Positions 1 to 64,000 of a stretch of DNA of 64,000 bases are shown one piece after another. The notes beneath the pieces are model-generated. The model was not told where the DNA came from and made no database searches. It was given only the letters and a program-made list of their open reading frames with translations. Made by a program: the position numbers and the translations under genes. Numbering within the stretch: the stretch's first letter is position 1; every line of letters starts with the position of its first letter. The stretch comes from an uncultured Bacteroidota bacterium (lineage in GTDB: Bacteria > Bacteroidota > Bacteroidia > Flavobacteriales > Flavobacteriaceae). Location of the stretch: contig CACIJH010000006.1 in the NCBI GenBank assembly GCA_902586905.1, positions 9,874-73,873 of the forward strand, read 5' to 3'.

Positions 1-1
1 A

Positions 2-511
2 TCTGGCACAAAAATGGGGATTTTAGCGATTGCGCTTTTTATATTTTTTGTGATAATTAAATCATTTACTTTTAGAACTGTGCTAGGTTTAGTCTGTGGC
101 CTAGCAATAATAAAAAGTCCTAGTTGGATGCCTGGTTTTGTGAGTAAAAGTAGCTTTTGGTCCAATGTATTGGACAGTCATGGTATTTGGGGAGTTCTTT
201 TCTCCCTTCGTGATCAAAAAATATTGGAGTTTTGGGAGATTTTTTCTGAAAACATTTCTCTAAAAACATTTTTATTTGGAGGCACAACAAGGTACTCTCA
301 GCTTTGGGTTGAGGTAGTTCCAATAGATATTCTATCATGGTTTGGGCTTGTTGGATTAACCACCATGTTTCTTTTTCATGTAAAACTCCTTTTATCTTGG
401 GAAAAAACAGTGCCTTTATTCTCTGCATTTGCTGCAGGTTTTTTTGGGCCGTTAGCAATAATCATTTTAGGGTTGTGGTGTTTTTCGTCTAAAAAGATAA
501 ATAAATATTGA
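2..511 (+). CDS. Polytopic membrane protein, C-terminal part (frame open to the left window edge)
   Basis: The frame of ORF 14..511 has no stop back to nt 2. The product is mostly hydrophobic helices (ILAIALFIFFVII, FGLVGLTTMFLF, FFGPLAIIILGLWCF). Its position beside glycan genes suggests an O-antigen ligase/polymerase-type protein, but I recognise no family motif. Confidence 0.35.
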   Translation, partial: SGTKMGILAIALFIFFVIIKSFTFRTVLGLVCGLAIIKSPSWMPGFVSKSSFWSNVLDSHGIWGVLFSLRDQKILEFWEIFSENISLKTFLFGGTTRYSQLWVEVVPIDILSWFGLVGLTTMFLFHVKLLLSWEKTVPLFSAFAAGFFGPLAIIILGLWCFSSKKINKY

Positions 512-556
512 GGGTCAATTAAAGATTCTCACTTAATTTTTAATCAATTGAATATG

Positions 557-1537
557 TTATTCAGAATAGAACAAAAAATCGTCATCCGCAGGTTCAATAA
601 ACTCATGCTGAAGTGTTTTGTGGAGGGCTTTTTCTAGTTTATAGGGAGCTTTAAACGAAGCGTGTGCCTTTGATGCATCAAATTGTGTGTTGGCACAGAA
701 TTTTTTCACACGCACAGAAGATATTGAGAACTTTTTTGCTGTAAGCTTTGAAAGTATATCAAAAAAAAAGCCCACAAGCATTCCAAAAAAATATGGGGTT
801 TTTGTTTTTGGAATGCGTAAATTCATCTTTTTCTCAATAACTGACACCAGTTCCATCATAGTAAAATCCGGTTTGTCTGCGTAATTAAAAACGTGGTAGC
901 CTTGTTCTTTTTTTTCAAGTCGGTCCTTAATAAAAGCAACCACATTGCCTACGTAAGCCATGGATTTTTTGTTTTGCCCCTTACCGATCATCAGAAACTT
1001 CCCTGAGCTAATTTGTTTAAGAAGATTGTACACGTTTCCACGGTTGCGTTCACCAAAAATAACCGTGGGTCTGATGATAGTGACAGATTTACCGATAGGA
1101 TCTTTTTCAAACCATTTTTTGATTACTTGCTCGGCTTGCCATTTGCTTTTCCCATAGTGGTTAAAGGGATCCTCTGGGTGGTCCTCTTTGGGGTTCTGTT
1201 TGTTAAGCCCATAAATGGCAACAGAGCTGGTAAAAACCAGGTGTTTGACACCTGCTTCATCCATTTTTTCAAGCACATTTTTTGTCCCGGTGACGTTGAC
1301 ATCATAATATAGAGAGGTAGGGCTCACATCATCACGGTGTTCGGCAGCCAAAAGAACCACTGCTTTTGTTTGCTTGTCTATAATAATCTCATCTTTCTTT
1401 TGGATATCCCCAATTGTTGTTCTTTCATTGAAAAATGGGGATGGGTTTTTGTCCAAGTTATAGCAGTTTTCAGTGTTAAGTTCTGAAAGAAGTCGAGATC
1501 CTACAAATCCAGATCCTCCAACAATAACACACATCAT
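557..1537 (-). CDS. NAD-dependent sugar-nucleotide epimerase/dehydratase (extended SDR)
   Basis: Rossmann motif VIVGGSGFVGSRL at the N-terminus and catalytic YxxxK as YGKSKWQAE. 326 aa, with a 4-nt overlap with the upstream gene. Confidence 0.85.
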   Translation of the reverse strand: MMCVIVGGSGFVGSRLLSELNTENCYNLDKNPSPFFNERTTIGDIQKKDEIIIDKQTKAVVLLAAEHRDDVSPTSLYYDVNVTGTKNVLEKMDEAGVKHLVFTSSVAIYGLNKQNPKEDHPEDPFNHYGKSKWQAEQVIKKWFEKDPIGKSVTIIRPTVIFGERNRGNVYNLLKQISSGKFLMIGKGQNKKSMAYVGNVVAFIKDRLEKKEQGYHVFNYADKPDFTMMELVSVIEKKMNLRIPKTKTPYFFGMLVGFFFDILSKLTAKKFSISSVRVKKFCANTQFDASKAHASFKAPYKLEKALHKTLQHEFIEPADDDFLFYSE

Positions 1538-2418
1538 GATATTTCTTTTAAAAAGTTAGCATAGTTTTCCCAACCAAAATTTTTTGGAGGTAAGGGCTTT
1601 TCTTGTTTGTTTAGAGGTTCAGATATTGATTTTACACTTAAATCACAAGATGATAAAAACCTCAGAGATTCTTTTGGTGATATCAACCTCTTGTTTAAAA
1701 AAACACAGTCATTCAAAACGCCGCTGAAGGACACGTCTTTGTGGCCGAAAAATATGTAGTCTAAATCTGTTAACAAAGAATAATATCTATTTTCTTCAAT
1801 ATATCCTTTATAATAAGACAGGTTATGTGATTTGAACGGAGGATATCCATCCCCGATACAATAGAAATGATGTTTGGGATATTTAATGGAAATCTCTTTA
1901 AAACGTTTAAAGCCTTTATAGGGCATGTAACGGCCGACTAATCCTATTGTGATTTCTAATTTATCTGAAATTTCTGTTTTTTTATACTCGAATTTGGGTC
2001 CCCCATGTTGAACCACATGCACTCGCTTTGGAAAATAATATTTTTCAGTCTGATGCTTAAGTCGAGTGCTAAAAACCAAAACACGATCGCTTAATAAAAC
2101 CATTAGTTGATTAACTAAAAAAATAATGGGGTTAAGTATCCCAGAATGCGGAATTGGATCGTGGAGATGGAAAAAAATTTTATTGATTCTTAGTTTTAGT
2201 ATAAAAATTAGAAGTGCGTTATACACACTTGTATTATAAATGAAAATATTTGATTTTTTTATTTTTCCGCAATCTACAATTTTAATTAAATGATTCTTCA
2301 ATGAATCTGATTTCATTGAGTAAATTAAGTTCTTTTTGTTGAACTGTTTAAAAATTTCTTTAATGTGATCAAACAATACTGGGTTTAAAGAAATTCCTAC
2401 AAGTTTTATTTTGTTCAT
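1534..2418 (-). CDS. Glycosyltransferase, GT-B fold (GT4/group-1-like), divergent
   Basis: 294 aa. The C-terminal half has GRYMPYKGF and a SGVLNDCVFLNKRLIS segment resembling the GT4 nucleotide-sugar-binding region. Very low GC, inside a glycan operon. Confidence 0.5.
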   Translation of the reverse strand: MNKIKLVGISLNPVLFDHIKEIFKQFNKKNLIYSMKSDSLKNHLIKIVDCGKIKKSNIFIYNTSVYNALLIFILKLRINKIFFHLHDPIPHSGILNPIIFLVNQLMVLLSDRVLVFSTRLKHQTEKYYFPKRVHVVQHGGPKFEYKKTEISDKLEITIGLVGRYMPYKGFKRFKEISIKYPKHHFYCIGDGYPPFKSHNLSYYKGYIEENRYYSLLTDLDYIFFGHKDVSFSGVLNDCVFLNKRLISPKESLRFLSSCDLSVKSISEPLNKQEKPLPPKNFGWENYANFLKEIS

Positions 2419-2427
2419 TTAAAGATT

Positions 2428-3258
2428 TTATTGATCAAGTTGCACTTCTCTTTTGTTTGTATGAATTATTTTTCTTTTTAGTGATTCTGGATTTAAAAGA
2501 CAGTATAATGCAAATTTAGACTTATAAAAATAAATTGAGGAATACTCTTTATTGTTCAGGGAGTAGATTGTGCCTGAAATAAAATTTTTAATAATTTTTA
2601 TAAGGACAAAAGAAAAATAAATCAGTTTGTTTGAAGAGTTGATTTTATTTATGCAATGGCCTAGAATTTGTCTTTTTAATTTTAAGAAAATTGCGTCTTT
2701 TTCTCTCAAATTTGCCACTAAGCTTGTGTTCTTGATTTTTTTATATTTTAAATTCAATCTATTGCAAAAGTCAACATCTCCTGAAGAAAATAGTTTTGCA
2801 TTAAATCCATTAATTGTGTTAAACTTTTCCCTGCTTACTATTAATGAAATGGTTGGGACAAAATTATAATATGTGATAAAAAAATCAATTTTAAATGCGT
2901 TCTTAAAATACCACTTTTCATAGTTGTTTTTTGGCTCTCTATTAAACGTAACGTCAAAGTAACCAATTTCATTTTCTTTAATATCAATTGAAAACTTATT
3001 TGTGAAACTCACATCAGAGTCTAGAAAATATAGCCAATTGCCACAGGATTTTGAAGCTCCAAAATTTCTACAAAAATAACTTCCGTTGATCCCCTTCAGT
3101 TCATAAATTGTAAAGCCAGCTGATGAATAATGTTTGTTTTCAGACTGTCCGTCATTTACAATAATTATTTCTGTTTCATTTTGAATTTTTCTCAAAACAT
3201 TTTTAGCTGTTTTGATTCCTTTTTCTACTGAAACACAGGGGATGATAATGGAAATCAT
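2428..3258 (-). CDS. Family-2 glycosyltransferase (GT-A)
   Basis: MISIIIPCVSVEKGI start, IIVNDGQSEN and an FLDSDV (DxD) motif, all typical of GT2. Confidence 0.75.
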   Translation of the reverse strand: MISIIIPCVSVEKGIKTAKNVLRKIQNETEIIIVNDGQSENKHYSSAGFTIYELKGINGSYFCRNFGASKSCGNWLYFLDSDVSFTNKFSIDIKENEIGYFDVTFNREPKNNYEKWYFKNAFKIDFFITYYNFVPTISLIVSREKFNTINGFNAKLFSSGDVDFCNRLNLKYKKIKNTSLVANLREKDAIFLKLKRQILGHCINKINSSNKLIYFSFVLIKIIKNFISGTIYSLNNKEYSSIYFYKSKFALYCLLNPESLKRKIIHTNKREVQLDQ

Positions 3259-3863
3259 TCGAAAAAGTCTTTTATTAAGTTTTTAAAGTTAAATCTTGCG
3301 TCTGCAAGTTTTGATTTGATTGTGGTCGTGTTTAAGTTAGATTTATTTTTCATTTCCTCTAAAACGTTATCTAAATCTTCAATCTTATTTACCCTTTTTA
3401 AAATTTGTTCAACTGCAGCATTTAAATTGGAAAAGTCAACTTCTAAAACATTATCCCAATCATTCTTAAAGTAATCTAAAGTTTCATAAACGTAATTAAC
3501 ATATGCCAAACAAACATCTATGTTGTTTGAGTCCAGGTTTCTCATGTGAATTCCTTGAGAAAAGGCTTTCATTATATTAATTTTTCTCCATCTTTTGTTA
3601 TAGCTCTCTGCAATAGATTTTCGGTCTCTATTTACAATGACCAATAAGCTTTCTGTTTTGCTGTACTTCTTAGTTAGCTGAGGCATATAAAAGCTTAACC
3701 TGTTATCAAGTTCTATATGAAAATCAGGGTAATTGATTCTCTCATCTTCAAGAAAACTCACTCTGCTTTCGTGTGAGCTTGTGAAACCCGACACACAACT
3801 TAAAGCTTTAGACATTGCAAAAGTTGCGGTTCTGCCTGGACTGATTATAAAAACGTTTTTCAT
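3255..3863 (-). CDS. Candidate PAPS-dependent sulfotransferase (small, divergent)
   Basis: The N-terminal P-loop-like FIISPGRTATFA resembles the 5'-phosphosulfate-binding motif. VIVNRDRKSIAESY resembles the RDPxDxxxS 3'-phosphate-binding motif. 202 aa, overlaps both neighbours by 4 nt, and lies in the same operon as cysDN/cysC/cysQ. Confidence 0.5.
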   Translation of the reverse strand: MKNVFIISPGRTATFAMSKALSCVSGFTSSHESRVSFLEDERINYPDFHIELDNRLSFYMPQLTKKYSKTESLLVIVNRDRKSIAESYNKRWRKINIMKAFSQGIHMRNLDSNNIDVCLAYVNYVYETLDYFKNDWDNVLEVDFSNLNAAVEQILKRVNKIEDLDNVLEEMKNKSNLNTTTIKSKLADARFNFKNLIKDFFE

Positions 3864-4984
3864 TTTTTTGTAATGTAAATTAATATCATGAAGAGAGTTG
3901 CCACTAAAAATCCTGGAATGAGCTTAGTAATAAAATATGATGAAATTCCAAGGGTTGGGGCAGATCTCACCAAAAAATAGGTAGAGTATATAAGAAAAAC
4001 AACTAATAATCCTTTATGATTAGCTAGGTAAATGAGATTTGTAAAAAACCTAATTAAAAACGTAAAAAGGAATAAAATAAAAGGGTAAAAAACATTAGTG
4101 AAATATCCAAAATTTAAATACGCTTCTCCAAATTGTGTTGGAGTCATCACAAAAATTTCTGAATTTATTTTGTTAAAATGTGATGTAACTATTTGTTGCA
4201 TGCTGAGAGTTGTACTACTAAAGACTGATTTAAAATCATTTATGTAACCATAGCCATACATAAATTCATTATTTGTAGTGTATTTCAGTATTCTACTAAT
4301 GTTTACTTCATAATTAATTAAGAAAATCCTTTCAAAGATTGAAAGAATCACTAAAATTATATCCGACTGTGTTCTAATTTTAGTAATAAATACTAACAAA
4401 ATAAAAAACAAAGCGCCCAAAACAAGAATCCTTAAAGAAAAAAAAGTCTTAACTAAATTAATTTTCCTCGTATAAGAATAGGTTAAAAAAGATATAAATA
4501 AAACGTCCATAACTCTTGATCTAAACCCTGTTAAAAGCATTAAAATTATTGTGAGAAGGATCAAAATTATTCTTGTCTTTTTTTTATCCAATGTGAACAA
4601 ACACACATTGTAAATAATAAAAAAGTAATTTGCAGTAGTGATTATTCTATCAAATACTCCTAATCGGTCCGCAAAAATTACCCGATCTAATTCTGGTTTT
4701 TCTGAAAGCAGTGGGGGTGAAAATAAAATTAAGGCCAAAAACAAGCTTGTTGGCCCTAACAAAAATAAAATAATGTTAAAAGTCTTATCTTCGTTGATAA
4801 CGTTGATCTTGATTAAGTTTTTAGAATAGGGAGGATAAAAATTTAAAATTAAAGAACATATTATAATAAAGAACAGACAGTTTAATATCAATAAAAAATC
4901 TCCGAATAAAAATATAGCAATTCCATAAAAAATTAATGAAAAAAACAAGAAAATTGAGACAGATAAATTTGAAAAACTATTCAT
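3860..4984 (-). CDS. Wzy/EpsG-like polysaccharide polymerase (polytopic membrane protein)
   Basis: 374 aa with about 10 hydrophobic helices, very AT-rich, in the typical position in a Wzx/Wzy locus. No catalytic motif can be verified by eye. Confidence 0.5.
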   Translation of the reverse strand: MNSFSNLSVSIFLFFSLIFYGIAIFLFGDFLLILNCLFFIIICSLILNFYPPYSKNLIKINVINEDKTFNIILFLLGPTSLFLALILFSPPLLSEKPELDRVIFADRLGVFDRIITTANYFFIIYNVCLFTLDKKKTRIILILLTIILMLLTGFRSRVMDVLFISFLTYSYTRKINLVKTFFSLRILVLGALFFILLVFITKIRTQSDIILVILSIFERIFLINYEVNISRILKYTTNNEFMYGYGYINDFKSVFSSTTLSMQQIVTSHFNKINSEIFVMTPTQFGEAYLNFGYFTNVFYPFILFLFTFLIRFFTNLIYLANHKGLLVVFLIYSTYFLVRSAPTLGISSYFITKLIPGFLVATLFMILIYITKK

Positions 4985-6077
4985 TTAAGGTTTTTTGTAA
5001 TTTATTATAATGCAGAATAGAAACACTTATTGATATAAATAGGCCAAGTAATGTAATTGAAATGATAGTGTTCAATAAATTGTAAAAAATAATGGTTGTG
5101 GCCAAAACAGCCAGATCAATAATTAATTTATAACCTCTTTGATTTAAAAAAACCAATAGCCACCCGCTGGCACCAACAGAGTAGTGAGCTACAATTGTTA
5201 ATGCAGTGAAAATAAGTGACATAGTAATCTTTGAATCTAGATTTAATATAAAAAGGTTTATTAAGTACAGTATAATGCTTAACCCAAAACAATAGATTAT
5301 TGAAATATATAAATTTTGTGAAATGTTTTTTTTAAACAACATTGATAAAGTCGATGTTTTTTCATTTCTTGCAAACTCACCAATAAATTTATGTTGGTTA
5401 GCTATGTAAAGAGATTTACCCATCTTTACTACATAGAATAATAAGAAAATATCTCCCCCCTCTTTTCCATAAATTGAAAAAATTAACACCGTTTCAATAT
5501 TAGATAATGCAAAATTACTACAGGATGAAGCCCATGAATAAAAAGATTGTTTTTTAAAAAAGGTCTGATTCGTCTGGATATAGTTTAATTCGGTCTTAAT
5601 TTGTTTCATTATAAGGCCGTAAGTAAAAAAAAACGCCAACAATATTGTTAAAGTTATTTTTACAGTGAAATCTGTGGGGATTAACAAAAAAATCAACCAA
5701 ATTTTTGACCATAAAAAGTTTGAAAGTAATAATTTTTCTTTTTTTAAATTTAATAAGCTAAATACATTTGAAGAACTATTAAAAAAAACTAATAAAAGTG
5801 AAAGAAGATGATTTAAAACAAACTCTTTAGAATAATAAAAAACATCAAAAACAAATAGCAACATTAATGTGAACGTTAATGGAACTAACAGAAACTCTTT
5901 CTCTGTTTTTAGTTGTTCAACTTGGTTTCCAAAAAATCCAACTGAGTAGCTAAAGTTGCTCAAAAAAACTATTATCGTAACAATAAATTGTTCGTCAGTA
6001 TTATATAACCTTTTACTAAAAAAAATTATTAGTACAGGGATTATAAAGGACAGTAAACGATTAAAATAATTGATCAA
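4977..6077 (-). CDS. Wzx-like flippase / polytopic membrane protein
   Basis: 366 aa and hydrophobic throughout. Overlaps the Wzy-like gene by 8 nt and the acetyltransferase by 4 nt. Shorter than classical Wzx, so the assignment rests on context only. Confidence 0.4.
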   Translation of the reverse strand: MINYFNRLLSFIIPVLIIFFSKRLYNTDEQFIVTIIVFLSNFSYSVGFFGNQVEQLKTEKEFLLVPLTFTLMLLFVFDVFYYSKEFVLNHLLSLLLVFFNSSSNVFSLLNLKKEKLLLSNFLWSKIWLIFLLIPTDFTVKITLTILLAFFFTYGLIMKQIKTELNYIQTNQTFFKKQSFYSWASSCSNFALSNIETVLIFSIYGKEGGDIFLLFYVVKMGKSLYIANQHKFIGEFARNEKTSTLSMLFKKNISQNLYISIIYCFGLSIILYLINLFILNLDSKITMSLIFTALTIVAHYSVGASGWLLVFLNQRGYKLIIDLAVLATTIIFYNLLNTIISITLLGLFISISVSILHYNKLQKTLNE

Positions 6078-6661
6078 TTTAATGTAGTATTAAAAAACTC
6101 GGCGTTTTTTTTGATTTTTTTAACATCCCATTCCCACCATTTTGATTTTAAAAATTCATGTTGGCCTTTTTTATCAAATCTAGTCCGGATTAAAACAGCG
6201 GGGTTTCCAGCAATAACACTAAAATCATCAAATTTTTTTGTGACTACACTTCCTGCTCCAACGACACACCCCTTACCAATTCCTGCTCCAGGTAAAAAAG
6301 TAACATTATCACCAATCCACGATCCATCGCCAACTTCAATTTTTCCCTTAAAAACAGTTAAACTGGAAATACCCAATTTATTTTGAAGATAATCTTGAAT
6401 GTTTGGGTAATTAATTGAATGATTTCGGTGTCTTACTCTAAAATTATGTGCAATTGCACAATAATTTCCAATCATTGTTTCATTCGAAATAAAACATATT
6501 CCATTAATTCTAGTTCCTTTTCCAATTTTTACATTAAAACCAATATTTGAACAAGGGTGAATAAAGGATGCTTTTTTAAATCTGTACTTATACTTGATTA
6601 AAAAAAATAGTTTAAGTATTAAGTTTTTTAAAATAATTTTAAAATTAAAAATAACCCTCAT
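6074..6661 (-). CDS. Hexapeptide-repeat (LbH) acetyltransferase, XAT/CatB-Vat-like; probable sugar O-acetyltransferase
   Basis: Hexapeptide repeats IGDNVTFLPGAGIGKGCVVGAGSVV, followed by the AGNPAVLIRTRF and KWWEWD tail typical of xenobiotic-type acetyltransferases. Confidence 0.8.
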   Translation of the reverse strand: MRVIFNFKIILKNLILKLFFLIKYKYRFKKASFIHPCSNIGFNVKIGKGTRINGICFISNETMIGNYCAIAHNFRVRHRNHSINYPNIQDYLQNKLGISSLTVFKGKIEVGDGSWIGDNVTFLPGAGIGKGCVVGAGSVVTKKFDDFSVIAGNPAVLIRTRFDKKGQHEFLKSKWWEWDVKKIKKNAEFFNTTLN

Positions 6662-6672
6662 AGATATGTTTA

Positions 6673-7926
6673 TTAAATTATCATCCCCGCTCCCACAGTT
6701 TCATAGGTTTGAGGGTCAATTAAAATTAAACTTCCTGTGCTTCTGTTGCGTTTGTAGTGGTCTGTAAAAAACGGTTGAGCCACCCTTAGGTTTACCCTTC
6801 CGATCGAATTTAACCCTAACTCGGTGACGCCCTCAATGCGGTGAAGTGTGTTGATGTCCACTTCATAAAGGATGTCCCCCACCATGGCTTTGGTCTCCAA
6901 GGTGGTATGTTTTACCAAAAGCTTTCTGCTGGAAGTGAGTGATTTTTCATTCATCCATGTAACCAGCAGCTCTAGGTTTTGTTGAATATCTGGAGAATTA
7001 TTTTCGCGGACAAGCATATCGCCTCGACTAATGTCAATTTCATCCTCTAGAGTCATCGTGACTGACATGGGCGAAAATGCCTCATTAACCTTTTTTTTCC
7101 CAACATAAATCTCCTTGACTTTGGTGGTAAAACCAGACGGCAGCGCTTTGATGGAGTCGCCTGGCTTAAATACACCCCCTTCTATTCTACCAGCATACCC
7201 TCTAAAGTCCTGAAATCCCTCGCGGTGAGGACGTATGACCGTTTGTATGGGAAAGCGACAATCGACATGGTTTAAATCGCTTGAAATATGAACGTTCTCC
7301 AACTCATGAATCAAAGTCCCTCCTTTATACCAAGGCATGTTTTCAGATTTGTTGACCACATTATCCCCAACCAATGCTGAGATAGGAATAAATCGGATGT
7401 CCTTCACGTTGAGTTTAGAAGAAAAGCTTTCATAATCAGAAACAATTTTGTTAAACACATCTTCGCTATAATCCACCAAATCCATTTTGTTAACACACAC
7501 AATTACGTGTGGAATTCCCAATAGGGATGCTATAAAAGAGTGCCGGTGTGTTTGCTCCAGCATGCCCTTACGCGCATCGATCAAAATAATGGCCAAATTA
7601 GCTGTTGAAGCGCCCGTCACCATGTTTCGTGTGTACTGTACGTGTCCTGGGGTATCAGCGATAATAAATTTGCGTTTGGGTGTTTCAAAATAGCGGTATG
7701 CCACATCGATGGTGATTCCTTGCTCTCTTTCAGATTTTAAACCATCTGTCAATAGCGAAAGATCCACATAATCAAACCCTTTGTTCTTTGAGGACTCCTC
7801 CACAGCTTCCAATTGGTCTTGAAAAATCGCTTTGGAATCATATAGCAATCGGCCTATGAGTGTGCTTTTTCCATCATCTACACTTCCTGCGGTTGTAAAA
7901 CGTAAAATTTCTTTTTGAGATTTCAT
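6673..7926 (-). CDS. cysN: Sulfate adenylyltransferase subunit 1 (GTPase)
   Basis: G motifs GSVDDGKSTLIGRLL, DTPGHVQYTRNM and NKMD. 417 aa, with no fused kinase domain. Confidence 0.95.
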   Translation of the reverse strand: MKSQKEILRFTTAGSVDDGKSTLIGRLLYDSKAIFQDQLEAVEESSKNKGFDYVDLSLLTDGLKSEREQGITIDVAYRYFETPKRKFIIADTPGHVQYTRNMVTGASTANLAIILIDARKGMLEQTHRHSFIASLLGIPHVIVCVNKMDLVDYSEDVFNKIVSDYESFSSKLNVKDIRFIPISALVGDNVVNKSENMPWYKGGTLIHELENVHISSDLNHVDCRFPIQTVIRPHREGFQDFRGYAGRIEGGVFKPGDSIKALPSGFTTKVKEIYVGKKKVNEAFSPMSVTMTLEDEIDISRGDMLVRENNSPDIQQNLELLVTWMNEKSLTSSRKLLVKHTTLETKAMVGDILYEVDINTLHRIEGVTELGLNSIGRVNLRVAQPFFTDHYKRNRSTGSLILIDPQTYETVGAGMII

Positions 7927-7949
7927 TTAGGTCTGGTCTTGTAAGTCGT

Positions 7950-8855
7950 TTAAAAATACCCTTGTTTCTTTCTATCTTCCATGGCGGTTTCGCCTCTTTT
8001 GTCGTCTGCCCTTGAACCCCTTTCGGTGGTTCTGGTAGTGGCGATTTCATTAATGATTTCATCAATCGTTGTAGCATGAGACTCCACCGCTCCAGTGATG
8101 GGCATATCTCCACAAGTGCGATAACGTACCGTCATTTCTACCACTTCTTCGCCCTCTTTTAAGGGTAAATATGGGCCTTCTGCGAGGATTACACAATCAC
8201 GAACAACACATCTTCTGTTGTGTGAATAGTAGAGTGAAGGCAACTCAATGTTTTCGCGTTTGATATATTCCCATACATCCATTTCTGTCCAGTTTGAAAT
8301 AGGAAAAACCCTAAAATGTTCTCCCATTTGTTTTTTCGGATTGAAAAGATTCCAAAGCTCTGGCCTTTGGTTCTTTGGGTCCCATTGTCCAAAGGCATCT
8401 CTGTGTGAAAAAAACCGTTCTTTTGCCCGGGCTTTTTCCTCATCACGACGCGCACCGCCCATAGCGCCATCAATTTTGTGATTTTCAAGACATTCTAAAA
8501 GTGTTTCTATCTGTAGAAAATTTCTTGAAGCATTTGCCCCGGTTTCTTCCTTTACAAGCCCCCTGTCAATGGCGCTCTGTACAGAGCCAACAATTAAATT
8601 AACCCCCAGCTTTTCAGCAAGATTATCTCTAAACGAAATGGTTTCTGGAAAATTGTGCCCTGTATCAACATGAATCAAAGGGAAAGGAATTCGCGCTGGA
8701 TAAAAGGCTTTTTTGGCAAGGTGTGTAAGAACAATTGAATCCTTACCCCCAGAAAATAGAAGTGCCGGGTTTTCAAAAGACGACACGACTTCACGAATGA
8801 CAAAAATGGCTTCGGATTCGAGTTCGTCTAAATGTGTAAGGTTGTAATTTCCCAT
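7950..8855 (-). CDS. cysD: Sulfate adenylyltransferase subunit 2
   Basis: PAPS-reductase-fold PP-loop FSGGKDSIVL. 301 aa, with a conserved C-terminal ...DKRGETAMEDRKKQGYF. Confidence 0.95.
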   Translation of the reverse strand: MGNYNLTHLDELESEAIFVIREVVSSFENPALLFSGGKDSIVLTHLAKKAFYPARIPFPLIHVDTGHNFPETISFRDNLAEKLGVNLIVGSVQSAIDRGLVKEETGANASRNFLQIETLLECLENHKIDGAMGGARRDEEKARAKERFFSHRDAFGQWDPKNQRPELWNLFNPKKQMGEHFRVFPISNWTEMDVWEYIKRENIELPSLYYSHNRRCVVRDCVILAEGPYLPLKEGEEVVEMTVRYRTCGDMPITGAVESHATTIDEIINEIATTRTTERGSRADDKRGETAMEDRKKQGYF

Positions 8856-9869
8856 TTATTTGAGTTTAGTCATTAGGTGATTAAAAATCATTTCGGTGGC
8901 TTCTTCTACTGAATTGTTTGATGTGTCTATAGAAATATCTGGAGCATTCGGAGATTGATATGGTGCAGAAATTCCTGTGAAATTGTCTATTTCACCAGCT
9001 CGTGCTTTTGCATAAAGCCCTTTGATATCTCTTTTCTCGCACTCCTCAATAGGTGTACATACATAGATTTCAATGTAATTTTGAGCACCTACTATCTGAC
9101 GAACCATATTTCTGTCTTTTTCAAACGGTGATATGAATGATGCACATACCACCAAGCCCGCATCCAGCATAAGGTGCGCAATTTCTGAAATTCTACGGAT
9201 ATTTTCTTTTCTGTCTGCCTCGGTAAAGCCTAAATTGCTGTTAATTCCAGATCGAACGTTGTCTCCGTCAAGGGCATAGGTTGCGAAACCAGCCGCAAAA
9301 AGACGTTTTTCAGTAGCGTTGGATAACGTCGACTTTCCTGATCCTGAGAGTCCTGTGAACCATATAAGCTTACCTTTTTGACCGAGCCTTTCTTCTCTTT
9401 CTTGTTGCGTCACCTCAAAATCGTGAGCTACAATATTTGTTTTTGCGTCCGTTTCTTTTTTAGCTTTTCTTTTATTGCGTTGATCTAGTCCAAAATTTAT
9501 CCGATACCAAAGTTTTTCATGAAAGAAATACAAGATCATTTTAGTGATTGTCTCCGCCCCGCCAATTTGAAGCCCTGCAGAGATGTCGCCTAATATGATC
9601 CAACTAATGATTATGGTGTCTAAGGTGCCTATAAGCCTCCATGTAAACGTTTTATAGATGTGCCTTTTGTTAGGGTTCTGTATTGTAGACTTAAACCATG
9701 CTCTTTCATGGAGATAATACCAAATCATTTTGGTAATGATTGTGTAGGCCGAAATACTCACGCCCTTTTCCACATTTCCGCTTAATAGCCACGCAAAAAG
9801 AAGGGTGTCTAAAGTGCCAATTGCCCTCCAGGAGAAAGTTTTGGCTATATGTCTTTTGGCAACTTTCAT
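8856..9869 (-). CDS. cysC: Adenylylsulfate (APS) kinase fused to an N-terminal duplicated DUF2061-like membrane domain
   Basis: The C-terminal half carries the P-loop FTGLSGSGKSTL plus LDGDNVR and FISP motifs of CysC. The N-terminal 130 aa hold two copies of the KTF(S/T)WR.IGTLDT... hydrophobic repeat. The stop abuts the cysD start. Confidence 0.9.
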   Translation of the reverse strand: MKVAKRHIAKTFSWRAIGTLDTLLFAWLLSGNVEKGVSISAYTIITKMIWYYLHERAWFKSTIQNPNKRHIYKTFTWRLIGTLDTIIISWIILGDISAGLQIGGAETITKMILYFFHEKLWYRINFGLDQRNKRKAKKETDAKTNIVAHDFEVTQQEREERLGQKGKLIWFTGLSGSGKSTLSNATEKRLFAAGFATYALDGDNVRSGINSNLGFTEADRKENIRRISEIAHLMLDAGLVVCASFISPFEKDRNMVRQIVGAQNYIEIYVCTPIEECEKRDIKGLYAKARAGEIDNFTGISAPYQSPNAPDISIDTSNNSVEEATEMIFNHLMTKLK

Positions 9870-10672
9870 TTTGTGTCTCTAGATACTATAAAGAAAGGGT
9901 TTAACAAATTCTTTTTATTGTAAGAAAGGTGTTCAGATGTCTCCGCAGCAACCATTTTGCAACCAGCATATGTGGCTACTGCGTGAGCTGCTGCCGTATC
10001 CCACTCCATTGTGGGTCCAAAACGAGGGTAGCAATGGGCATGTCCTTCTGCTACTTTGCAAATTTTTAATGAGCTTCCAAAAGATTTAGATGCTACTGCC
10101 CCGTGCTCTATTTTCATTTTATGAATATAATCCTCCGTTTCTTGATTCATGTGTGATTTGGACACCACCAATGTAAATGTCTTCGGAAGATGTTGATTAC
10201 TGTTACTCAAATCAATGTGAAATGAATTTTCTAATTGGTCAAAGTCCGAAATGTCTTCAATTTTAAAAGCGCCTAAGCCATGTTCTGCATAATACAATAC
10301 CTTTGTAGCGGGCACATAAACCACCCCCAATACAGGCGAGTTGTGCCGGATGAGGGCGACGTTGACCGTGAATTCGCCATTTCGTTTGATAAATTCTTTG
10401 GTGCCATCTATGGGGTCTAACATCCAAAATGATTCCCAAGATTTTCTTTCTTCATAGACACAAATATCATCTTCCTCTGAGAGAATTGGCAGGTTTGAAG
10501 AAGCCAGAATGTCTGTAATAATTTTATGCGATGCCTTGTCAGCCCTTGTAAGTGGAGAGTTGTCTTGCTTTAATTCTACAGCAAAATCTTCAGAGTTATA
10601 TATCTCCATAATCATCTCGCCAGCGGCAAAAGCAGCGGAAAGGGCAATTGATAGATTATCTGAATAATTCAA
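9866..10672 (-). CDS. cysQ: 3'(2'),5'-bisphosphate nucleotidase (PAP phosphatase), IMPase family
   Basis: WMLDPIDGTKEF metal-binding motif and the EEDD acidic motif. 268 aa, with a 4-nt overlap with the cysC fusion. Confidence 0.85.
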   Translation of the reverse strand: MNYSDNLSIALSAAFAAGEMIMEIYNSEDFAVELKQDNSPLTRADKASHKIITDILASSNLPILSEEDDICVYEERKSWESFWMLDPIDGTKEFIKRNGEFTVNVALIRHNSPVLGVVYVPATKVLYYAEHGLGAFKIEDISDFDQLENSFHIDLSNSNQHLPKTFTLVVSKSHMNQETEDYIHKMKIEHGAVASKSFGSSLKICKVAEGHAHCYPRFGPTMEWDTAAAHAVATYAGCKMVAAETSEHLSYNKKNLLNPFFIVSRDTK

Positions 10673-10732
10673 AAATGTTTGTGTTATTTTTTTGATTGAC
10701 TTTTTAATTAAAGTTGTTGTTTAAAACTTTTT

Positions 10733-10825
10733 TTAATCAAAAACACGCATCCGACCGCACATAGAATCAGCCAAATAGGCCTCGTCTTGACCTGTAACTC
10801 CTGTGATTAATGCTGTTTTATTCAT
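10733..10825 (-). pseudogene. Relic of the 5' end of GDP-mannose 4,6-dehydratase (gmd)
   Basis: An unlisted 30-codon ORF translates to MNKTALITGVTGQDEAYLADSMCGRMRVFD*. The first 20 or so residues match the conserved Gmd N-terminus (..ALITGITGQDGSYLAE..), after which similarity stops. It lies in an otherwise unexplained 160-bp gap in a tightly packed operon. Confidence 0.45.
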
Positions 10826-10833
10826 TTGTTTTC

Positions 10834-11259
10834 CTAATGTTTTTTTAACAACCAACTACTACTCTGTATCTTCTCGCCCAGCCCATCGATCAGCGCTACC
10901 CCTAAATCCTTACATACGGGTATTTCAGGAATGGTCTCGTTGTTTTGATCACCCCCATTGGCAAAGGCCAGTTCGAGGGTGTCGCCATAGTCCTCCGCGA
11001 TTTTGGCAATCGTTTGGCAGACTGTTCGGTCTTGGTCTATGGAAAGAATGGCTTTGTCCACCGCTTTGATGTTGGAGACAATCAACATACGTTCTTCCTC
11101 GTCTTGGAAGGGCTTGCTGCCTTTTAATTCCCTTTGACAATCGTTGTTGACAATCACAAACAGTTCGTCACACAAGGCTTTGGCATTATTAAAATACTCC
11201 AAATGCCCTTTGTGCAGGGGGTTAAAATAGCCCGAAACGATGATTGCCTTTTTCTTCAT
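10834..11259 (-). CDS. Cytidylyltransferase-like nucleotidyltransferase (TagD / RfaE-domain-II type)
   Basis: HxGH motif in VSGYFNPLHKGHLEYF. 141 aa. The start overlaps the glmS stop (TAATG). Confidence 0.7.
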   Translation of the reverse strand: MKKKAIIVSGYFNPLHKGHLEYFNNAKALCDELFVIVNNDCQRELKGSKPFQDEEERMLIVSNIKAVDKAILSIDQDRTVCQTIAKIAEDYGDTLELAFANGGDQNNETIPEIPVCKDLGVALIDGLGEKIQSSSWLLKKH

Positions 11260-13100
11260 TATTCCACCGTTACGGATTTTGCTAGGTTTCTAGGCTGATC
11301 CACATTACAACTGCGCATGACAGCGATGTGATAGGCAAGTAACTGCAAGGGGACTGATGCCAAAATGGGCGTAAGGGACTCTGTCACTTCTGGGATCTCA
11401 ATCACATGATCCGCCAATGATTTGACAGACTTATCGCCCTTGGTCACAACGGCAATGATTTTCCCATCTCTGGATTTAATTTCTTGGATATTGCTCACAA
11501 CCTTTTCATAATGCCCTTTGTTAGTAGCAATCACCACCACAGGCATGTTTTTGTCGATAAGCGCAATAGGGCCATGTTTCATTTCTGCTGCAGGATAGCC
11601 CTCTGCGTGTATGTAGGAGATTTCCTTTAGCTTTAGCGCCCCTTCCAAAGCCACTGGAAAATTATACCCCCGGCCTAAATACAAAAAGTTGGCAGCATCT
11701 TTGTAATTTTTTGCAATCTGCTGAATCTCCTTTTCACTTTTCAGTACGGTTTGTACGGCATTGGGAAGGGTTTCCAATTCCTCGGCAACACGATTAAACT
11801 CTTCTGCTGATAATGTTCCGCGCAATTGCCCCAAACGCAATCCAATCAAGATCAAGAGTGTGATTTGAGTAGTAAACGCCTTAGTCGATGCCACCCCAAT
11901 TTCTGGGCCTGCATGGGTGTAGGCACCTGTATCCGCAACGCGGGCAATGGAGCTTCCCACCACATTACAAATCCCAAAGACAAAAGCCCCTGATTCTTTG
12001 GCCAGCTTGATCGCTGCTAAAGTGTCTGCTGTTTCGCCAGACTGAGAAATCGCAATCACGACATCGTCTTTATCAATCACGGGGTTGCGATAGCGAAACT
12101 CGGATGCGTATTCCACCTCAACAGGGATACGAGCTGCATCTTCAAACAAATATTCGCCCACCAAGCCTGCGTGCCAAGAGGTGCCACAAGCAACAATAAT
12201 GATTCTTTTGGCTTTCTGAAACACCTCTTTGTGTTCTTCTAACCCAGACAATAAAATCTGTTGTTCATCCCTATGAAGCCTTCCCCTAAAGGTGTCGATA
12301 ATGGCATTGGGCTGCTCATAAATCTCTTTGAGCATAAAATGGTCATAACCCCCTTTCTCTATTTTTTCCAAACTAAGTTGCAGTTCTTGAATATGTGGAT
12401 CAACCCGACTATTGTCTGGAATCGCGTACATTTTTAATCCCTTGTCTTGGTTGATGACTGCCATTTCGTTGTCTTCCAAATAAATGGAACGATTGGTATA
12501 TTCAATAAAAGGGGAAGCGTCAGATGCTATAAAGTATTCATCTTTCCCAAGGCCAATGGCCAATGGGCTTCCGAGTTTGGCAACCACCACTTCTTTGGGT
12601 CTTTCTTTGTCAAAAACAGCAATGGCATAGGCACCAACCACTTGATTAAGCGCAATTTGAACGGCTTTTCCTGTTTTGAGTCCTTGCGTGATTTGAATGT
12701 GTTCAATCAGGTTGACCAAAACTTCTGTGTCTGTTTCAGAAGAGAAGCTAAACCCCTGGTCAGTCAAATAGGATCGTAGTGATTCGTAGTTTTCAATGAT
12801 CCCATTGTGAACCAATACCAAACGACCAGAGTTGGAGGTGTGTGGGTGAGCATTCACATCATTGGGAACACCATGTGTTGCCCAGCGTGTATGGCCAATG
12901 CCAAGTGTGCCAGAGCGATGATTTTGTTCTGCCTTTGCTTCCAAATCTGCAACTTTTCCTTTGGTTTTGGTCAGGTGTAATTCGCTGTTGAGTAAGGCAA
13001 TCCCTGCACTGTCATAACCTCGATATTCAAGGCGTTTTAACCCCTGAATTATAATAGGATATGCAGCGCGATATCCGATATAACCTACAATTCCACACAT
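11259..13100 (-). CDS. glmS: Glutamine--fructose-6-phosphate aminotransferase
   Basis: MCGIVGYIG N-terminal nucleophile, two SIS domains and the C-terminal ...LAKSVTVE. 613 aa. Confidence 0.97.
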   Translation of the reverse strand: MCGIVGYIGYRAAYPIIIQGLKRLEYRGYDSAGIALLNSELHLTKTKGKVADLEAKAEQNHRSGTLGIGHTRWATHGVPNDVNAHPHTSNSGRLVLVHNGIIENYESLRSYLTDQGFSFSSETDTEVLVNLIEHIQITQGLKTGKAVQIALNQVVGAYAIAVFDKERPKEVVVAKLGSPLAIGLGKDEYFIASDASPFIEYTNRSIYLEDNEMAVINQDKGLKMYAIPDNSRVDPHIQELQLSLEKIEKGGYDHFMLKEIYEQPNAIIDTFRGRLHRDEQQILLSGLEEHKEVFQKAKRIIIVACGTSWHAGLVGEYLFEDAARIPVEVEYASEFRYRNPVIDKDDVVIAISQSGETADTLAAIKLAKESGAFVFGICNVVGSSIARVADTGAYTHAGPEIGVASTKAFTTQITLLILIGLRLGQLRGTLSAEEFNRVAEELETLPNAVQTVLKSEKEIQQIAKNYKDAANFLYLGRGYNFPVALEGALKLKEISYIHAEGYPAAEMKHGPIALIDKNMPVVVIATNKGHYEKVVSNIQEIKSRDGKIIAVVTKGDKSVKSLADHVIEIPEVTESLTPILASVPLQLLAYHIAVMRSCNVDQPRNLAKSVTVE

Positions 13101-13102
13101 AC

Positions 13103-14515
13103 TTATTCGATTCCTTTTCCAATCTCATAGGCAATAAAGCCAATGGATTGCAAGTGATTATGGTCTAAAATTTTTCTTCCGTCAAACACAAAAGCGGGCT
13201 TTTCCATTTGATTATAAATCTTTTTAAAGTCTTGGGTTTTAAACTCATCCCACTCTGTAATAACGGCTAACCCATGGGCTTTCTTACATGCTACCTCAGC
13301 AGAATCGACACTATGGAGTTTTGCTAACTTTCCGTTGATGTCTGTTTCCGTTTCTCCACGGAACTCCCATAAAGTTTGTAGATCCATCTGCATCCGAGCT
13401 AAAGACACTTTTGGGTCATACACAACAATCTCCGCACCTTCAGAGAGTAATTGATCTGCTACATAAATCGCTGCGGATTCTCGTGTGTCGTTGGTATCCT
13501 TTTTAAAGGCCCAACCCCAAAAGGCAATTTTTTTACCATTCACCGTATTGAATAAGGCCTGTTGAATTCGATTGGCAAACCGATTCTTCTGGTAATCGTT
13601 TATGGTAATAACGCCCTTCCAATAGTCGGCTACTTCATCTAGCCCATATTGCTGGCAGAGATAAACTAGATTTAAAATATCTTTTTGAAAACAGCTCCCT
13701 CCAAAACCGATGGATGCTTTTAAAAATTTGGGTCCAATCCGACTGTCCTTGCCAACTGCTGTGGCAACTTCTTCCACATCTGCACCTGTGGCTTCGCAAA
13801 GGGCAGAAATACTGTTGATGGAACTAATCCGTTGAGCCAAAAAAGCATTGGACACAAGTTTTGAAAGCTCGGATGACCATACATTGGTGGTCACAATTTT
13901 TTCACGTGGAATCCAATTTGCATAAATGTCAACCAATGCCTCAACGGCCTTTTTGCCTTTAGGTGTTGTGCGTCCTCCAATCAACACTCGATCTGATTTA
14001 AACAAATCGGCAATGGCTGTTCCTTCGGCTAAAAACTCGGGGTTGGACAGTACCTCAAAATGTGCTCCGTGGGGTGATTGTTCCAATATGGTTTGTATTG
14101 CCTCTGCTGTTCGAACAGGAAGTGTACTTTTTTCGACCACTATTTTGTCAGTCGTTGCAACTTCGGCAATTCGTCGGGCGCATTGTTCTACGTATGTTAG
14201 ATCTGCTGCCATCCCTTTGCCTTTACCATAGGTTTTGGTGGGAGTGTTCACAGCGATAAAAATAATATCTGCCTCCTCTATGGCTTTGTCGATATCTGTT
14301 GAAAAAAAGAGGTTTTTGTTTCGTGCTTTTGCCACAACTTCAGCCAAACCAGGTTCGTATATGGGTAGTTTGTCCAAGTCGGGGTCATTCCAAGCAGCAA
14401 TGCGCTCTTCGCTGATGTCAACCACATTAACTGTCATATTGGGACACTGCCTAGCGATCACCGCCATGGTGGGTCCGCCTACATAGCCAGCTCCAATACA
14501 ACATATCTTATTCAT
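13103..14515 (-). CDS. ugd: UDP-glucose 6-dehydrogenase, long eukaryote-like form
   Basis: [43 protein letters not shown] and [10 protein letters not shown] are near-colinear with animal/plant UGDH as I remember it. I prefer the MNKICC start at 14515 over the track start at 14536. Confidence 0.93.
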
Positions 14516-15197
14516 CGCTGTTGGTTTTGGTTGCAAAAGTAGGAATTTTATAGGTGAGCATCAGCCCTCCACGATAAGCAACAACTTCTCCTGATCCATT
14601 GAATGGTCGATAAACCTTCTCGTCTGGATTGTCCAAGTCAACCCGCCGAAGGCCTTTGTAGCCTTTATACCATGACTGTGCTAGCCCAGCGCCAATGAAG
14701 AACTCTAAACCAAACCCCTTTTTCAATCGTTTTTTATATCCAATTGTCAGCCCATAAAACGCCGCACGACCAGAGTGGTACTCATCATCTGGAATATCAA
14801 AACGATTTTCTACACCTTCTTTTTCTTCCCAATAGTCATAAATGACAGCAAAGTTTGGCTTTTGAAGGGTGAACATACCAAAGCCAAGGTGTGGGGCAAT
14901 AAACCAATTTTGGGTATCTTCTTTACGATACCATCGATATTCTAAAAACACTTGGTTTACATGAAAAGGGGTGTCGTCGAGAAGTGGTTGTTCGTCCCAA
15001 AACGAAGCAAGTACATCGAGTTGAAACGATTGTTTTTCACTCACAGGGACTTCAAGTCCAAAATTGGGAATTAAAAATGGAAGTGTTGCTAAGTTGACTT
15101 TTGCCTCGGTTTGAGCAATTACTGATGAGTTAATTAAAAGCAAGAATATTAGGTGTTTGACTTGAATAAAAGTCTTTGTGTGGGGTCTTTTGTACAT
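14508..15197 (-). CDS. Secreted outer-membrane beta-barrel-like protein (DUF3575-like)
   Basis: Signal peptide [15 protein letters not shown]. Alternating aromatic/aliphatic beta-strand pattern, and the protein ends in an aromatic-rich strand. The family name comes from memory only. Confidence 0.5.
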
Positions 15198-15202
15198 AAT
15201 AT

Positions 15203-16492
15203 CTAGTTTAGTAGGTTTCTTTTGAAATAATAAATGAGCTGACGCTTGTCGTTGGGGTCTTTTACGATTTTAATGATGCTTTTCCCCACAAGTTTTTTCA
15301 TCAGTGTGTTGATGGATTCAATGGCATCTGCTTTTCTTTTGTTGTTTTGTGAATCACTCAGGTCATCTCGCCCTATCAATTGAAGGATATCATCTGTTGT
15401 TGCTCTCAACTTTGATTGCAACAATACCAATATCATCTCCTCCTCTTCAGATAGCGCAAAAAACTCAAGTTTATTGCGTATTCCTCCACGCACCAAACGA
15501 GGCGTACGCATACGAACCACAATCACCCATAGGTAACCCAAAGTAATGATAACAAAAGCAAGCACAGCAGCATATGTAAGGTTTAAAAATAAAGTCCTTT
15601 GGTCAAAGTAGAGGCGTTCTACTTTTTCTGGGTTAGCAAAAGTGCCTATACCCAATGCTTTTCCATATAGTTGGTTGTTTTTGAAATAATACAGTGAATC
15701 CCCTCTAAAAAAGGCTGGTTCAGATTTACTGATATTGGCAGAAGTAAGTCCTTGATTATAAAATAAAACATTGTTGTTTTTCAAATCTACCACTAGATTT
15801 TGTTCTGTATCAATTGGATGGCCAAACAAATAAAACAAACTGTCTTTTTGTACAATTTTATAGGGGGACAAATTAACTGCTGTTTTTCCTAGGTTTGTCC
15901 ACTTTCTTGTGATAAAGTCAAATGTCCATATGTCTTTGTTACTTTCACCCTCAAGCCCTGTGAATTTATCAATCTCTAGGCCGCCCACACTATAAAAAGT
16001 GTCTCCCAACAAAAAACAGGAACCACCATAAGCTTCAGAAGGGAAGCTAAATCCTTTGGTGGGATAATATTCCCATTCTGTTGTCGATTCATCAAAATAA
16101 GTAAAAAAGTTGTTTGCGCGCCAAAAACCATATCCCCCATAGCGAAAAAGAGTGTCGCGATAAACAAACTGACTCGCTTTCTTCTGCTTTCGGTGTTGAT
16201 ATGATCGATCGATCCGTAAGGTCTTTTCTTTTTCAATTCGATAAATCAACCCCCCCTTGTTGCTGGTCAGATGAAGTGCATCGCTGTACCAAATGGCTGA
16301 ATAGTCAGGATAATCTTCAGGTATTGGCTCTAATAGGAAAGTGTCCCGTTTTTTGGTTAAAAAATGCTCCTTAATAATCCTGTCTTCGTAAAACCGATAA
16401 GTAGATTCGTTGGTTTTATCGTACCAGGTCTTAACAGCTGTAGGAGACTGGGCGAAAAGGGGGAGTGTAAAAAGGATTAATAATAGTCGCAT
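15203..16492 (-). CDS. Single-pass membrane protein: extracytoplasmic kelch/beta-propeller-like domain, TM helix, cytoplasmic winged-helix domain
   Basis: Start chosen at MRLLLILFTLPLFAQS (signal peptide). Repeated ...F.YGGYG..., ...FYSVGG..., ...LFYLFG... and ...LYYF... blocks are kelch-like. The TM helix is YAAVLAFVIITLGYLWVIVV. The 103-aa tail with EEEMILVLLQSKLRATTDDILQLIG and a KKLVGKSIIKIVKDPNDKRQLIYYF wing looks like a MarR/PadR-type wHTH. Confidence 0.6.
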   Translation of the reverse strand: MRLLLILFTLPLFAQSPTAVKTWYDKTNESTYRFYEDRIIKEHFLTKKRDTFLLEPIPEDYPDYSAIWYSDALHLTSNKGGLIYRIEKEKTLRIDRSYQHRKQKKASQFVYRDTLFRYGGYGFWRANNFFTYFDESTTEWEYYPTKGFSFPSEAYGGSCFLLGDTFYSVGGLEIDKFTGLEGESNKDIWTFDFITRKWTNLGKTAVNLSPYKIVQKDSLFYLFGHPIDTEQNLVVDLKNNNVLFYNQGLTSANISKSEPAFFRGDSLYYFKNNQLYGKALGIGTFANPEKVERLYFDQRTLFLNLTYAAVLAFVIITLGYLWVIVVRMRTPRLVRGGIRNKLEFFALSEEEEMILVLLQSKLRATTDDILQLIGRDDLSDSQNNKRKADAIESINTLMKKLVGKSIIKIVKDPNDKRQLIYYFKRNLLN

Positions 16493-16532
16493 AAAAATAA
16501 GACTATTTTGTTTTTTGTTTTGCAAAGATACG

Positions 16533-16540
16533 TATTTTTG
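16533..16540 (+). promoter_or_regulatory. Bacteroidota -7 promoter motif candidate (TAnnTTTG) in the divergent control region
   Basis: TATTTTTG lies 4 nt upstream of the ATG at 16545, and TTTG runs sit at 16514-16522. The spacing to the start codon is very short, so support is weak. Confidence 0.25.
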
Positions 16541-16544
16541 TCCT

Positions 16545-17615
16545 ATGACAATTAGCACTCTTATCGTTTTATTGGGTTATGGGTTTATTTTTACTTGGCT
16601 TACCATTCCACGTGTGGCTGAGATTGTAAAAAAGTACCGGATTTTTCGAAAACCCAGTGAACGTGATCTTCATTGGAGCTTTGTTCCTAAGCTTACTGGC
16701 TTGTCGTTCTATGCTGCACTTTTGGTTGTTGCTTTTGCTTTTGTCCCCTTTGTGGATGTCCAACGACTAATTCTTGTTTTGGGCGCTGGTGCAATTGTTA
16801 TCTATGTTGGTATTCGAGATGATATCTATCAGCTCAGACCTATTGTTAAGCTTATGCTTCAGCTTGTTGCTATTTCGTTTTTTGTTTTTGGAGACGATCT
16901 GGTTGTTCGCAATCTCAATGGGTTTTTAAATATTTATGAGCTCCCTCTAGGAATGGACTATTTATTCACATTTTTTATTGGAGTGTTTATGATTAATTCT
17001 TTCAATCTCTGTGATGGAATTGATGGCCTAGCAGCCATGATGGGCATCGTCATTTCTGTGTGTTATGGAGCCATCTTCTACATTGTCAGCGACTATTTAT
17101 TTTTATCGTTTTGTGTAATCCTAATTGGTTCTCTGCTAGCTTTTTTACGTTTCAATTTACCACATAAAAACAAAGTGTTTATGGGCGATACTGGATCTTT
17201 ATTTTTAGGGTTTATGTTTTACTTGTTTACCATGTATTTTGTAACGACCGATTCTGTGATTTTGTCCGTTTTTATTCCTCACAAATCCCTTGTGACTGTG
17301 GCTGCTCTTAGTGTTTTTATTGTGCCTATACTGGATTCTGGTAGTGTGTTTTTCAGTCGGGTTTGGCACAAAAAAAGCCCATTTAAACCCGACAATAATC
17401 ATATCCACCACTTGGTGCTTCACTACACCAAAAACCATATTATGGCTTCTCTGATTATCATTGCGTGTTTAACTGCTACCTTGATGTTGTTTTCACAACT
17501 TGCCTTTAGCCTTAGTCACGAGCTTACAATCATCTTGTTTTTTGTCTACCTGATTTTTTGGTATATCACACTCTTTTTTCTGCGACGAAGAGTACGTAAA
17601 GAAAAGTCTGTTTAG
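16545..17615 (+). CDS. Polyprenyl-phosphate HexNAc-1-phosphate transferase (WecA/MraY, GT4 family), initiating enzyme
   Basis: NLCDGIDGLAAMMG and FMGDTGSLFLGF motifs, about 10 TM helices. Start moved to MTISTLIVLLGY, because the 45-codon upstream extension overlaps the divergent gene. Confidence 0.85.
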   Translation: MTISTLIVLLGYGFIFTWLTIPRVAEIVKKYRIFRKPSERDLHWSFVPKLTGLSFYAALLVVAFAFVPFVDVQRLILVLGAGAIVIYVGIRDDIYQLRPIVKLMLQLVAISFFVFGDDLVVRNLNGFLNIYELPLGMDYLFTFFIGVFMINSFNLCDGIDGLAAMMGIVISVCYGAIFYIVSDYLFLSFCVILIGSLLAFLRFNLPHKNKVFMGDTGSLFLGFMFYLFTMYFVTTDSVILSVFIPHKSLVTVAALSVFIVPILDSGSVFFSRVWHKKSPFKPDNNHIHHLVLHYTKNHIMASLIIIACLTATLMLFSQLAFSLSHELTIILFFVYLIFWYITLFFLRRRVRKEKSV

Positions 17616-18682
17616 CTGCTTTTCAGCTCTTCTAAAATTTGGAATACTGGGGCTTTTACAAGCGTCCAACCCACTGCTATTACACCTCCCAAAAAGGTCC
17701 AGATAATTACCATCATCGTGCGCTGAGGTTTTGAACGTATTAAGGGAACACTTACTGGTTCAATGATCATAAAAATCGGGGTGTCTTTATTGACTTGTAT
17801 TTTGGCTTGCTCCACCTGTCCCGCCAACTCCTGAAAGACGGATGAGGTCACAGTAAATTGCGACTCTAGGCGCGTGAGTTGATTTTGGTATAAAGAAGAA
17901 GTGATGTTTAGATTTTGATCTTTAAACATCGCAATAGAGTCTTGAATTTGTTCAAACTCCTGGCGCTTTGCGTCAAATTGACTTTGAACAAACTGCAAGT
18001 TGTTTCTGGCGCTTTGGCTTTTAAACGCAATGATTTTAGTTTGTAACAAGTCTGTTGCTGCTTGTGCTAGTTGTGCTGCAATCTTTCTGTCGGAAAACTC
18101 TACCCCAATAGAAACTAGGCCTTCCTGATCATCTACCTCCACCGACAAAATTTGACCTAAAAATTCAAACAAGTCTTTGTCCTCTTCGCTAATATCAAAA
18201 AGCTTATTGGTTTGTGGAGTGGGCTCTTCATTGTTGCTGGAAAACAATAGGCTTGGTAGGCCAATGGTATACTTTTTAATTGAGGCTATAATCGATACGC
18301 CTTCACCTTGACCTATAATATAATCACGAAAGCTGATTTGGTTTTCGCCAACAGGCGTTTCAAGCAACGCCATGCGATAAGGAGAACTTTCAGCAATTTG
18401 AGGGTATAATGAAGGTGCTATTTCTTGTGGCTGGCCACCCATAATCGCTGTGAGGTTTATGCCAGCAAGAGACGCCAAGCCGCCTAGAGATGAGTTTGAT
18501 TGTCCCTCAGAAAGCTGAGGCATAAACATCGATGATGCGGTGTAGCGTACAGGTGAAACCAATGCCAAAACAATCCCTAGAACAGAGAACATAACTGTAA
18601 TTGTTATCACAAAACGCCTTGCTACAAAAACTGTTTTTAACAGAGCAATCAAGTCAATTTCGTCGTCTTTGTTGTCATTCAT
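17612..18682 (-). CDS. Wzz-type polysaccharide co-polymerase (chain-length determinant), no kinase domain
   Basis: N-terminal DEIDLIALLKTVFVARRFVITITVMFSVLGIVLAL plus PVRYTAS. Long coiled-coil periplasmic segment and a C-terminal TM helix MMVIIWTFLGGVIAVGW. 356 aa. Confidence 0.75.
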   Translation of the reverse strand: MNDNKDDEIDLIALLKTVFVARRFVITITVMFSVLGIVLALVSPVRYTASSMFMPQLSEGQSNSSLGGLASLAGINLTAIMGGQPQEIAPSLYPQIAESSPYRMALLETPVGENQISFRDYIIGQGEGVSIIASIKKYTIGLPSLLFSSNNEEPTPQTNKLFDISEEDKDLFEFLGQILSVEVDDQEGLVSIGVEFSDRKIAAQLAQAATDLLQTKIIAFKSQSARNNLQFVQSQFDAKRQEFEQIQDSIAMFKDQNLNITSSLYQNQLTRLESQFTVTSSVFQELAGQVEQAKIQVNKDTPIFMIIEPVSVPLIRSKPQRTMMVIIWTFLGGVIAVGWTLVKAPVFQILEELKSS

Positions 18683-18693
18683 TTGTCAAAATA

Positions 18694-21090
18694 TCAATTT
18701 CCGATTATTGTTCTTACAAGAAGGGTTAGGGAGGCAAGTGCCGATGTCATACCAATAACTTCCTGAACCGATACCTCGCGTTTTTGATCTTTGGTTGGAA
18801 CCACAACCACTGCACCGGGCTCAAGCCTAGGTCTTATATTAAAAATCAAGAAGCGCTTCGTTCCTTTCACGTCTCCATTTTGATAAATCACATAAGCGTT
18901 TTTATAATTTGCTGATTGTTTAGCTCCTCCTGCTTTGATGACCGCTTCTCTAAATGAAATTCCATTCGCATATGGCATTGCGGTCTCTCGCTGAACCGCA
19001 CCCAATACAGAAACTGTAGAGTCTTTTTTTGGAAAGAAAATCACATCGTTTGGCTTCAATAAAAGGTTGCCTGTGTAATTTCCTTTACTGGAAAGTATAT
19101 TTTCAAAATTAACCCCAATTTTAATATCTGTATCATCTTCATCAAAAAACAAGATGTTCAAAGAATCTTCTGTTTCTTCAATGTTGCTTTTGGTTTGATT
19201 TGAAATTTTTCTTTCGATAGAAACACCCCTCAAATTTGCTCCTGGGAGTGCTTTTCCAGCATCAAAATATAAATCATAAAGCGTATAATTTTCGTTGATG
19301 ATGGGATAAGTCCCTGGCCTGGAAACCTCCCCCTCTAATGTAACGAATGTTGTGGGCTGATAGCCTGGTTTTGCACGAACAACCATAAGGTCAGACGGGT
19401 TTAGTTCTACTTCTTTTGCTTCGTCAAACGAAAACCAGCGAGCATTAATGCGTTTGCTTTGATCCAATTCAGTTACATTGGTATACAATTCAATTTGATC
19501 TGTGTTGGCGCGATCATCAAATCCGTTGGCAATCAACACCAGATCTCTTGCTGTCATCCCTTCAAAAAAGGGATATTCGCCTGGCTCATTAACAATGCCT
19601 TGAACATCAACCGTTCTTTCAGTTTTTATATTTTCCATGGAAATGACAACCAAGCTGTCATTTGGTTGTAGTTGAATATCTTGAGTTTTGCTGGCAATCT
19701 CTGACAGATTAATCGTTTTGATTTCATTAAAATACCCTTGTGTAGATCGATACAAAATAGCTGATTCTGGATAAGCACCAGGGGTCAATCCGTTGCTGCT
19801 TTTCAATAATGCAGACAAGGTTGGTGATTCGTTTAATGGATAATTTCCAGGAAGGTATACTTCTCCCGAAACGCTCACCTTATTTGTATATTTATCCGAG
19901 ACGCTTTTTGCTTCAACCGAGTCTCCATCTGTTAGTGATGTGGAGCTGTATGATGGTTGGTCAATTTTGATGATTTCACGCTCCAGCTCTAGTACACGAT
20001 CTACATACACTGCTTTTTTATATGCTTCAGACGAAAAGCCTCCAACATAAGACAGTAAGTCTTCAACCGTCTCATTCTGCAAGGTTTCGAAGCGTCCTGT
20101 CGTCTTAAACGCTCCATCTACTGTTATTCGGTTGTGATGAGGAGAAACAACAATGACATCTTGATCGTTGAGAAAAAAGGAAGGGTATGTTCCTTTAACA
20201 AAATAGTCATATAAATCAACCGTTTGTGCACGCTTGCCGTTGCGCATGATTGAAATGTCTCGATAACTACCGCTTTCGCTTGGGCCTCCTGCTGCATAAA
20301 GTGCGTTCAAAACAGAAGAGAATCCAGAAATTGTATAGGTGCCAGGTGCTTCCACGCTTCCTGTGATGTTTACAACAATACTTCTCGCTTTTTGAAGGTT
20401 TACATCCAAATACACTTTCGATTCGTTAGGAGCATCTGGCGAAAGACCTGTATAAATCGAAGAAAATTCGTTTCTGATTTTTCGCTCTGCTGCCGCTATT
20501 GTCAGGCCAGACAAGTACATCGGTTTAAGCCTGTCTATACGAACAACTCCTTGCCTCGATAAGGTCAATTCATAGCGGTTTTCCGAAGCGCCCCAAACAT
20601 CAATAGAGATTTCGTCCGTTGGTCCTAAGCGATATCCTGCAGGTGTTGCCACATAAAACTGTGGTGTTTCGGTTATCTTTTGATTGGCGAAAAAAGCACT
20701 TCCAAAAATATCAGATTCTTCTTCCTCTTCACCAAACATAAGCATCGCTGTGTCGTTTCCAAAGCCAAGAGATTCTTGATTTTGCATGTTATTTTCGTCT
20801 TGGTCATCGCCGCCCTCTTGGTTCTCTGCCCAAGCATTTCGAAGCAGAGACAAGTCTTGAAGAGTTGCGCCTTGAGCTTTTGCCAATCCTTCTAGCTGCA
20901 CCAAAGAATATCCTCGCTTTCGAGCTTCAATCACATAACTCGTTTGCTGTTTTGGGGTTAAGTTTCGAATTTGTGTCAAAAAGGGGGTTGTGTCTTGTGC
21001 AGCTGACGGGGCTACAAATAAGAACAACAATAACACTGAACTGTTCGTTAATAATCTTCTTACCATACCACTAAAGAAAACCTTTTGCAT
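18694..21090 (-). CDS. Wza-like polysaccharide export outer-membrane protein with multiple SLBB-type repeats
   Basis: Signal peptide and the Poly_export-like YRLGPTDEISIDVWG motif. The G.V..PG.Y. motif (e.g. GSVEAPGTYTI, GEVYLPGNYPL, GIVNEPGEYPF, GEVSRPGTYPI) recurs. 798 aa. Confidence 0.8.
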   Translation of the reverse strand: MQKVFFSGMVRRLLTNSSVLLLFLFVAPSAAQDTTPFLTQIRNLTPKQQTSYVIEARKRGYSLVQLEGLAKAQGATLQDLSLLRNAWAENQEGGDDQDENNMQNQESLGFGNDTAMLMFGEEEEESDIFGSAFFANQKITETPQFYVATPAGYRLGPTDEISIDVWGASENRYELTLSRQGVVRIDRLKPMYLSGLTIAAAERKIRNEFSSIYTGLSPDAPNESKVYLDVNLQKARSIVVNITGSVEAPGTYTISGFSSVLNALYAAGGPSESGSYRDISIMRNGKRAQTVDLYDYFVKGTYPSFFLNDQDVIVVSPHHNRITVDGAFKTTGRFETLQNETVEDLLSYVGGFSSEAYKKAVYVDRVLELEREIIKIDQPSYSSTSLTDGDSVEAKSVSDKYTNKVSVSGEVYLPGNYPLNESPTLSALLKSSNGLTPGAYPESAILYRSTQGYFNEIKTINLSEIASKTQDIQLQPNDSLVVISMENIKTERTVDVQGIVNEPGEYPFFEGMTARDLVLIANGFDDRANTDQIELYTNVTELDQSKRINARWFSFDEAKEVELNPSDLMVVRAKPGYQPTTFVTLEGEVSRPGTYPIINENYTLYDLYFDAGKALPGANLRGVSIERKISNQTKSNIEETEDSLNILFFDEDDTDIKIGVNFENILSSKGNYTGNLLLKPNDVIFFPKKDSTVSVLGAVQRETAMPYANGISFREAVIKAGGAKQSANYKNAYVIYQNGDVKGTKRFLIFNIRPRLEPGAVVVVPTKDQKREVSVQEVIGMTSALASLTLLVRTIIGN

Positions 21091-21093
21091 GTG

Positions 21094-22740
21094 TTATGAG
21101 TTTATTTTTTCTAAGATTTTTTGTGTAATCGTGTAGGTCGGTACGACTCCCGTTTGACCCAATGAGCCAGAGGCCAAGGTGCTACCTGTTTCTAAGGGGT
21201 TATCCGAAGCGTAGTAAGCATAGCGAATTTTGATGTTCGGACGAACTGTTTTTCTGATATGCATAGCAGACTGAATCGCTTTTTGATAATGAACTCCTTC
21301 CATTTCGATTCCTATTACCTTCCAAGAGGAGCCGCAAAAATACGTTAAAATGTCTTTGTTTTGAAGAGATGTGCCTAGAACAGTAATCATTGTTCCTTTA
21401 TAGGTTGGGATTTTTGTGCTGGCAAAGTCGTCTGGCGACAAGTCATTCTCAAAAGGATAATTGTCGGATGTACCTTCAAAAATATGTGCTGTTGGTACCA
21501 TGACGTCTCCTTTTTTGCCATTCATAATCCCTGCTTTACCCATAATTGAAATCGATTCCAATTGCTTCCCAATATTCGTTTTTAACAGCTCGTCCATCAG
21601 CTCGTATGCTTGTTCGCCAAAGGCATAATCAAACACAACCAAAACTGTCCCCTTTGCAAACGCATACTTGTTCCCCTTTATTTTATCGGTATCTATAATT
21701 TGTGCGTGTACGTTGCTACCAGTATTGTCCTTTGTTTCGATAAACCCTTGTTTTTTGGCAAATTGATTTACTTTTTTCTGATTGGTTTGATCATCTATAA
21801 ACTGGCCAAACCATGTTTTGTCCTTTGCCGTTTTGCCCAATGCCTCTTCTGCATAAATTGTATTTAGAAAGCTATGCCGATTTGCAGAAACCAAATGGAT
21901 TGGTCGGTCAACGAGCTTGTGTTGTTCCAACACCTGATAAAGCTGGTTTGCCCAACGTTCACCATGGATGTGATGTCCAATCTGATCTCTTAACATTGCG
22001 CTAAATGTTATCACCCTCTTGTTCCCTTTACTGCGTTCGTTTATGGCAACGCGAACCATGTGATAGATCAGCCGAATGAATCGATGAGGGTTTTTTGGGG
22101 TTTGAAAACGATTGTAAAAATCCGTTGCTTCGTTATATGTACACTCCAATAGTTGCGCCAAATACGCCATTGTTGATTCCAATTCATTCTTCCCAACGGT
22201 TTTGGTTGAGGTGGCTGTGGCTTCAATTTTTTGCCATTCACGTATAGTTTGTTTAGATGATGGGATATACACTCGATTGCAAATTTTATCTGCCTCGATA
22301 TACAAAAATGTCAAATGCGTCAGGATGTCATAAACCTCTGATCGCCCTCTTGTGACCTCTATGACCATTTGGTCCTTGTCGATACGATAGCAGTTTCGTC
22401 TTCTTTTGGCAGGGATAATCGGTTGAAAACTAGAGGAGGATAACCCCTCTTCTGCTGTCATATTGATCGAAACACACTCTGTTATACCCTCTGGCAAACG
22501 ATCGATAACGTACAACAAGCCATTTAACTCTGTTTTGGTTTCTGCAATTGTGCCATAAATCTCTGGTTTCAGGGTGAGTAATGCTTTGCGTAATGATGTG
22601 CCCGAAACACCCATAGGTTTGTAAAACCCTCGGTTGAGTAGGTGGCGCATACTGATATACATCCGAGCAATGGCGTTGGATGAGTCTTGCGCACGTTTTC
22701 GCAGAGCTGCCGAAACTGTTGGTTGTTGCGTCATTGACAT
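21094..22740 (-). CDS. Conserved-looking protein of unknown function; C-terminal ~200 aa resemble the nucleoside phosphorylase (PNP/UDP, AMP-nucleosidase) fold
   Basis: C-terminal blocks VLVVFDYAFGEQAYELM, ISIMGKAGIMNGKKGDVMVPT, GTMITVLGTS and VIGIEMEGVHYQKAI are colinear with the four core motifs of MtnN/Udp/Amn-type enzymes. I do not recognise the N-terminal ~330 aa. Confidence 0.55.
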   Translation of the reverse strand: MSMTQQPTVSAALRKRAQDSSNAIARMYISMRHLLNRGFYKPMGVSGTSLRKALLTLKPEIYGTIAETKTELNGLLYVIDRLPEGITECVSINMTAEEGLSSSSFQPIIPAKRRRNCYRIDKDQMVIEVTRGRSEVYDILTHLTFLYIEADKICNRVYIPSSKQTIREWQKIEATATSTKTVGKNELESTMAYLAQLLECTYNEATDFYNRFQTPKNPHRFIRLIYHMVRVAINERSKGNKRVITFSAMLRDQIGHHIHGERWANQLYQVLEQHKLVDRPIHLVSANRHSFLNTIYAEEALGKTAKDKTWFGQFIDDQTNQKKVNQFAKKQGFIETKDNTGSNVHAQIIDTDKIKGNKYAFAKGTVLVVFDYAFGEQAYELMDELLKTNIGKQLESISIMGKAGIMNGKKGDVMVPTAHIFEGTSDNYPFENDLSPDDFASTKIPTYKGTMITVLGTSLQNKDILTYFCGSSWKVIGIEMEGVHYQKAIQSAMHIRKTVRPNIKIRYAYYASDNPLETGSTLASGSLGQTGVVPTYTITQKILEKINS

Positions 22741-24224
22741 TCTTTTTTAAGTTCGTCTGCTATTTTTCGATCGTTCGTCAAGCGTGGAACCTTATTTTGT
22801 CCGCCCAATTTACCGATTCTTTTCATATAGCGTGAAAACCCTTCTTTTTGAACGACTTTAATTTCCAAAGGACGCAGTACTTTTCCTTTGATTAGATCGT
22901 CATAATATCTGTTTTGTTTACACAGTTGCTGGTCAACGTCCAAGCAAAATTGTTTAATATCTTTTGGGGGCGAGGTAAACTCGATAAACCACTCGTGATA
23001 CGGAAGTCCTTCTTGGGGGTTGACTTGAGGGGCAACTGTGAATTCGCTGATTTCAATATCAGTTTCGCTTGTTGCTTGCAGCAAAGCTTGTTCGACCTCT
23101 TTCCCAATCACGTGCTCGCCAAAAGCAGAGATGAAGTGCTTGATGCGACCCGAAACCACCACTCGGAAGGGAAATAAGGATGTAAATATCACAGTGTCTC
23201 CGATGTTATACCCCCACAAACCTGCGTTTGTGGATATAATTATCACATAATTAACGCCCAACTCCACTTCAGCCAACCCTAAACGTGGAGGTGATGCATC
23301 ATAAAACTGGTCTGCAGAAATAAACTCATAAAAAATCCCTGAATCAAGTTGTAGGAGCATCCCTTCTGCGTCTGGATGATCCTGAAAAGCAAAAAAACCT
23401 TCAGAGGCAGGGTAGAGCTCCACACTTGGTATATGACGACCTACTAAACTTTCTAGTTTTGTTCGATAGGGCTCATAATTTACCCCTCCATACACAAACA
23501 AGTTAAAGTTTGGGAACAAGTCCCCTACTTTTTTACCTGTTTTTAACTGTAGTTTCTCATAATACATGCTCACCCAAGGAGGAATGCCACTAATCAAACG
23601 CATATCTTTTTGGTGGGTCTCTTCAACAATGGCATCTACTTTTATTTCCCAATCTTCAATACAGTTTGTTTCCCAAGAAGGTAATCGATTTTTTTGAAGG
23701 TATTTTGGTACATAATGAGCCACGATGCCCGAGAGACGTCCCAAATCAATTCCGTTTTTCTTTTCAAGGATTGGGCTTCCTTGTAAGAAAATCATTTTGC
23801 CATCTACAAATGAGGCGTCATCCGTTGCTTCGATATGACAAAACAAAGCGTTTTTAGCTGCCTCGATATGGGTTGGCATTGATTCCTTGGTGAGTGGGAT
23901 ATACTTCATCCCAGAAGTTGTTCCTGATGTTTTTGCAAAATATAAGGGTTTGCCTGGCCAGAGCACATCCGCTTCACCCTCAACCACTCGATCTACATAT
24001 GCGCGCAGGCCCTCATAATCAGCGACAGCAACCTGCTTTACAAAGTCTTTATGGCTTTGAATTTGGTCGAAGTTATGGTCTTTACCAAAAGCTGTGTGTT
24101 TTGCTTTCTCAATCAGCTGCTTTAATACTTTTTGTTGGGTCTCAATGGGTTTTGATGACCAATAATTTATTTTTTTTCTTGCGCGTTTTGCGAGTTGTTT
24201 CGCTATCAGTTTTCGCAATGACAT
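22731..24224 (-). CDS. GH3-family (acyl-acid amido synthetase-like) adenylate-forming enzyme
   Basis: FAKTSGTTSGMKYIPLT (the GH3 SSGTT..K.IP motif), YGGVNYEPY and YASEGFF-like YPASEGFFAFQ. 497 aa. Confidence 0.85.
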   Translation of the reverse strand: MSLRKLIAKQLAKRARKKINYWSSKPIETQQKVLKQLIEKAKHTAFGKDHNFDQIQSHKDFVKQVAVADYEGLRAYVDRVVEGEADVLWPGKPLYFAKTSGTTSGMKYIPLTKESMPTHIEAAKNALFCHIEATDDASFVDGKMIFLQGSPILEKKNGIDLGRLSGIVAHYVPKYLQKNRLPSWETNCIEDWEIKVDAIVEETHQKDMRLISGIPPWVSMYYEKLQLKTGKKVGDLFPNFNLFVYGGVNYEPYRTKLESLVGRHIPSVELYPASEGFFAFQDHPDAEGMLLQLDSGIFYEFISADQFYDASPPRLGLAEVELGVNYVIIISTNAGLWGYNIGDTVIFTSLFPFRVVVSGRIKHFISAFGEHVIGKEVEQALLQATSETDIEISEFTVAPQVNPQEGLPYHEWFIEFTSPPKDIKQFCLDVDQQLCKQNRYYDDLIKGKVLRPLEIKVVQKEGFSRYMKRIGKLGGQNKVPRLTNDRKIADELKKECQ

Positions 24225-24225
24225 C

Positions 24226-25095
24226 TTATTCGAATTCTATTAACTCCGTTGGGTTGATGGGATAACCATCACTCCAAAGTTCCAAATGTAAATGAGGCCC
24301 TGTTGATAAGGTTCCTGTGCTTCCTGCAAAACTGATTACCTCGCCAGAAAGAACAAGGTCGCCTTGATTGACAGCTAAAGATTCGTTGTGTTTGTAAACA
24401 GAGATAAGGTTTTGTTGGTGTTTGATGATTACAACATAGCCTGTCTCTGTTGTCCATTCAGCCAAAATCACTGTTCCGTCCGACACTGCTTTTATAGGTG
24501 TTTTTTCTGGTACGCTGATATCAACTGCAAAATGGTTTTCGGATGGGGAATATCCTTGTGTGATCACCCCAGTCACTGGTGTAAATAGCGTAAAGTTGTT
24601 TTCGGTCCCAGCTGTTTCAAATAAATTGAATCGATCTTCCTGTGCAACTTCTGCGCGTAGAATAGAATCTTGTTTGTTTGTGCTAAAGTCCAGCTCCTCT
24701 AGCTGGTCTATGTCATCTATTGATCCACTCGATGGTATGTCTTCTAGATCCACATTTCCACTCAATGCGTCAGCGATAGAGGTAATATATCTTTCATTTA
24801 AAAACAGTTGCTGCTGCAAGGAATCTATAAGGTAAGTATTGTTTATTGCCTGTCGTCGCAGTGCTGTTGAATCATATCCTGGTATATATTCTTTGAGTGG
24901 TGTAACTGAAATAATCAAATATGTGGCGGCAATTAAAAGAATCGCCGAAATACTCAAAATCATAAACACATTGAGTCGACTCAACTTATATGACAACATC
25001 TCCTCAAATGTGTTCTCATTGAGAACCACAAAGCGGTATTTTGCCACAAGTCTGGAGCGAAATGATTTGTTGTCTTTATTGTTTGATTTGGCCAT
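24226..25095 (-). CDS. Membrane-anchored M23 (LytM-type) metallopeptidase
   Basis: HFAVDIS, TGYVVIIKH and STGPHLHLELW zinc-site motifs, with an N-terminal TM helix. Start set at MAKSNNKD (25095); the track start is 25128. Confidence 0.85.
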   Translation of the reverse strand: MAKSNNKDNKSFRSRLVAKYRFVVLNENTFEEMLSYKLSRLNVFMILSISAILLIAATYLIISVTPLKEYIPGYDSTALRRQAINNTYLIDSLQQQLFLNERYITSIADALSGNVDLEDIPSSGSIDDIDQLEELDFSTNKQDSILRAEVAQEDRFNLFETAGTENNFTLFTPVTGVITQGYSPSENHFAVDISVPEKTPIKAVSDGTVILAEWTTETGYVVIIKHQQNLISVYKHNESLAVNQGDLVLSGEVISFAGSTGTLSTGPHLHLELWSDGYPINPTELIEFE

Positions 25096-25177
25096 CGTTT
25101 GCAAATATAACCAACTCTGTTTTGGCACATCTTACAGTTCTAAAAAACTTTACTACATTTGCTTAAAATAATCGTTT

Positions 25178-25354
25178 ATGTCCTCTTTATTTCTGCCGTT
25201 AGCAATTGGTCCTTGGCAAATTGTTCTTCTTGTTGTCTTGGTTGTTCTTCTTTTTGGAGGACGTAAAATTCCAGAGCTTATGCGCGGTCTTGGCACTGGC
25301 ATCAAAGAGTTTAAAGATGCCTCAAAAGAAGAAGATTCTGAAAAAGAAAAATAA
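25178..25354 (+). CDS. tatA: Twin-arginine translocase subunit TatA/E (58 aa; below the ORF-track length cut-off)
   Basis: My translation of nt 25178-25354 is MSSLFLPLAIGPWQIVLLVVLVVLLFGGRKIPELMRGLGTGIKEFKDASKEEDSEKEK*. It has the canonical TM helix, then FGG.K(I/L)PE, then an amphipathic helix. Confidence 0.85.
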   Translation: MSSLFLPLAIGPWQIVLLVVLVVLLFGGRKIPELMRGLGTGIKEFKDASKEEDSEKEK

Positions 25355-25355
25355 A

Positions 25356-26342
25356 TTACTTCTTTTCTTTTATAGATCTCAGTATCGTCTCCACTTCAAA
25401 AATATAATCTCGCTTTGCTGTTGATGGGGCAAACACAAAACCTTCTAATACAATATTTCGATTGTTGGCCTTGTCGTTGATGATGTATTGTAAAAAAGGG
25501 CCTGCCATAAAATCGCCTTGGACTTCCCACGTTCCTCGTATTTCTACCGCTGGCTTGTTACCAAAGCTTGTGTGATACACATATGGCTCATAGGCTTTTT
25601 CTGTAATCAAATAACTGTTGGGCAATCGCCCTGGGATAAACGCTTTTCCAATAGAGTCTCGCTTAGCGATGATTTGTTCTAGGTTTTTTTGCGAAACGAT
25701 CGTTTCGTCATAAGGGGTAGTCAACACCAATAGATTGACATGTCCTTTTTGTGTTTCTCGTTGAAACCAGATTGTGTTTTCGCCTTCTTTAAGCGTATTG
25801 TAAGCAGATGGCATTGTGAGAGAAATCCCAAATTTTTCCTCCAGTCCATGATTTGTATAGGTAGATTTTCTAATTCTTCGCAATCTTTCGATGCGTTCTT
25901 GCTTGCGTATCGTTTCTATGACTTTATTGGACTGAGATATAATGATTTCTGTCAATTGATTTGTTGTTGGCGCAGTAAACACTGCTATCGTTTGGGGTTG
26001 TGCATAGGTGTTTTTAGCGATTCGCGCACTGGTTTGATCGCTAATACCAATCCACAATACACTTCGGCTTGACTGTGCAAATCCAGTAAAAATCTCTGGG
26101 GGGATTTGCTTGAGATCATACAATGGCTCTTGTTGTGGTAAACCTTCCGCTGGGTAAGCATACATGTCTCTAACTGTTTGTCCAATACTGCCTTGCCACA
26201 ATTGATTGGGCATCACCACTGTTACTGTATTGATATTTCCATTCGAGGACAGAACAAGGGGTGTGCCTTTTTTAGTCTGACAAGAGACCATTATCAATAC
26301 AGAAAAAATAAGGGTCAAGTTTTGTTTCATAATGATTAACAA
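25356..26342 (-). CDS. Lipoprotein of unknown function (DUF4837-like)
   Basis: Lipobox LIMVSCQ and 328 aa. The family name is from memory only. Confidence 0.6.
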   Translation of the reverse strand: MLIIMKQNLTLIFSVLIMVSCQTKKGTPLVLSSNGNINTVTVVMPNQLWQGSIGQTVRDMYAYPAEGLPQQEPLYDLKQIPPEIFTGFAQSSRSVLWIGISDQTSARIAKNTYAQPQTIAVFTAPTTNQLTEIIISQSNKVIETIRKQERIERLRRIRKSTYTNHGLEEKFGISLTMPSAYNTLKEGENTIWFQRETQKGHVNLLVLTTPYDETIVSQKNLEQIIAKRDSIGKAFIPGRLPNSYLITEKAYEPYVYHTSFGNKPAVEIRGTWEVQGDFMAGPFLQYIINDKANNRNIVLEGFVFAPSTAKRDYIFEVETILRSIKEKK

Positions 26343-26349
26343 CCAAAAA

Positions 26350-27537
26350 CTAAGCCAAAATCGCAGCTATTCCTGGGAGTGTTTTTCCTTCCAAACTCTC
26401 AAGCATCGCACCTCCACCAGTTGACACATAACTAACTTGATCTTCCATCTCAAACTGCTTCACAGCAGCTACAGAGTCCCCACCACCAACGAGTGAGAAG
26501 GATCCGTTTTTAGTGCTTGCTGCAATCGCTTCACCCAAAGCAATTGTCCCTTTAGAAAAATGAGAAAACTCAAAAACACCTACAGGGCCATTCCATAAAA
26601 TCGTTTTACAGCTAGACACCACTTCTGCAAAAGCAGCAATCGTTTCAAGTCCTGCGTCCATCCCTTCCCACCCATCAGGAATTTGATCAATGGGAAACAC
26701 TTGTTGTTTTGCGTCGTTTGAAAAGCTGTCGCCTGCAAGCACGTCTTTTGGTAAATGAACATGAACACCCTTTTCTTTTGCATTCGCTAAGATCGATAAA
26801 GCCAACTCCTGTTTGTCATCTTCACAAATCGAGTTTCCGATACTTCCACCCATTGCTTTGGCAAAAGTAAAAGACATTCCGCCACCCAAAATAAGATGGT
26901 CAACTTTGTCTAATATGTTTTCAATAATCGTGATTTTTGAAGACACTTTTGCTCCGCCAAGAATTGCCAACACTGGCTTTTCTCCAGACAACATCACACG
27001 ATCGATCGCGTCGATTTCTTTTGCCAACAGAAAACCAAAGTATTTTGATGTCGGGAAAAATTGGGCAACTGTTGTTGTTGAAGCGTGTGCGCGATGCGCT
27101 GTTCCAAAGGCATCGTTGATATATGCGTCTGCTAACTTTGCTAATGATTGTGCAAATTGCTTATCTCCTTTGGTTTCTTCGTCATAAAACCTCAAGTTTT
27201 CGAGCAGCATCACCTGGCCTGGTTGTAGTGCATTTGCCATCTGTTCAGCCTCTCTTCCTATCGTTTTGTTTGAAAAATGTACTTGAACACCCAATACCTT
27301 TTCTATTTCAGCAACAATGTGACGAAGTGATAGGTTGTCATCCACCCCTTTTGGTCGGCCTAAATGGCTCATCAACACACAGCTTCCTCCATCTGCCAAA
27401 ACCTTATCAATTGTTGGTTTGGCTGCTATAATTCTGGTGTTGTCTGTTACAGATTTGTTGTCATCCAATGGAACATTGAAATCAACTCGAATCAATACTT
27501 TCTTGTTTGTAAAACTGGTTTTATCTATGGTTTTCAT
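26350..27537 (-). CDS. pgk: Phosphoglycerate kinase
   Basis: [29 protein letters not shown] and STGGGA motifs. 395 aa. Confidence 0.97.
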
Positions 27538-27631
27538 GTGGTAATTTATGGCTGTAAATGTACGTTTTTCTTGTTCTTTTTTCTGTCTGTTCAGTGCTGT
27601 ATTTTTAGAAGATGAATATGTATCTTTGGAT

Positions 27632-28765
27632 ATGCGATTTGATGAAATCTATGGCAACAAGGCACAAATAAACGCACTTCGAGAAAGCATCTCTTTGGGG
27701 CGAGTTCCACACGCTCAATTGTTTGTTGGTCCTGAGGGTGTTGGTATGCTTGGGGTTGCAATCGCATTTATGCGTTCTGTATTTTGTCAGGACTCTGATT
27801 CATCTTCTTGCAATCTGAAATTTGATCGTCTTACTCATGCAGACCTGCATTTTGTTTTTCCTGTCGCTGCGAACGCAAAAGTAAAATCAAAGCCAACTTC
27901 AACACTCTTCCTTGAAGATTGGCGATTGTTTGTCGATAAAACCCCAGCAGGAACTCTTTTTGATTGGTATCAGCAGATCGAGGTTGAAAACAAACAGGGT
28001 CAAATTGGAGTGTTGGATGCTGAGGAAATCACAAAGAAACTGTCTTTAAAATCGTATGAAGGTGGCTGGAAAGGGGTCATTGTTTGGCAAGCTGACAAGC
28101 TCAATGCTGCTGCTGCAAACAAGTTGCTAAAGCTGGTTGAAGAGCCTACGGAAAAAACACTATTTGTGTTTATTTCAAACCATGAAGATCATGTACTTGA
28201 AACATTACGTTCGCGTTGTCAGACTATCAATTTTTCATTGTTAGCTGATGCTGAAATTTCTAAGGCCTTAGTCGCAAAAGGCGCAACTCAAGAACAAGCC
28301 AAAGCTTTGAGTGTACAGTCAAATGGGCAATTGAGTCGAGCGATGCATATGATGAATGCTGATGATGTTCCTTTTGAAGAGTGGTTTGTAAGTTGGGTGC
28401 GTACAGCGTTTAAGGCAAAGCAGAACAAAGGTTCTGTTGTGGAATTGTTGAATTGGAGTCAGAAGATCGCACAAGTTGGTCGCGAAACACAAAAGCAATT
28501 TTTGTTGTTTAGCATTGATTTATTTCGCCAAGCCTTGCTGATTCAGTACGATCTTGATGAATTAGCAACCTACAAACCTCAAAGTGCTTTTGATCTAAAC
28601 CGTTTTGCGAAGTATGTACATAATGGAAATATTCATTTGATTATCAGCGAGTTAGAGTCTGCTTACGCCCACATTGAACGCAACGGAAACGCAAAAATGG
28701 TTTTCTCAGATCTATCGCTAAAGCTCACGCGACAAATTCACAAAGCCCCTATTTTGGCGTCATAA
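27632..28765 (+). CDS. holB: DNA polymerase III delta' subunit
   Basis: [20 protein letters not shown]+ P-loop variant, [18 protein letters not shown] and SRCQ (sensor) motifs. Start moved to MRFDEIYG. Confidence 0.8.
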
Positions 28766-28855
28766 CACCTTCTTTTTTTTGATCGCGTCTAAGCGCACAT
28801 CTCGTTTTTTTTGACACACATATCCTTTGTTAGAACAGAATGGCCTTAAACGCCT

Positions 28856-29665
28856 TTATTTTTGTTTTTTTAGAACAAAAATGACAGATGAGTGGTTCTG
28901 AGATTGTTTTGCAGCTTGATTTGAGCGCCATCCAGTACAAATTGCTTTTAGCCAAGCAAAACGAGATTGTTTGTTTTTTTCAGAAAGCAATGAAACGTAA
29001 TATGCGTCAAAGACAAGTGGATAGGTCTTTTCAACAACAAAGCCACAATCTTCACTCAGATCGATAAAGCCTTTTGGAGAAAAATGCCAAAGGTGCCTCG
29101 GTACATCATAACCCGCCCACTGAACACCATATTTTTTAGCATCCCATGATTTATAATTTGGCAAGGCCACAAACATCTTTCCATCTTTTTGTAATGAATC
29201 GTATGCTTGTTGCAAAAACGCTTTGGGCTTGGGTAAATGTTCAATCACATGCCAAGCTGTTATGGTGTTATAATAGGAAGTTTTGATCCATTCATTTACG
29301 TAGGTTGCTTTGGGGCTGTGTGCGTTGGTATTGGGCTCATATCCTTCCGCATCCCATCCTTTCTTTTGGGCAAATTCCACAAAAGAGCCTGTACCTGCAC
29401 CAAAATCCAACAGCTTTCCTTTGGTTGACATGTGCTTGTGAATCAATTTTGTTTTGTACTTATGATTGAATTGTCTCAACAAAGCATAAAAAGTAAAAAA
29501 CAAAGACTTTCCTTTTATTTTGTGAGAGATATAGTTTGGGTGGTTATAGTAGAGATCAAGGTGTTTTGGTTGTGGGGTGGTTTGTAAGATTTCATAGGTC
29601 TGATAAGGCTCCAATACAAAGGCCTCTCCTGTGACTAAATAATCGATGCAAGTAGTTTTTTTCAT
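28856..29665 (-). CDS. Class I SAM-dependent methyltransferase
   Basis: Motif I LLDFGAGTGSFVEF, with the later acidic and DGKMFVALPN motifs. 269 aa. Confidence 0.75.
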   Translation of the reverse strand: MKKTTCIDYLVTGEAFVLEPYQTYEILQTTPQPKHLDLYYNHPNYISHKIKGKSLFFTFYALLRQFNHKYKTKLIHKHMSTKGKLLDFGAGTGSFVEFAQKKGWDAEGYEPNTNAHSPKATYVNEWIKTSYYNTITAWHVIEHLPKPKAFLQQAYDSLQKDGKMFVALPNYKSWDAKKYGVQWAGYDVPRHLWHFSPKGFIDLSEDCGFVVEKTYPLVFDAYYVSLLSEKNKQSRFAWLKAICTGWRSNQAAKQSQNHSSVIFVLKKQK

Positions 29666-29680
29666 TGTCTCTAGCTTTAT

Positions 29681-29694
29681 GTTCCACGTGGAAC
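29681..29694. repeat. Perfect 14-bp palindrome GTTCCACGTGGAAC, copy 1
   Basis: Read directly. It lies between the mnmG stop (29695) and the methyltransferase start (29665), 16 nt upstream of that start. Confidence 0.95.
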
Positions 29695-31566
29695 CTAACG
29701 CCCCATGTGGACCAATAAAACACTGATGTCGCTAGGTGAAACACCACTAATTCTAGAGGCTTGGGATAGGGTTTTGGGTTGTATTTCTGTGAGCTTTTGA
29801 CGTGCCTCTGTAGATATCGATTGGATGTTGTTGTAATCAAAACCATCAGGGATCTTAATCGATTCAAGGCGATCTAGTTTCTTTGCTTGTGCTTCTTCCT
29901 TTTCTATATAACCAGCATACTTGATCTGTATTTCTGCTTGTTCTAAAGTCTCTTGATTGGGTTCGTTTTCAGATAAAAAGTTTGCCAATGGCACTACAGA
30001 AGTAAGGTCATCCATTGTCAGTTGTGGACGAGACAAAATCTTTGCCAACTTGGTTGATTGTTTGATTTCTGCTGTTTCGTTGCTGTTAAGAATAGAGTTG
30101 ATTTGATCTGGTTGTATGCTTGTTTTTCTCAAAAAGCCGATCAAGTGATTTGCGCGTTCCTGAGCACTTTCCATTACTCGCATCCTTTCATCTGTTGCCA
30201 AACCTATTTTGTGCGATAACGGCGTTAGGCGTGTGTCGGCGTTGTCTTGTCGTAGCAAAGTTCTGTACTCAGCTCTAGAGGTAAACATTCGGTAAGGCTC
30301 CTCGGTTCCCTTGGTGATGAGATCGTCGATCAGAACCCCTATATATGCTTGATCTCTTCGTAAAGAAAAGGGTTCTTTTTCGTTGTGATACTGATGTGCG
30401 TTGATGCCTGCCATTAGGCCTTGTGCTGCTGCTTCTTCATAACCTGTGGTGCCATTGATTTGACCTGCGAAAAACAAGCCTTTAATTGGTTTGGTTTCCA
30501 AACTATGCTTAAGTTGGGTAGGAGGGAAATAATCGTATTCAATCGCATATCCTGGACGAAAAAACTTTACGTTTTCGAAGCCCTTAACAGCTGTCAACGC
30601 TCGAAATTGAACGTCTTCTGGAAGGGATGTTGAAAACCCATTCACATACACTTCAACTGTATTCCACCCCTCTGGTTCTACGAAAATTTGGTGTCTGTCC
30701 TTGTCAGCAAATCGATTGATTTTATCTTCAACCGACGGACAATAGCGAGGGCCTATACTTTTGATTCTTCCATTAAACATAGGAGATCGGTCAAAGCCTT
30801 CACGTAAGAGATCATGAACCTCGGGGTTGGTATATGTCATGTGGCAAGATCGCTGTGTTTGCAAGGGTTGGGTAGTTGGGAGATAAGAAAAGGTGCTGGG
30901 TTGGTCGTCTCCAGGCTGCTCGATCATTTTTGAATAATCCAACGATCGGCCATCGACACGGGGTGGGGTGCCTGTTTTCATTCGTCCTGACGAAAAACCC
31001 CTTTCAACCAAGCGTTCTGTGATACCAAAGGATGCACTTTCACCTGCGCGACCACCACCAAATTGCTTTTCTCCTATGTGAATAAGGCCATTGAGGAACG
31101 TGCCGCTTGTCAATACAACTGACTTCGCATATATCTCTAACCCTAAGGATGTTTTAACACCACATACACGTTCTTTATCAAAAAGGAGATCAGTAACCAT
31201 CTCTTGATAAAAATCGACATTGGTTGTTTCTTCCAAAAGCAAGCGCCATTGTTCTGCAAAACGCATACGATCTGACTGTGCTCTTGGGCTCCACATCGCA
31301 GGCCCTTTAGATTTGTTAAGCATTTTAAACTGTATGGCTGTTTGGTCAGTTACAATGCCACTATAGCCCCCAAGCGCATCGATTTCTCTTAAAATTTGTC
31401 CTTTGGCGATACCGCCCATTGCAGGATTACAAGACATTTGTGCAATGTTTTGAAGGTTCATCGTAACCAAAAGGGTTTTGCTGCCCATATTAGCAGCCGC
31501 AGCTGCGGCTTCAGAACCTGCGTGTCCCGCGCCAACAACGATAACATCATATTTATCACTAAACAT
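29695..31566 (-). CDS. mnmG: tRNA uridine-5-carboxymethylaminomethyl modification enzyme
   Basis: YDVIVVGAGHAGSEAA FAD motif and GTTGYEEAAAQG. 623 aa. Confidence 0.97.
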   Translation of the reverse strand: MFSDKYDVIVVGAGHAGSEAAAAAANMGSKTLLVTMNLQNIAQMSCNPAMGGIAKGQILREIDALGGYSGIVTDQTAIQFKMLNKSKGPAMWSPRAQSDRMRFAEQWRLLLEETTNVDFYQEMVTDLLFDKERVCGVKTSLGLEIYAKSVVLTSGTFLNGLIHIGEKQFGGGRAGESASFGITERLVERGFSSGRMKTGTPPRVDGRSLDYSKMIEQPGDDQPSTFSYLPTTQPLQTQRSCHMTYTNPEVHDLLREGFDRSPMFNGRIKSIGPRYCPSVEDKINRFADKDRHQIFVEPEGWNTVEVYVNGFSTSLPEDVQFRALTAVKGFENVKFFRPGYAIEYDYFPPTQLKHSLETKPIKGLFFAGQINGTTGYEEAAAQGLMAGINAHQYHNEKEPFSLRRDQAYIGVLIDDLITKGTEEPYRMFTSRAEYRTLLRQDNADTRLTPLSHKIGLATDERMRVMESAQERANHLIGFLRKTSIQPDQINSILNSNETAEIKQSTKLAKILSRPQLTMDDLTSVVPLANFLSENEPNQETLEQAEIQIKYAGYIEKEEAQAKKLDRLESIKIPDGFDYNNIQSISTEARQKLTEIQPKTLSQASRISGVSPSDISVLLVHMGR

Positions 31567-32041
31567 CGCTTGGTGTAGATTTTGGTTCCACGTGGAACAG
31601 TTTTAATAACTCGTTCTCTTTGTGGTGCATCATTCGCTTATCACCTTCTGTCTTGTCGTTAAAGCCAACACAGTGCAAAATACCATGTATCATTACTCGA
31701 GCTAATTCGTTTTCTGTGCTAACACCCTCATTATCAGCATTTTCTGAAACACGGTCTGTTGAAACAGCAATATCACAGTGAATGGTGTTTTGAGATGAAT
31801 AATCAAAAGTGATGACGTCTGTATAATCATTATGGTTCAGGTGCTTTTTATTGATCTCCAACAAACTTTCGTCACTCATTAAAGAGATATGTATCTCGCC
31901 GATCTGCATTTGTAACAGGTTCACGCATCGCTTTAGCCAAGCAACTAAGGAAGCTTCGTTGCTCAACTCAAAATCGTTTTGTGCACTAATTGTAATGTTA
32001 TCCACGGAACAAAGGTAGGTGTTTACGCTATTGCAAGTCAA
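31559..32041 (-). CDS. ybeY: rRNA maturation endoribonuclease YbeY
   Basis: HGILHCVGFND zinc-binding motif. The true start may be internal (GTG at about 32005). The 3' end overlaps the mnmG start by 8 nt. Confidence 0.85.
   Translation of the reverse strand: MTCNSVNTYLCSVDNITISAQNDFELSNEASLVAWLKRCVNLLQMQIGEIHISLMSDESLLEINKKHLNHNDYTDVITFDYSSQNTIHCDIAVSTDRVSENADNEGVSTENELARVMIHGILHCVGFNDKTEGDKRMMHHKENELLKLFHVEPKSTPSDV
31585..31598. repeat. Perfect 14-bp palindrome GTTCCACGTGGAAC, copy 2
   Basis: Read directly. It lies inside the 3' end of ybeY (encoding ..LFHVEP..), 19 nt upstream of the mnmG start codon. Confidence 0.95.
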
Positions 32042-32149
32042 TACAGAAAAGTATAATTTGATTTAATGTATTGATTTTGTGGTATTTATACAGCTTTTGC
32101 GTGGGTTTCGTGTTGTCATCATTAGACGATATCTTTACAAAAAAATTAA

Positions 32150-33664
32150 ATGGCAGATTCTGTTCGTGTTCGTTTTGCGCCAAGCCCCACTGGTCCTCTT
32201 CATATTGGGGGAGTGCGAACAGCTTTATACAATTATCTGTACGCCAAAAAAAACAATGGTTCCTTTTTGCTTCGCATTGAAGACACTGACCAAAAACGAA
32301 CTGTTTCAGACGCTGAGGAATATATCTACTCGGCACTAGAATGGCTGGGAATTGTGCCAGATGAAAGCCCAAAGCACGGGGGGTCATTTGGCCCTTATCG
32401 CCAAAGTGAACGAAAAGAGATTTATAAAAAATGGGTGCAGATTCTTATACATAAAGGCTTGGCATATTATGCTTTTGATGCACCTGAGGAGTTGGAGGCG
32501 CACAGGAAAGAACACGAGAAAAAAGGGAAAACATTTATATACAATTGGCACAATCGACTTAAACTTAAGAACAGTTTGAGTGTAAGCGCAAAAGAAGTCA
32601 ACGAGAAAATCAAAAGAGGTGCGCCATATGTCGTGCGTTTTTTAATGTGGAGCAATGGCGATGATGAAGTTGTGCGTTGTCCCGACATCATTCGTGGTAA
32701 TGTGGATGTAGACTGTAAACTGCTAGATGATAAAATTTTGTATAAAAGCGATGGGTTCCCCACCTACCATTTTGCCAATGTTGTGGATGACCACCTGATG
32801 AAGATTTCTCATGTCATAAGAGGTGAGGAGTGGTTGCCATCACTCGCCTTGCACATCAAACTATATGATGCTTTTGGTTGGACTGCTCCTGCTTTTGCGC
32901 ATTTGCCTTTGATTTTGAAACCTAGTGGCAAAGGGAAATTATCCAAAAGAGATGGTGATCAATTGGGTTTTCCTGTTTTCCCTATACAGTGGGGAGATGA
33001 AATGAAAGGTTATCGAGAAATTGGCTTTTTGCCCGAGGCTGTTGTAAATTTTTTGACATTACTCGGTTGGAACAATGGCGACGAACAAGAAGTGTTTAGC
33101 TTAGAAGAAATGGTTGCGCTTTTCGATTTGAACAGGGTTCATCATGCGGGTGCTCGTTTTGACCCTGAGAAAAATAAGTGGTTTAATCAACAACACATAC
33201 AGGCCTTACCACCAAAGGCTTTTGCTCAGTTATGTAAGGCTGAAGTTGAGCGATATAACCAAAGCACTTTAACAGATGAAAAGCTGCTGGCAATGGCAGA
33301 AATGGTGCAGCCAAGAGTTGTGTTGCTTGGTGACTTGTGGTCAGAGCTAAAGGTATTCTTCGAAACGCCTGATGAATACAATCCCAAAGCGACCAAAAAG
33401 GTTTGGAAAGAAAATACATCAACACTTCTGCAGGCTGTTGCGAATCGTCTCGTCAATAAAGATGATTTAAAAGCAGATGCTTTCAAAGCTCTATTGCAGT
33501 CCATTGCAGAGGATGCTGGCACAGGAATTGGTGCACTGATGGGACCCCTTCGGCTTGTGTTGGTTGGTTCATTAACAGGTCCTGATTTGTTGCAGTTGGT
33601 GCAAGCCTTGGGCGCTCAAGTGGTGATTGATCGAATTAACCTTGCGTTAATGAAAATCAGCTAA
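32150..33664 (+). CDS. gltX: Glutamate--tRNA ligase
   Basis: RFAPSPTGPLHIGGVRTAL (HIGH) and KLSKRD (KMSKS). 504 aa. Confidence 0.97.
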   Translation: MADSVRVRFAPSPTGPLHIGGVRTALYNYLYAKKNNGSFLLRIEDTDQKRTVSDAEEYIYSALEWLGIVPDESPKHGGSFGPYRQSERKEIYKKWVQILIHKGLAYYAFDAPEELEAHRKEHEKKGKTFIYNWHNRLKLKNSLSVSAKEVNEKIKRGAPYVVRFLMWSNGDDEVVRCPDIIRGNVDVDCKLLDDKILYKSDGFPTYHFANVVDDHLMKISHVIRGEEWLPSLALHIKLYDAFGWTAPAFAHLPLILKPSGKGKLSKRDGDQLGFPVFPIQWGDEMKGYREIGFLPEAVVNFLTLLGWNNGDEQEVFSLEEMVALFDLNRVHHAGARFDPEKNKWFNQQHIQALPPKAFAQLCKAEVERYNQSTLTDEKLLAMAEMVQPRVVLLGDLWSELKVFFETPDEYNPKATKKVWKENTSTLLQAVANRLVNKDDLKADAFKALLQSIAEDAGTGIGALMGPLRLVLVGSLTGPDLLQLVQALGAQVVIDRINLALMKIS

Positions 33665-33704
33665 AGATTTTTTATCTTACGTCTGAATCTAAAAACAACT
33701 TATC

Positions 33705-34646
33705 ATGTCAATAATCATATATTCTATCCTTGGGTTTCTTGCTTTTGTCCTGCTTTTCGGCACCTTTTTTATCGTTCGGCAACAGTCGGCTGCTGTCGTT
33801 GAGCGCTTTGGAAAATTTATCAGTGTTCGGCATTCCGGTTTACAACTCAAAATCCCATTCATTGATCGCGTTTCTGGACGAGTGAGTTTACGTGTGCAGC
33901 AGCTAGATGTTGTTGTCGAAACAAAAACAAAGGACGATGTTTTTGTAAAAATAAAAGTGTCTGTACAATACAAAGTCATCAAGGACAAGGTGTTTGATGC
34001 TTTTTATAAGCTCGATTTTCCTCAGGACCAAATCACCTCTTATGTGTTTGATGTCGTTCGTGCTGAAGTCCCAAAAATGATTTTAGATGATGTCTTTGAG
34101 AAAAAAGATGATATCGCAATTGCTGTGAAGTCAGAGCTGAATGATTCGATGCTCAACTATGGGTTTGACATTATAAAAACCCTCGTCACTGACATCGACC
34201 CAGATGCGCAAGTGAAAGACTCTATGAATCGAATTAATGCTTCTGAAAGAGAGAAGGTTGCTGCACAGTTTGAAGGAGATGCACAGCGTATTTTGATTGT
34301 TGAAAGAGCCAAGGCAGAGGCAGAATCCAAGCGTTTGCAAGGGCAAGGTATTGCTGATCAAAGGCGTGAAATTGCACGTGGTTTGGAAGACTCTGTCAAG
34401 GTCCTAAATGGTGTCAATATCAACTCACAAGAGGCCTCTGCTTTGATTGTTGTTACACAGCACTATGACACCCTTCAGTCTGTTGGATCTGCGAGCAATA
34501 GCAATTTGATTTTGATGCCAAACTCACCTCAAGCTGGCTCTGAAATGCTTAATAATATGGTCGCATCCTTTACTGCGAGCAATCAAATAGGGGAGGCCAT
34601 GAAAAAGCAAAGAGAAAAAAGCGAAAGCACTAAAAAGAGCGAATAA
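33705..34646 (+). CDS. SPFH/band-7 (stomatin-like) membrane protein
   Basis: N-terminal TM helix, then VVERFGKF...GLQLKIPFID, and a coiled-coil ERAKAEAESKRLQGQG. Confidence 0.85.
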   Translation: MSIIIYSILGFLAFVLLFGTFFIVRQQSAAVVERFGKFISVRHSGLQLKIPFIDRVSGRVSLRVQQLDVVVETKTKDDVFVKIKVSVQYKVIKDKVFDAFYKLDFPQDQITSYVFDVVRAEVPKMILDDVFEKKDDIAIAVKSELNDSMLNYGFDIIKTLVTDIDPDAQVKDSMNRINASEREKVAAQFEGDAQRILIVERAKAEAESKRLQGQGIADQRREIARGLEDSVKVLNGVNINSQEASALIVVTQHYDTLQSVGSASNSNLILMPNSPQAGSEMLNNMVASFTASNQIGEAMKKQREKSESTKKSE

Positions 34647-34649
34647 CAA

Positions 34650-36317
34650 CTAGTTGTTGTTTTTGGACCAATTGTCGCGCAACCCAACTGTTTTGTTAAA
34701 AACAATTTGGTCAGGGGTGCTGTCGGGGTCTACAACATAATAGCCTTGTCGCTGAAATTGATAACTCTTTCCTGCTACAGCATCATCGATGTTTGGCTCT
34801 ATAAATGCCTGCTGCTCGTTGAGGGAGTTGGTGTTAAGAAAACTCGTAAACGGCTTGTCTTTATGACCATCTGGGTTGGGGTCTGAAAAGAGTCTGTCAT
34901 AGTTTCGTACCTGTATTTGTTGTGCATGATTTTGCGAAACCCAGTGCAGGGTGCCTTTCACTTTGCGTTGACTTTCTTCTGTACCACTACCACTTTTGCT
35001 CAAGGGATCATAGGTGCAAAAAACAGTTATTATCTTTCCATTTTCGTCCTTTTCAACAGATTCTGCCTTGATGATATAAGCATTTTTTAAGCGTACTTCT
35101 TTCCCTAGTTTTAATCGAAAAAACTTACGATTTGCCTCTTCTCTAAAATCCTCTTGCTCAATCAAGATCGTTTTGGAAAAAGGCACTTCTCTAGACCCAG
35201 CTGTTGGGTCTTCTGGGTTGTTTTCTGCTTTTAGTAATTCTGTTTTATCCTCAGGATAATTGGTAATCACAACGCGCAAAGGATTGAGTACAGCCATCAT
35301 ACGTAATGCTGCTTTGTTCAGATCCTCACGCACACAAAACTCCAAAAGCGAAACATCGATAAGATTCTCGCGCTTGGCTACGCCTACTGCTTGAATAAAA
35401 TTCTTTAATGATTCTGGTGTATAGCCCCTTCTTCTCAGACCACTGATGGTTGGCATTCTAGGGTCATCCCAGCCAGAAACGTCGTTGTTTTGAACAAGCT
35501 GCATCAGTTTGCGTTTGCTCGTAACAGTATAGTTCAAATTGAGCCTTGCAAACTCTCTTTGCTTGGGTGCTAGTCCTGATCCATACACATCGTTTAGAAA
35601 GGCTTCATACAAGTCTCTGTGGGGTTTAAATTCCAACGAACATAGGGAGTGTGATATCTTTTCAATATAATCAGACTGCCCATGCGTCCAATCATACATT
35701 GGGTATATGCACCACTTGTCGCCTGTTCTGTGATGTGTTTGAAACAATATTCGATACATGACAGGGTCGCGCAACAGCATATTGGGGGATACCATGTCGC
35801 CTTTATATCGCAAAACGTGGCTTCCTTCTTTGTGCTTCCCTTCTTTCATTTCAGTAAACAGCTGAAGGTTTTCGTCTATCGATCGCGTTCGATAAGGACT
35901 GTTTTCGCCAGCTTGTGTGGGTGTTCCTTTTTGACTTGCTATGTCCTCTGAAGATTGTGAGTCAACATAAGCTTTTCCTGCCTTGATAAGATCAACTGCC
36001 CAGTCGTAGAGTGTTTGGAAATAATCGGAAGCATAACACTCATTGTCCCAAGTAAAGCCCAACCATTGAATATCATTTTTTATCGCATCTACATAAAGTT
36101 GCTCTTCAGCTGCAGGGTTGGTATCATCGAAGCGAAGGTTTACAGGCGCATTATACTTTTGTCCCAGTCCAAAATTGACACATATCGCTTTTACATGGCC
36201 AATATGCAAAAACCCATTTGGCTCTGGTGGAAATCGAAAACGCAGCGATTCTTGTGAGAGTCCTTGTTGCAGATCTTCGTCAATTATGTGTTCGATAAAA
36301 TTTTTCGAGGGGTTCAC
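34650..36317 (-). CDS. glnS: Glutamine--tRNA ligase
   Basis: RFPPEPNGFLHIGHVKA (HIGH) and VTSKRKL (KMSKS variant). 555 aa with the C-terminal anticodon-binding beta-barrels typical of GlnRS. Confidence 0.95.
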   Translation of the reverse strand: MNPSKNFIEHIIDEDLQQGLSQESLRFRFPPEPNGFLHIGHVKAICVNFGLGQKYNAPVNLRFDDTNPAAEEQLYVDAIKNDIQWLGFTWDNECYASDYFQTLYDWAVDLIKAGKAYVDSQSSEDIASQKGTPTQAGENSPYRTRSIDENLQLFTEMKEGKHKEGSHVLRYKGDMVSPNMLLRDPVMYRILFQTHHRTGDKWCIYPMYDWTHGQSDYIEKISHSLCSLEFKPHRDLYEAFLNDVYGSGLAPKQREFARLNLNYTVTSKRKLMQLVQNNDVSGWDDPRMPTISGLRRRGYTPESLKNFIQAVGVAKRENLIDVSLLEFCVREDLNKAALRMMAVLNPLRVVITNYPEDKTELLKAENNPEDPTAGSREVPFSKTILIEQEDFREEANRKFFRLKLGKEVRLKNAYIIKAESVEKDENGKIITVFCTYDPLSKSGSGTEESQRKVKGTLHWVSQNHAQQIQVRNYDRLFSDPNPDGHKDKPFTSFLNTNSLNEQQAFIEPNIDDAVAGKSYQFQRQGYYVVDPDSTPDQIVFNKTVGLRDNWSKNNN

Positions 36318-36374
36318 TTGACTTTATTTGTTTGCAAAGGTAATTAATTCGCACGCTTTGGGACCTTTGTTTAT

Positions 36375-36382
36375 TATCTTTG
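36375..36382 (+). promoter_or_regulatory. Bacteroidota -7 promoter motif candidate (TAnnTTTG) upstream of folB
   Basis: TATCTTTG lies 12 nt upstream of the ATG at 36395, which argues against the TTG start at 36380 used by the ORF track. Confidence 0.3.
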
Positions 36383-36394
36383 CCAAAAATAAAT

Positions 36395-36745
36395 ATGGGG
36401 CAAATTTATTTAGAAAATATTCGGACTTATAGTCATCATGGTTGTATGCAAGAAGAGACGATTATTGGCAGCGAATATCGTGTGGATCTTTGGGTTGACG
36501 CTGATTTGTCTGTTGCTGCCCAAACAGATAATCTAAATGATACCCCAGATTATGTGTTGCTGCATGAGATTGTTGTTTCAGAAATGAAAACTGCTTCAAA
36601 ACTGTTGGAGCATGTGGCACAAAGGATTATTGACCAGATCAATAGGAAGTTTGCTTCTTTGGAGAAAGTAAAGGTGCGTGTAACCAAAATAAACCCACCC
36701 ATTGGAGGGGATGTTAAGTCTGTATCTGTACTCCTCAGCTCCTAA
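36395..36745 (+). CDS. folB: Dihydroneopterin aldolase
   Basis: Size (116 aa) and the pattern IYLENIRTYSHHGCMQEE..G..Y.VDL...D....A..D.L..T.DY are typical of FolB. Confidence 0.8.
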   Translation: MGQIYLENIRTYSHHGCMQEETIIGSEYRVDLWVDADLSVAAQTDNLNDTPDYVLLHEIVVSEMKTASKLLEHVAQRIIDQINRKFASLEKVKVRVTKINPPIGGDVKSVSVLLSS

Positions 36746-36790
36746 CTCGTGATATGTTGGTTAAAATAGCTTACTTTTGCCATTGAATTT

Positions 36791-36861
36791 GGCACCGTGG
36801 CCGAGTGGCTAGGCAGAGCTCTGCAAAAGCTTGTACAGCGGTTCGAATCCGCTCGGTGCCT
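36791..36861 (+). tRNA. tRNA-Cys (anticodon GCA)
   Basis: Folded by hand. Acceptor stem GGCACCG/CGGTGCC, 3-bp D stem GCC/GGC, anticodon stem GAGCT/AGCTT with loop CTGCAAA, T arm AGCGG-TTCGAAT-CCGCT. The discriminator is U, as expected for Cys. CCA is not encoded. Confidence 0.88.
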
Positions 36862-36864
36862 CTT

Positions 36865-37536
36865 TTAATTCCACTGATTTATTGAGGGTAATAACACCTC
36901 GGGTTCTGGTGCATAAACTCCTTGGTATATAAAGTATATGCCAAAAACAACAAGCAAGAAACAAACGAACATTCTTATTTTGTAAATCACTGGAGGTGTG
37001 AGGGTTTTGCTCAATTGTTTTGCCAATACAATTTTGATAAATCCAAGAAACAAATAGCCAAGCATTACTGTTGAGAAGAAAACAATGATGCGACTTGTTT
37101 CTAATTCCAACGTTGGTGCAATAGAAACAAGCAACCCAAGCCAAAACAAAAAGGTTCCAATATTGATGATGTTTAGAAAAAAACCTTTGAGGAAATACGT
37201 AAAAAGACGAAAGCCCTTGGGTTCGATGTGCCCATTTTCTATAATTTCTTCCTTTTTACTCATGGTCGTAATGGCGCTAATGATGGTGTAAACAAGCAAC
37301 AACACCCCTCCCAAAATATACAGGTTTGGGTTGTCTTGTATGTCTGCTAACAATGATTTCGTACCTAGAAAAGCGACAGAAACAAAAATAGCATCTGCAA
37401 AAACTGCTCCTAGATCAATTAGAAATGCTGCCTTGATTCCTTTGCTAATACTTGTTTCTAGAATAAGAAAAAAAAGTGGCCCTGTTGCAAATATCAACAA
37501 GACCGAAAAGGGTAGTGCTGAAAGAACATCATTCAT
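36865..37536 (-). CDS. LysE/RhtB-family amino-acid exporter
   Basis: 223 aa with about 6 TM helices. The N-terminal FATGPLFFLILETSISKGIKAAF resembles the LysE signature region. Confidence 0.65.
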   Translation of the reverse strand: MNDVLSALPFSVLLIFATGPLFFLILETSISKGIKAAFLIDLGAVFADAIFVSVAFLGTKSLLADIQDNPNLYILGGVLLLVYTIISAITTMSKKEEIIENGHIEPKGFRLFTYFLKGFFLNIINIGTFLFWLGLLVSIAPTLELETSRIIVFFSTVMLGYLFLGFIKIVLAKQLSKTLTPPVIYKIRMFVCFLLVVFGIYFIYQGVYAPEPEVLLPSINQWN

Positions 37537-38211
37537 TTATTCTGTTGTTTTTGAGAAGATAATAGACCCGCCTAGCGTTTTGTTGTGAACTGTTTTTAAT
37601 GGGTTTCCATGCACTCGTGCAACACCTCCAAAACATGTTGTTAAATCGAAAGAGGTAGTGGCTTGTATATCACAAGAGCCACCAAAAAGTATTTTTGCTG
37701 TCGTGTCTTTGGATAATGTATGCTCAGCATTCACAACTCCCCCTGATGAAATGTGAATATGCTGTTGATCTGCCTGGCCTTTCACAATGATTTTTCCTCC
37801 TGTTTTTGCAGCATAGTTTGCACGTTTTGCATCCAATAGCAGCTCAATTTCACCACCCTTTCTGCTAATAACATCAATGTTTTGCGTAACGATTGTATCG
37901 AGTATAGAGAGGTATGCGCCTCGTCTTACATCTATTTTTTCAATTTTACCTGCGTAAAACAGTTCTATATTGCCATCAATGCCTTTGAGTGCTTGCACTG
38001 GTTTCATGCTGATTTTTAGCTGTCCGTCTTTGTTGGTTAGCGTTACGCCTTGTTCGTTTTCACTTGTGATTATGACCTCGTTTGTATCTGATTTTATCAT
38101 CGTCACATGCAAGCCATCTCTAATGATGAGTTGATTAAAATCACCAATAGCCTTTTTTTGCCCATTGACATATAAGCAACAAAAAAGAAGGGTCATTAGT
38201 ATTTTATTCAT
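37537..38211 (-). CDS. Secreted DUF2807 (GIN-domain, beta-helix) protein
   Basis: Signal peptide, with repeated GGx(I/V)xV/A units (GGEIELLL, GGKIIVKG, GGVVNAEH, GGSCDIQA, GGVARVHG) typical of this family. Confidence 0.65.
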   Translation of the reverse strand: MNKILMTLLFCCLYVNGQKKAIGDFNQLIIRDGLHVTMIKSDTNEVIITSENEQGVTLTNKDGQLKISMKPVQALKGIDGNIELFYAGKIEKIDVRRGAYLSILDTIVTQNIDVISRKGGEIELLLDAKRANYAAKTGGKIIVKGQADQQHIHISSGGVVNAEHTLSKDTTAKILFGGSCDIQATTSFDLTTCFGGVARVHGNPLKTVHNKTLGGSIIFSKTTE

Positions 38212-38239
38212 TTGGGTATTTTTTCAAAATTACATAAAT

Positions 38240-40387
38240 CTAATCTTCTACAATCGACAAATCGATTTGTCTTTTGATTAAGTCGGTCGATAATATTTTA
38301 GCAAAAACCTGATCTCCCAATTGATACTCCTTTTTTGTTTGTTGGCCAACCATCTTTAGTTGAGCAGGATCGTAATAAAAAAAATCATCTTGAAGATCTT
38401 GTATACGAACAAAACCCTCGCATTTACTTTCATTTAACTCAATAAAAATTCCTCTTTCTGTAACACCTGATATACTTGCTTTTTGCGTTGTGCCGATGAG
38501 CTTTGATACATATTTTACCTGCATGAGTTTAATCGAGTCTCGTTCTGCTTTGGTTGCGAGTATTTCTTGATCTGTACAGTGCTTCAGTTGCTGTTCTAAT
38601 TCATCTGCTTTTAGTGTGCTTTTTTCTGTTAGATAGTATTGCAATAAACGATGAACGATGATGTCTGGATACCTACGTATGGGCGATGTGAAATGCGTAT
38701 AATAGTCAAAATGAAGACCATAATGACCTATGTTTTGTGTCGTATAAATCGCTTTACTCATACTCCTAATGGCTAAAGTATCAAGCAAGTTTTTTTCAGG
38801 TTTTTCATCAATTTGCTTGAGCAATTTGTTGATTGATTTTGCAATTAAATTAGGCGAATTTAAATTCAATTTATATCCCAAACCAAAAGCAATTCGTGCG
38901 AATTGTGCCAACTTTTCTTCGTCTGGTTCGTCGTGAACACGATACACAAAAGGCAAGGATTGTTGTTGTTCTCCAATATGCTTTGCAACATATTCGTTTG
39001 CCAAAAGCATAAACTCTTCTATCAAGTGATTAGCTTCCTTACTTTCCTTCAGCAACACTGATGTAGGATTGTTTTGACTGTCTAAATCAAATCGAACTTC
39101 TTGTTTGTTAAAGTTAATAGCGCCATTGATCAATCGTTCTTTTCTTCGCATCGATGCAATGTTTTGCAAAACTTGAATGGCTTCATAAATATCATCACTC
39201 ACAGTGTACTCGTCATTTGATAGAGATATCTCTTTGGGTATCGTTTTTGTTTGAGTGGTTATGATGTGTTGTGCTTCTTCATAAGCAAAACGAGCATCAG
39301 ATAGAATCACTGTTTTACCAAACCACTTCGATATCATTTTTCCTGCTGATGACATTTCAAAAATAGCAGAAAAACAAAGCTTTTCTTCGTTTGGTCGCAG
39401 AGAGCAAATTTGATTCGAGAGTTTTTCTGGAAGCATCGGAACCACACGATCTACGAGGTAAATAGAAGTTGCGCGTTTGTACGCTTCCTTGTCCAGCTCA
39501 CTTCCTTGTTGTACATAATGAGAAACATCTGCAATATGAATTCCAATCTCATATTGATCTTCTTTTACTTTTCGAAATGATATTGCATCATCAAAATCCT
39601 TTGCATTTTTTGGATCGATTGTGAAGGTTAGTATCTCACGAAAATCTCGTCGTGATGATATTTCCTGTGCTGTGATGGATGCATCTAAAGTGGAAGCCTG
39701 TTCTTCTATTTCCTTTGGAAAATTCCAGGGCAAACCATGACTTGCCATGATCGTATGAATTTCTGTTTCATGTGTGCCAGGTACTCCCAAAATTTCAGTT
39801 ACAATTGCTTGAGGGTAATTCGATTTTCGTTTCCATTCTTGTATAGAAACCAACACACAGTCGCCTAGCTTTGCTCCTCCCAAATTGTCTTTTGACAACA
39901 AAAAAGGAATATTGATTTGTTTGGGTTGAACAGCATACACCTCACCAAAGCTTTCTATTACACCAACATAATGCGTTTGTTTTCTCTTTAATATATTGAC
40001 GACTACCCCTTGCTTTCGTCGTTTACCTCTAGATGTTGTGATTTTAAAAGACACTGTATCGCCATGAAAAGCCTTGTTGAAATGACGTCTATCTATAAAT
40101 ACATCATCATCTAACTCCTCTGATATAAGGTACCCATTTCCTTGGCTATTGACATCTAATATTCCTTCGTGAAGATAAGATGGGGAAGGAATGAAATATT
40201 TCCCTCGTTCTTTTTCTTCGATGATGCCTTTTGACTTTAGTTTTTTCAGCGTTTTTGTGATATGGTTTCTACCACTAGGATCATGTACAGACATACGACG
40301 GCAGATTTGTTTATAGTTTAGAGGGTTTCCATTTTGTTGAAGTAAAATGTTTATAATGACATCTTTTGTGGTCGTCTTTTTTCCCAT
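38240..40387 (-). CDS. rnr: Ribonuclease R
   Basis: N-terminal wHTH and cold-shock-like domains, RNB motifs DPKNAKDFDDAIS and YTHFTSPIRRYPD, and a C-terminal S1 domain. 715 aa. Confidence 0.93.
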   Translation of the reverse strand: MGKKTTTKDVIINILLQQNGNPLNYKQICRRMSVHDPSGRNHITKTLKKLKSKGIIEEKERGKYFIPSPSYLHEGILDVNSQGNGYLISEELDDDVFIDRRHFNKAFHGDTVSFKITTSRGKRRKQGVVVNILKRKQTHYVGVIESFGEVYAVQPKQINIPFLLSKDNLGGAKLGDCVLVSIQEWKRKSNYPQAIVTEILGVPGTHETEIHTIMASHGLPWNFPKEIEEQASTLDASITAQEISSRRDFREILTFTIDPKNAKDFDDAISFRKVKEDQYEIGIHIADVSHYVQQGSELDKEAYKRATSIYLVDRVVPMLPEKLSNQICSLRPNEEKLCFSAIFEMSSAGKMISKWFGKTVILSDARFAYEEAQHIITTQTKTIPKEISLSNDEYTVSDDIYEAIQVLQNIASMRRKERLINGAINFNKQEVRFDLDSQNNPTSVLLKESKEANHLIEEFMLLANEYVAKHIGEQQQSLPFVYRVHDEPDEEKLAQFARIAFGLGYKLNLNSPNLIAKSINKLLKQIDEKPEKNLLDTLAIRSMSKAIYTTQNIGHYGLHFDYYTHFTSPIRRYPDIIVHRLLQYYLTEKSTLKADELEQQLKHCTDQEILATKAERDSIKLMQVKYVSKLIGTTQKASISGVTERGIFIELNESKCEGFVRIQDLQDDFFYYDPAQLKMVGQQTKKEYQLGDQVFAKILSTDLIKRQIDLSIVED

Positions 40388-40428
40388 GATTTAACACGTG
40401 CAATTTAGAATAATAAATCTATACGCTT

Positions 40429-40679
40429 TGGTCCACAAAAAATGACTTATCAACTTTATTCATATTATCATTATAAAATATTTTTAAATTAAATTATTTT
40501 AGAGATTATAATAGCTTGTTAATTTGTACAATAAGGTCTGTTCTACTTCTTACAGTGGTTGTTGATAAACTTATCTTTATTGTTTACAAAATGTATATTA
40601 AAAAGAATAAATACAAGCAATCAGTCTTTTGTTTTTTACATTGTTAACAACAGTTGTTTTATCAACATATCTATCAACA
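40429..40679. other. AT-rich divergent intergenic region with five DnaA-box-like 9-mers
   Basis: tGGTCCACA at 40429-40437, TTATCAACT at 40447-40455, TTATCAACA on the minus strand at 40560-40568, TTATCAACA at 40659-40667 and CTATCAACA at 40671-40679. There is also the 10-bp palindrome TTGTTAACAA at 40641-40650. Confidence 0.3.
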
Positions 40680-40712
40680 GAAAGTTAATTAATTTTACAG
40701 CAAACGACAGTC

Positions 40713-41141
40713 ATGAATATATCAATTGGAAACGATCACGCAGGAACAGCCTATAAACGAGAGCTTTTGAGCTATCTCACTAGCAAAGGCCACACTGTCA
40801 TAAATCATGGAACCAATGACGATAATAGTATGGACTATCCAGACACCATTCATCCTGTTGCTGAAGACGTTGCCAATCGTAAATCTGACATAGGTATCAT
40901 TATTTGTGGCAGTGGAAATGGTGCAAATATGACAGCTAACAAACACGAAAATATTCGTTCTGCCCTGTGCTGGAACAAAGAAATCTCTTCACTAGCACGT
41001 CAACATAACGATGCGAATATCCTGAGTTTACCTGCACGATTCATTTCAATAGAGGAAGCAAAAGAAATTGTTGATCTTTTTCTATCCACACCTTTTGAAG
41101 GTGGTCGTCATCAACGAAGAATAGATAAAATAAACAAATGA
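40713..41141 (+). CDS. rpiB: Ribose-5-phosphate isomerase B
   Basis: ISIGNDHAG, IIICGSGNGANMTANK and the C-terminal GGRHQRRIDKI. 142 aa. Confidence 0.92.
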   Translation: MNISIGNDHAGTAYKRELLSYLTSKGHTVINHGTNDDNSMDYPDTIHPVAEDVANRKSDIGIIICGSGNGANMTANKHENIRSALCWNKEISSLARQHNDANILSLPARFISIEEAKEIVDLFLSTPFEGGRHQRRIDKINK

Positions 41142-41587
41142 AACTCGATTGGAAACTGTATGATTGGAATCAAATCGATACAGCTGTTTTATATGCCATA
41201 CTGGCGTTGCGATCTGAGGTTTTTGTTGTTGAGCAAGATTGTGTTTATCAAGACATCGATGGCAAGGACGCTAAATCAAATCATTTGTTAGGGTATGAAG
41301 ATGATCAACTAATCGCTTATAGTAGGCTTTTTAAACCAGGTGATTATTTTGAAGAATACTCATTTGGCCGAGCTGTGATTAAACAAACACATCGTGGGTT
41401 GGGTTTAGGTGATGAGCTTGTACAGCAATCAATTCAAGCGCTAGGTCTAGATAAAGAAATCAAAATTTCTGCTCAATACCACCTAGAAAAACTATATCAA
41501 AAGCATGGTTTTGTGTCACAAGGAGACACATATTTAGAAGATGGCATCCCTCATATTGCTATGTATCGGAATTTTTCCAGTTCGTAA
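41138..41587 (+). CDS. GNAT-family N-acetyltransferase (ElaA-like)
   Basis: Acetyl-CoA motif HRGLGLGDELVQ, an ElaA-like LYAILALRSEVFVVEQDCVYQDIDGKD start, and a 4-nt overlap with rpiB. Confidence 0.8.
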   Translation: MKLDWKLYDWNQIDTAVLYAILALRSEVFVVEQDCVYQDIDGKDAKSNHLLGYEDDQLIAYSRLFKPGDYFEEYSFGRAVIKQTHRGLGLGDELVQQSIQALGLDKEIKISAQYHLEKLYQKHGFVSQGDTYLEDGIPHIAMYRNFSSS

Positions 41588-41909
41588 GTAAATGTGTAAA
41601 AGCAACATAAATTTCCTGACTGCTTTTAACTTTTTTGTCATTATAAATAAAATACCCAATACCACTAAAAGAAGGTCCCAGCAACTGTTGTTGCAAACGA
41701 AAGGATTCACGCATTCTTCGTTTGATTAAGTTTCTTGTAACAGCAGATTGATGCAGTCGTTTGGGAGCAGAAAAACCTATTTTAAACTCCTTTTTTTTAT
41801 TGATATATTTTAAGGTTATCCCACCAAAGGACAATGATTTTCCAGATGTAAACAACTGTTGAAGCTGCCTATCATTTGTGATCCGAAGTTGTTTTGGAAA
41901 GGAGTACAT
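41559..41909 (-). CDS. rnpA: Ribonuclease P protein component
   Basis: 116 aa and basic. F.K..RI....FQ.LF..GKS followed by KRLHQSAVTRNLIKRRMRESFR (RNR motif). Confidence 0.8.
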   Translation of the reverse strand: MYSFPKQLRITNDRQLQQLFTSGKSLSFGGITLKYINKKKEFKIGFSAPKRLHQSAVTRNLIKRRMRESFRLQQQLLGPSFSGIGYFIYNDKKVKSSQEIYVAFTHLLTNWKNSDT

Positions 41910-43717
41910 TACTCAGCTTTATAATAAACATCATTCTTTGGATTCACATCAGCGACGAGGCCATTTGGATTGATAAGAATATATTTTATATCATCTAAAT
42001 CATTATCGATTTCAAAGGTATATGTTGGTATTGCCCATGCCCAATCATCAATCGTTGTGACTGTATTGTTTACAAATTCTTTCTCACCTCGAAGCATACG
42101 CAAAGGGATATAATAATAATAAAAAGATCCATCATTCATTTCAACATAGACTTCAACAGGTATCGGCATATTGCCAATTCGCTCTAAGACAACAACTGTT
42201 TTTTCGCCTTTTTCTTCTACCTTTTGAACACCATAATCAATCGTGTTGGTCGTGCGAACCCAATCGTTGAGATACCACTCAAGTTGCATACCTGAAACCT
42301 TTTCAGCGATTCGTTTAAAATCATTCGGCGTTGGGTGGCTAAACTTAAACACATCATAATATCTTTTTATCGTTTCTATGAGTTTGTAAGTACCCATGAT
42401 ATACTCGAGTTGAGCGAGGAAAAGAGCCCCCTTAGAATAACTCCCAACACCATATGCAAAGTTATATTGAAACCTGTCGGCATGGGTTGTTAGTGGCTCT
42501 TCTACACCTGATTGGACAAGCTGAAAGTAACGATCATAGAAACTAGAATATGGATTTTCTGTTCCCAAAATAGCAGCTTCACAAAGCATATCATAAAAAG
42601 AAGTAAACCCCTCATCCATCCAAGCATATTTTGCTTCATTCGTTCCCAACAAATGATGAAACCAACTATGAGCCAACTCATGAGCTGTTACCCCAAACAA
42701 ACTGCTGTATTCTCGTTCACCTGTTATGAGTGTGCACATCGGATATTCCATACCACCATCACCACCCTGAATAACAGAATATTGTTTGTAAGGATATTCA
42801 CCTATATTTTCATTAAAAAATGACAGCATTTTAGCAGTATCTGCCTGTAGTCTTTTCCAATTGTCTTGAATATCAGGGTTGTTGAGATAGAAAAAATGAA
42901 GCTCAACATCATTTGGACCCAATATCATATCATGGATAAAATCTGGATCTGCAGCCCAAGCAAAATCATGTACCATAGGCGCAACAAAACGCCAAGTAAG
43001 TGTTTTTGCTTTTGTTTTTTTATTCTTTTTTGCATATCCATGTCCAATTTCTTCAGGGTTTTGAAGATATCCTGTACCACCGATTACATAGTCACGATCA
43101 ATAGTGATGGAAACATCAAAATCGCCCCACACCCCATGAAACTCTCGTCCGATATAAGGGTTGGGATGCCAACCATCCTTGTCGTATTCAGCCATTTTAG
43201 GGTACCACTGCGTCATCGACAGATCAACCCCTTCTTTATTGTTCCTTCCACTTCGACGAATTTGTACAGGTACTTGACCCTCAAACACCATATCAAACAC
43301 AGTGGAATCTCCTGGCAAAAGAGGCGTGGCAAGTTCAACAACCAAAATGGTTTCTTCTTCAGCATAAGCCACAGCTTTTCCATCTTGTACAAGATCATTG
43401 ACATGTAAAAAGCCAATTTCATCTGCCGACAATTTCGAAATTCGATCCCCTACACGACTGTCAGGATCTTTGATTGTTCTTGAACGAACATCCATTTCGC
43501 TACCAGGCTGAAAAGCATTGAAGTACAGATGATAAAACACTATTGAAAGTGTATCAGGTGAGTGATTTGTATAGCGCAGCTGTTGCGTTCCGTTGTATCG
43601 ATATGTTTCCACATCCATACGAATGTCCATGACATAATCAACCTCTTGTTGCCAATAGCCTTTGTAAGGGTTTTGAGCAACAGAAAACAGGCAAAAAAGA
43701 AAGATGAGATATTTCAT
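41909..43717 (-). CDS. Secreted M1-family zinc aminopeptidase
   Basis: GGMEYP, HELAHSWFHHLLG and WMDEGFTSF (HEXXH-18-E). Start set at MKYLIFLFCLFSVAQN (signal peptide). Confidence 0.88.
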   Translation of the reverse strand: MKYLIFLFCLFSVAQNPYKGYWQQEVDYVMDIRMDVETYRYNGTQQLRYTNHSPDTLSIVFYHLYFNAFQPGSEMDVRSRTIKDPDSRVGDRISKLSADEIGFLHVNDLVQDGKAVAYAEEETILVVELATPLLPGDSTVFDMVFEGQVPVQIRRSGRNNKEGVDLSMTQWYPKMAEYDKDGWHPNPYIGREFHGVWGDFDVSITIDRDYVIGGTGYLQNPEEIGHGYAKKNKKTKAKTLTWRFVAPMVHDFAWAADPDFIHDMILGPNDVELHFFYLNNPDIQDNWKRLQADTAKMLSFFNENIGEYPYKQYSVIQGGDGGMEYPMCTLITGEREYSSLFGVTAHELAHSWFHHLLGTNEAKYAWMDEGFTSFYDMLCEAAILGTENPYSSFYDRYFQLVQSGVEEPLTTHADRFQYNFAYGVGSYSKGALFLAQLEYIMGTYKLIETIKRYYDVFKFSHPTPNDFKRIAEKVSGMQLEWYLNDWVRTTNTIDYGVQKVEEKGEKTVVVLERIGNMPIPVEVYVEMNDGSFYYYYIPLRMLRGEKEFVNNTVTTIDDWAWAIPTYTFEIDNDLDDIKYILINPNGLVADVNPKNDVYYKAE

Positions 43718-43731
43718 AAATAAGATTTCAG

Positions 43732-44574
43732 TTAAAAAAATTCGTTCCACTGATGACTCGACTGCAAACGAACACCCTTTTCAGTTTGTTGTACTTTAAT
43801 CAAAGGGGTGTTGGGGTCATGTTCCATAAAAAGCAAATAATCATTTTCAGCAGCAAGATCCAAAAAAGCGGCCTTTTCTACAAGTGTTTGTAAGGGCCTT
43901 ACATCATAACCCATTACATAGGGCACAGGAATATGCCCAATAGTGGGGATGAGATCACCCATAAAAACGATTTTTTCGCCTTTCCAATCAAGTATAGGCA
44001 GCATTTGTTTTTCTGTATGGCCATCGACAAAAAGCAGCTCCAAACCCAAGGGGTTTTCCTTACTTTTTTCGATAAATCGCAATCGACCAGACTCCTCAAC
44101 CGGGAGTAGGTTATCATCTAAAAATGAAGCCTTTTCACGAGGGTTTGGGTTGGTTGCCCACTGCCAATGGGATTCGTTGGACCAGTAGTCGGCGTTTGGA
44201 AACACAGGCACAAAAGAGGTGTGGTCTTTGTTAAAAGTAAAACAACCTCCACAGTGATCAAAATGCAAATGCGTTAACAGCACATCTGTGATATCGTTGG
44301 GGTGAAAGCCAGCATTGGTGATGGAATCAAGCAGGTTATTTTTTCCCCAGGGCTTGTAGTAGCTGAAGAATTTATCGCTTTGCTTATCGCCCATTCCTGT
44401 ATCAACCAAAATCAAACGATCACCAGTTTCAATCAAAAGGCATCTGGCACAAACATCAATTAAGTTGTCTTTGTCTGCAGGATTGGTGCGTTGCCATAGG
44501 GACTTGGGAACCACCCCAAACATAGCACCCCCGTCAAGTTTAAAATGACCTGCATTGATGGGAAAAAGATTCAT
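43732..44574 (-). CDS. MBL-fold metallo-hydrolase
   Basis: THLHFDHCGG motif, with later DGHTEKQ and MEHD ligand motifs. 280 aa. Confidence 0.85.
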   Translation of the reverse strand: MNLFPINAGHFKLDGGAMFGVVPKSLWQRTNPADKDNLIDVCARCLLIETGDRLILVDTGMGDKQSDKFFSYYKPWGKNNLLDSITNAGFHPNDITDVLLTHLHFDHCGGCFTFNKDHTSFVPVFPNADYWSNESHWQWATNPNPREKASFLDDNLLPVEESGRLRFIEKSKENPLGLELLFVDGHTEKQMLPILDWKGEKIVFMGDLIPTIGHIPVPYVMGYDVRPLQTLVEKAAFLDLAAENDYLLFMEHDPNTPLIKVQQTEKGVRLQSSHQWNEFF

Positions 44575-44576
44575 GT

Positions 44577-46766
44577 CTATTCATTTATGGTTAAACGTAA
44601 TACAGAACAAACCGAGTTTTTGACAAATCGGTCAGACTTTAAACCAAGCAATACATTATACCAAGCACTTTTTTCCTGAGAACCAATGATGAGTAAATCA
44701 TAGCTGGCAGAGACCTCAGATATAACCCCAACCACATCGTTGCTTCGAATGACCAAACTATCTTCTTCACGAGAAAAACTCCTCAGCAATTCTTTGTTAC
44801 TATTATGAAGTTTTGTCTCTTGACTTTTCGACGCATCTTTGCTAATGACGTTCAACAATGTTAAGCTAGCACCGTAGTATTTACAAACATTATCTGCCAC
44901 ACGAATAAACTTATTCCCTTGGCGACCAGGCCTCACAGCCAGAACAATTTTTGAGATGTTCCGAACACCATTGTCCTTAAATAAAGCAAGACTAGCATTG
45001 ATATTTTTGATGACCCATCCCACAGGATTTCGAACCAAAATACCTGCGTTTTCTCGGCCACCCCAACCCATCACCAACCACTCACACTTCTGAACAGAAG
45101 TAATGTTTTTGATGGTGTTTACAACATCGTGAGTTGGCAAACTTTCAAAAGTAACATTGGTATTTTTCGTTTGTTTGAGGGATAAGATTCGCCGTTTGAC
45201 AGACTCGTCTTTGGGTGTGACCAAATCCACATCTTCCAAAAACGTTTGGTCTGGTGCTTCTATGATGTTGATGGCATTAATACTGTTTGTTGGATTGATA
45301 GAAGACGCAACTTCTACAATCATTTCAGGAGAGGTTTCGTCACCCAGCAGTGGCACAACGATCTGAGAATCAGAACTATAGATACCTTCAATTACTTCTT
45401 CCTGTTCGAGACTGATATCAGACGACCCACCTCGCTTTCCACGAAACAGAAAAGAGAAGACCCCATAGTTGGACAACAACCCACTGCGATTTGTTTTTCG
45501 CCCATAGGCAAGGAATACTAAAAAACCAATGACAAAGACAGCCAACACTGACAACAACGCTTGAAGCCCTAAAAAAGCCAGAAGAAACAAACCACTTAGA
45601 ATGCCGAAAATCTGCACAAAAGGGTAGAGTGGAGATTTGTATTTGGGACGATACCACTGGGCGTTGGTTTCTCTAAAAACAATCACAGCTAGGTTGACAG
45701 AAACAAACATTAAGACCTTGAAGGCACTGGCGAGTTTTGCGATTTTAACCACATCTAAAAAGACAATTGCCAACCCAATCGCAACAGCAGTGACAACAAT
45801 CGAGAAAACAGGGGTCATATATTGTTTACTGATCGAGGTAAAGACTGACGGCAAAGCGCCATCACGCGCCATTGCAAACGGGAATCGTGAGGAGGCAAGC
45901 AATCCAGAGTTTGCCATAGAGAGCAGCGTCATAACCCCAACAACACCTGCAATGTATCCAGCAATTGGCCCACCGATTTCGGCAGCAGCAGTATAAATAG
46001 GTCGGATGTCAGTGGCGAGTGTGTCACCATTGACAAAATTGACAAGTACCATCGACACACAAACATAAACAGCCATGATAAGCAGTAGTGAAATAATCAT
46101 GGTTAGGGGTAGATTTTTTTCTGGTTTTGAGATTTCACCAGCAATGGCAGCGATCTTGGTTACACCTGCATAAGAGATGTATAAAAAAGCAACACCACTA
46201 AAAAAACCTAGTGTTCCGTCGGACAAAAAAGCTGTGGGCGGAACAACACTAACGCTGTTGAACCCAAGGGCAATCAGCACCACCAATGAGGTGATGCTTA
46301 CACCAACAATAGCCAGTTGGGCATTACCCACTTTTTTTACACCAAATATGTTTAATATCAACACAAGAAGTAGGGAGACAATTGCCACGACAGTGGTGTA
46401 GAGTGAATCCAGTTCGACTAACACATATAAATAGGCACTCAGCCCTACGAGGGAGAATGCGCTTTTCAGCAGTAATGACAACCAAAGGCCTATACCTGAG
46501 ACTACCCCAAAAAGAGGACCAAAGGCACGATCGATATAGACATAAGTACCTCCTGATTTGGGCATAGCAGTAGCCAGCTCGGCCTTTGATAAAACAGCAG
46601 GGATGATGCAAATTCCTGCCACCAAAAAAGCCAATGAAACAGATGGGCCTGTGATGCCAAAAGCAACACCAGGCAAAACAAAAATACCACTGAGCATTCC
46701 CCCAATACTGATGGCAATGGCAGAAGGCAAACTCAATGTGCGTATAAGTGTTGTCTTGCTTTTCAT
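44577..46766 (-). CDS. APC-superfamily amino-acid permease fused to C-terminal tandem universal-stress-protein (Usp)-like domains
   Basis: The N-terminal ~430 aa have 12 TM helices and the APC-like start LSLPSAIAISIGGMLSGIFVLPG. The C-terminal ~290 aa are soluble, with two alpha/beta units ending in LLIIGSQEKS...GL, a Usp-like signature. Confidence 0.8.
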   Translation of the reverse strand: MKSKTTLIRTLSLPSAIAISIGGMLSGIFVLPGVAFGITGPSVSLAFLVAGICIIPAVLSKAELATAMPKSGGTYVYIDRAFGPLFGVVSGIGLWLSLLLKSAFSLVGLSAYLYVLVELDSLYTTVVAIVSLLLVLILNIFGVKKVGNAQLAIVGVSITSLVVLIALGFNSVSVVPPTAFLSDGTLGFFSGVAFLYISYAGVTKIAAIAGEISKPEKNLPLTMIISLLLIMAVYVCVSMVLVNFVNGDTLATDIRPIYTAAAEIGGPIAGYIAGVVGVMTLLSMANSGLLASSRFPFAMARDGALPSVFTSISKQYMTPVFSIVVTAVAIGLAIVFLDVVKIAKLASAFKVLMFVSVNLAVIVFRETNAQWYRPKYKSPLYPFVQIFGILSGLFLLAFLGLQALLSVLAVFVIGFLVFLAYGRKTNRSGLLSNYGVFSFLFRGKRGGSSDISLEQEEVIEGIYSSDSQIVVPLLGDETSPEMIVEVASSINPTNSINAINIIEAPDQTFLEDVDLVTPKDESVKRRILSLKQTKNTNVTFESLPTHDVVNTIKNITSVQKCEWLVMGWGGRENAGILVRNPVGWVIKNINASLALFKDNGVRNISKIVLAVRPGRQGNKFIRVADNVCKYYGASLTLLNVISKDASKSQETKLHNSNKELLRSFSREEDSLVIRSNDVVGVISEVSASYDLLIIGSQEKSAWYNVLLGLKSDRFVKNSVCSVLRLTINE

Positions 46767-46817
46767 TTCACTTGAAAAGTACTAAATAAATTTTGATTGT
46801 AGAGGGTGATAATAAAC

Positions 46818-47837
46818 TTAGTCGTTTAACTGAAGCACAGCCATAAACGCTTGTTGTGGAATTTCGACATTACCCACCTGGCGCATTTTCTTTTTTCCTT
46901 TTTTCTGTTTTTCAAGTAGTTTTCGCTTTCGAGTGATGTCCCCACCATAACACTTGGCAGTTACATCTTTTCGAACAGCCTTGATAGTCTCGCGCGAAAT
47001 AATTTTTGCGCCGATCGCTGCTTGAATTGGAATGTCAAACTGTTGCCTTGGGATCAAATCCTTGAGCTTTTCACACATTTTCTTTCCTAGTGTATAGGCA
47101 TTGTCAGCATGCACCAAGGCCGAGAGGGCATCAACAGCATTGCCATTGAGCAAGATATCTACTTTCACTAGCTTGGATGTGCGCAAGCCAATAGGGCTAT
47201 AATCAAAAGAGGCATACCCACGTGAGACAGACTTTAGACGGTCGTAAAAATCAAAAACAATCTCTGCCAAAGGCATATCAAAAGACAACTCCACTCGCTC
47301 AGGAGTCAGATAGGTTTGGTTGGTGATTTGCCCTCGCTTTTCAATACACAAGCCCATGACATTTCCAACATAACCTGCTTTGGTGATGACAGATGCTTTG
47401 ATAAAAGGCTCTTCCACATGATCGAGAACAGAAGGCTCTGGTAGATCAGTTGGGTTGTTGACCAATATAATTTCATCAGGCTTCTTTTTGGTGAAGGCGT
47501 GATAGGACACGTTGGGAACAGTAGTAATCACTGACATATCAAATTCACGCTCCAGTCTCTCTTGAATGATTTCTAAGTGCAACATACCCAAAAAGCCACA
47601 TCGAAAACCAAACCCAAGTGCAGCCGAGCTTTCGGGCTGAAAGACCAAAGAAGCATCGTTGAGCTGTAGTTTTTCCATCGAGTTTCTCAATTCCTCATAG
47701 TCTTCAGTATCAACAGGATATATCCCAGCAAAAACCATTGGTTTGACCTCTTCAAAACCATCAATGGGGGCGTCGGTAGGTGTGGCTGCCAAAGTAATTG
47801 TGTCACCAACTTGCACCTCTTTTGCCTCATGGTTCAC
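46818..47837 (-). pseudogene. lepA: 5'-truncated elongation factor 4 (LepA): only domains II-V/CTD remain
   Basis: The translation begins ..[35 protein letters not shown] and ends ..[18 protein letters not shown]. The whole GTPase domain is missing, and an in-frame TGA lies 2 codons upstream of the first Met. Confidence 0.85.
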
Positions 47838-48040
47838 ATCAGTTCAATGTCACCCATCAGCTCTACGAGTTAGTGGTTTTGAGTGTTCCGCAAAAGCGCG
47901 TACACCCAGGCGTTGAAGATGGCAGTTTGAATTCAGAAGTTCTCGATAAACTTGATCAACTCAAGCCCTCATCGAACATCCACGCATCACAAAGTGAAAC
48001 AGACCCACGTTGGGATGCATTGAAAAAATTAAAAAAGTAA
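47838..48040 (+). pseudogene. 5'-truncated YceD/DUF177-family gene (C-terminal ~65 codons only)
   Basis: The translation [29 protein letters not shown]...ETDPRWDALKKLKK* matches the C-terminus of the DUF177 protein that normally precedes rpmF. There is no N-terminal part or credible start. Confidence 0.65.
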
Positions 48041-48043
48041 AGT

Positions 48044-48238
48044 ATGGCACATCCTAAACGAAAAATATCCAAAACGCGTCGCGACAAACGCCGAACGCAT
48101 TACAAAGCCACGAGCCCACAGATTGCTGTTTGCTCAACAACTGGCGAGTCGCATCTATACCATCGTGCGCATTGGCATGAAGGAAAATTGTATTACAGAG
48201 GGAAAGTGCTTATCGACAGCACTACCGAAACAGCTTAA
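48044..48238 (+). CDS. rpmF: 50S ribosomal protein L32
   Basis: [29 protein letters not shown]. 64 aa. Confidence 0.95.
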
Positions 48239-48260
48239 AAGCTGATTGATCTTACTAATT

Positions 48261-48289
48261 AAACGCCTTTCGGGGCGTTTTTTATTTTT
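48261..48289 (+). terminator. Rho-independent terminator after rpmF
   Basis: Stem AAACGCC / GGCGTTT with a TTTCGG loop, followed by a T-run. Confidence 0.7.
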
Positions 48290-48385
48290 CAAAAAATCCA
48301 AAAAAAACAAGTTTTTTGTCTAAAAATGATCAATTTTTAGTAATTTTCGCCCCAATTTGCGTCATTTTTAACTAAAACAGCGCAT

Positions 48386-49378
48386 ATGTCAAAAGGACGA
48401 ACCGCAGCTATTACAGCCGTGGGAGCTTATGTTCCCGACCAAGTGCTCTCCAATACAGATTTAGAGCAAATGGTTGACACTTCCGATGAGTGGATTCGCT
48501 CGCGAACAGGAATTTCGGAGCGGAGGATGTTGAAAGACAAACCCACTTCGTTTATGGCCATTCAAGCTGCGAAAAATCTCATCGAGCGTTCGTCGATCGA
48601 TCCAAAAACCATTGATCTTGTTCTTGTCAGTACCTCAACACCTGATATGGTGATTGCAGCAACTGCAGCCCATGTGGCAACTGAAATTGGGGCAACAGCT
48701 GCTTTTGGCTATGACTTACAAGCGGCGTGCTCGGGCTTTCTTTATGGGATGTCCACTGCTGCTGCTTATGTCAGTTCGGGGCGCTACCAGCGTGTGTTGC
48801 TGATCGGAGCAGATAAAATGTCATCGATTATTGACTATAAGGATCGTACCACTTGTATCATATTTGGAGATGGTGCAGGTGCTGCGTTGTTCGAGCCAAA
48901 TGACGAAGGACTTGGAATGATAGACGAGCACTTCCGCTCCGACGGAATTGGGCGTGATCACCTCTATATCGAGGCCGGAGGGTCGATGCTACCGGCATCA
49001 TCAGAAACAGTTTCGAATGGGCAACATTTTTTGCGCCAAGATGGCAAAACAGTTTTTAAATTTGCTGTTTCTAATATGTCAGAAGCAACGACCAAATTGA
49101 TGGAACGAAATGAACTGGTTTCAGAAGACATTGATTTTTTTGTACCTCATCAGGCCAACCAAAGAATCATAGACGCGACAGCACAGCGCGCGGGGATTGA
49201 GCCCGAAAAAGTGCTATCCAACATATCATCTTACGGCAATACAACTGCCGCAACCCTACCACTGATTTTATCAGATTTCGAAGATCGCTTTCAAAAAGGA
49301 GACAACATTATGTTTGCTGCTTTTGGAGGTGGATTCACGTGGGGTGCAGCATGGCTCAAATGGGCTTATAATACTTAA
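48386..49378 (+). CDS. fabH: 3-oxoacyl-ACP synthase III
   Basis: Active-site context AACSGFLYG, with the HQAN and GNTTAAT motifs. 330 aa. Confidence 0.95.
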   Translation: MSKGRTAAITAVGAYVPDQVLSNTDLEQMVDTSDEWIRSRTGISERRMLKDKPTSFMAIQAAKNLIERSSIDPKTIDLVLVSTSTPDMVIAATAAHVATEIGATAAFGYDLQAACSGFLYGMSTAAAYVSSGRYQRVLLIGADKMSSIIDYKDRTTCIIFGDGAGAALFEPNDEGLGMIDEHFRSDGIGRDHLYIEAGGSMLPASSETVSNGQHFLRQDGKTVFKFAVSNMSEATTKLMERNELVSEDIDFFVPHQANQRIIDATAQRAGIEPEKVLSNISSYGNTTAATLPLILSDFEDRFQKGDNIMFAAFGGGFTWGAAWLKWAYNT

Positions 49379-49399
49379 TAAAAACAATAACAAAACAAT

Positions 49400-49882
49400 A
49401 TGGAACTCAAAGAAATCCAAAATCTAATCAAGTTTGTCGCAAAATCAGGCGTAAACGAAGTACACGTCGAAATGGGCGAGACTAAAGTCACCATCAAAAC
49501 AGGTGGAGACGTGGTGCAACAAGTGGTCACTGCTCCTGCTGCGATTGAAGTCGCAACACCAGCAGCTCCTGTGGCAGCACCAGCACCTGCTTCAGAGCCA
49601 GCACCACCAGCGCCAGCAGCTGCGACAACAGAAAATGATAATCATATCACAATCAAATCACCTATTATTGGAACCTTTTATCGCAAACCATCTCCCGATA
49701 AACCTAATTTTGTAGAGGCTGGTGATCAAGTCAATGAAGGTGATGTCCTTTGTGTGGTTGAGGCAATGAAGCTGTTTAATGAAATTGAGTCTGAAGTGTC
49801 AGGGACTATTGTCAAGGTTCTTGTGGATGACTCTTCACCAGTTGAGTTTGATCAACCACTGTTTATCGTTGACCCATCTTAA
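49400..49882 (+). CDS. accB: Acetyl-CoA carboxylase biotin carboxyl carrier protein
   Basis: Ala/Pro-rich linker and the biotinylation motif VEAMKLFNEIE. 160 aa. Confidence 0.95.
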   Translation: MELKEIQNLIKFVAKSGVNEVHVEMGETKVTIKTGGDVVQQVVTAPAAIEVATPAAPVAAPAPASEPAPPAPAAATTENDNHITIKSPIIGTFYRKPSPDKPNFVEAGDQVNEGDVLCVVEAMKLFNEIESEVSGTIVKVLVDDSSPVEFDQPLFIVDPS

Positions 49883-49900
49883 CCATCAAACCAAACATAG

Positions 49901-51244
49901 ATGTTTAACAAAATTCTTATCGCCAATCGTGGCGAAATCGCTTTACGAGTGATTCGTACCTGCCGTGAAATGGGTATTGGAACAGTTGCTGTTTATTCAA
50001 AAGCAGATGAAGAAAGCTTGCACGTTAAGTTTGCAGATGAAGCTGTTTGTATTGGTCCTGCACCGAGTTCGGAATCGTATCTAAAAATTCCAAATATCAT
50101 TGCAGCAGCCGAAATCACAAATGCCGATGCCATTCACCCTGGCTATGGTTTTTTATCAGAAAACGCCAAGTTTTCCAAAATTTGTGATGAGCATAAGATC
50201 AAATTTATTGGGGCTTCTGCAGACATGATCAGCAAAATGGGAGACAAGGCAACAGCAAAGGCCACAATGAAAGCTGCTGGAGTGCCAACCATTCCTGGTT
50301 CAGATGGCCTAATCAAGGACTTTACACAGTGTAAAAAACTCGCCAAAAAAGTGGGATACCCTGTAATGCTTAAAGCAACAGCTGGCGGCGGTGGAAAAGG
50401 GATGCGCGCAGTTTGGTCAGAAGAAGACCTTCAAAAAGCATGGGATAGCGCTAGGCAAGAAGCCAAGGCGTCTTTTGGCAACGATGGGATGTATATGGAA
50501 AAGCTCATTGAGGAGCCACGTCATATCGAAATACAAGTCGTTGGGGATTCGTTTGGAAAGGCATGCCACTTATCGGAAAGAGATTGCTCTGTTCAGCGTC
50601 GTCATCAAAAATTGACCGAGGAAACACCCTCTCCATTTATGACCGATGAACTAAGAGAAAAAATGGGGAAAGCCGCTGTGAAAGCTGCCGAATATATCAA
50701 ATATGAAGGTGCAGGTACAGTGGAGTTTTTGGTTGACAAACATCGCAATTTCTATTTTATGGAGATGAACACTCGGATTCAGGTCGAGCACCCAATCACC
50801 GAGCAAGTCATCGATAATGACCTCATTGCAGAGCAGATCAAAGTCGCAGCTGGTCATCGACTGAGTGGTAAGGATTATTATCCAAAACTACACTCGATTG
50901 AGTGCCGCATCAATGCTGAAGATCCCTTTAACGATTTTCGTCCATCTCCAGGGGTTATTCAAACCCTTCACACGCCTGGTGGTCATGGTGTTCGTTTGGA
51001 CACCCATGTGTATGGAGGTTATGCGATTCCACCCCACTACGATTCGATGATTGCCAAGTTGATCACCACTGCACAAACGCGGGAAGAGGCAATCAATAAA
51101 ATGAAACGTGCTCTCGACGAATTTGTCATAGAAGGAATTAAAACCACCATTCCTTTTCATCGTCAGTTGATGGATCATCCTGACTATGTGGCGGGAAATT
51201 ACACAACGAAGTTTATGGAAGACTTTGAAATGAAACAGGTGTAA
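49901..51244 (+). CDS. accC: Acetyl-CoA carboxylase biotin carboxylase subunit
   Basis: [39 protein letters not shown]. 447 aa. Confidence 0.97.
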
Positions 51245-51264
51245 TCCAATAATTCAACCCAATC

Positions 51265-51292
51265 AAAAAGCCCTCAACTGAGGGCTTTTTTT
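51265..51292. terminator. Bidirectional intrinsic terminator between accC (+) and asd (-)
   Basis: AAAAAGCCCTCA-ac-TGAGGGCTTTTT gives a GC-rich stem flanked by an A-run and a T-run, so it can terminate on both strands. Confidence 0.75.
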
Positions 51293-51303
51293 CATCCATA
51301 TCT

Positions 51304-52284
51304 TTATGATTTTTGAATGAGATATTCAGCGATTTGAACTGTATTTGTCGCAGCACCTTTGCGAAGGTTGTCAGCAACAATCCATAGGTTCAGCCCCTTT
51401 TCTTGAGATTCGTCTTTTCGAATACGCCCGACAAATACGTCGTCTTTTCCTTCTGCGTCGAGTGGCATGGGGTAGCCATTGTTGTCTAGATCATCAATCA
51501 CCACCACTCCTGGAGTGTTGTTGAGAAGCTCTCGAACCTCATCCAAGTCTGCTGCTTGAGAAAGGGTGAGGTTGACCGATTCGCTATGACCTCCAACCAC
51601 AGGAATCCGCACAGCTGTTGCGGTCACTTTGATATTGGGATCCAAAATTTTGTGTGTTTCATGGACCAATTTCATTTCCTCTTTGGTATATCCATTGTCC
51701 ATAAAAACATCACAGTGTGGAAGTGCATTGCGATGAATAGGGTGGGGATAAGCCTTTTCGCCATCAACTCCCTCGTATTCGTTTTCCAATTGTTGTACTG
51801 CTTTGACTCCTGTACCTGTGATTGATTGATAGGTTGAAACAACAACTCGCTCAATGCCATATCGCTTGTGTATGGGGGCCAGAGCCATCACCATTTGAAT
51901 CGTGGAACAGTTGGGATTGGCAATGATTTTATCATCGGGGGTAAGTTGATCTGCATTGATTTCTGGAACGATAAGCTTGTGATCGGGGTGCATTCGCCAG
52001 GCAGAGGAATTGTCAATGACAGTAGTACCCACAGCTGCAAATTTTGGTGCCCAGTCAAGAGATGTTTGTCCACCAGCCGAAAACAAGGCAAAGTCGGGTG
52101 CTTGCGCAACAGCATCTTCAAGACCAATCACAGTGTAGTCTTTTCCTTGAAAGCTAATTGTTTTACCTACCGAACGCGCCGAAGCGACAGGAAGGAATTC
52201 TGTGATGGGGAAGTTTCGCTCTTCAAGAACATTTCGCATGATTTCACCAACCATGCCTGTGACGCCGACAAGTGCAATTCTCAT
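51304..52284 (-). CDS. asd: Aspartate-semialdehyde dehydrogenase
   Basis: MRIALVGVTGMVG, NPNCSTI (active-site Cys) and QSITGTG. 326 aa. Confidence 0.95.
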   Translation of the reverse strand: MRIALVGVTGMVGEIMRNVLEERNFPITEFLPVASARSVGKTISFQGKDYTVIGLEDAVAQAPDFALFSAGGQTSLDWAPKFAAVGTTVIDNSSAWRMHPDHKLIVPEINADQLTPDDKIIANPNCSTIQMVMALAPIHKRYGIERVVVSTYQSITGTGVKAVQQLENEYEGVDGEKAYPHPIHRNALPHCDVFMDNGYTKEEMKLVHETHKILDPNIKVTATAVRIPVVGGHSESVNLTLSQAADLDEVRELLNNTPGVVVIDDLDNNGYPMPLDAEGKDDVFVGRIRKDESQEKGLNLWIVADNLRKGAATNTVQIAEYLIQKS

Positions 52285-52385
52285 TTGTTTGATTTTAGGT
52301 CAGCAAAAATAAAGATAAAACCAACACTGTGCGAGAAAAGTATTTGAAAAATCAAAAAAATAACAAAATGTTATAATTTTAACAA

Positions 52386-53474
52386 TTAAGAAATGATTAC
52401 TCTGGGAACGCGTTGTGAGATGGCAGTTAGCAACTCATAAGAAATGGTATCGGCATGTTCTGCGACGATTTCTGCGCTTGCATCAACACCACCAAAAATA
52501 ATGACTTCATCTCCTTCTTTGCAGTCGATACCTGTCACATCAACCATAATCATATCCATGCATACATTCCCCAAAATTGGTGCTTTTTGACCATGGATCA
52601 TAACTGCTCCTTTGCCTTTGCCATAGAGCCGTCCGATACCATCGGCATGACCAATGGGTAGGGTCGCAGATCGCGTTGGTTTGTTGGCAACAAACCCACG
52701 ATTATAGCCCACAGCATCTCCTGTCTTAACGTCATGAATTTGTGAAACAATTGTTTTTAACACCCCTACTGGTCGAAGTATTTTACTGACTTCCTCTTGA
52801 TTGCCATAGCCATATAACCCAATCCCACATCGAATCATATCATGATGGGCTTCGGGGTACTGAAAGACCCCAGAAGTGTTGAGCACATGATAAATGGGAT
52901 CGCTGCCAAAAATGGGCTTAAGCAGGTCAAATTGCGCAAGTTGTTTGAGAGTAAAAGCCCTTTCAGCGGGGTCTTCAGTGGCGGCGAGATGCGACAATAC
53001 ACCCTGTAAGTGAAAAGGGGAAGAGGCGAGATGTTGCTTGAGCGATGCCCCTTCATCAATCGAAAAGCCCAGGCGATGAAGACCTGTGTTGAACTTTAGA
53101 TGAATTGGGTAGGCTGTTGATTGTTGCTCGACCAACACTTTTTCAAGTGCATGCAGGATTCGCCAAGAATACACACAGGGTTCGAGTTGATGCTCAATCA
53201 AAGTAGATAGCTGATGCATTTGGGGGTGGAGCACCAAAATTGGAATTTGAACCCCAGCGTTGCGCAAGGCAACACCCTCACTGACATAGGCAACGCCGAG
53301 ATAATCGGCACCCTCTTTTTCCAAACAACGCCCAATAGCAGAAGCATCTGACCCATAGGCAAATGCTTTGACGACTGCTAATACTTTGGTGTGGGGTTGT
53401 AGTCGTTTTTTGATCTGCTGGAAGTTGTGACGTAGGGCGGGCAGATGGATTTCAAATCGTGTTGCTTCAGCCAC
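52386..53474 (-). CDS. alr: Alanine racemase
   Basis: PLP-lysine context LAVVKAFAYGSD and a C-terminal beta-domain with GNVCMDM. 362 aa. Confidence 0.93.
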   Translation of the reverse strand: MAEATRFEIHLPALRHNFQQIKKRLQPHTKVLAVVKAFAYGSDASAIGRCLEKEGADYLGVAYVSEGVALRNAGVQIPILVLHPQMHQLSTLIEHQLEPCVYSWRILHALEKVLVEQQSTAYPIHLKFNTGLHRLGFSIDEGASLKQHLASSPFHLQGVLSHLAATEDPAERAFTLKQLAQFDLLKPIFGSDPIYHVLNTSGVFQYPEAHHDMIRCGIGLYGYGNQEEVSKILRPVGVLKTIVSQIHDVKTGDAVGYNRGFVANKPTRSATLPIGHADGIGRLYGKGKGAVMIHGQKAPILGNVCMDMIMVDVTGIDCKEGDEVIIFGGVDASAEIVAEHADTISYELLTAISQRVPRVIIS

Positions 53475-54105
53475 TTTTTCTTTTTTTGTTTTCTTTCGAT
53501 TTATTAGGGCTTTTTTGTTTTGTTTTGCTCATTCCCGTCGTATGATAGTATGCTGCTCGACTGAGGGGTTCATATTCGCCAGTCTGTCCAAGAAACACTA
53601 AATTTTCATCGTCGGATTTACGAAAACTATACTGTGCAAGATTACCAGTGCGTGTGCATACAGCGTGAACTTTGGTGACGTATTCAGCAGTGGCCATCAA
53701 GTTGGGCATGGGGCCAAAAGGGTTGCCTTTATAATCCATATCCAAGCCAGCTACAATCACACGAATGCCTTTGTTGGCGAGGTCATTGCAAACCGAAACG
53801 ATTTCGTCATCAAAAAACTGCGCTTCGTCTATACCAACCACATCACAGTCATCGGCTAGAATGCGAATATTGGCAGCAGCAGGAACAGGGGTGGATCGGA
53901 TTTCATTGGCATCATGCGAAACCACTTTGTCATCATCATATCGATTGTCAACAGTTGGCTTAAAAATTTCGACTTTTTGTTTGGCAAACTGTGCTCTCTT
54001 CAATCGCCGAATGAGTTCTTCTGTTTTTCCTGAAAACATCGAACCACAGATGACTTCAATCCAACCGAACTGCTCTTCTTGATTAACTGTATTTTCGAGA
54101 AACAT
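53467..54105 (-). CDS. tdk: Thymidine kinase
   Basis: P-loop GSMFSGKTEEL, GIDEAQFF, and the zinc ribbon region C..TG. A Lys-rich C-terminal tail is present. Confidence 0.93.
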   Translation of the reverse strand: MFLENTVNQEEQFGWIEVICGSMFSGKTEELIRRLKRAQFAKQKVEIFKPTVDNRYDDDKVVSHDANEIRSTPVPAAANIRILADDCDVVGIDEAQFFDDEIVSVCNDLANKGIRVIVAGLDMDYKGNPFGPMPNLMATAEYVTKVHAVCTRTGNLAQYSFRKSDDENLVFLGQTGEYEPLSRAAYYHTTGMSKTKQKSPNKSKENKKRKSG

Positions 54106-54273
54106 AGTCTGTGATTTTATTGCTCACCTGCCACTCACAAAGGTATTAAAATCATAATACCCATGTAAGAACTGGGGATAAATAATCATAATGTTTTGGA
54201 AAGGAAGATGATTGCAAAAGAAATGACTTATCTTTAGTCCTCAACATATCCACCCCCACATAAATAAAAGACC

Positions 54274-54957
54274 TTGGAAATCCAGTCAACCACACTTTAT
54301 GTTGTTCCTACGCCGATTGGTAATTTGGCTGATATAACTCATCGTTCAATTCATGTTCTTTCACAAGTGGAGTTGATTTTGTGTGAAGACACACGGGTGA
54401 GTCAAAAGCTGCTCAAACATTACAATATCGATACGCCAACCAAGTCTTATCACATGCATAATGAGCACCGAACAGCTGATCGACTTGTCGAACAACTTCA
54501 GCAAGGGGTGTCAATGGCGTTGATTTCGGATGCTGGTACACCAGCGATTTCAGATCCTGGGTTTTTGTTGGTCAGGGCATGCTTACAATCAGGGGTCAAT
54601 GTCACCAGCCTTCCTGGGCCGACTGCCTTTGTGCCAGCATTGGTGCAGAGTGGATTTCCCACAGATCGCTTTGTTTTTGAAGGGTTTTTACCCCACAAAA
54701 AAGGGCGAAAGTCTAGACTATCTCAACTGGCTGAAGAAACCAAAACAATAGTATTATACGAGTCACCTCATCGTATTTTGAAAACCCTCGCACAATGCGC
54801 GCAAGTGATGGGACCCGACAGACAAGCATCGATTTCTAGAGAGCTGACCAAAGCTTTTGAGGAAACTGTACGAGGAACATTAGAAGAACTTGAAGCACAT
54901 TTTACTACACATACACCCAAAGGCGAATTTGTGCTTGTCATTCAAGGAAAAAACTGA
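54274..54957 (+). CDS. rsmI: 16S rRNA (cytidine1402-2'-O)-methyltransferase
   Basis: LYVVPTPIGNLADIT, ILCEDTR, ISDAGTPAISDPG and ESPHR motifs, with a TTG start. Confidence 0.9.
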   Translation: MEIQSTTLYVVPTPIGNLADITHRSIHVLSQVELILCEDTRVSQKLLKHYNIDTPTKSYHMHNEHRTADRLVEQLQQGVSMALISDAGTPAISDPGFLLVRACLQSGVNVTSLPGPTAFVPALVQSGFPTDRFVFEGFLPHKKGRKSRLSQLAEETKTIVLYESPHRILKTLAQCAQVMGPDRQASISRELTKAFEETVRGTLEELEAHFTTHTPKGEFVLVIQGKN

Positions 54958-54958
54958 T

Positions 54959-56647
54959 ATGCGCTGGCTTGTTCAACCCAACCCCAACCAAGAAACTGTG
55001 CAATCACTTGCCAAAGCATTGAGTGTACCATCGGTTGTTGCGCAACTCTTGGTGCAAAGAGGCGTTACCACTTTTGATGCAGCCAAACAATTTTTTCGTC
55101 CCGATTGGAGTTATCTGCACGATCCTTTTTTAATGAAAGACATGAAGAAAGCAGTTGATCGTTTACAAGATGCCATCAAGAATAACGAGACCATAATGGT
55201 ATTTGGCGATTATGACGTAGATGGTACAAGTGCTGTGGCATTGCTTGTTCATTATTTGAGGAGTCAAAAGTGCAATGTCATTTCATACATCCCTGATCGC
55301 TATGCTGAGGGCTATGGTCTTTCACAGCAAGGCATCGACAAGGCAGTTGATGAAGGGGTTGGTTTGATTTTCACATTGGATTGTGGTATCAAGGCAGTTG
55401 ACTTGATTGCTGATGCCAACCAAAAGGGGCTTGATGTCATCATTTGTGACCACCATACTCCAGGCGAGCAACTCCCTGCTGCACATGCAGTTTTGGATCC
55501 CAAGCGACCCGATTGCAGCTATCCCTTTGATGGCCTTTGTGGATGCGGAGTAGTGTTTAAACTCATCCAAGCCCATGCAAGCACATTGGGAATTAAAGTA
55601 CAAGAATTACAGCACTATTTAGATTTGGTAGCAACAGCATCAGCGGCAGATATTGTGCCCATTCTCGACGAAAATCGGGTGCTTGCCTATTTTGGGATGC
55701 AAGTCTATCAGCAGTCTCCACGTCCTGGGTTGATGGCCTTGTTGGGCGAACGAAAACAACGAGCAATCACTGTTACCGATCTGGTTTTTCGAGTAGCACC
55801 GCGCATCAATGCAGCTGGGCGTATGAAGCATGGCACCTATGCAGTGGAGCTATTGTTGAGTGAAACGACCGAGGAGGCAAACAAACGTGCCGAGGCGATT
55901 GAAGCCTTTAATGAGGATCGAAAAGCACTGGACAGAGACATCACAGAACAGGCCTTGGCACAAATCCAAGAGAGTGATCAAACCAACAAAACGAGTACAG
56001 TTGTTTATGATCCAAATTGGCATAAGGGGGTTATTGGGATTGTTGCCTCACGACTGATCGAAACCCACTACAAACCAACAGTTGTGTTCACTCGTTCTGG
56101 GGATGTGCTCACTGCGTCAGCACGATCGGTTCGGGGGTTTGATTTGTATGCAGCCTTATCCAAATGCCAAGATTATATGATACAATTTGGGGGTCATAAA
56201 TATGCTGCTGGATTGACAATCAGGCCCGAACAGTATGATGGTTTTTGTAAGTGTTTTGAACAGGTTGTATCTAGACAAATTCAACCCGATCAGCAAGAGC
56301 GAACCTTGCGAATTGACATGGAAATCCCTATCGAAGAAATCACGCCTAAGTTTTATCGAATCATCAATCAGATGGCACCATTTGGCCCTGGCAATATGCG
56401 ACCGGTGTTGTTGTCAAAAGGGGTTACTGATCGAGGATATGCCAAGCGAGTTGGTTCTGACGAGAACCATCTCAAGTGTTCGTTTGTGGCGGGTGCCCAA
56501 TCGATTGATGCCATTGGTTTTGGCTTGGGAAATGACTTAGACATCGTACAATCTTCGACTTGTGACATTGCCTATGTAGTTGATGAAAATGAGTGGAATG
56601 GCAAAACGAGCTTGCAGTTAAATCTCAAGGGGATTCAAAAAATATGA
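54959..56647 (+). CDS. recJ: Single-stranded-DNA-specific exonuclease RecJ
   Basis: DHH motifs VFGDYDVDGTS, DCG and ICDHH, with the DHHA1 motif GGHKYAAG. Start set at MRWLVQPN, 2 nt after the rsmI stop. Confidence 0.93.
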   Translation: MRWLVQPNPNQETVQSLAKALSVPSVVAQLLVQRGVTTFDAAKQFFRPDWSYLHDPFLMKDMKKAVDRLQDAIKNNETIMVFGDYDVDGTSAVALLVHYLRSQKCNVISYIPDRYAEGYGLSQQGIDKAVDEGVGLIFTLDCGIKAVDLIADANQKGLDVIICDHHTPGEQLPAAHAVLDPKRPDCSYPFDGLCGCGVVFKLIQAHASTLGIKVQELQHYLDLVATASAADIVPILDENRVLAYFGMQVYQQSPRPGLMALLGERKQRAITVTDLVFRVAPRINAAGRMKHGTYAVELLLSETTEEANKRAEAIEAFNEDRKALDRDITEQALAQIQESDQTNKTSTVVYDPNWHKGVIGIVASRLIETHYKPTVVFTRSGDVLTASARSVRGFDLYAALSKCQDYMIQFGGHKYAAGLTIRPEQYDGFCKCFEQVVSRQIQPDQQERTLRIDMEIPIEEITPKFYRIINQMAPFGPGNMRPVLLSKGVTDRGYAKRVGSDENHLKCSFVAGAQSIDAIGFGLGNDLDIVQSSTCDIAYVVDENEWNGKTSLQLNLKGIQKI

Positions 56648-56652
56648 CTAGC

Positions 56653-57681
56653 TTATTCCCAGAGATTTTCAGCATCTTCTCCGCCCCATAACAGGGTTAC
56701 TAAGTATGGGTTATCAATAAATGGGTTCCGATTGCCTTGCGCTTGTTCAATCACATTGTTGCGTTGTCTTTCAAAATCCGATACTGGATCTTCAATATTC
56801 CATCGAACAAACAAATCTATATTGCCAATTGCTGTGATGCTTTCGTCATATCGAATAGAAAGATAAAATATCATTCTTGCAACATCACCTTTCCATTCGT
56901 CTCCAGGGTACCACCTTTGTGATTTTATGCCATACTCACCAGACCCACCGATAAATGAAAAATTACTTTTATCAGCGTTTACTTGATCATTACAAACCCT
57001 TAAGTGATGTAAATCCGTAACCGCATCATTATCTTTTAGTTTGGATTGTGGGTACACATGTTCTGTATTAAAGGTTTGTGGTTTGTAGGAATTGTTAGGG
57101 GAAGTATATTCTTCCCAATACCTTCTTTCTCCCGAGTATATTAGAACGACATTTTCGGAATCGATAAGATCAGCATCGGCTGTGTATAAAAAATTATGTC
57201 TTTCAGTGTAGGTTAAAATATTGCTGTGGAATTTTTGAGTAAGCTCGCTTACTACCTGGTGGTTTGTATCATTATCTGTACACAAAGTTAAATGTCCATA
57301 GTACCCTTGTATTTCCTGTGGGAGTATAAATGAGGTCGGTGGGAGAACATTTATTTGAACACTAGAAACAGAGCAATTGGATGGGTCTGCAGATGCACAC
57401 AACTCATATTCAAACTGATCTTCCCCTATAAAATCAGTGGCTGGGGTGTACACAATGTGACGATTATTAACCACGACTTTTCCACCCTCACGGGTAGTAC
57501 CATCAACGGATAAAATTATATTACCACCGAATGAATCGTTGAATAAAAGTTTCTTAAATGTTCGTTCAAAATTTTGAACTGAAGAAACATGGTCATCAAT
57601 AGCTTCAATAAAATTATTTTCATTATTAGAGGAACATCCAAACACACACACAAAACACAATGTTAGTACGAAGTCACGCAT
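56653..57681 (-). CDS. Secreted lipoprotein: Ig-like domain fused to an Endonuclease I (EndA/Vvn-type) domain
   Basis: Lipobox VFGCSS. Ig-like segment ...VYTPATDFIGEDQFEYEL. Endonuclease-I motifs FNTEHVYPQS, DLHHLRVCNDQVNADKSN, GDVARMIFY and RNPFIDNP. Confidence 0.8.
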   Translation of the reverse strand: MRDFVLTLCFVCVFGCSSNNENNFIEAIDDHVSSVQNFERTFKKLLFNDSFGGNIILSVDGTTREGGKVVVNNRHIVYTPATDFIGEDQFEYELCASADPSNCSVSSVQINVLPPTSFILPQEIQGYYGHLTLCTDNDTNHQVVSELTQKFHSNILTYTERHNFLYTADADLIDSENVVLIYSGERRYWEEYTSPNNSYKPQTFNTEHVYPQSKLKDNDAVTDLHHLRVCNDQVNADKSNFSFIGGSGEYGIKSQRWYPGDEWKGDVARMIFYLSIRYDESITAIGNIDLFVRWNIEDPVSDFERQRNNVIEQAQGNRNPFIDNPYLVTLLWGGEDAENLWE

Positions 57682-57682
57682 G

Positions 57683-57708
57683 AAAAAAAACCCCCCAAAA
57701 GGAGGGTT
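57683..57708 (-). terminator. Rho-independent terminator after the TonB-dependent receptor gene
   Basis: The minus strand reads AACCCTCC-TTTT-GGGGGGTT followed by TTTTTT. The U-run ends 1 nt before the nuclease ATG. Confidence 0.7.
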
Positions 57709-57729
57709 AATTTTAGATTTGAAAATTGC

Positions 57730-60072
57730 TTAGAATTTATATTTAAAACCTAAGGTCCATGTTCTTAGATAACCTGGATCTACGCGATTGCTAGTATCTA
57801 TCCCTCTCCATACAGTACTATCACCTGTCACAGGATAATTCCTTGTCATTTCTTCAATATATTTTGTGTCAAACAAGTTATAAACACCAAGTCTAGCTTC
57901 TAGATTATTATCCTTCAATGGAATGTCCAAGGTGTATGTCAAGTCAACTAAAGTATGCGAAGGGAGTTTAATTGTACCTGCGTTTCCTGGATTTTCAAAA
58001 ACATCATCAGAGAAATTTACGCGAGCGTATAAATCTGCATAGTGATTTAAGGATAGATCAATTCTTGAACGGTCATTCACAATGTACATCATTTCAAGAC
58101 CACCTGTCGTTTGGGCAGCATCACCAACTTTTACACCATCTAGATAGGCAACATCTCCCTCACTCAAGGTTTGACCAGCCTCATTAAATGTCGTTGATTT
58201 CACATTTGAATTGTAAGTCCAATCGCCTAATGAAAAGTATGCTTTTAACATGATATCCCTTGAAGGCTTATAGAAAAACTGACCTTCAATTCCTTTATGC
58301 ACTTGAGAAATTGGATCGGATTGAGAATAAGACTGAATGACATTATTATCGTCATAATCCGTACTGGAAAGAATACGATTATCCCATGTGGTGGAATACA
58401 AATCAATGATAGCTTTGAAAGAATCTTTTTCGTAAACATAACCGAATTCAATTCCAGTGATTTCTTGGTTTTCTCCGCCAGCTATGTTTAAGTTGTTTGA
58501 GTATCTGATATTCTCGTAGAGGTCATCATGAAATGGTTGACGACTATAAATACCAAAGTTTGCATATGCCTTAGAATACTCACCAACATTGGTAGCGCCA
58601 CCGATTTTAAGATTGTAACCAGTGTTCGTAATTTTTTCTGCCTTACCAAGATCAAACATAAAATCTTCCTTCAAGTGTGATTGGCTTGAAACAGCTGCTT
58701 GAACATAATAAGAAGAATTGTCATTACTGTATTCAAGTTGGCCGAAGAGACCAGAATATGTGATATCTTCTTCATAATCGTACGAAATGTGATATTCATC
58801 TCTGCTTCCTTTTGGGAAATCAAATACAGCGTCCCATGGATTATATCCGTATGATTTCGTAGCACCTTTGTATGATGATAACCCTAAAAAGTCAGTTGGG
58901 GTTCTAAAGTGAATACCATTATAGAATCGAAAATCAAAACCTAAGTTAAAAGATAGGTTTTCATTGATTTGACTATTATAGTTGGAGACAGCTCCGTACC
59001 AGTTGTGACCGTTAACAGAGGCCTTGACAACCCCTTCTGAATTGCCTGCTGCATTTTCATCAATAATTTTACCATAGTCAATCATACCTTGGTCGGTGTA
59101 GTAAAACTTTCCTTCATTATAGGCAAACCCACCTCTACCATGTGAGCCATACAACACGGTTGATAAAGAACTATTATCATTAATTGTCCAATCCCAGCTT
59201 AGGTTGTAAATCGGCTTGTGATAAAAATTTCTTCCACCTGGGTAGATTTCACCATTTCTAACACCACCCCAATCAGCGTAATCAAAGCCTTCATCTAAAT
59301 ACTTTTGAAGACTTTCACCTCCACCGGCTCCATGCCATTGAGGAGCACCAGTGATAAATGCGTTAAAAACATTTCGATCATTAGGCTTATATCCGATGGA
59401 GAAGTAATATGTTTGGCCTTGACCTTTAGAAAACTGCATATAACCATCACCACTCCAGTGTCCTAAGAACATAGCATATGCCCAGCCCTTATCATTAAGG
59501 CCAGATGATAGATATAGAGAGTTTTTGAAATAATTGTTATTTCCAATCATCGATTTGTAAACGCCACCTTCTTTAGTATCTACAGTTTTTGTGACAATGT
59601 TAACTGTACCACCAACGGATGAAATGGCAAGCTTTGATGAACCTAGACCTCTTTGAATCTCTATTTCATCTGCGACATCAATCATACCGCTCCAATTTGA
59701 CCAATACATTTTCCCATCCTCAACTCCATTAATTGGTTGACCATTGATAAGAAATGCAGTATTTGTTTGATCAAACCCACGCAAATACATTTTCCCATCA
59801 CCAAAACCAGCTCCTCTATTAATTTGCACAGATGGGGTTGATCTCATAACTTCAATTAAATCAAAAGAACCACCTTTTCTTTCAATTTCAGCAGTTTTAA
59901 TGTTACTTACTGCTATCGGAGTTTCACGATCTTTTGCAAGGTCAATAATTCCGCTCATAACAACCACCTCTTCAAGATCTGTTGTAACAATCTCTTTTTC
60001 TTGCTCCTCGTCTTGAGCAAATACTGCAACAGCAACAAAGCTGAAGAACATACTTAAAATTATTTTTTTCAT
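57730..60072 (-). CDS. TonB-dependent outer-membrane receptor
   Basis: Signal peptide and plug-domain motifs (IEVMRSTPSVQI, LRGFD..NTAFLINGQPIN). 780 aa, with a C-terminal ...TLGFKYKF aromatic terminus. Confidence 0.9.
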   Translation of the reverse strand: MKKIILSMFFSFVAVAVFAQDEEQEKEIVTTDLEEVVVMSGIIDLAKDRETPIAVSNIKTAEIERKGGSFDLIEVMRSTPSVQINRGAGFGDGKMYLRGFDQTNTAFLINGQPINGVEDGKMYWSNWSGMIDVADEIEIQRGLGSSKLAISSVGGTVNIVTKTVDTKEGGVYKSMIGNNNYFKNSLYLSSGLNDKGWAYAMFLGHWSGDGYMQFSKGQGQTYYFSIGYKPNDRNVFNAFITGAPQWHGAGGGESLQKYLDEGFDYADWGGVRNGEIYPGGRNFYHKPIYNLSWDWTINDNSSLSTVLYGSHGRGGFAYNEGKFYYTDQGMIDYGKIIDENAAGNSEGVVKASVNGHNWYGAVSNYNSQINENLSFNLGFDFRFYNGIHFRTPTDFLGLSSYKGATKSYGYNPWDAVFDFPKGSRDEYHISYDYEEDITYSGLFGQLEYSNDNSSYYVQAAVSSQSHLKEDFMFDLGKAEKITNTGYNLKIGGATNVGEYSKAYANFGIYSRQPFHDDLYENIRYSNNLNIAGGENQEITGIEFGYVYEKDSFKAIIDLYSTTWDNRILSSTDYDDNNVIQSYSQSDPISQVHKGIEGQFFYKPSRDIMLKAYFSLGDWTYNSNVKSTTFNEAGQTLSEGDVAYLDGVKVGDAAQTTGGLEMMYIVNDRSRIDLSLNHYADLYARVNFSDDVFENPGNAGTIKLPSHTLVDLTYTLDIPLKDNNLEARLGVYNLFDTKYIEEMTRNYPVTGDSTVWRGIDTSNRVDPGYLRTWTLGFKYKF

Positions 60073-60165
60073 ATAATTAATATAGTTAAATTAGTTTGTG
60101 ACACAAATATATTGATTAATCAAGTGATGATGTTAACAAATTGCTATGGATTTCTCAACAATTCA

Positions 60166-61779
60166 TTAACGATTATACACACGAAGTAAATTCGAAGTTG
60201 AACTATCGTGTGCACCCCCTTTTTTGTTGACAATTTCTTTTAAAATTGTACTCGCCAATTGCTTACCCAGTTCCACGCCCCATTGGTCGTAACTGTAGAT
60301 ATTCCAAAGGATACCCTCCACAAAAATTTTGTGCTCATACATCGCAACGAGTTTACCCAAACTAGAAGGTGTGAGCTTGTCAACCAGCAGGGTTGTTGTG
60401 GGCTTGTTCCCAGCAAAGACTTTATAGGGCAACAAGGATTCATCGACTCCTTCACTGCGAACCACTTCTTCCGACTTCCCTTTCATTAAGGCTTCGGTTT
60501 GTGCAAAAAAGTTTGCCATCAGTTTATCGTGATGATCTTGCTTGCCATGCAGGGGTTTTTTAAAGCCAATAAAATGGGCAGGAATCAGCTTGGTTCCTTG
60601 ATGAATCAATTGAAAAAAGGCGTGTTGGGAATTGGTGCCTGGCTCTCCCCAAATCAGATTTCCTGTTTGATAGTCAACAGTATTGCCCTCGCGGTCAACA
60701 CTCTTCCCATTGCTCTCCATAATGCCTTGTTGCAAGTAGGCAGGCAAACGGTGGAGGTATTGGGTGTAGGGGATAATTGCTTCGCTTTCTGCTCCATGAA
60801 AGTTATTGTACCACAAGGTGATCAGCGCAAGGACGACAGGGATGTTTTCATGCAAAGGCGTGTTCGCAAAATGTGTATCCATGGCGTGAGCCCCTTGAAG
60901 AAGTTCTTCAAAATGATCTGAACCAACGCCTAGGGCAATCGATAGTCCGACAGCGCTCCACAAGGAAAAACGCCCACCAACCCAATCGTTCATTGGAAAC
61001 ACATTGTTGGGATCAATTCCAAAGTCGTTGATCATTTGCAAATTGGTTGATACTGCTACAAAGTGATTGGCTACAGCCTTTTCTCCGAGGGCATCCACCA
61101 GCCACTGTTTGGCAGTGGTCGCATTGCTCAGGGTTTCTTGGGTTGTAAAGGACTTCGACACCACCACAAACAGAGTCGTTTCTGGGTTTAGGTTTTGAAG
61201 GACTTCAGTTACATGATCCCCATCTACGTTGGACATAAAGTGCAAGTTGAGATGGGTTTTATAATATGCAAGTGCTTCTGTAATCATCACAGGCCCCAAG
61301 TCCGAACCTCCTATGCCGATGTTCACAACGTCGGTAAAAGCTTGTCCGTTGCTGCTGCTAATGCTTCCGTTAATCACCCCTTGGCTAAAGCTTTTGATTT
61401 GATCGATGACGGCATGAACGCCTGGGATAATATTTTCATCATCCACTCGAACGTCCTGATTGCTAGGGGAACGCAGGGCAGTGTGCAGTACTGGTCTCCC
61501 TTCTGTGGCGTTGATGATCGACCCACCAAAGTAGTGATTCATCGCTTCTTTGAGTTGGCATTCTTCTGCGAGTGCAGTCAACAGATCGAGGGTCTCTTGC
61601 GTCAGGTGATTTTTGGAAAAATCGACATAAAAATCTTCCCAACTAATGCGAAACTGCTCTCCCCGTTTGGGGTCATTTGCAAAAAGGTTTTGCAGCGATA
61701 CACCCTGAGTTTCTTTACAGTGTTTCTGTAGTTTTTTCCAAGCTGTCGTCGTCGTTGGATTAATTGTTGGTAATGGCAT
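60166..61779 (-). CDS. pgi: Glucose-6-phosphate isomerase
   Basis: IGIGGSDLGP, SKSFTTQET and GEPGTNSQHAFFQLIHQG. Start preferred at MPLPTINP (61779); the track start is 61803. Confidence 0.95.
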   Translation of the reverse strand: MPLPTINPTTTTAWKKLQKHCKETQGVSLQNLFANDPKRGEQFRISWEDFYVDFSKNHLTQETLDLLTALAEECQLKEAMNHYFGGSIINATEGRPVLHTALRSPSNQDVRVDDENIIPGVHAVIDQIKSFSQGVINGSISSSNGQAFTDVVNIGIGGSDLGPVMITEALAYYKTHLNLHFMSNVDGDHVTEVLQNLNPETTLFVVVSKSFTTQETLSNATTAKQWLVDALGEKAVANHFVAVSTNLQMINDFGIDPNNVFPMNDWVGGRFSLWSAVGLSIALGVGSDHFEELLQGAHAMDTHFANTPLHENIPVVLALITLWYNNFHGAESEAIIPYTQYLHRLPAYLQQGIMESNGKSVDREGNTVDYQTGNLIWGEPGTNSQHAFFQLIHQGTKLIPAHFIGFKKPLHGKQDHHDKLMANFFAQTEALMKGKSEEVVRSEGVDESLLPYKVFAGNKPTTTLLVDKLTPSSLGKLVAMYEHKIFVEGILWNIYSYDQWGVELGKQLASTILKEIVNKKGGAHDSSTSNLLRVYNR

Positions 61780-63010
61780 TGGTATTTGTTTTTTGTTCTT
61801 CAAAATAAATGCAATCGAGTTTGTCCTTCCACGGAATCATGTGCTGCAAATATGCATCTTTCAATTCACTTGCAATGGGTTTGGCGTCGGGTAATTTGGT
61901 TTTAAACGGATCGACCTGTTTTCCATTTTTCCAAAAGCGATAGCACACATGCGGACCTGAAGTATATCCAGTCATTCCGACAGTTCCTATATAATCCCCT
62001 TGATTGACATATTTTCCCACGCGAACCCCTCTTTTTTTCATGTGGAGGTACTGGGTCGAATAGGTTGCATTGTGACGGATGGTTACATAATTACCATTCC
62101 CTCGAGTATAGCCTGACTTGACAACTGTTCCTGCTGCTGTTGCGCGAATGGGCGTACCGACGGGAGCAGCAAAGTCTGTTCCCAAATGGGGTTTGACACG
62201 ACCATAATAAGCAATGCGACGTTTGGTGTTATAGCGAGATGAAATCCGTGAAAAATTGACAGGTGCTCGTAAGAAGACACGACGAAGATTTTTCCCTTTT
62301 TCATCAAAAAATTCAGTGATTCCACGAACAGAATCCAATTCGAATTCGATAGCGTAAATCGGTTTTCCACGATGCTCAAAATAAGCAGCATGCACCCTGT
62401 TGTGTCCCACAAAAACAGAGTCATTTACATATTTCTCTGTGTAAAGTACCTTGAACCGATCGCCTTTTTCCAAACGAAAGAAGTCGATTGTCCAGGCGTA
62501 GATATCCGACATATCATAGGCAACCAGTGGACTGAGGCCTTGCTCGTCGAGAGTTTCATACAAGGAACTATTGATGACGCCCCAGGATTGGCGTTCGAGT
62601 AGCTTGACTTCTTTTTGGTCTTTTTTTGCCCACAGAGAATCGGTGAGTCTGACGGTTACATAGTCAATCGCGCTGGGCTGATAAATTAAAAATTCGGGGG
62701 TTTGCAATGAGTCCTTTCTACGCAGTATGGTATAAGGTCTTCCTGTGCGGATTTTACGAAAGTTATATGCCTTTTTCGCAACAGTATTGATGTTGTAAAT
62801 CTGTGGATAATAGATGCCATATTTTTCCAAAATCCCACCAAAGCTATCCCCACGCACAACAGTATCTCTCACCACATGATAGTCGTTGAGTAAAAAACCA
62901 AACTCAAAGACTTGTGGTTCAACTGGCTTTGCTGGTTCACGTTCTGCACGCGATCCACAGGCTGAAACAAGACCAGCCAAAACAATAAAAAGTATAAAGT
63001 GTTTATTCAT
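61760..63010 (-). CDS. M23-family metallopeptidase lipoprotein
   Basis: Lipobox LVSACGS. HLGTDFAAPVGTPI, GNGNYVTIRH and GPHVCYRFW zinc-site motifs. Confidence 0.85.
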   Translation of the reverse strand: MNKHFILFIVLAGLVSACGSRAEREPAKPVEPQVFEFGFLLNDYHVVRDTVVRGDSFGGILEKYGIYYPQIYNINTVAKKAYNFRKIRTGRPYTILRRKDSLQTPEFLIYQPSAIDYVTVRLTDSLWAKKDQKEVKLLERQSWGVINSSLYETLDEQGLSPLVAYDMSDIYAWTIDFFRLEKGDRFKVLYTEKYVNDSVFVGHNRVHAAYFEHRGKPIYAIEFELDSVRGITEFFDEKGKNLRRVFLRAPVNFSRISSRYNTKRRIAYYGRVKPHLGTDFAAPVGTPIRATAAGTVVKSGYTRGNGNYVTIRHNATYSTQYLHMKKRGVRVGKYVNQGDYIGTVGMTGYTSGPHVCYRFWKNGKQVDPFKTKLPDAKPIASELKDAYLQHMIPWKDKLDCIYFEEQKTNTNAITNN

Positions 63011-63833
63011 TTACAATAATATTAAAGGGGTGTTTTAGACCCTTAAAATCTACTAAATCGACATCGAGAGAACCCACGCTCAACTCTGCAACTACTTTAA
63101 TGGGGACTCTATTGTTGTCATTGCTTACCCAAAGCGACAGTCCACTCTCTTTTTTAAAAATTCGCCCTTCTTCAACATAGGGCCGAAATTTGACACAAGG
63201 AACCACCCCAAACTTGGTTTTGACGTTTTCATACCCAAGAAATCGAAACCGAAATGCAAATGGTTTTTTGTCATAAATCATATGTAGGGAAGCAGTCTCT
63301 CCAACTTGAATCCCTTCCAAATCAAAATGGTTTCTCAAAAAATAAAAGGTAGAAACCAGGTCTTGTAGGTTTGGGGCAAAGTCAATTTCAGTTTTGGTTT
63401 TTCTCAGCAAATCGTTCATGATGCCCGATTGAGTGTTGTGGTCAAAGTCAATTTCAACATGACGCTTATAGTTTCCCTCTGAAATATTGCGCACAAAACG
63501 AATGGGGCGAACAATATCTTTTTCAAAATAACTATCAAAGTAGTCATCGACTTTAAAAAACCAACGTGCAAAGCCTGTTGTTTTTCCAGTCGCAGCAACA
63601 TGATATACAGCTTGGTCTTTGAAGGTTGTTTCTCGGACTGTAGCTGTTGCATAACTGGCATTGAGAAAGCCATAGCGCATTCGAAATCGAAACCATTCAC
63701 CATCTTGAAAAGCATCATTGACCTTTTGATCTGTGACAATACGATTGGATTGGATGGAGTCGCCAGTGTTTGGTTGGGCAATAGCCCCTGGGAAAAAGAT
63801 GAGGAAAAGGATGAAATGTCGAATCAAATACAT
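63003..63833 (-). CDS. Secreted DUF3108-like protein
   Basis: Signal peptide, and a GEWFRFRMRYGFLNASYATATV start typical of the family as I remember it. ATG at 63833 is preferred to TTG at 63836. Confidence 0.55.
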   Translation of the reverse strand: MYLIRHFILFLIFFPGAIAQPNTGDSIQSNRIVTDQKVNDAFQDGEWFRFRMRYGFLNASYATATVRETTFKDQAVYHVAATGKTTGFARWFFKVDDYFDSYFEKDIVRPIRFVRNISEGNYKRHVEIDFDHNTQSGIMNDLLRKTKTEIDFAPNLQDLVSTFYFLRNHFDLEGIQVGETASLHMIYDKKPFAFRFRFLGYENVKTKFGVVPCVKFRPYVEEGRIFKKESGLSLWVSNDNNRVPIKVVAELSVGSLDVDLVDFKGLKHPFNIIVNE

Positions 63834-63839
63834 CAATTA

Positions 63840-63847
63840 CAAAATTA
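63840..63847 (-). promoter_or_regulatory. Bacteroidota -7 promoter motif candidate (TAnnTTTG)
   Basis: The minus strand reads TAATTTTG, 6 nt upstream of the ATG at 63833. The short spacing makes this weak. Confidence 0.25.
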
Positions 63848-63895
63848 AAAAAATCCCTTGACAAGATGTTTTCTTAAAATGTTAAATGTGAAGTT

Positions 63896-64000
63896 TTATT
63901 TTGCCTTCTCTTTTGCAGGGTGAAAATGGGAATAAAGTTCTTTGGCTTTTGCCGTACCAATCGCTGCACCCAGATCTTTCAACTCAGCCTCTTTGATTCG
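63896..64000 (-). CDS. 3' end of an unidentified gene (runs off the right window edge)
   Basis: My translation of the minus strand is ...RIKEAELKDLGAAIGTAKAKELYSHFHPAKEKAK*, an open frame to nt 64000. No family recognised. Confidence 0.3.
   Translation of the reverse strand, partial: RIKEAELKDLGAAIGTAKAKELYSHFHPAKEKAK

Follow-up and report, generated by a model that had tools for sequence, protein, structure and literature searches.

A surface-polysaccharide locus with a candidate sulfation module and a divergent sulfotransferase-fold protein in a marine Bacteroidota bacterium

Does an uncultured marine member of the Bacteroidota build a sulfated surface polysaccharide, and are the means of sulfation encoded within the assembly locus itself? 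The question is raised by a stretch of 64,000 nucleotides (henceforth termed the window) in which a set of PAPS-synthesis genes lies in the middle of a minus-strand gene series for polysaccharide assembly. In rhizobia, dedicated ATP sulfurylase/APS kinase sets feed PAPS to glycan sulfotransferases, as in NodPQ/NodH and LpsS/KpsS. Here, we read the unit from 16492 to 557 as the arm that carries the variable cassette in a Wzx/Wzy-dependent locus for a surface polysaccharide, equipped with its own sulfation module, at a probability of about 0.65. The bacterium itself probably belongs to the Flavobacteriales.

The unit consists of 16 genes and a 30-codon remnant of gmd according to the ORF list and the junction table, from which all junctions named in the first-pass annotation were reproduced; the unit described there is real, although its count of about 17 genes has to be amended. 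Throughout, neighboring genes overlap or are at most 23 nt apart, with a single exception of 161 nt. Seven start/stop overlaps are present, five of 4 nt (1534-1537, 3255-3258, 3860-3863, 6074-6077, and 9866-9869), one of 8 nt (4977-4984), and one of 1 nt (11259), while a 0-nt gap lies at 8855/8856 and the other short gaps measure 2-23 nt. This tight packing supports the compact single unit proposed earlier. The first gene is preceded, at a distance of 30 nt, by a Bacteroidota-type -7 box, TAtcTTTG (16523..16530, minus strand). Between 400 and 17000, no other minus-strand TAnnTTTG is intergenic, which makes this box a candidate promoter. Further TAnnTTTG boxes occur within coding regions of the unit; given these and the 161-nt gap with its gmd remnant, a single transcript is not proven.

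The first gene encodes a Kelch-repeat protein with an N-terminal signal peptide (15203..16492, Kelch-family Pfam matches) and begins, as previously assigned, with an ATG at 16492 followed by MRLLLILFTLPLFAQ. It precedes genes for a DUF3575 protein (14508..15197; PF12099, 61 bits) and Ugd (13103..14515, start corrected to 14515). Ugd passes the cutoff for nucleotide-sugar dehydrogenases (TIGR03026, 344 bits), and with the UDP-Glc dehydrogenase TuaD as its top equivalog-level match it is most likely a UDP-glucose 6-dehydrogenase. GlmS (11259..13100; TIGR01135, 836 bits, cutoff 418) may simply be the housekeeping copy. Next comes a small cytidylyl/adenylyl-transferase-like protein (10834..11259, PF01467) with RfaE-like 3glv and TagD-type proteins as closest solved relatives. 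The 161-nt gap between its gene and cysQ contains the 5' remnant of a GDP-mannose 4,6-dehydratase gene (gmd, 10733..10825, minus strand), which reads MNKTALITGVTGQDEAYLADS... In a related locus headed by a homologue of the nucleotidyltransferase-like protein (L022), the cys genes directly follow an intact gmd; a second one (L046) has gmd two genes ahead of ugd. On the other side of the putative promoter, Pfam domains confirm the three genes previously placed next to the unit: a divergent WecA-type polyprenyl-phosphate HexNAc-1-P transferase (16545..17615, plus strand, start corrected to 16545; PF00953, 113 bits; TIGR02380, 135 bits, below cutoff), a Wzz-type chain-length regulator (17612..18682, minus strand; PF02706, PF13807), and a Wza-type outer-membrane polysaccharide exporter (18694..21090, minus strand; PF02563 and five SLBB repeats). 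In a sister assembly, the genes just outside the window edge include rmlABCD and one for a second initiating transferase.

Between ugd/glmS and a low-GC cassette lie, in this order, CysQ, a 3'(2'),5'-bisphosphate nucleotidase (9866..10672; TIGR01331, 273 bits, cutoff 229), a fusion of two DUF2061 repeats with the APS kinase CysC (8856..9869; PF09834 twice; PF01583, 211 bits; NF003013, 277 bits), CysD (7950..8855; NF009214, 431 bits, cutoff 413), and a CysN that lacks a fused kinase (6673..7926; NF003478, 592 bits, cutoff 590). Each exceeds its curated cutoff, and the set for PAPS supply and PAP disposal is complete. The first-pass annotation had further reported that cysH, sulfite reductase, and sulfate transporter genes are missing, and none was found in the remainder of the window. 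These four genes could instead be an ordinary sulfate-activation set, serving assimilation via a PAPS reductase encoded elsewhere or other sulfated metabolites, that merely adjoins a swappable cassette, in which case adjacency would tell little about the polymer. CysQ is also required for PAPS-reductase assimilation in the established E. coli pathway, and cysQ-cysC-cysD-cysN clusters are common across Bacteroidota with or without polysaccharide genes: among the window homologues, many loci contain the block without recognizable polysaccharide genes, and similar cysQ...cysC-cysD-cysN blocks occur in Bacteroidaceae and Prevotellaceae. In addition, the cys genes have the GC content of the genome core (0.39-0.42) as opposed to 0.26-0.31 in the cassette with the sulfotransferase gene, which suggests that the cys module may be a fixed, possibly housekeeping, neighbor of a swappable cassette, and past remodeling of the junction is evident from the gmd remnant. 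Yet only 11 nt separate cysN from the acetyltransferase gene that starts the cassette, and a sulfotransferase-fold protein is encoded in the cassette immediately downstream. Two independent loci of flavobacterial type also share the layout of the window, in that nucleotide-sugar genes flank the block on one side and a Wzx plus a sulfotransferase from a different family on the other (L046: Ugd, DUF2061, CysC, CysQ, acetyltransferase, Sulfotransfer_2, Wzx, GT4, GT4; L022: Gmd, DUF2061, CysC, CysD, CysN, CysQ, Wzx, Sulfotransfer_3). Homologues of the window sulfotransferase retain a private APS kinase and DHH phosphatase even in loci without cysDN. On balance, we consider an ordinary activation set unlikely.

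The proposed sulfation module depends on the small ORF at 3255..3863 (minus strand, 202 aa), which had been called sulfotransferase-like. In its AlphaFold model (pLDDT 77.5, pTM 0.73), Foldseek recovered SULT7A1, the CurM sulfotransferase domain, the heparan sulfate 3-O-sulfotransferases 3-OST-1/3, NDST1, and SgdX2 as best PDB matches, and all of the top six structural matches are sulfotransferases (TM about 0.5, probability 0.96-1.0, with modest E-values of 1e-3 and weaker). The protein itself matches Pfam sulfotransferase models only at E 0.055 and 0.095. However, its family profile retrieves 621 cluster representatives, and among 82 aligned family members, 37 match Sulfotransfer_3 (best E 3.8e-7) and 30 match Sulfotransfer_4 (best E 2.8e-8). 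G10, R11, H49, E51, D53, and S87 are invariant in the family and R79 is nearly so; the P-loop residues G10-R11 as well as R79 and S87 are located at the sites of the 5'-phosphosulfate and 3'-phosphate binding motifs. Structure, transitive profile homology, and independent genomic context together make the assignment as a divergent sulfotransferase-fold protein well supported. With the heparan sulfate 3-O-sulfotransferases, NDST1, and the CurM domain it shares the α/β sulfotransferase fold, the 5'-phosphosulfate loop, and the R...S 3'-phosphate motif at a sequence identity of 11-16%, but its 202 residues, compared to about 260-320 in these enzymes, point to a minimal acceptor-binding region, and the common fold does not imply a common substrate specificity.

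The remaining cassette genes, all on the minus strand, place this protein among candidate assembly functions. The first encodes a hexapeptide-repeat acetyltransferase (6074..6661, GC 0.287; PF00132) with partial NeuD/WbbJ/Vat-type matches, and the last an SDR nucleotide-sugar epimerase/dehydratase-family protein (557..1537; PF01370, 102 bits); Pfam domains bear out the earlier calls for both. A sequence search for solved relatives of the latter yielded an uncharacterized SDR oxidoreductase as best match and many UDP-hexose 4-epimerases. After the acetyltransferase follows an orphan polytopic membrane protein (4977..6077) with about 10-12 hydrophobic helices, no family match in Pfam or NCBIfam, and, in a search of 5.8 billion proteins, only two matches (100% and 83% identity). 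Its former designation as Wzx is withdrawn, homology being undetectable, and its position alone suggests a flippase. The next protein (3860..4984) is probably a Wzy-type repeat-unit polymerase, as had been suggested: its matches fall below cutoff (PF01901, 23.7 bits; TIGR04370, 19 bits), but homologues adjoin the sulfotransferase in two related loci (L007, E 4e-35; L013, E 5e-23). Downstream of the sulfotransferase gene lie genes for its conserved partner, a GT2 glycosyltransferase (2428..3258; PF00535, PF10111), and for a 294-aa protein (1534..2418). Of the two glycosyltransferases annotated initially, the GT2 stands, whereas the 294-aa protein, with no Pfam, NCBIfam, or PDB sequence match, is probably a GT-B (GT4-like) enzyme on one weak phmmer match to a GT4 of another locus (L014, E 1.7e-6). 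In L007 and L013, homologous GT2 genes likewise adjoin the sulfotransferase, which in L007 is followed by a homologue of the SDR protein.

Homologues of the 202-aa protein with 47-53% identity are encoded in other Wzx/Wzy-type loci with a stand-alone APS kinase and DHH phosphatase. The locus of one homologue (P0003) has the order APS kinase, DHH phosphatase, Wzx, Wzy-like, GT1, GT2, sulfotransferase, epimerase; that of another (P0005) places it next to an APS kinase, a DHH protein, and a MatE-like candidate for the flippase, and also encodes GT2, GT1/GT4, and WecG-type glycosyltransferases. The 202-aa protein might be a genuine PAPS-dependent sulfotransferase whose acceptor is a lipid, a small metabolite, or a protein rather than an exported polysaccharide. 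Sequence does not reveal the acceptor, and the Bacteroidota enzyme BtSULT of Bacteroides thetaiotaomicron, a PAPS-dependent sulfotransferase, couples PAPS synthesis with the sulfation of steroids and other small molecules (PMC13449962). BtSULT acts on non-glycan acceptors and is encoded outside any polysaccharide assembly operon, whereas the window gene resides inside one. We take the BtSULT gene, too, to adjoin cysC/D/N and cysQ. A non-polysaccharide acceptor is nonetheless improbable: the window gene overlaps by 4 nt with wzy upstream and by 4 nt with the GT2 gene downstream, Wzy, GT2, and sulfotransferase co-occur across unrelated loci, and many wider relatives carry N-terminal sulfotransferase-like domains physically fused to GT2. 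A P-loop kinase or other nucleotide-binding glycan modifier, acting for example by phosphorylation, is highly improbable despite the non-significant direct Pfam matches and the uridine-cytidine kinase and guanylate-kinase-like domains found further down the Foldseek list at lower probability, as the invariant loop reads G-R-x-x-[ST]-T and lacks the Walker-A G-K-[ST] lysine, family members reach sulfotransferase rather than kinase models, sulfotransferases fill the leading structural matches, and the persistent neighbors are APS kinase and PAP phosphatases.

The compact unit, the full PAPS/PAP set, and the sulfotransferase fold make a PAPS-fed, O-acetylated, sulfated Wzy-dependent heteropolysaccharide exported via Wza/Wzz the best reading of the locus, in agreement with the first-pass annotation. 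CysD and CysN would convert sulfate to APS, and the fusion of CysC with DUF2061, a predicted-membrane-protein domain in Pfam, would convert APS to PAPS. The sulfotransferase, most likely acting jointly with the adjacent GT2, would then use PAPS to sulfate, at the cytoplasmic face, one of the sugars in the repeat unit carried on undecaprenyl diphosphate, and CysQ would hydrolyze the inhibitory by-product PAP. O-acetylated by the hexapeptide transferase, the repeat unit would presumably be flipped by the orphan membrane protein, polymerized by Wzy, and exported via Wzz/Wza. Ugd suggests a uronic acid in the polymer, WecA a HexNAc at its reducing end, and the rml genes near the locus in the sister assembly rhamnose. 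The GAG-like GlcA/HexNAc backbone put forward earlier is not retained: the locus belongs to the Wzy-dependent type and encodes two small glycosyltransferases, rmlABCD is nearby in the sister assembly, and neither a heparosan-, chondroitin-, or hyaluronan-type synthase nor an ABC exporter was found at the locus.

The logic of combining PAPS genes and a sulfotransferase in a polysaccharide cluster has published precedents in Vibrio, Cobetia, cyanobacteria, and rhizobia. The rhizobial NodQ is a CysN-CysC fusion, whereas CysN is separate in the window, and NodPQ/NodH serve a lipo-chitooligosaccharide acceptor, whereas the window genes lie inside a Wzy-type operon. In the Gammaproteobacteria Vibrio sp. 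KMM 8419 and Cobetia marina KMM 1449, the clusters for sulfated capsules combine sulfotransferases with cysC, cysN, and cysD, there present as second copies; this resembles the window, but with ABC-transporter (Kps) export instead of Wzy/Wza/Wzz, an unfused CysC instead of the DUF2061 fusion, sulfotransferases of recognizable families instead of one escaping Pfam and NCBIfam, and, unlike the window cluster, no cysQ among the genes described. The synechan (xss) locus of the cyanobacterium Synechocystis directs exopolysaccharide synthesis of the Wzx/Wzy type, has sulfotransferase genes embedded in it, and has been shown by genetics to produce a sulfated polymer (PMC8205485). It resembles the window in this architecture and differs in its cyanobacterial host. 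To our knowledge, the xss cluster lacks PAPS-synthesis genes, and its sulfotransferases presumably belong to families other than that of the window. The earlier claim of novelty in the phylum thus holds in part: our literature search found no paper characterizing such a sulfated-glycan locus in Bacteroidota, but parallel flavobacterial-type loci with annotated sulfotransferases exist and the logic is known from other bacteria. What is new is the sulfotransferase subfamily, missed by standard models, and the phylum of the host.

The minus-strand unit from 16492 to 557 probably makes a sulfated glycan using the 202-aa product of ORF 3255-3863 (-), a reading to which we assign a probability of about 0.65. 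Our ORF list resolves the unit into 16 genes and one 30-codon gene remnant, in line with the tightly packed series of about 17 genes proposed in the first-pass annotation, and the junctions were reproduced. Neighboring genes overlap by 4 nt at 1534-1537, 3255-3258, 3860-3863, 6074-6077 and 9866-9869 and by 8 nt at 4977-4984 and at the DUF3575/ugd junction; the junction at 11259 is a 1-nt overlap, and that at 8855/8856 has zero gap. The remaining gaps in the unit measure 2-23 nt, with the sole exception of the 161 nt that separate cysQ from a small nucleotidyltransferase-like gene. The first gene, starting with the ATG at 16492 (-), encodes a signal peptide and is preceded 30 nt upstream by the sequence TAtcTTTG (16523-16530, -), the one intergenic site on the minus strand between 400 and 17000 that fits the Bacteroidota -7 promoter box. 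Ten more -7 box matches fall within coding regions, including one that precedes the start of ugd by 19 nt, so that transcription of 16492-557 as a single transcript is likely but short of proof. A generic sigma-70 scan, which is not modelled on Bacteroidota promoters, returned sites at chance level (54 versus 54.7 expected), and terminator-like hairpins were found only within coding regions.

The unit encodes all components of a module for the synthesis of PAPS, the activated sulfate donor, and the disposal of PAP, the by-product of sulfotransfer. CysD (431 bits, cutoff 413), CysN (592 bits, cutoff 590), CysC (NF003013, 277 bits, cutoff 163) and CysQ (TIGR01331, 273 bits, cutoff 229) each score above the curated cutoff, and all four are encoded on the minus strand. 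ORF annotation of the 64-kb window revealed no cysH, sulfite reductase or sulfate transporter, as had been claimed from the sequence at first reading. The window CysC (8856-9869, -) consists of two DUF2061 repeats followed by the APS kinase. In the loci L046 (9998-11017), L018 (9983-10998) and L022 (8072-9111), a separate ORF of 142-147 aa lies directly upstream of cysC and is the part with which the DUF2061 portion of the fused window protein aligns. The pairing of DUF2061, a predicted membrane protein according to Pfam, with CysC is thus conserved; the partner is uncharacterized. The rest of the window carries housekeeping genes. Assignment to the phylum Bacteroidota is based on the presence in the window of families typical of this group (DUF3575, DUF4837 and DUF6909), on the -7 box and on the closest relatives of the cys genes. 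At ~47811-47830, lepA (46818-47837, -) meets a yceD/DUF177-like ORF and rpmF (+, ~47825-48240). Here lepA lacks its first ~269 codons, which are absent elsewhere in the window, and the DUF177-like gene in the opposite orientation lacks its N-terminus. Both genes are cut at the same point, as would result from a chimeric join in the assembly or from a true rearrangement.

One alternative retains some weight, namely that the cys block merely adjoins a polysaccharide cassette or serves assimilation. Blocks of cysC-cysD-cysN, often with cysQ, are widespread in Bacteroidota, which taken alone would speak for mere proximity; however, two other loci, retrieved with the window CysC as query, repeat the design of nucleotide-sugar, PAPS and Wzx genes with sulfotransferase families other than that of the window. 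The first, L046 from an uncultured Flavobacteriaceae genome, contains the closest CysC relative (55%) and encodes, at 8492-19397, an NTP-transferase, Gmd, an Fcl-like protein, Ugd, DUF2061, CysC, CysQ, an acetyltransferase, a Sulfotransfer_2 protein, Wzx, a protein of unknown family, two GT4 proteins and an acyltransferase. The second, L022, contains the closest CysD (79%) and CysN (73%) among the loci compared and encodes, at 9-14618, Wzc, a NusG-like protein, the same small nucleotidyltransferase as the window, ManC, Fcl, Gmd, DUF2061, CysC, CysD, CysN, CysQ, Wzx and a Sulfotransfer_3 protein; its bin is labeled Porticoccaceae, a label on which the GC content of 35% casts doubt. The 30-codon ORF of the window at 10733-10825 (-), MNKTALITGVTGQDEAYLADSMCGRMRVFD, corresponds to the N-terminus of GDP-mannose 4,6-dehydratase and occupies the only sizeable operon gap. 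In L022, the gene is intact and is located ahead of DUF2061/cysC, and L046 has gmd close to ugd. Since the remnant sits where L022 has its intact gmd before the cys block, this junction was remodelled, and the window locus looks like a remodelled version of an L022-type layout.

Returning to the sulfated-glycan reading, base composition divides the unit. The six genes at 1534-6661, which begin with that of the acetyltransferase and end with that of the 294-aa protein, show a GC content of 0.26-0.31, compared with 0.39-0.42 for the cys genes, 0.43-0.44 for ugd and glmS, and 0.39-0.45 for the genes flanking the cassette. Judged from composition, the low GC of 1534-6661 is the signature of a presumably swappable, horizontally exchanged serotype cassette. 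The sharp boundary would thus place the sulfotransferase in this cassette, downstream of a core-like PAPS block.

Profile searches confirmed most earlier gene labels for the glycan assembly functions, with exceptions. On the minus strand, the unit encodes Ugd (TIGR03026, 344 bits; the best equivalog-level match is UDP-glucose dehydrogenase), GlmS (836 bits), a 141-aa cytidylyl/adenylyl-transferase-like protein (PF01467) with RfaE-like and TagD-type solved relatives, a hexapeptide repeat acetyltransferase, a soluble 276-aa GT2 (PF00535, PF10111) and an SDR epimerase-family protein (PF01370). An initiating polyprenyl-phosphate sugar-phosphate transferase of the WecA type (PF00953, 113 bits) is encoded on the divergent side at 16545-17615, and both a Wzz-type co-polymerase (PF02706 with PF13807) and a Wza-type exporter (PF02563 with SLBB repeats) are encoded on that side as well. 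Immediately upstream of wza and in the same orientation, 21094-24224 (-) codes for a protein of the DUF6909 family and one of the GH3 family (acyl-acid amido synthetase-like). The Wzy and second glycosyltransferase labels proved weaker than implied. The Wzy candidate contains ~10 hydrophobic segments and is related to proteins of L007 and L013, two loci with sulfotransferase homologues, and its matches to PF01901 (23.7 bits, cutoff 24.2) and TIGR04370 (19 bits, cutoff 40) are both sub-threshold. The 294-aa protein (1534-2418, -) has a single match to GT4 (E 1.7e-6) and no sequence match in the PDB. The Wzx label was not confirmed: the 366-aa membrane protein at 4977-6077 (-), with ~10-12 predicted membrane helices, is a MOP/Wzx candidate by position and topology, matches no family, yields an unusable AlphaFold model (pLDDT 39.8) and, searched against 5.8 billion proteins, returns two hits only, at 100% and 83% identity. 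If this protein is the flippase, it would be an extreme orphan.

The first window ORF (14-511, +) is the C-terminal part of a 390-aa unannotated membrane protein. In L001, the corresponding locus of the sister assembly GCA_902617005.1, the 390-aa gene is followed at 13353-18406 by rmlD, rmlC, rmlA, rmlB and the gene for an initiating transferase of the Bac_transf type, so that the polysaccharide region continues past the left edge of the window. Two candidate initiating enzymes are thus at hand, the WecA-type enzyme in the window and the Bac_transf-type enzyme past its edge. With respect to sugar composition, Ugd argues for a uronic acid component, the WecA-type enzyme suggests that the reducing end carries a HexNAc, and the rmlABCD genes past the left edge make the presence of rhamnose no less likely than that of any GAG sugar. 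A GAG-like capsule, the label originally given to the product, is not borne out and was rejected. The window ORFs include no heparosan, chondroitin or hyaluronan synthase of the KfiA/KfiC, KfoC, PmHS or HasA type, the glycosyltransferases being limited to the 276-aa soluble GT2 and the 294-aa GT-B-like protein. The window likewise contains no matching exporter in the form of a Kps-type ABC transporter; its export genes are of the Wzy/Wzz/Wza type.

The assignment of the 202-aa protein as a PAPS-dependent sulfotransferase draws on four independent lines, i.e., predicted structure, transitive homology, motifs and gene context, which converge and bear out the initial call of a sulfotransferase-like ORF. 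The AlphaFold model (pLDDT 77.5, pTM 0.73) is predicted to adopt a sulfotransferase-type α/β fold with a central parallel sheet. Each of its top six Foldseek matches in the PDB is a sulfotransferase (SULT7A1, the CurM sulfotransferase domain, heparan sulfate 3-OST-3, 3-OST-1, NDST1 and SgdX2), with TM ~0.5, probabilities of 0.96-1.0 and E values of only ~1e-3 to 4e-2. At the sequence level, the protein has no significant Pfam or NCBIfam match, its direct E values being 0.055 for Sulfotransfer_3 and 0.095 for Sulfotransfer_4. A word-indexed search returned only six close homologues, and an exhaustive profile search with the family retrieved 621 cluster representatives. Among 82 aligned relatives, 37 match Sulfotransfer_3 (best E 3.8e-7) and 30 match Sulfotransfer_4 (best E 2.8e-8). 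PDB chains compared with the 202-aa sequence and with 7- and 82-member profiles gave nothing significant, the CurM sulfotransferase reaching only E 0.99.

Both PAPS-binding motifs are recognizable. The 5'-phosphosulfate loop after the first strand (P/T-K/R-x-G-[ST]-T type) is present as I7-S-P-G-R-T-A-T14, with G10 and R11 invariant across the 82 family members. The 3'-phosphate motif (R-x7-S after a β-strand) occurs as V-N-R79-D-R-K-S-I-A-E-S87, in which S87 is invariant and R79 is kept in at least 90% of the 82 members. The family profile compared with the single Sulfotransfer_3 protein of L022 and Sulfotransfer_2 protein of L046 was not significant overall, and the motif regions alone aligned: in local hhalign alignments not significant by themselves, the I7-T14 loop pairs with IPKSGGTS of the Sulfotransfer_2 protein and the R79-S87 region with FLFRNPLAQLAS of the Sulfotransfer_3 protein. 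H49, E51 and D53 (H49-x-E51-x-D53) are invariant across the family and represent candidate catalytic residues. A kinase reading of the protein was rejected, the family having no Walker-A lysine.

Homologues of the 202-aa protein occur in similar surroundings. The locus of P0003 (53% identical) encodes an APS kinase, a DHH-family phosphatase, Wzx, a Wzy-like protein, GT1, GT2, the sulfotransferase and an epimerase. P0005 (48% identical) adjoins an APS kinase, a DHH protein and a MatE-like membrane protein in a locus that also contains GT2, GT1/GT4 and WecG-type glycosyltransferases, and P0004 adjoins GT2 and GT1, with Wzz and Wza near. NrnA-type DHH proteins hydrolyze PAP and are able to stand in for CysQ. 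As the homologue loci with APS kinase and DHH genes contain no cysDN, sulfotransfer is the only purpose for which a private APS kinase would be of use to them. Across loci, the genes for Wzy, GT2 and the sulfotransferase co-travel. None of the 80 cysC loci compared has a member of the 202-aa family within 10 kb. In the wider family, the sulfotransferase-like domain is N-terminally fused to GT2 in proteins of ~660-1100 residues (P0012, P0017, P0023, P0027, P0046, P0057 and P0081). The sulfotransferase half of these fusions is undetected by Pfam; the fusion protein WP_266044106.1 from Microbulbifer thermotolerans, for example, is annotated merely as a family 2 glycosyltransferase. These pairings and fusions provide a concrete handle on acceptor specificity.

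The first-pass interpretation is thus supported in part, for the PAPS module and the sulfotransferase but not for the GAG backbone. Our analysis shows the gene identities, fold, motifs and synteny; we infer the acceptor, the timing of sulfation, the flippase and the sugar composition. In the proposed pathway, CysDN would make APS, which the DUF2061-CysC fusion would turn into PAPS. Acting at the cytoplasmic face and probably as a partner of the adjoining GT2, the soluble 202-aa enzyme would then add sulfate to one of the sugars in the lipid-linked repeat unit, while CysQ would clear PAP and the hexapeptide transferase would add O-acetyl groups. The repeat unit would finally be flipped, polymerized by Wzy and exported via Wzz/Wza.

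PAPS genes and a sulfotransferase within a capsule cluster are already known in other bacteria. Rhizobial NodPQ/NodH represent the classical case, and Cobetia marina and the cyanobacterial synechan cluster reportedly offer further comparison. Vibrio sp. KMM 8419 carries second copies of cysC/N/D together with sulfotransferases inside its capsule cluster. New elements here are the phylum, a sulfotransferase subfamily missed by curated models, and the DUF2061-CysC fusion. In the literature searched, we found no paper on sulfated polysaccharide biosynthesis in Flavobacteriia or Bacteroidota. PAPS in Bacteroides feeds a steroid sulfotransferase (PMC13449962), and in a metagenome survey that relied on PF13469, none of the Bacteroidetes genome bins was reported to contain a sulfotransferase (PMC9723792). 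Divergent sulfotransferases like the 202-aa protein would escape searches of this type.

A broader view, which we advance tentatively and hold to be less probable than its opposite, is that marine Flavobacteriales, generally regarded as feeding on algal sulfated glycans, frequently produce sulfated capsules or O-antigens of their own. Their route would be a fixed PAPS module at the head of the locus (DUF2061, CysC, CysD, CysN and CysQ) followed by swappable cassettes, each with a different sulfotransferase. The 202-aa protein would then exemplify a large class of minimal polysaccharide sulfotransferases that has almost entirely escaped annotation, comprising the 621 cluster representatives, often fused to GT2 and missed by surveys with standard models. 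Compact polysaccharide sulfotransferases with their own PAPS supply and PAP removal are sought for the microbial production of sulfated polysaccharides. If the window locus does make a sulfated glycan, Bacteroidota, which current thinking on the marine carbon and sulfur cycles casts as degraders, would join the bacterial producers of sulfated surface glycans.

Follow-up and report, generated by a model that had tools for sequence, protein, structure and literature searches.

The window, a stretch of 64,000 nucleotides from an uncultured member of the Flavobacteriaceae, was described in the earlier note as carrying a minus-strand chain of five genes, those for an M23 peptidase, a GH3-family protein, an unknown protein of 548 amino acids, and Wza-like and Wzz-like proteins. 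The ORF coordinates and junction sequences agree with this chain, and Pfam returned the same families for the M23 (Peptidase_M23), Wza-like (Poly_export and SLBB) and Wzz-like (Wzz and GNVR) genes. The features of the chain, including the two domains of the 548 amino acid protein, are as follows.

24226..25128, minus strand: M23 peptidase gene, with GTG at 25128 and an in-frame alternative ATG at 25095 (Pfam Peptidase_M23, E value 1.3e-27)
22731..24224, minus strand: GH3-like acyl-acid amido synthetase of 497 aa (Pfam GH3 N, M and C domains), an OlsH-family paralogue
21094..22740, minus strand: DUF6909 protein of 548 aa (PF21850)
21976..22740, minus strand: DUF6909 N-terminal domain, residues 1 to ~255 (conserved; fold searches gave no match)
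21097..21960, minus strand: predicted DUF6909 NP-I domain (PNP/UDP/MTAN/Amn-type), residues ~261-548, from structure alignment and Foldseek
18694..21090, minus strand: Wza-like outer-membrane polysaccharide export gene (Pfam Poly_export and five SLBB stretches)
17612..18682, minus strand: Wzz/PCP-like chain-length determinant gene (Wzz 32.3 bits, cut-off 25.5; GNVR 26.6 bits, cut-off 27.7)

From the M23 gene onward, the first two genes are 1 nt apart, GH3 and DUF6909 overlap by 10 nt, and the last two junctions have gaps of 3 and 11 nt. The TGA stop of GH3 lies within ATG-TCA-ATG-A, so that the second ATG of the DUF6909 ORF gives an ATGA overlap, while the junction of the DUF6909 ORF with the Wza-like gene, which is the opening gene of a variable polysaccharide island, reads TAA-cac-ATG. 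A promoter and terminator scan of positions 17000-26500, using a tool that does not cover Bacteroidota promoters, gave counts at or below the shuffle means. Metatranscriptome contigs left the stretch partly uncovered in runs X4 and X9, and this was not taken as absence of expression.

The 548 amino acid protein is a full-length member of DUF6909 (208.4 bits against a gathering threshold of 27), two stretches of it covering positions 6-230 and 279-533 of the 535 in the PF21850 profile. Relatives are encoded at >599 species-representative genome loci and 675 cluster representatives matched at E<=0.001, their database titles being either 'hypothetical protein' or 'CRP-like cAMP-binding protein'. 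DUF6909 was present in 31 of the 301 genomes of our phylum sample and in all 22 Flavobacteriaceae genomes (family f1), whose copies formed a single clade in the tree with a support of 99. Within the Flavobacteriaceae it belongs to the vertically inherited core gene set, and it either immediately precedes a variable surface-polysaccharide locus or opens it. DUF6909 is widespread and a core gene of marine Flavobacteriaceae, yet no text containing the word was found in the literature searched.

The AF2 model of the protein had a pLDDT of 80.6. Foldseek returned 481 PDB matches to the model at E<=0.001, with MTAN 1z5n at an E value of 4.8e-6. When the C-terminal part was compared with whole PNP, UP, MTAN and futalosine hydrolase chains using VIA-align, Z was 13.8-14.7 and the rmsd 2.6-3.3 (about 2.9) over 193-228 aligned residues (~205 of ~233), and the range of the predicted structure aligned to NP-I chains began at residue 261 or 279 and ended at 548. 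As modeled, then, residues ~261-548 have the NP-I fold of PNP, uridine phosphorylase, MTAN and AMP nucleosidase. The phosphorylase-like C-terminus proposed in the earlier note was therefore borne out at the fold level by both methods, but the domain is larger than the ~200 residues given there and begins at about residue 261-280; likewise, the N-terminal ~330 residues, said to be unrecognizable, remain so for residues 1 to ~255 but not beyond, where the NP-I domain lies. This domain seems to hold an insertion of ~60 aa at about 306-365, and the aligned ranges (the start of the domain and the insertion) indicate that the block VLVVFDYAFGEQAY is probably an internal strand-loop and not the first strand.

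Residues N287, H289, S290, D371, G375, Q377, G401, K402, G404, E479, M480, E481, S512, D513 and P515 were identical in 64-68 of the 68 rows of the family alignment, including M480, E481, S512 and D513 in all 68, K402 and N287 in 67, and E479 in 65. DUF6909 thereby keeps the universally conserved E-M-E and S-D-x-P, of which we take E-M-E to be the ribose-binding motif and S-D to contain the catalytic Asp after the last strand, as in MTAN and PNP. Since sequence and profile alignments found nothing, this mapping onto catalytic residues was made by eye, as was the colinearity of E-M-E and S-D with E. coli MtnN and Amn and of a G-x-A-G block with MtnN. Pfam PNP_UDP_1 (PF01048, cut-off 25.1 bits) did not match the 548 amino acid protein at E<=0.1; it weakly matched two relatives (E values of 0.0034 and 0.0092, 15.8-17.3 bits) and one of 24 fused forms at an E value of 0.00024. 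A profile search of PDB sequences with the Bacteroidota DUF6909 alignment found no phosphorylase match at E<=10, and hhalign of the same alignment against the single E. coli MtnN and Amn sequences gave probabilities below 1 (Amn 0.17). An alignment of 54 DUF6909 C-terminal sequences gave nothing in hhalign against small, thin template alignments of MTAN, DeoD and PunA, and when the last 193 aa were aligned by Smith-Waterman to MtnN and to the C-terminus of Amn, the scores were within the shuffle range.

The N-terminal domain (~255 residues) is conserved as strongly as the catalytic part. Y77, P83, D138, E149 and K152, each identical in at least 65 of the 68 family members, are its sole near-universal residues across the whole family, while Arg, Lys and His residues of the domain are invariant within the Bacteroidota alignment. 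A model of residues 9-338 had a pLDDT of 90 and a pTM of 0.84. The best matches to the N-domain model were at an E value of 0.034 (prob 0.18) by Foldseek against the PDB, a Z of 3.7 by VIA-align over 48,161 chains, and an E value of 0.22 in BFVD, misses that do not prove a new fold. The best named ESM Atlas cluster for residues 9-338 was AMNp_N, with a feature score of 0.76, which is chance level. The protein thus belongs to an uncharacterized enzyme family that joins a domain of nucleoside-cleaving type to one without a relative of solved structure, and a demonstrated function for DUF6909 would also explain the latter, confidently modeled, domain.

Amn (E. coli b1982; PDB 1t8s, 2guw, 7uwq) hydrolyses AMP to adenine and ribose 5-phosphate under allosteric control by ATP and phosphate. 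Like DUF6909, it consists of a non-catalytic N-terminal domain followed by an NP-I catalytic domain; its chains were among the top Foldseek matches of the model, and both proteins have, by eye, an S-D-x-P-L stretch after the last strand. DUF6909 differs from Amn in that AMNp_N (PF10423) was not found by Pfam, the modeled N-domain could not be aligned to its counterpart in Amn, and the NP-I domain has the apparent ~60-aa insertion. Because PF10423 was found in none of the 301 Bacteroidota genomes searched, a complementary distribution of DUF6909 and Amn says nothing. AMP nucleosidase is regulated by its N-domain and, by analogy, that of DUF6909 would bind substrate phosphates or an allosteric ligand. 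The fold of MtnN and of hexameric PNP and uridine phosphorylase (PDB 1z5n, 1xe3, 3kuk) matches DUF6909 over the whole catalytic chain, at 10-15% identity and without a significant sequence or profile match. Unlike these enzymes, DUF6909 has the additional 255-aa N-domain, and the loop after its first strand is N-x-H-S where theirs carries phosphate-loop or catalytic-glutamate motifs.

All 24 long DUF6909 forms carried a cNMP_binding domain together with a full DUF6909, and variants fused to GAF or Response_reg domains also exist (for example the receiver-domain fusion P0074). The fused forms, from Spirochaetota, Myxococcota, Planctomycetota and Gemmatimonadota records, fall on one side of a branch with an SH-like support of 100. 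Fusion of the whole DUF6909 unit to cNMP-binding, GAF or receiver domains suggests a signal-regulated enzyme; these fusions, newly found here, suggest that DUF6909 is a regulated output enzyme, and those with cNMP-binding domains provide a direct experimental handle in the form of ligand-activated activity.

Taken with the retained E-M-E and S-D motifs, the NP-I fold makes cleavage of an N-glycosidic bond the most likely activity, with a phosphorylated nucleotide as a likelier substrate than a purine nucleoside. We consider it reasonably probable that the 548 amino acid ORF encodes a cytoplasmic two-domain DUF6909 enzyme, a predicted NP-I cleaver of N-glycosidic bonds, whose adjacency to the GH3 and Wza-like genes is mostly inherited gene order. 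It is tempting, if decidedly more tentative, to speculate that DUF6909 represents a hitherto undescribed class of nucleotide nucleosidase or phosphorylase under signal control, in which an NP-I catalytic domain is joined to an N-terminal domain whose fold is new among solved structures, and which, when signaled, resets the pool of adenylate or of a nucleotide messenger. In Spirochaetota, Myxococcota and others the signal would be cAMP or cGMP, a GAF ligand or phosphorylation; in the Flavobacteriaceae it would pass via the N-domain itself, and the enzyme would link the onset of surface-polysaccharide synthesis to nucleotide status. Once the cleavage target is shown, bacterial nucleotide metabolism or signaling would gain an enzyme.

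Since the motifs expected in an active NP-I site are near-universal (E-M-E in 65-68 of 68 rows, S-D in all 68) and the sensor domains precede DUF6909, which places it as the output domain, it appears very unlikely that DUF6909 has lost catalysis and serves as a ligand sensor or scaffold retaining an NP-I-shaped pocket, even though its sequence does not match active PNP_UDP_1 enzymes significantly, it has no activity on record, and the glutamate beside the conserved Q377 is not retained in the fused forms. Most improbable of all would be an anti-phage ATP-nucleosidase effector. A preprint describes Cap17 and DtcC, of CBASS and Detocs, as PNP-fold ATP nucleosidases under sensor or receiver domains (bioRxiv 10.1101/2023.01.24.525353); they share the fold of DUF6909 and offer a precedent for signal-triggered nucleotide cleavage by an NP-I enzyme. 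The receiver-domain fusion P0074 fits such a role and cNMP-binding domains also occur in Pycsar effectors. However, the genes of Cap17 and DtcC lie in defense islands and are detectable with PF01048, whereas DUF6909 is PADLOC-negative, has its own N-domain and, as a core gene passed on vertically, keeps a fixed place in the chromosome, with no conserved partner cyclase or kinase found adjoining it in the Flavobacteriaceae. The 548 amino acid protein matched none of the families in PADLOC-DB 2.0.0, a 2023 library that may lack ATP-nucleosidase models; the fused forms matched weakly, within the cNMP or receiver part, and their DUF6909 part was unmatched.

The description of the GH3/DUF6909 pair as embedded in a Wza/Wzz operon holds within the genus, where nine of the 18 other genomes have an uninterrupted DUF6909/Wza-like junction, but not elsewhere: outside the genus a Wza homologue lay beside DUF6909 at none of 29 and none of 53 loci in two samples. 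The adjacency to Wza and Wzz is therefore specific to this genus, and a general association of the pair with wza in Bacteroidota, put forward for checking in the earlier note, was not seen. We regard as unlikely the proposal that flavobacterial DUF6909 is functionally part of the surface-polysaccharide locus, co-transcribed with the chain-length determinant and perhaps tuning nucleotide(-sugar) pools or removing a nucleotide by-product of glycan assembly. In its favor, the genes after DUF6909 encode a Wzz-like protein (c4) and/or RfbB/A/C in all 22 f1 genomes, as they do at 38 of the 45 loci in another sample, with a gap to the next gene of <=11 nt at 15 of the 22 f1 loci and in the window. 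Where GH3 is missing upstream (12 of 53 loci, nine of them titled Tenacibaculum or Polaribacter, and genomes G055, G191, G223 and G275), DUF6909 still precedes polysaccharide genes. Conserved downstream, c4 is similar to Wzz clusters both in features (score 0.91) and in structure (TM 0.65/0.76), but hhalign, which aligned only an N-terminal E-x-D-L stretch, gave no link to the Wzz of the window. Moreover, polysaccharide genes do not flank DUF6909 in families f2, f6 and f11 or in Saprospiraceae, the fused relatives adjoin pheST and two-component genes, the separations from GH3 may amount to about two rearrangement events among kin, and a core gene bordering a fixed variable island would yield the same pattern. 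A pure nucleotide housekeeping role, for its part, fails to explain the Wzz-like and rfb genes after DUF6909.

The earlier note had further proposed that GH3 and DUF6909 form a two-enzyme module, in which GH3 adenylates and amidates a carboxylate while DUF6909 removes the released AMP or another adenylate by-product, or a small conjugate is made that signals to the export machinery. The two genes are on the same strand with a 10-nt overlap in the window, an Amn-type fold would suit AMP, and metatranscriptome contigs span their junction in runs X1, X2 and X4, although such contigs cannot prove a single transcript and RNA libraries may contain DNA. The pair is conserved in many Flavobacteriaceae, GH3 lying upstream of DUF6909 in 18 of 22 f1 genomes and at 31 of 51 loci of the second sample, but orthologues of the window GH3 are found in numerous families that lack DUF6909, and DUF6909 in turn is found where this orthologue is missing. 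All 16 genomes of family f3 have an orthologue of the window GH3 (45-57% identity) and none has DUF6909, four DUF6909 genomes (G143, G175, G235 and G247) have only GH3 paralogues at 36-41% identity, and the two genes are 92-142 kb apart in family f2. Tight spacing is not conserved, with an extra ORF between them in 6 of the 18 syntenic loci and gaps of mostly 23-450 nt. The order M23 then GH3 persists at each of the 18 syntenic f1 loci and in all four f1 genomes with DUF6909 elsewhere; when the pair separates, GH3 remains with M23 (4 of 4) and DUF6909 with the polysaccharide genes. An obligate module is thus not supported, a GH3 and nucleosidase module as such has weak support, and we find the proposal quite unlikely; the adjacency is mostly family-level synteny and not a proven working unit. 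The caveat of the earlier note that the link to the glycan may be positional only stands, and the pair is not assignable to a sulfated-polysaccharide pathway from position alone. The overlap and the persistent synteny could still mean that the two proteins share a pathway.

The GH3 assignment was confirmed by all three Pfam GH3 domains (PF03321, PF23571 and PF23572; 132.1, 54.2 and 76.7 bits, cut-off 23.6). The protein also matches, full-length across these three domains, the model of OlsH, the lyso-ornithine lipid synthetase of Singulisphaera acidiphila (NCBIfam OlsH_GH3_orni, NF052613); unlike OlsH, it scores 377.4 bits, short of the 620-bit equivalog cut-off. We regard GH3 as independent of DUF6909 and more broadly distributed, an OlsH-related acyl-acid amido synthetase whose products are likely N-acyl amino acids. 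A recent report (J Biol Chem 2025, PMC12493201) places ~90% of bacterial GH3 matches in Bacteroidota, where ornithine lipids are made by OlsF/OlsB, and suggests other N-acyl amino acids as the products of these proteins. Contig C9 encodes a further GH3, which shares 38% identity with that of the window and scores 404.2 bits against NF052613, also below the cut-off.

The earlier note had described five chained genes on the minus strand of the window, and the ORF coordinates and spacing, the junction sequences and the Pfam families show that this description was correct. From upstream to downstream, the chain consists of:

24226-25128, minus strand: M23 peptidase gene (Pfam Peptidase_M23), with a GTG start and an in-frame ATG at 25095
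22731-24224, minus strand: GH3 gene (Pfam GH3 N, M and C domains)
21094-22740, minus strand: 548-aa ORF, P0001 (Pfam DUF6909, PF21850, 208 bits)
18694-21090, minus strand: Wza-like gene (Pfam Poly_export and SLBB)
17612-18682, minus strand: Wzz-like gene (Pfam Wzz and GNVR)

Along the chain, the M23 and GH3 genes lie 1 nt apart, GH3 and the 548-aa ORF overlap by 10 nt, and the next two gaps are 3 nt and 11 nt. The GH3 stop codon TGA is nested in ATG-TCA-ATG-A, the second ATG of which gives an ATGA overlap of GH3 and DUF6909, and the DUF6909/Wza-like junction reads TAA-cac-ATG. The product of the 548-aa ORF had been listed as an unknown; it is indeed uncharacterised, but it is not unnamed, since it is a full-length member of Pfam DUF6909. 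Seawater metatranscriptome contigs from two studies cover the stretch at ~98-99% identity. Runs X1, X2 and X4 have contigs across both the Wza/DUF6909 and the DUF6909/GH3 junction, and run X9 across the former. These contigs are compatible with co-transcription of DUF6909 and its neighbors but do not demonstrate it, since contigs cannot prove a single transcript and DNA may be present in RNA libraries.

The GH3 and DUF6909 genes had been proposed to form a two-enzyme module, with conservation of the pair as a check. In a first sample of 29 DUF6909 loci with 8-kb flanks (22 from Flavobacteriaceae and 7 from three other Bacteroidota families, f2, f6 and f11), the order M23, GH3, DUF6909 on one strand was found in 18 of the 22 Flavobacteriaceae genomes and in none of the other seven. 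A second sample, of named genomes, had 51 loci whose upstream sequence reached at least 2.5 kb; GH3 lay upstream of DUF6909 in 31 of these. Gaps between the two genes were mostly 23-450 nt, with starts taken from the longest ORF, and six of the 18 syntenic loci had an extra ORF between them. In genus g2 (L036, L037, L040-L043, L045, L048 and L058), the gene that precedes GH3 encodes no more than ~160-200 aa. Its match to the window's M23 protein is confined to residues ~20-170, in the non-catalytic N-terminal part, so it seems to be without a peptidase domain.

Many families without DUF6909 have orthologues of the window's GH3, at 45-68% identity; in family f3, all 16 genomes carry one and DUF6909 is absent. 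At loci of f3, f4 and f9 (L064, L069 and similar loci; Pfam-checked in two), dxr (DXP reductoisomerase) and a gene for an M50/RseP-type protease come after the orthologous GH3, which has no M23 gene before it. Conversely, four genomes with DUF6909 (G143, G175, G235 and G247) have GH3 paralogues only 36-41% identical, and in f2 the two genes are 92-142 kb apart. In the four Flavobacteriaceae genomes where GH3 and DUF6909 are not adjacent, M23 and GH3 remain together (4/4) and DUF6909 still precedes rfb-type genes and the gene for c4, a conserved Wzz-like protein. DUF6909 was likewise parted from GH3 yet placed before c4/rfb-type genes in 12 of 53 second-sample loci, nine of which are titled Tenacibaculum or Polaribacter. 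These distributions and gene-order counts show that the GH3/DUF6909 pair is syntenic at the family level but that the two genes are not co-distributed. The two may share a pathway, though nothing here indicates it, and the proposed module has no support beyond inherited gene order.

Downstream of DUF6909, all 22 Flavobacteriaceae genomes carry c4 and/or rfbB, rfbA, rfbC, Wzx, Wzy and sugar transferase genes, the gap to the next gene being 11 nt or less in 15 of them. Polysaccharide genes were also downstream in 38 of 45 second-sample loci with at least 3 kb of downstream sequence. The c4 protein had no match in Pfam or NCBIfam; in the ESM Atlas it is similar to Wzz clusters (0.91; TM 0.65/0.76). 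DUF6909 keeps company with the polysaccharide locus more consistently than with GH3, but the sampled loci from outside Flavobacteriaceae showed no link of this kind. The tie of the pair to Wza/Wzz export fared no better than the module, again without support beyond inherited gene order: none of the 29 loci of the first sample and none of the 53 of the second had a Wza homologue beside DUF6909, and only within the window's genus was the DUF6909/Wza junction contiguous, 9 of its 18 other genomes showing this.

Downstream of Wzz, positions 557-17615 of the window form a variable polysaccharide island, in which GC content falls to 26-29% at 2-6 kb. It includes genes for a GT4 sugar-phosphate transferase, Ugd, GlmS, CysQ, an APS kinase fused to DUF2061, CysD/CysN-type proteins, an acetyltransferase, a weak match to a repeat-unit polymerase and a GT2. 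With its PAPS-synthesis genes and glycosyltransferases, the island points to a sulfated surface glycan as its product. On the other side, the flank of the window (holB, pgk, DUF4837, M23, GH3, DUF6909) is the same as in other Flavobacteriaceae genomes. Given these flanking and downstream patterns, which suit both readings, DUF6909 either closes the conserved core ahead of a fixed variable island or opens the polysaccharide locus.

Compared with the model for OlsH, a GH3-like lyso-ornithine lipid synthetase, the window's GH3 gave a full-length match of 377 bits, below the 620-bit cut-off. A second GH3 gene of the same genome (contig C9:1859-3448; L003:790-2379, minus strand), encoding 529 aa and 38% identical to the first, scored 404 bits, likewise below 620, and matches the Pfam GH3 N-domain at 224.8 bits versus 117.3 bits for the window's GH3. 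Most genomes of the class have two or three such paralogues. OlsH of a planctomycete is described as catalyzing ATP-dependent N-acylation of ornithine, ~90% of bacterial GH3 matches are placed in Bacteroidota, and ornithine is deemed an unlikely GH3 substrate there (PMC12493201). A 2026 review likewise states that other amino acids may be the substrates of OlsH homologues that do not come from planctomycetes (PMC12971839). Our literature search on bacterial GH3 found no characterised member besides OlsH.

The interest of this stretch lies in the DUF6909 family and not in a GH3 module. DUF6909 is a widespread, uncharacterised family of predicted enzymes that combines a predicted domain of the NP-I type (the fold of PNP, uridine phosphorylase, MTAN and AMP nucleosidase, Amn), an N-domain without structural relative and, in other phyla, fusions to sensor domains. 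New here are these fusions, the revised limits of the domains, and the closer association with the polysaccharide locus than with GH3. An AlphaFold2 model of P0001 (pLDDT 80.6) was built from an alignment, A1, of 30 orthologues (the window and 29 other genomes; mean column identity 67%). Foldseek against the PDB returned 481 matches at E<=0.001, every listed one an NP-I enzyme, including MTA/SAH nucleosidase (1z5n, E 4.8e-6), AMP nucleosidase (1t8s, 2guw and 7uwq), futalosine hydrolase, uridine phosphorylase and hexameric PNP. VIA-align on these matches gave Z 13.8-14.7 and rmsd ~2.9 over ~205 aligned residues, the model range from 261 or 279 to 548 covering essentially whole target chains. 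The matches argue that the modelled phosphorylase-type domain is real. The phosphorylase-like C-terminus reported earlier thus stands as a fold, but its boundary does not: the domain starts at ~261-280, earlier than the last ~200 aa. It seems in the model to carry an insertion at ~306-365. The NP-I subfamilies were equal in Z, so no subfamily can be assigned.

At the sequence level, support for the NP-I assignment is thin. Pfam PNP_UDP_1 had no match in P0001, E values of 0.003-0.009 in two relatives and 0.00024 in one of 24 fused forms. No link to NP-I enzymes emerged from a profile search of the PDB, from hhalign or from Smith-Waterman. By eye, the G-K-A-G, G-D, G-T-S, E-M-E and S-D-x-P of DUF6909 are colinear with G-S-A-G, G-D, G-D-A, E-M-E and S-D of E. 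coli MtnN, and S-D-x-P-L also matches Amn. Going by the MTAN/PNP literature, these motif residues are putative catalytic residues. The 68 family members compared, drawn from the two major clades, all share M480, E481, S512 and D513; K402 and N287 are identical in 67, and E479 and S290 in 65.

The N-terminal part, unrecognisable in the earlier note, remained so despite a confident model (residues 9-338, 49-sequence alignment; pLDDT 90, pTM 0.84). Foldseek found no PDB match (best E 0.034, probability 0.18, TM ~0.1), VIA-align against 48,161 representative chains gave a best Z of 3.7 with none at Z>=5, and BFVD had no match. The nearest look-alike in the ESM Atlas, the Amn N-terminal family, scored 0.76, which is chance level. 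Many Arg, Lys and His of this domain are invariant within A1, and Y77, P83, D138, E149 and K152 are near-universal among the 68 members; a role in ligand or phosphate binding may be inferred.

In a phylum-wide sample of 301 genomes, 31 carried PF21850 (Flavobacteriaceae 22/22, f2 3/3, f6 1/5, f11 3/8); none of 14 control genomes did. A library-wide phmmer search found 675 representatives at E<=0.001, and at least 599 loci carry DUF6909 relatives. Many representatives are 630-960 aa long; a cNMP_binding domain precedes a complete DUF6909 in all 24 long forms aligned, and others add a GAF or receiver domain. Fused forms come from records titled as Spirochaetota, Myxococcota, Planctomycetota and Gemmatimonadota MAGs, and unfused forms from many Flavobacteriaceae genera and Saprospiraceae. 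In a FastTree phylogeny, a branch with support of 100 separates 29 fused forms and one short unfused row from the Bacteroidota forms, among which Flavobacteriaceae are one clade (support 99). The terminal branch of P0001 is 0.69 changes per column versus ~0.02-0.4 for other family members, as would suit rapid evolution in a genome that is small and streamlined (1.35 Mb at 70% completeness; 0.9-1.7 Mb for genomes of the genus).

Database names of relatives are "hypothetical protein" or "CRP-like cAMP-binding protein"; PADLOC did not recognise DUF6909, and no paper with the word "DUF6909" was found in the literature searched. Of 19 loci with the fused gene, all of them kin, 10 have genes for receiver, histidine-kinase or CheB-CheR proteins within 8 kb on either side. 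The fused gene comes after pheS-pheT in spirochaetes. In two spirochaete genomes, an adenosine-specific kinase gene (PF04008; L102:7314-7802 and its homologue in L103) immediately precedes the cNMP-fused DUF6909 gene, which hints faintly at a connection with the metabolism of adenosine or adenylate.
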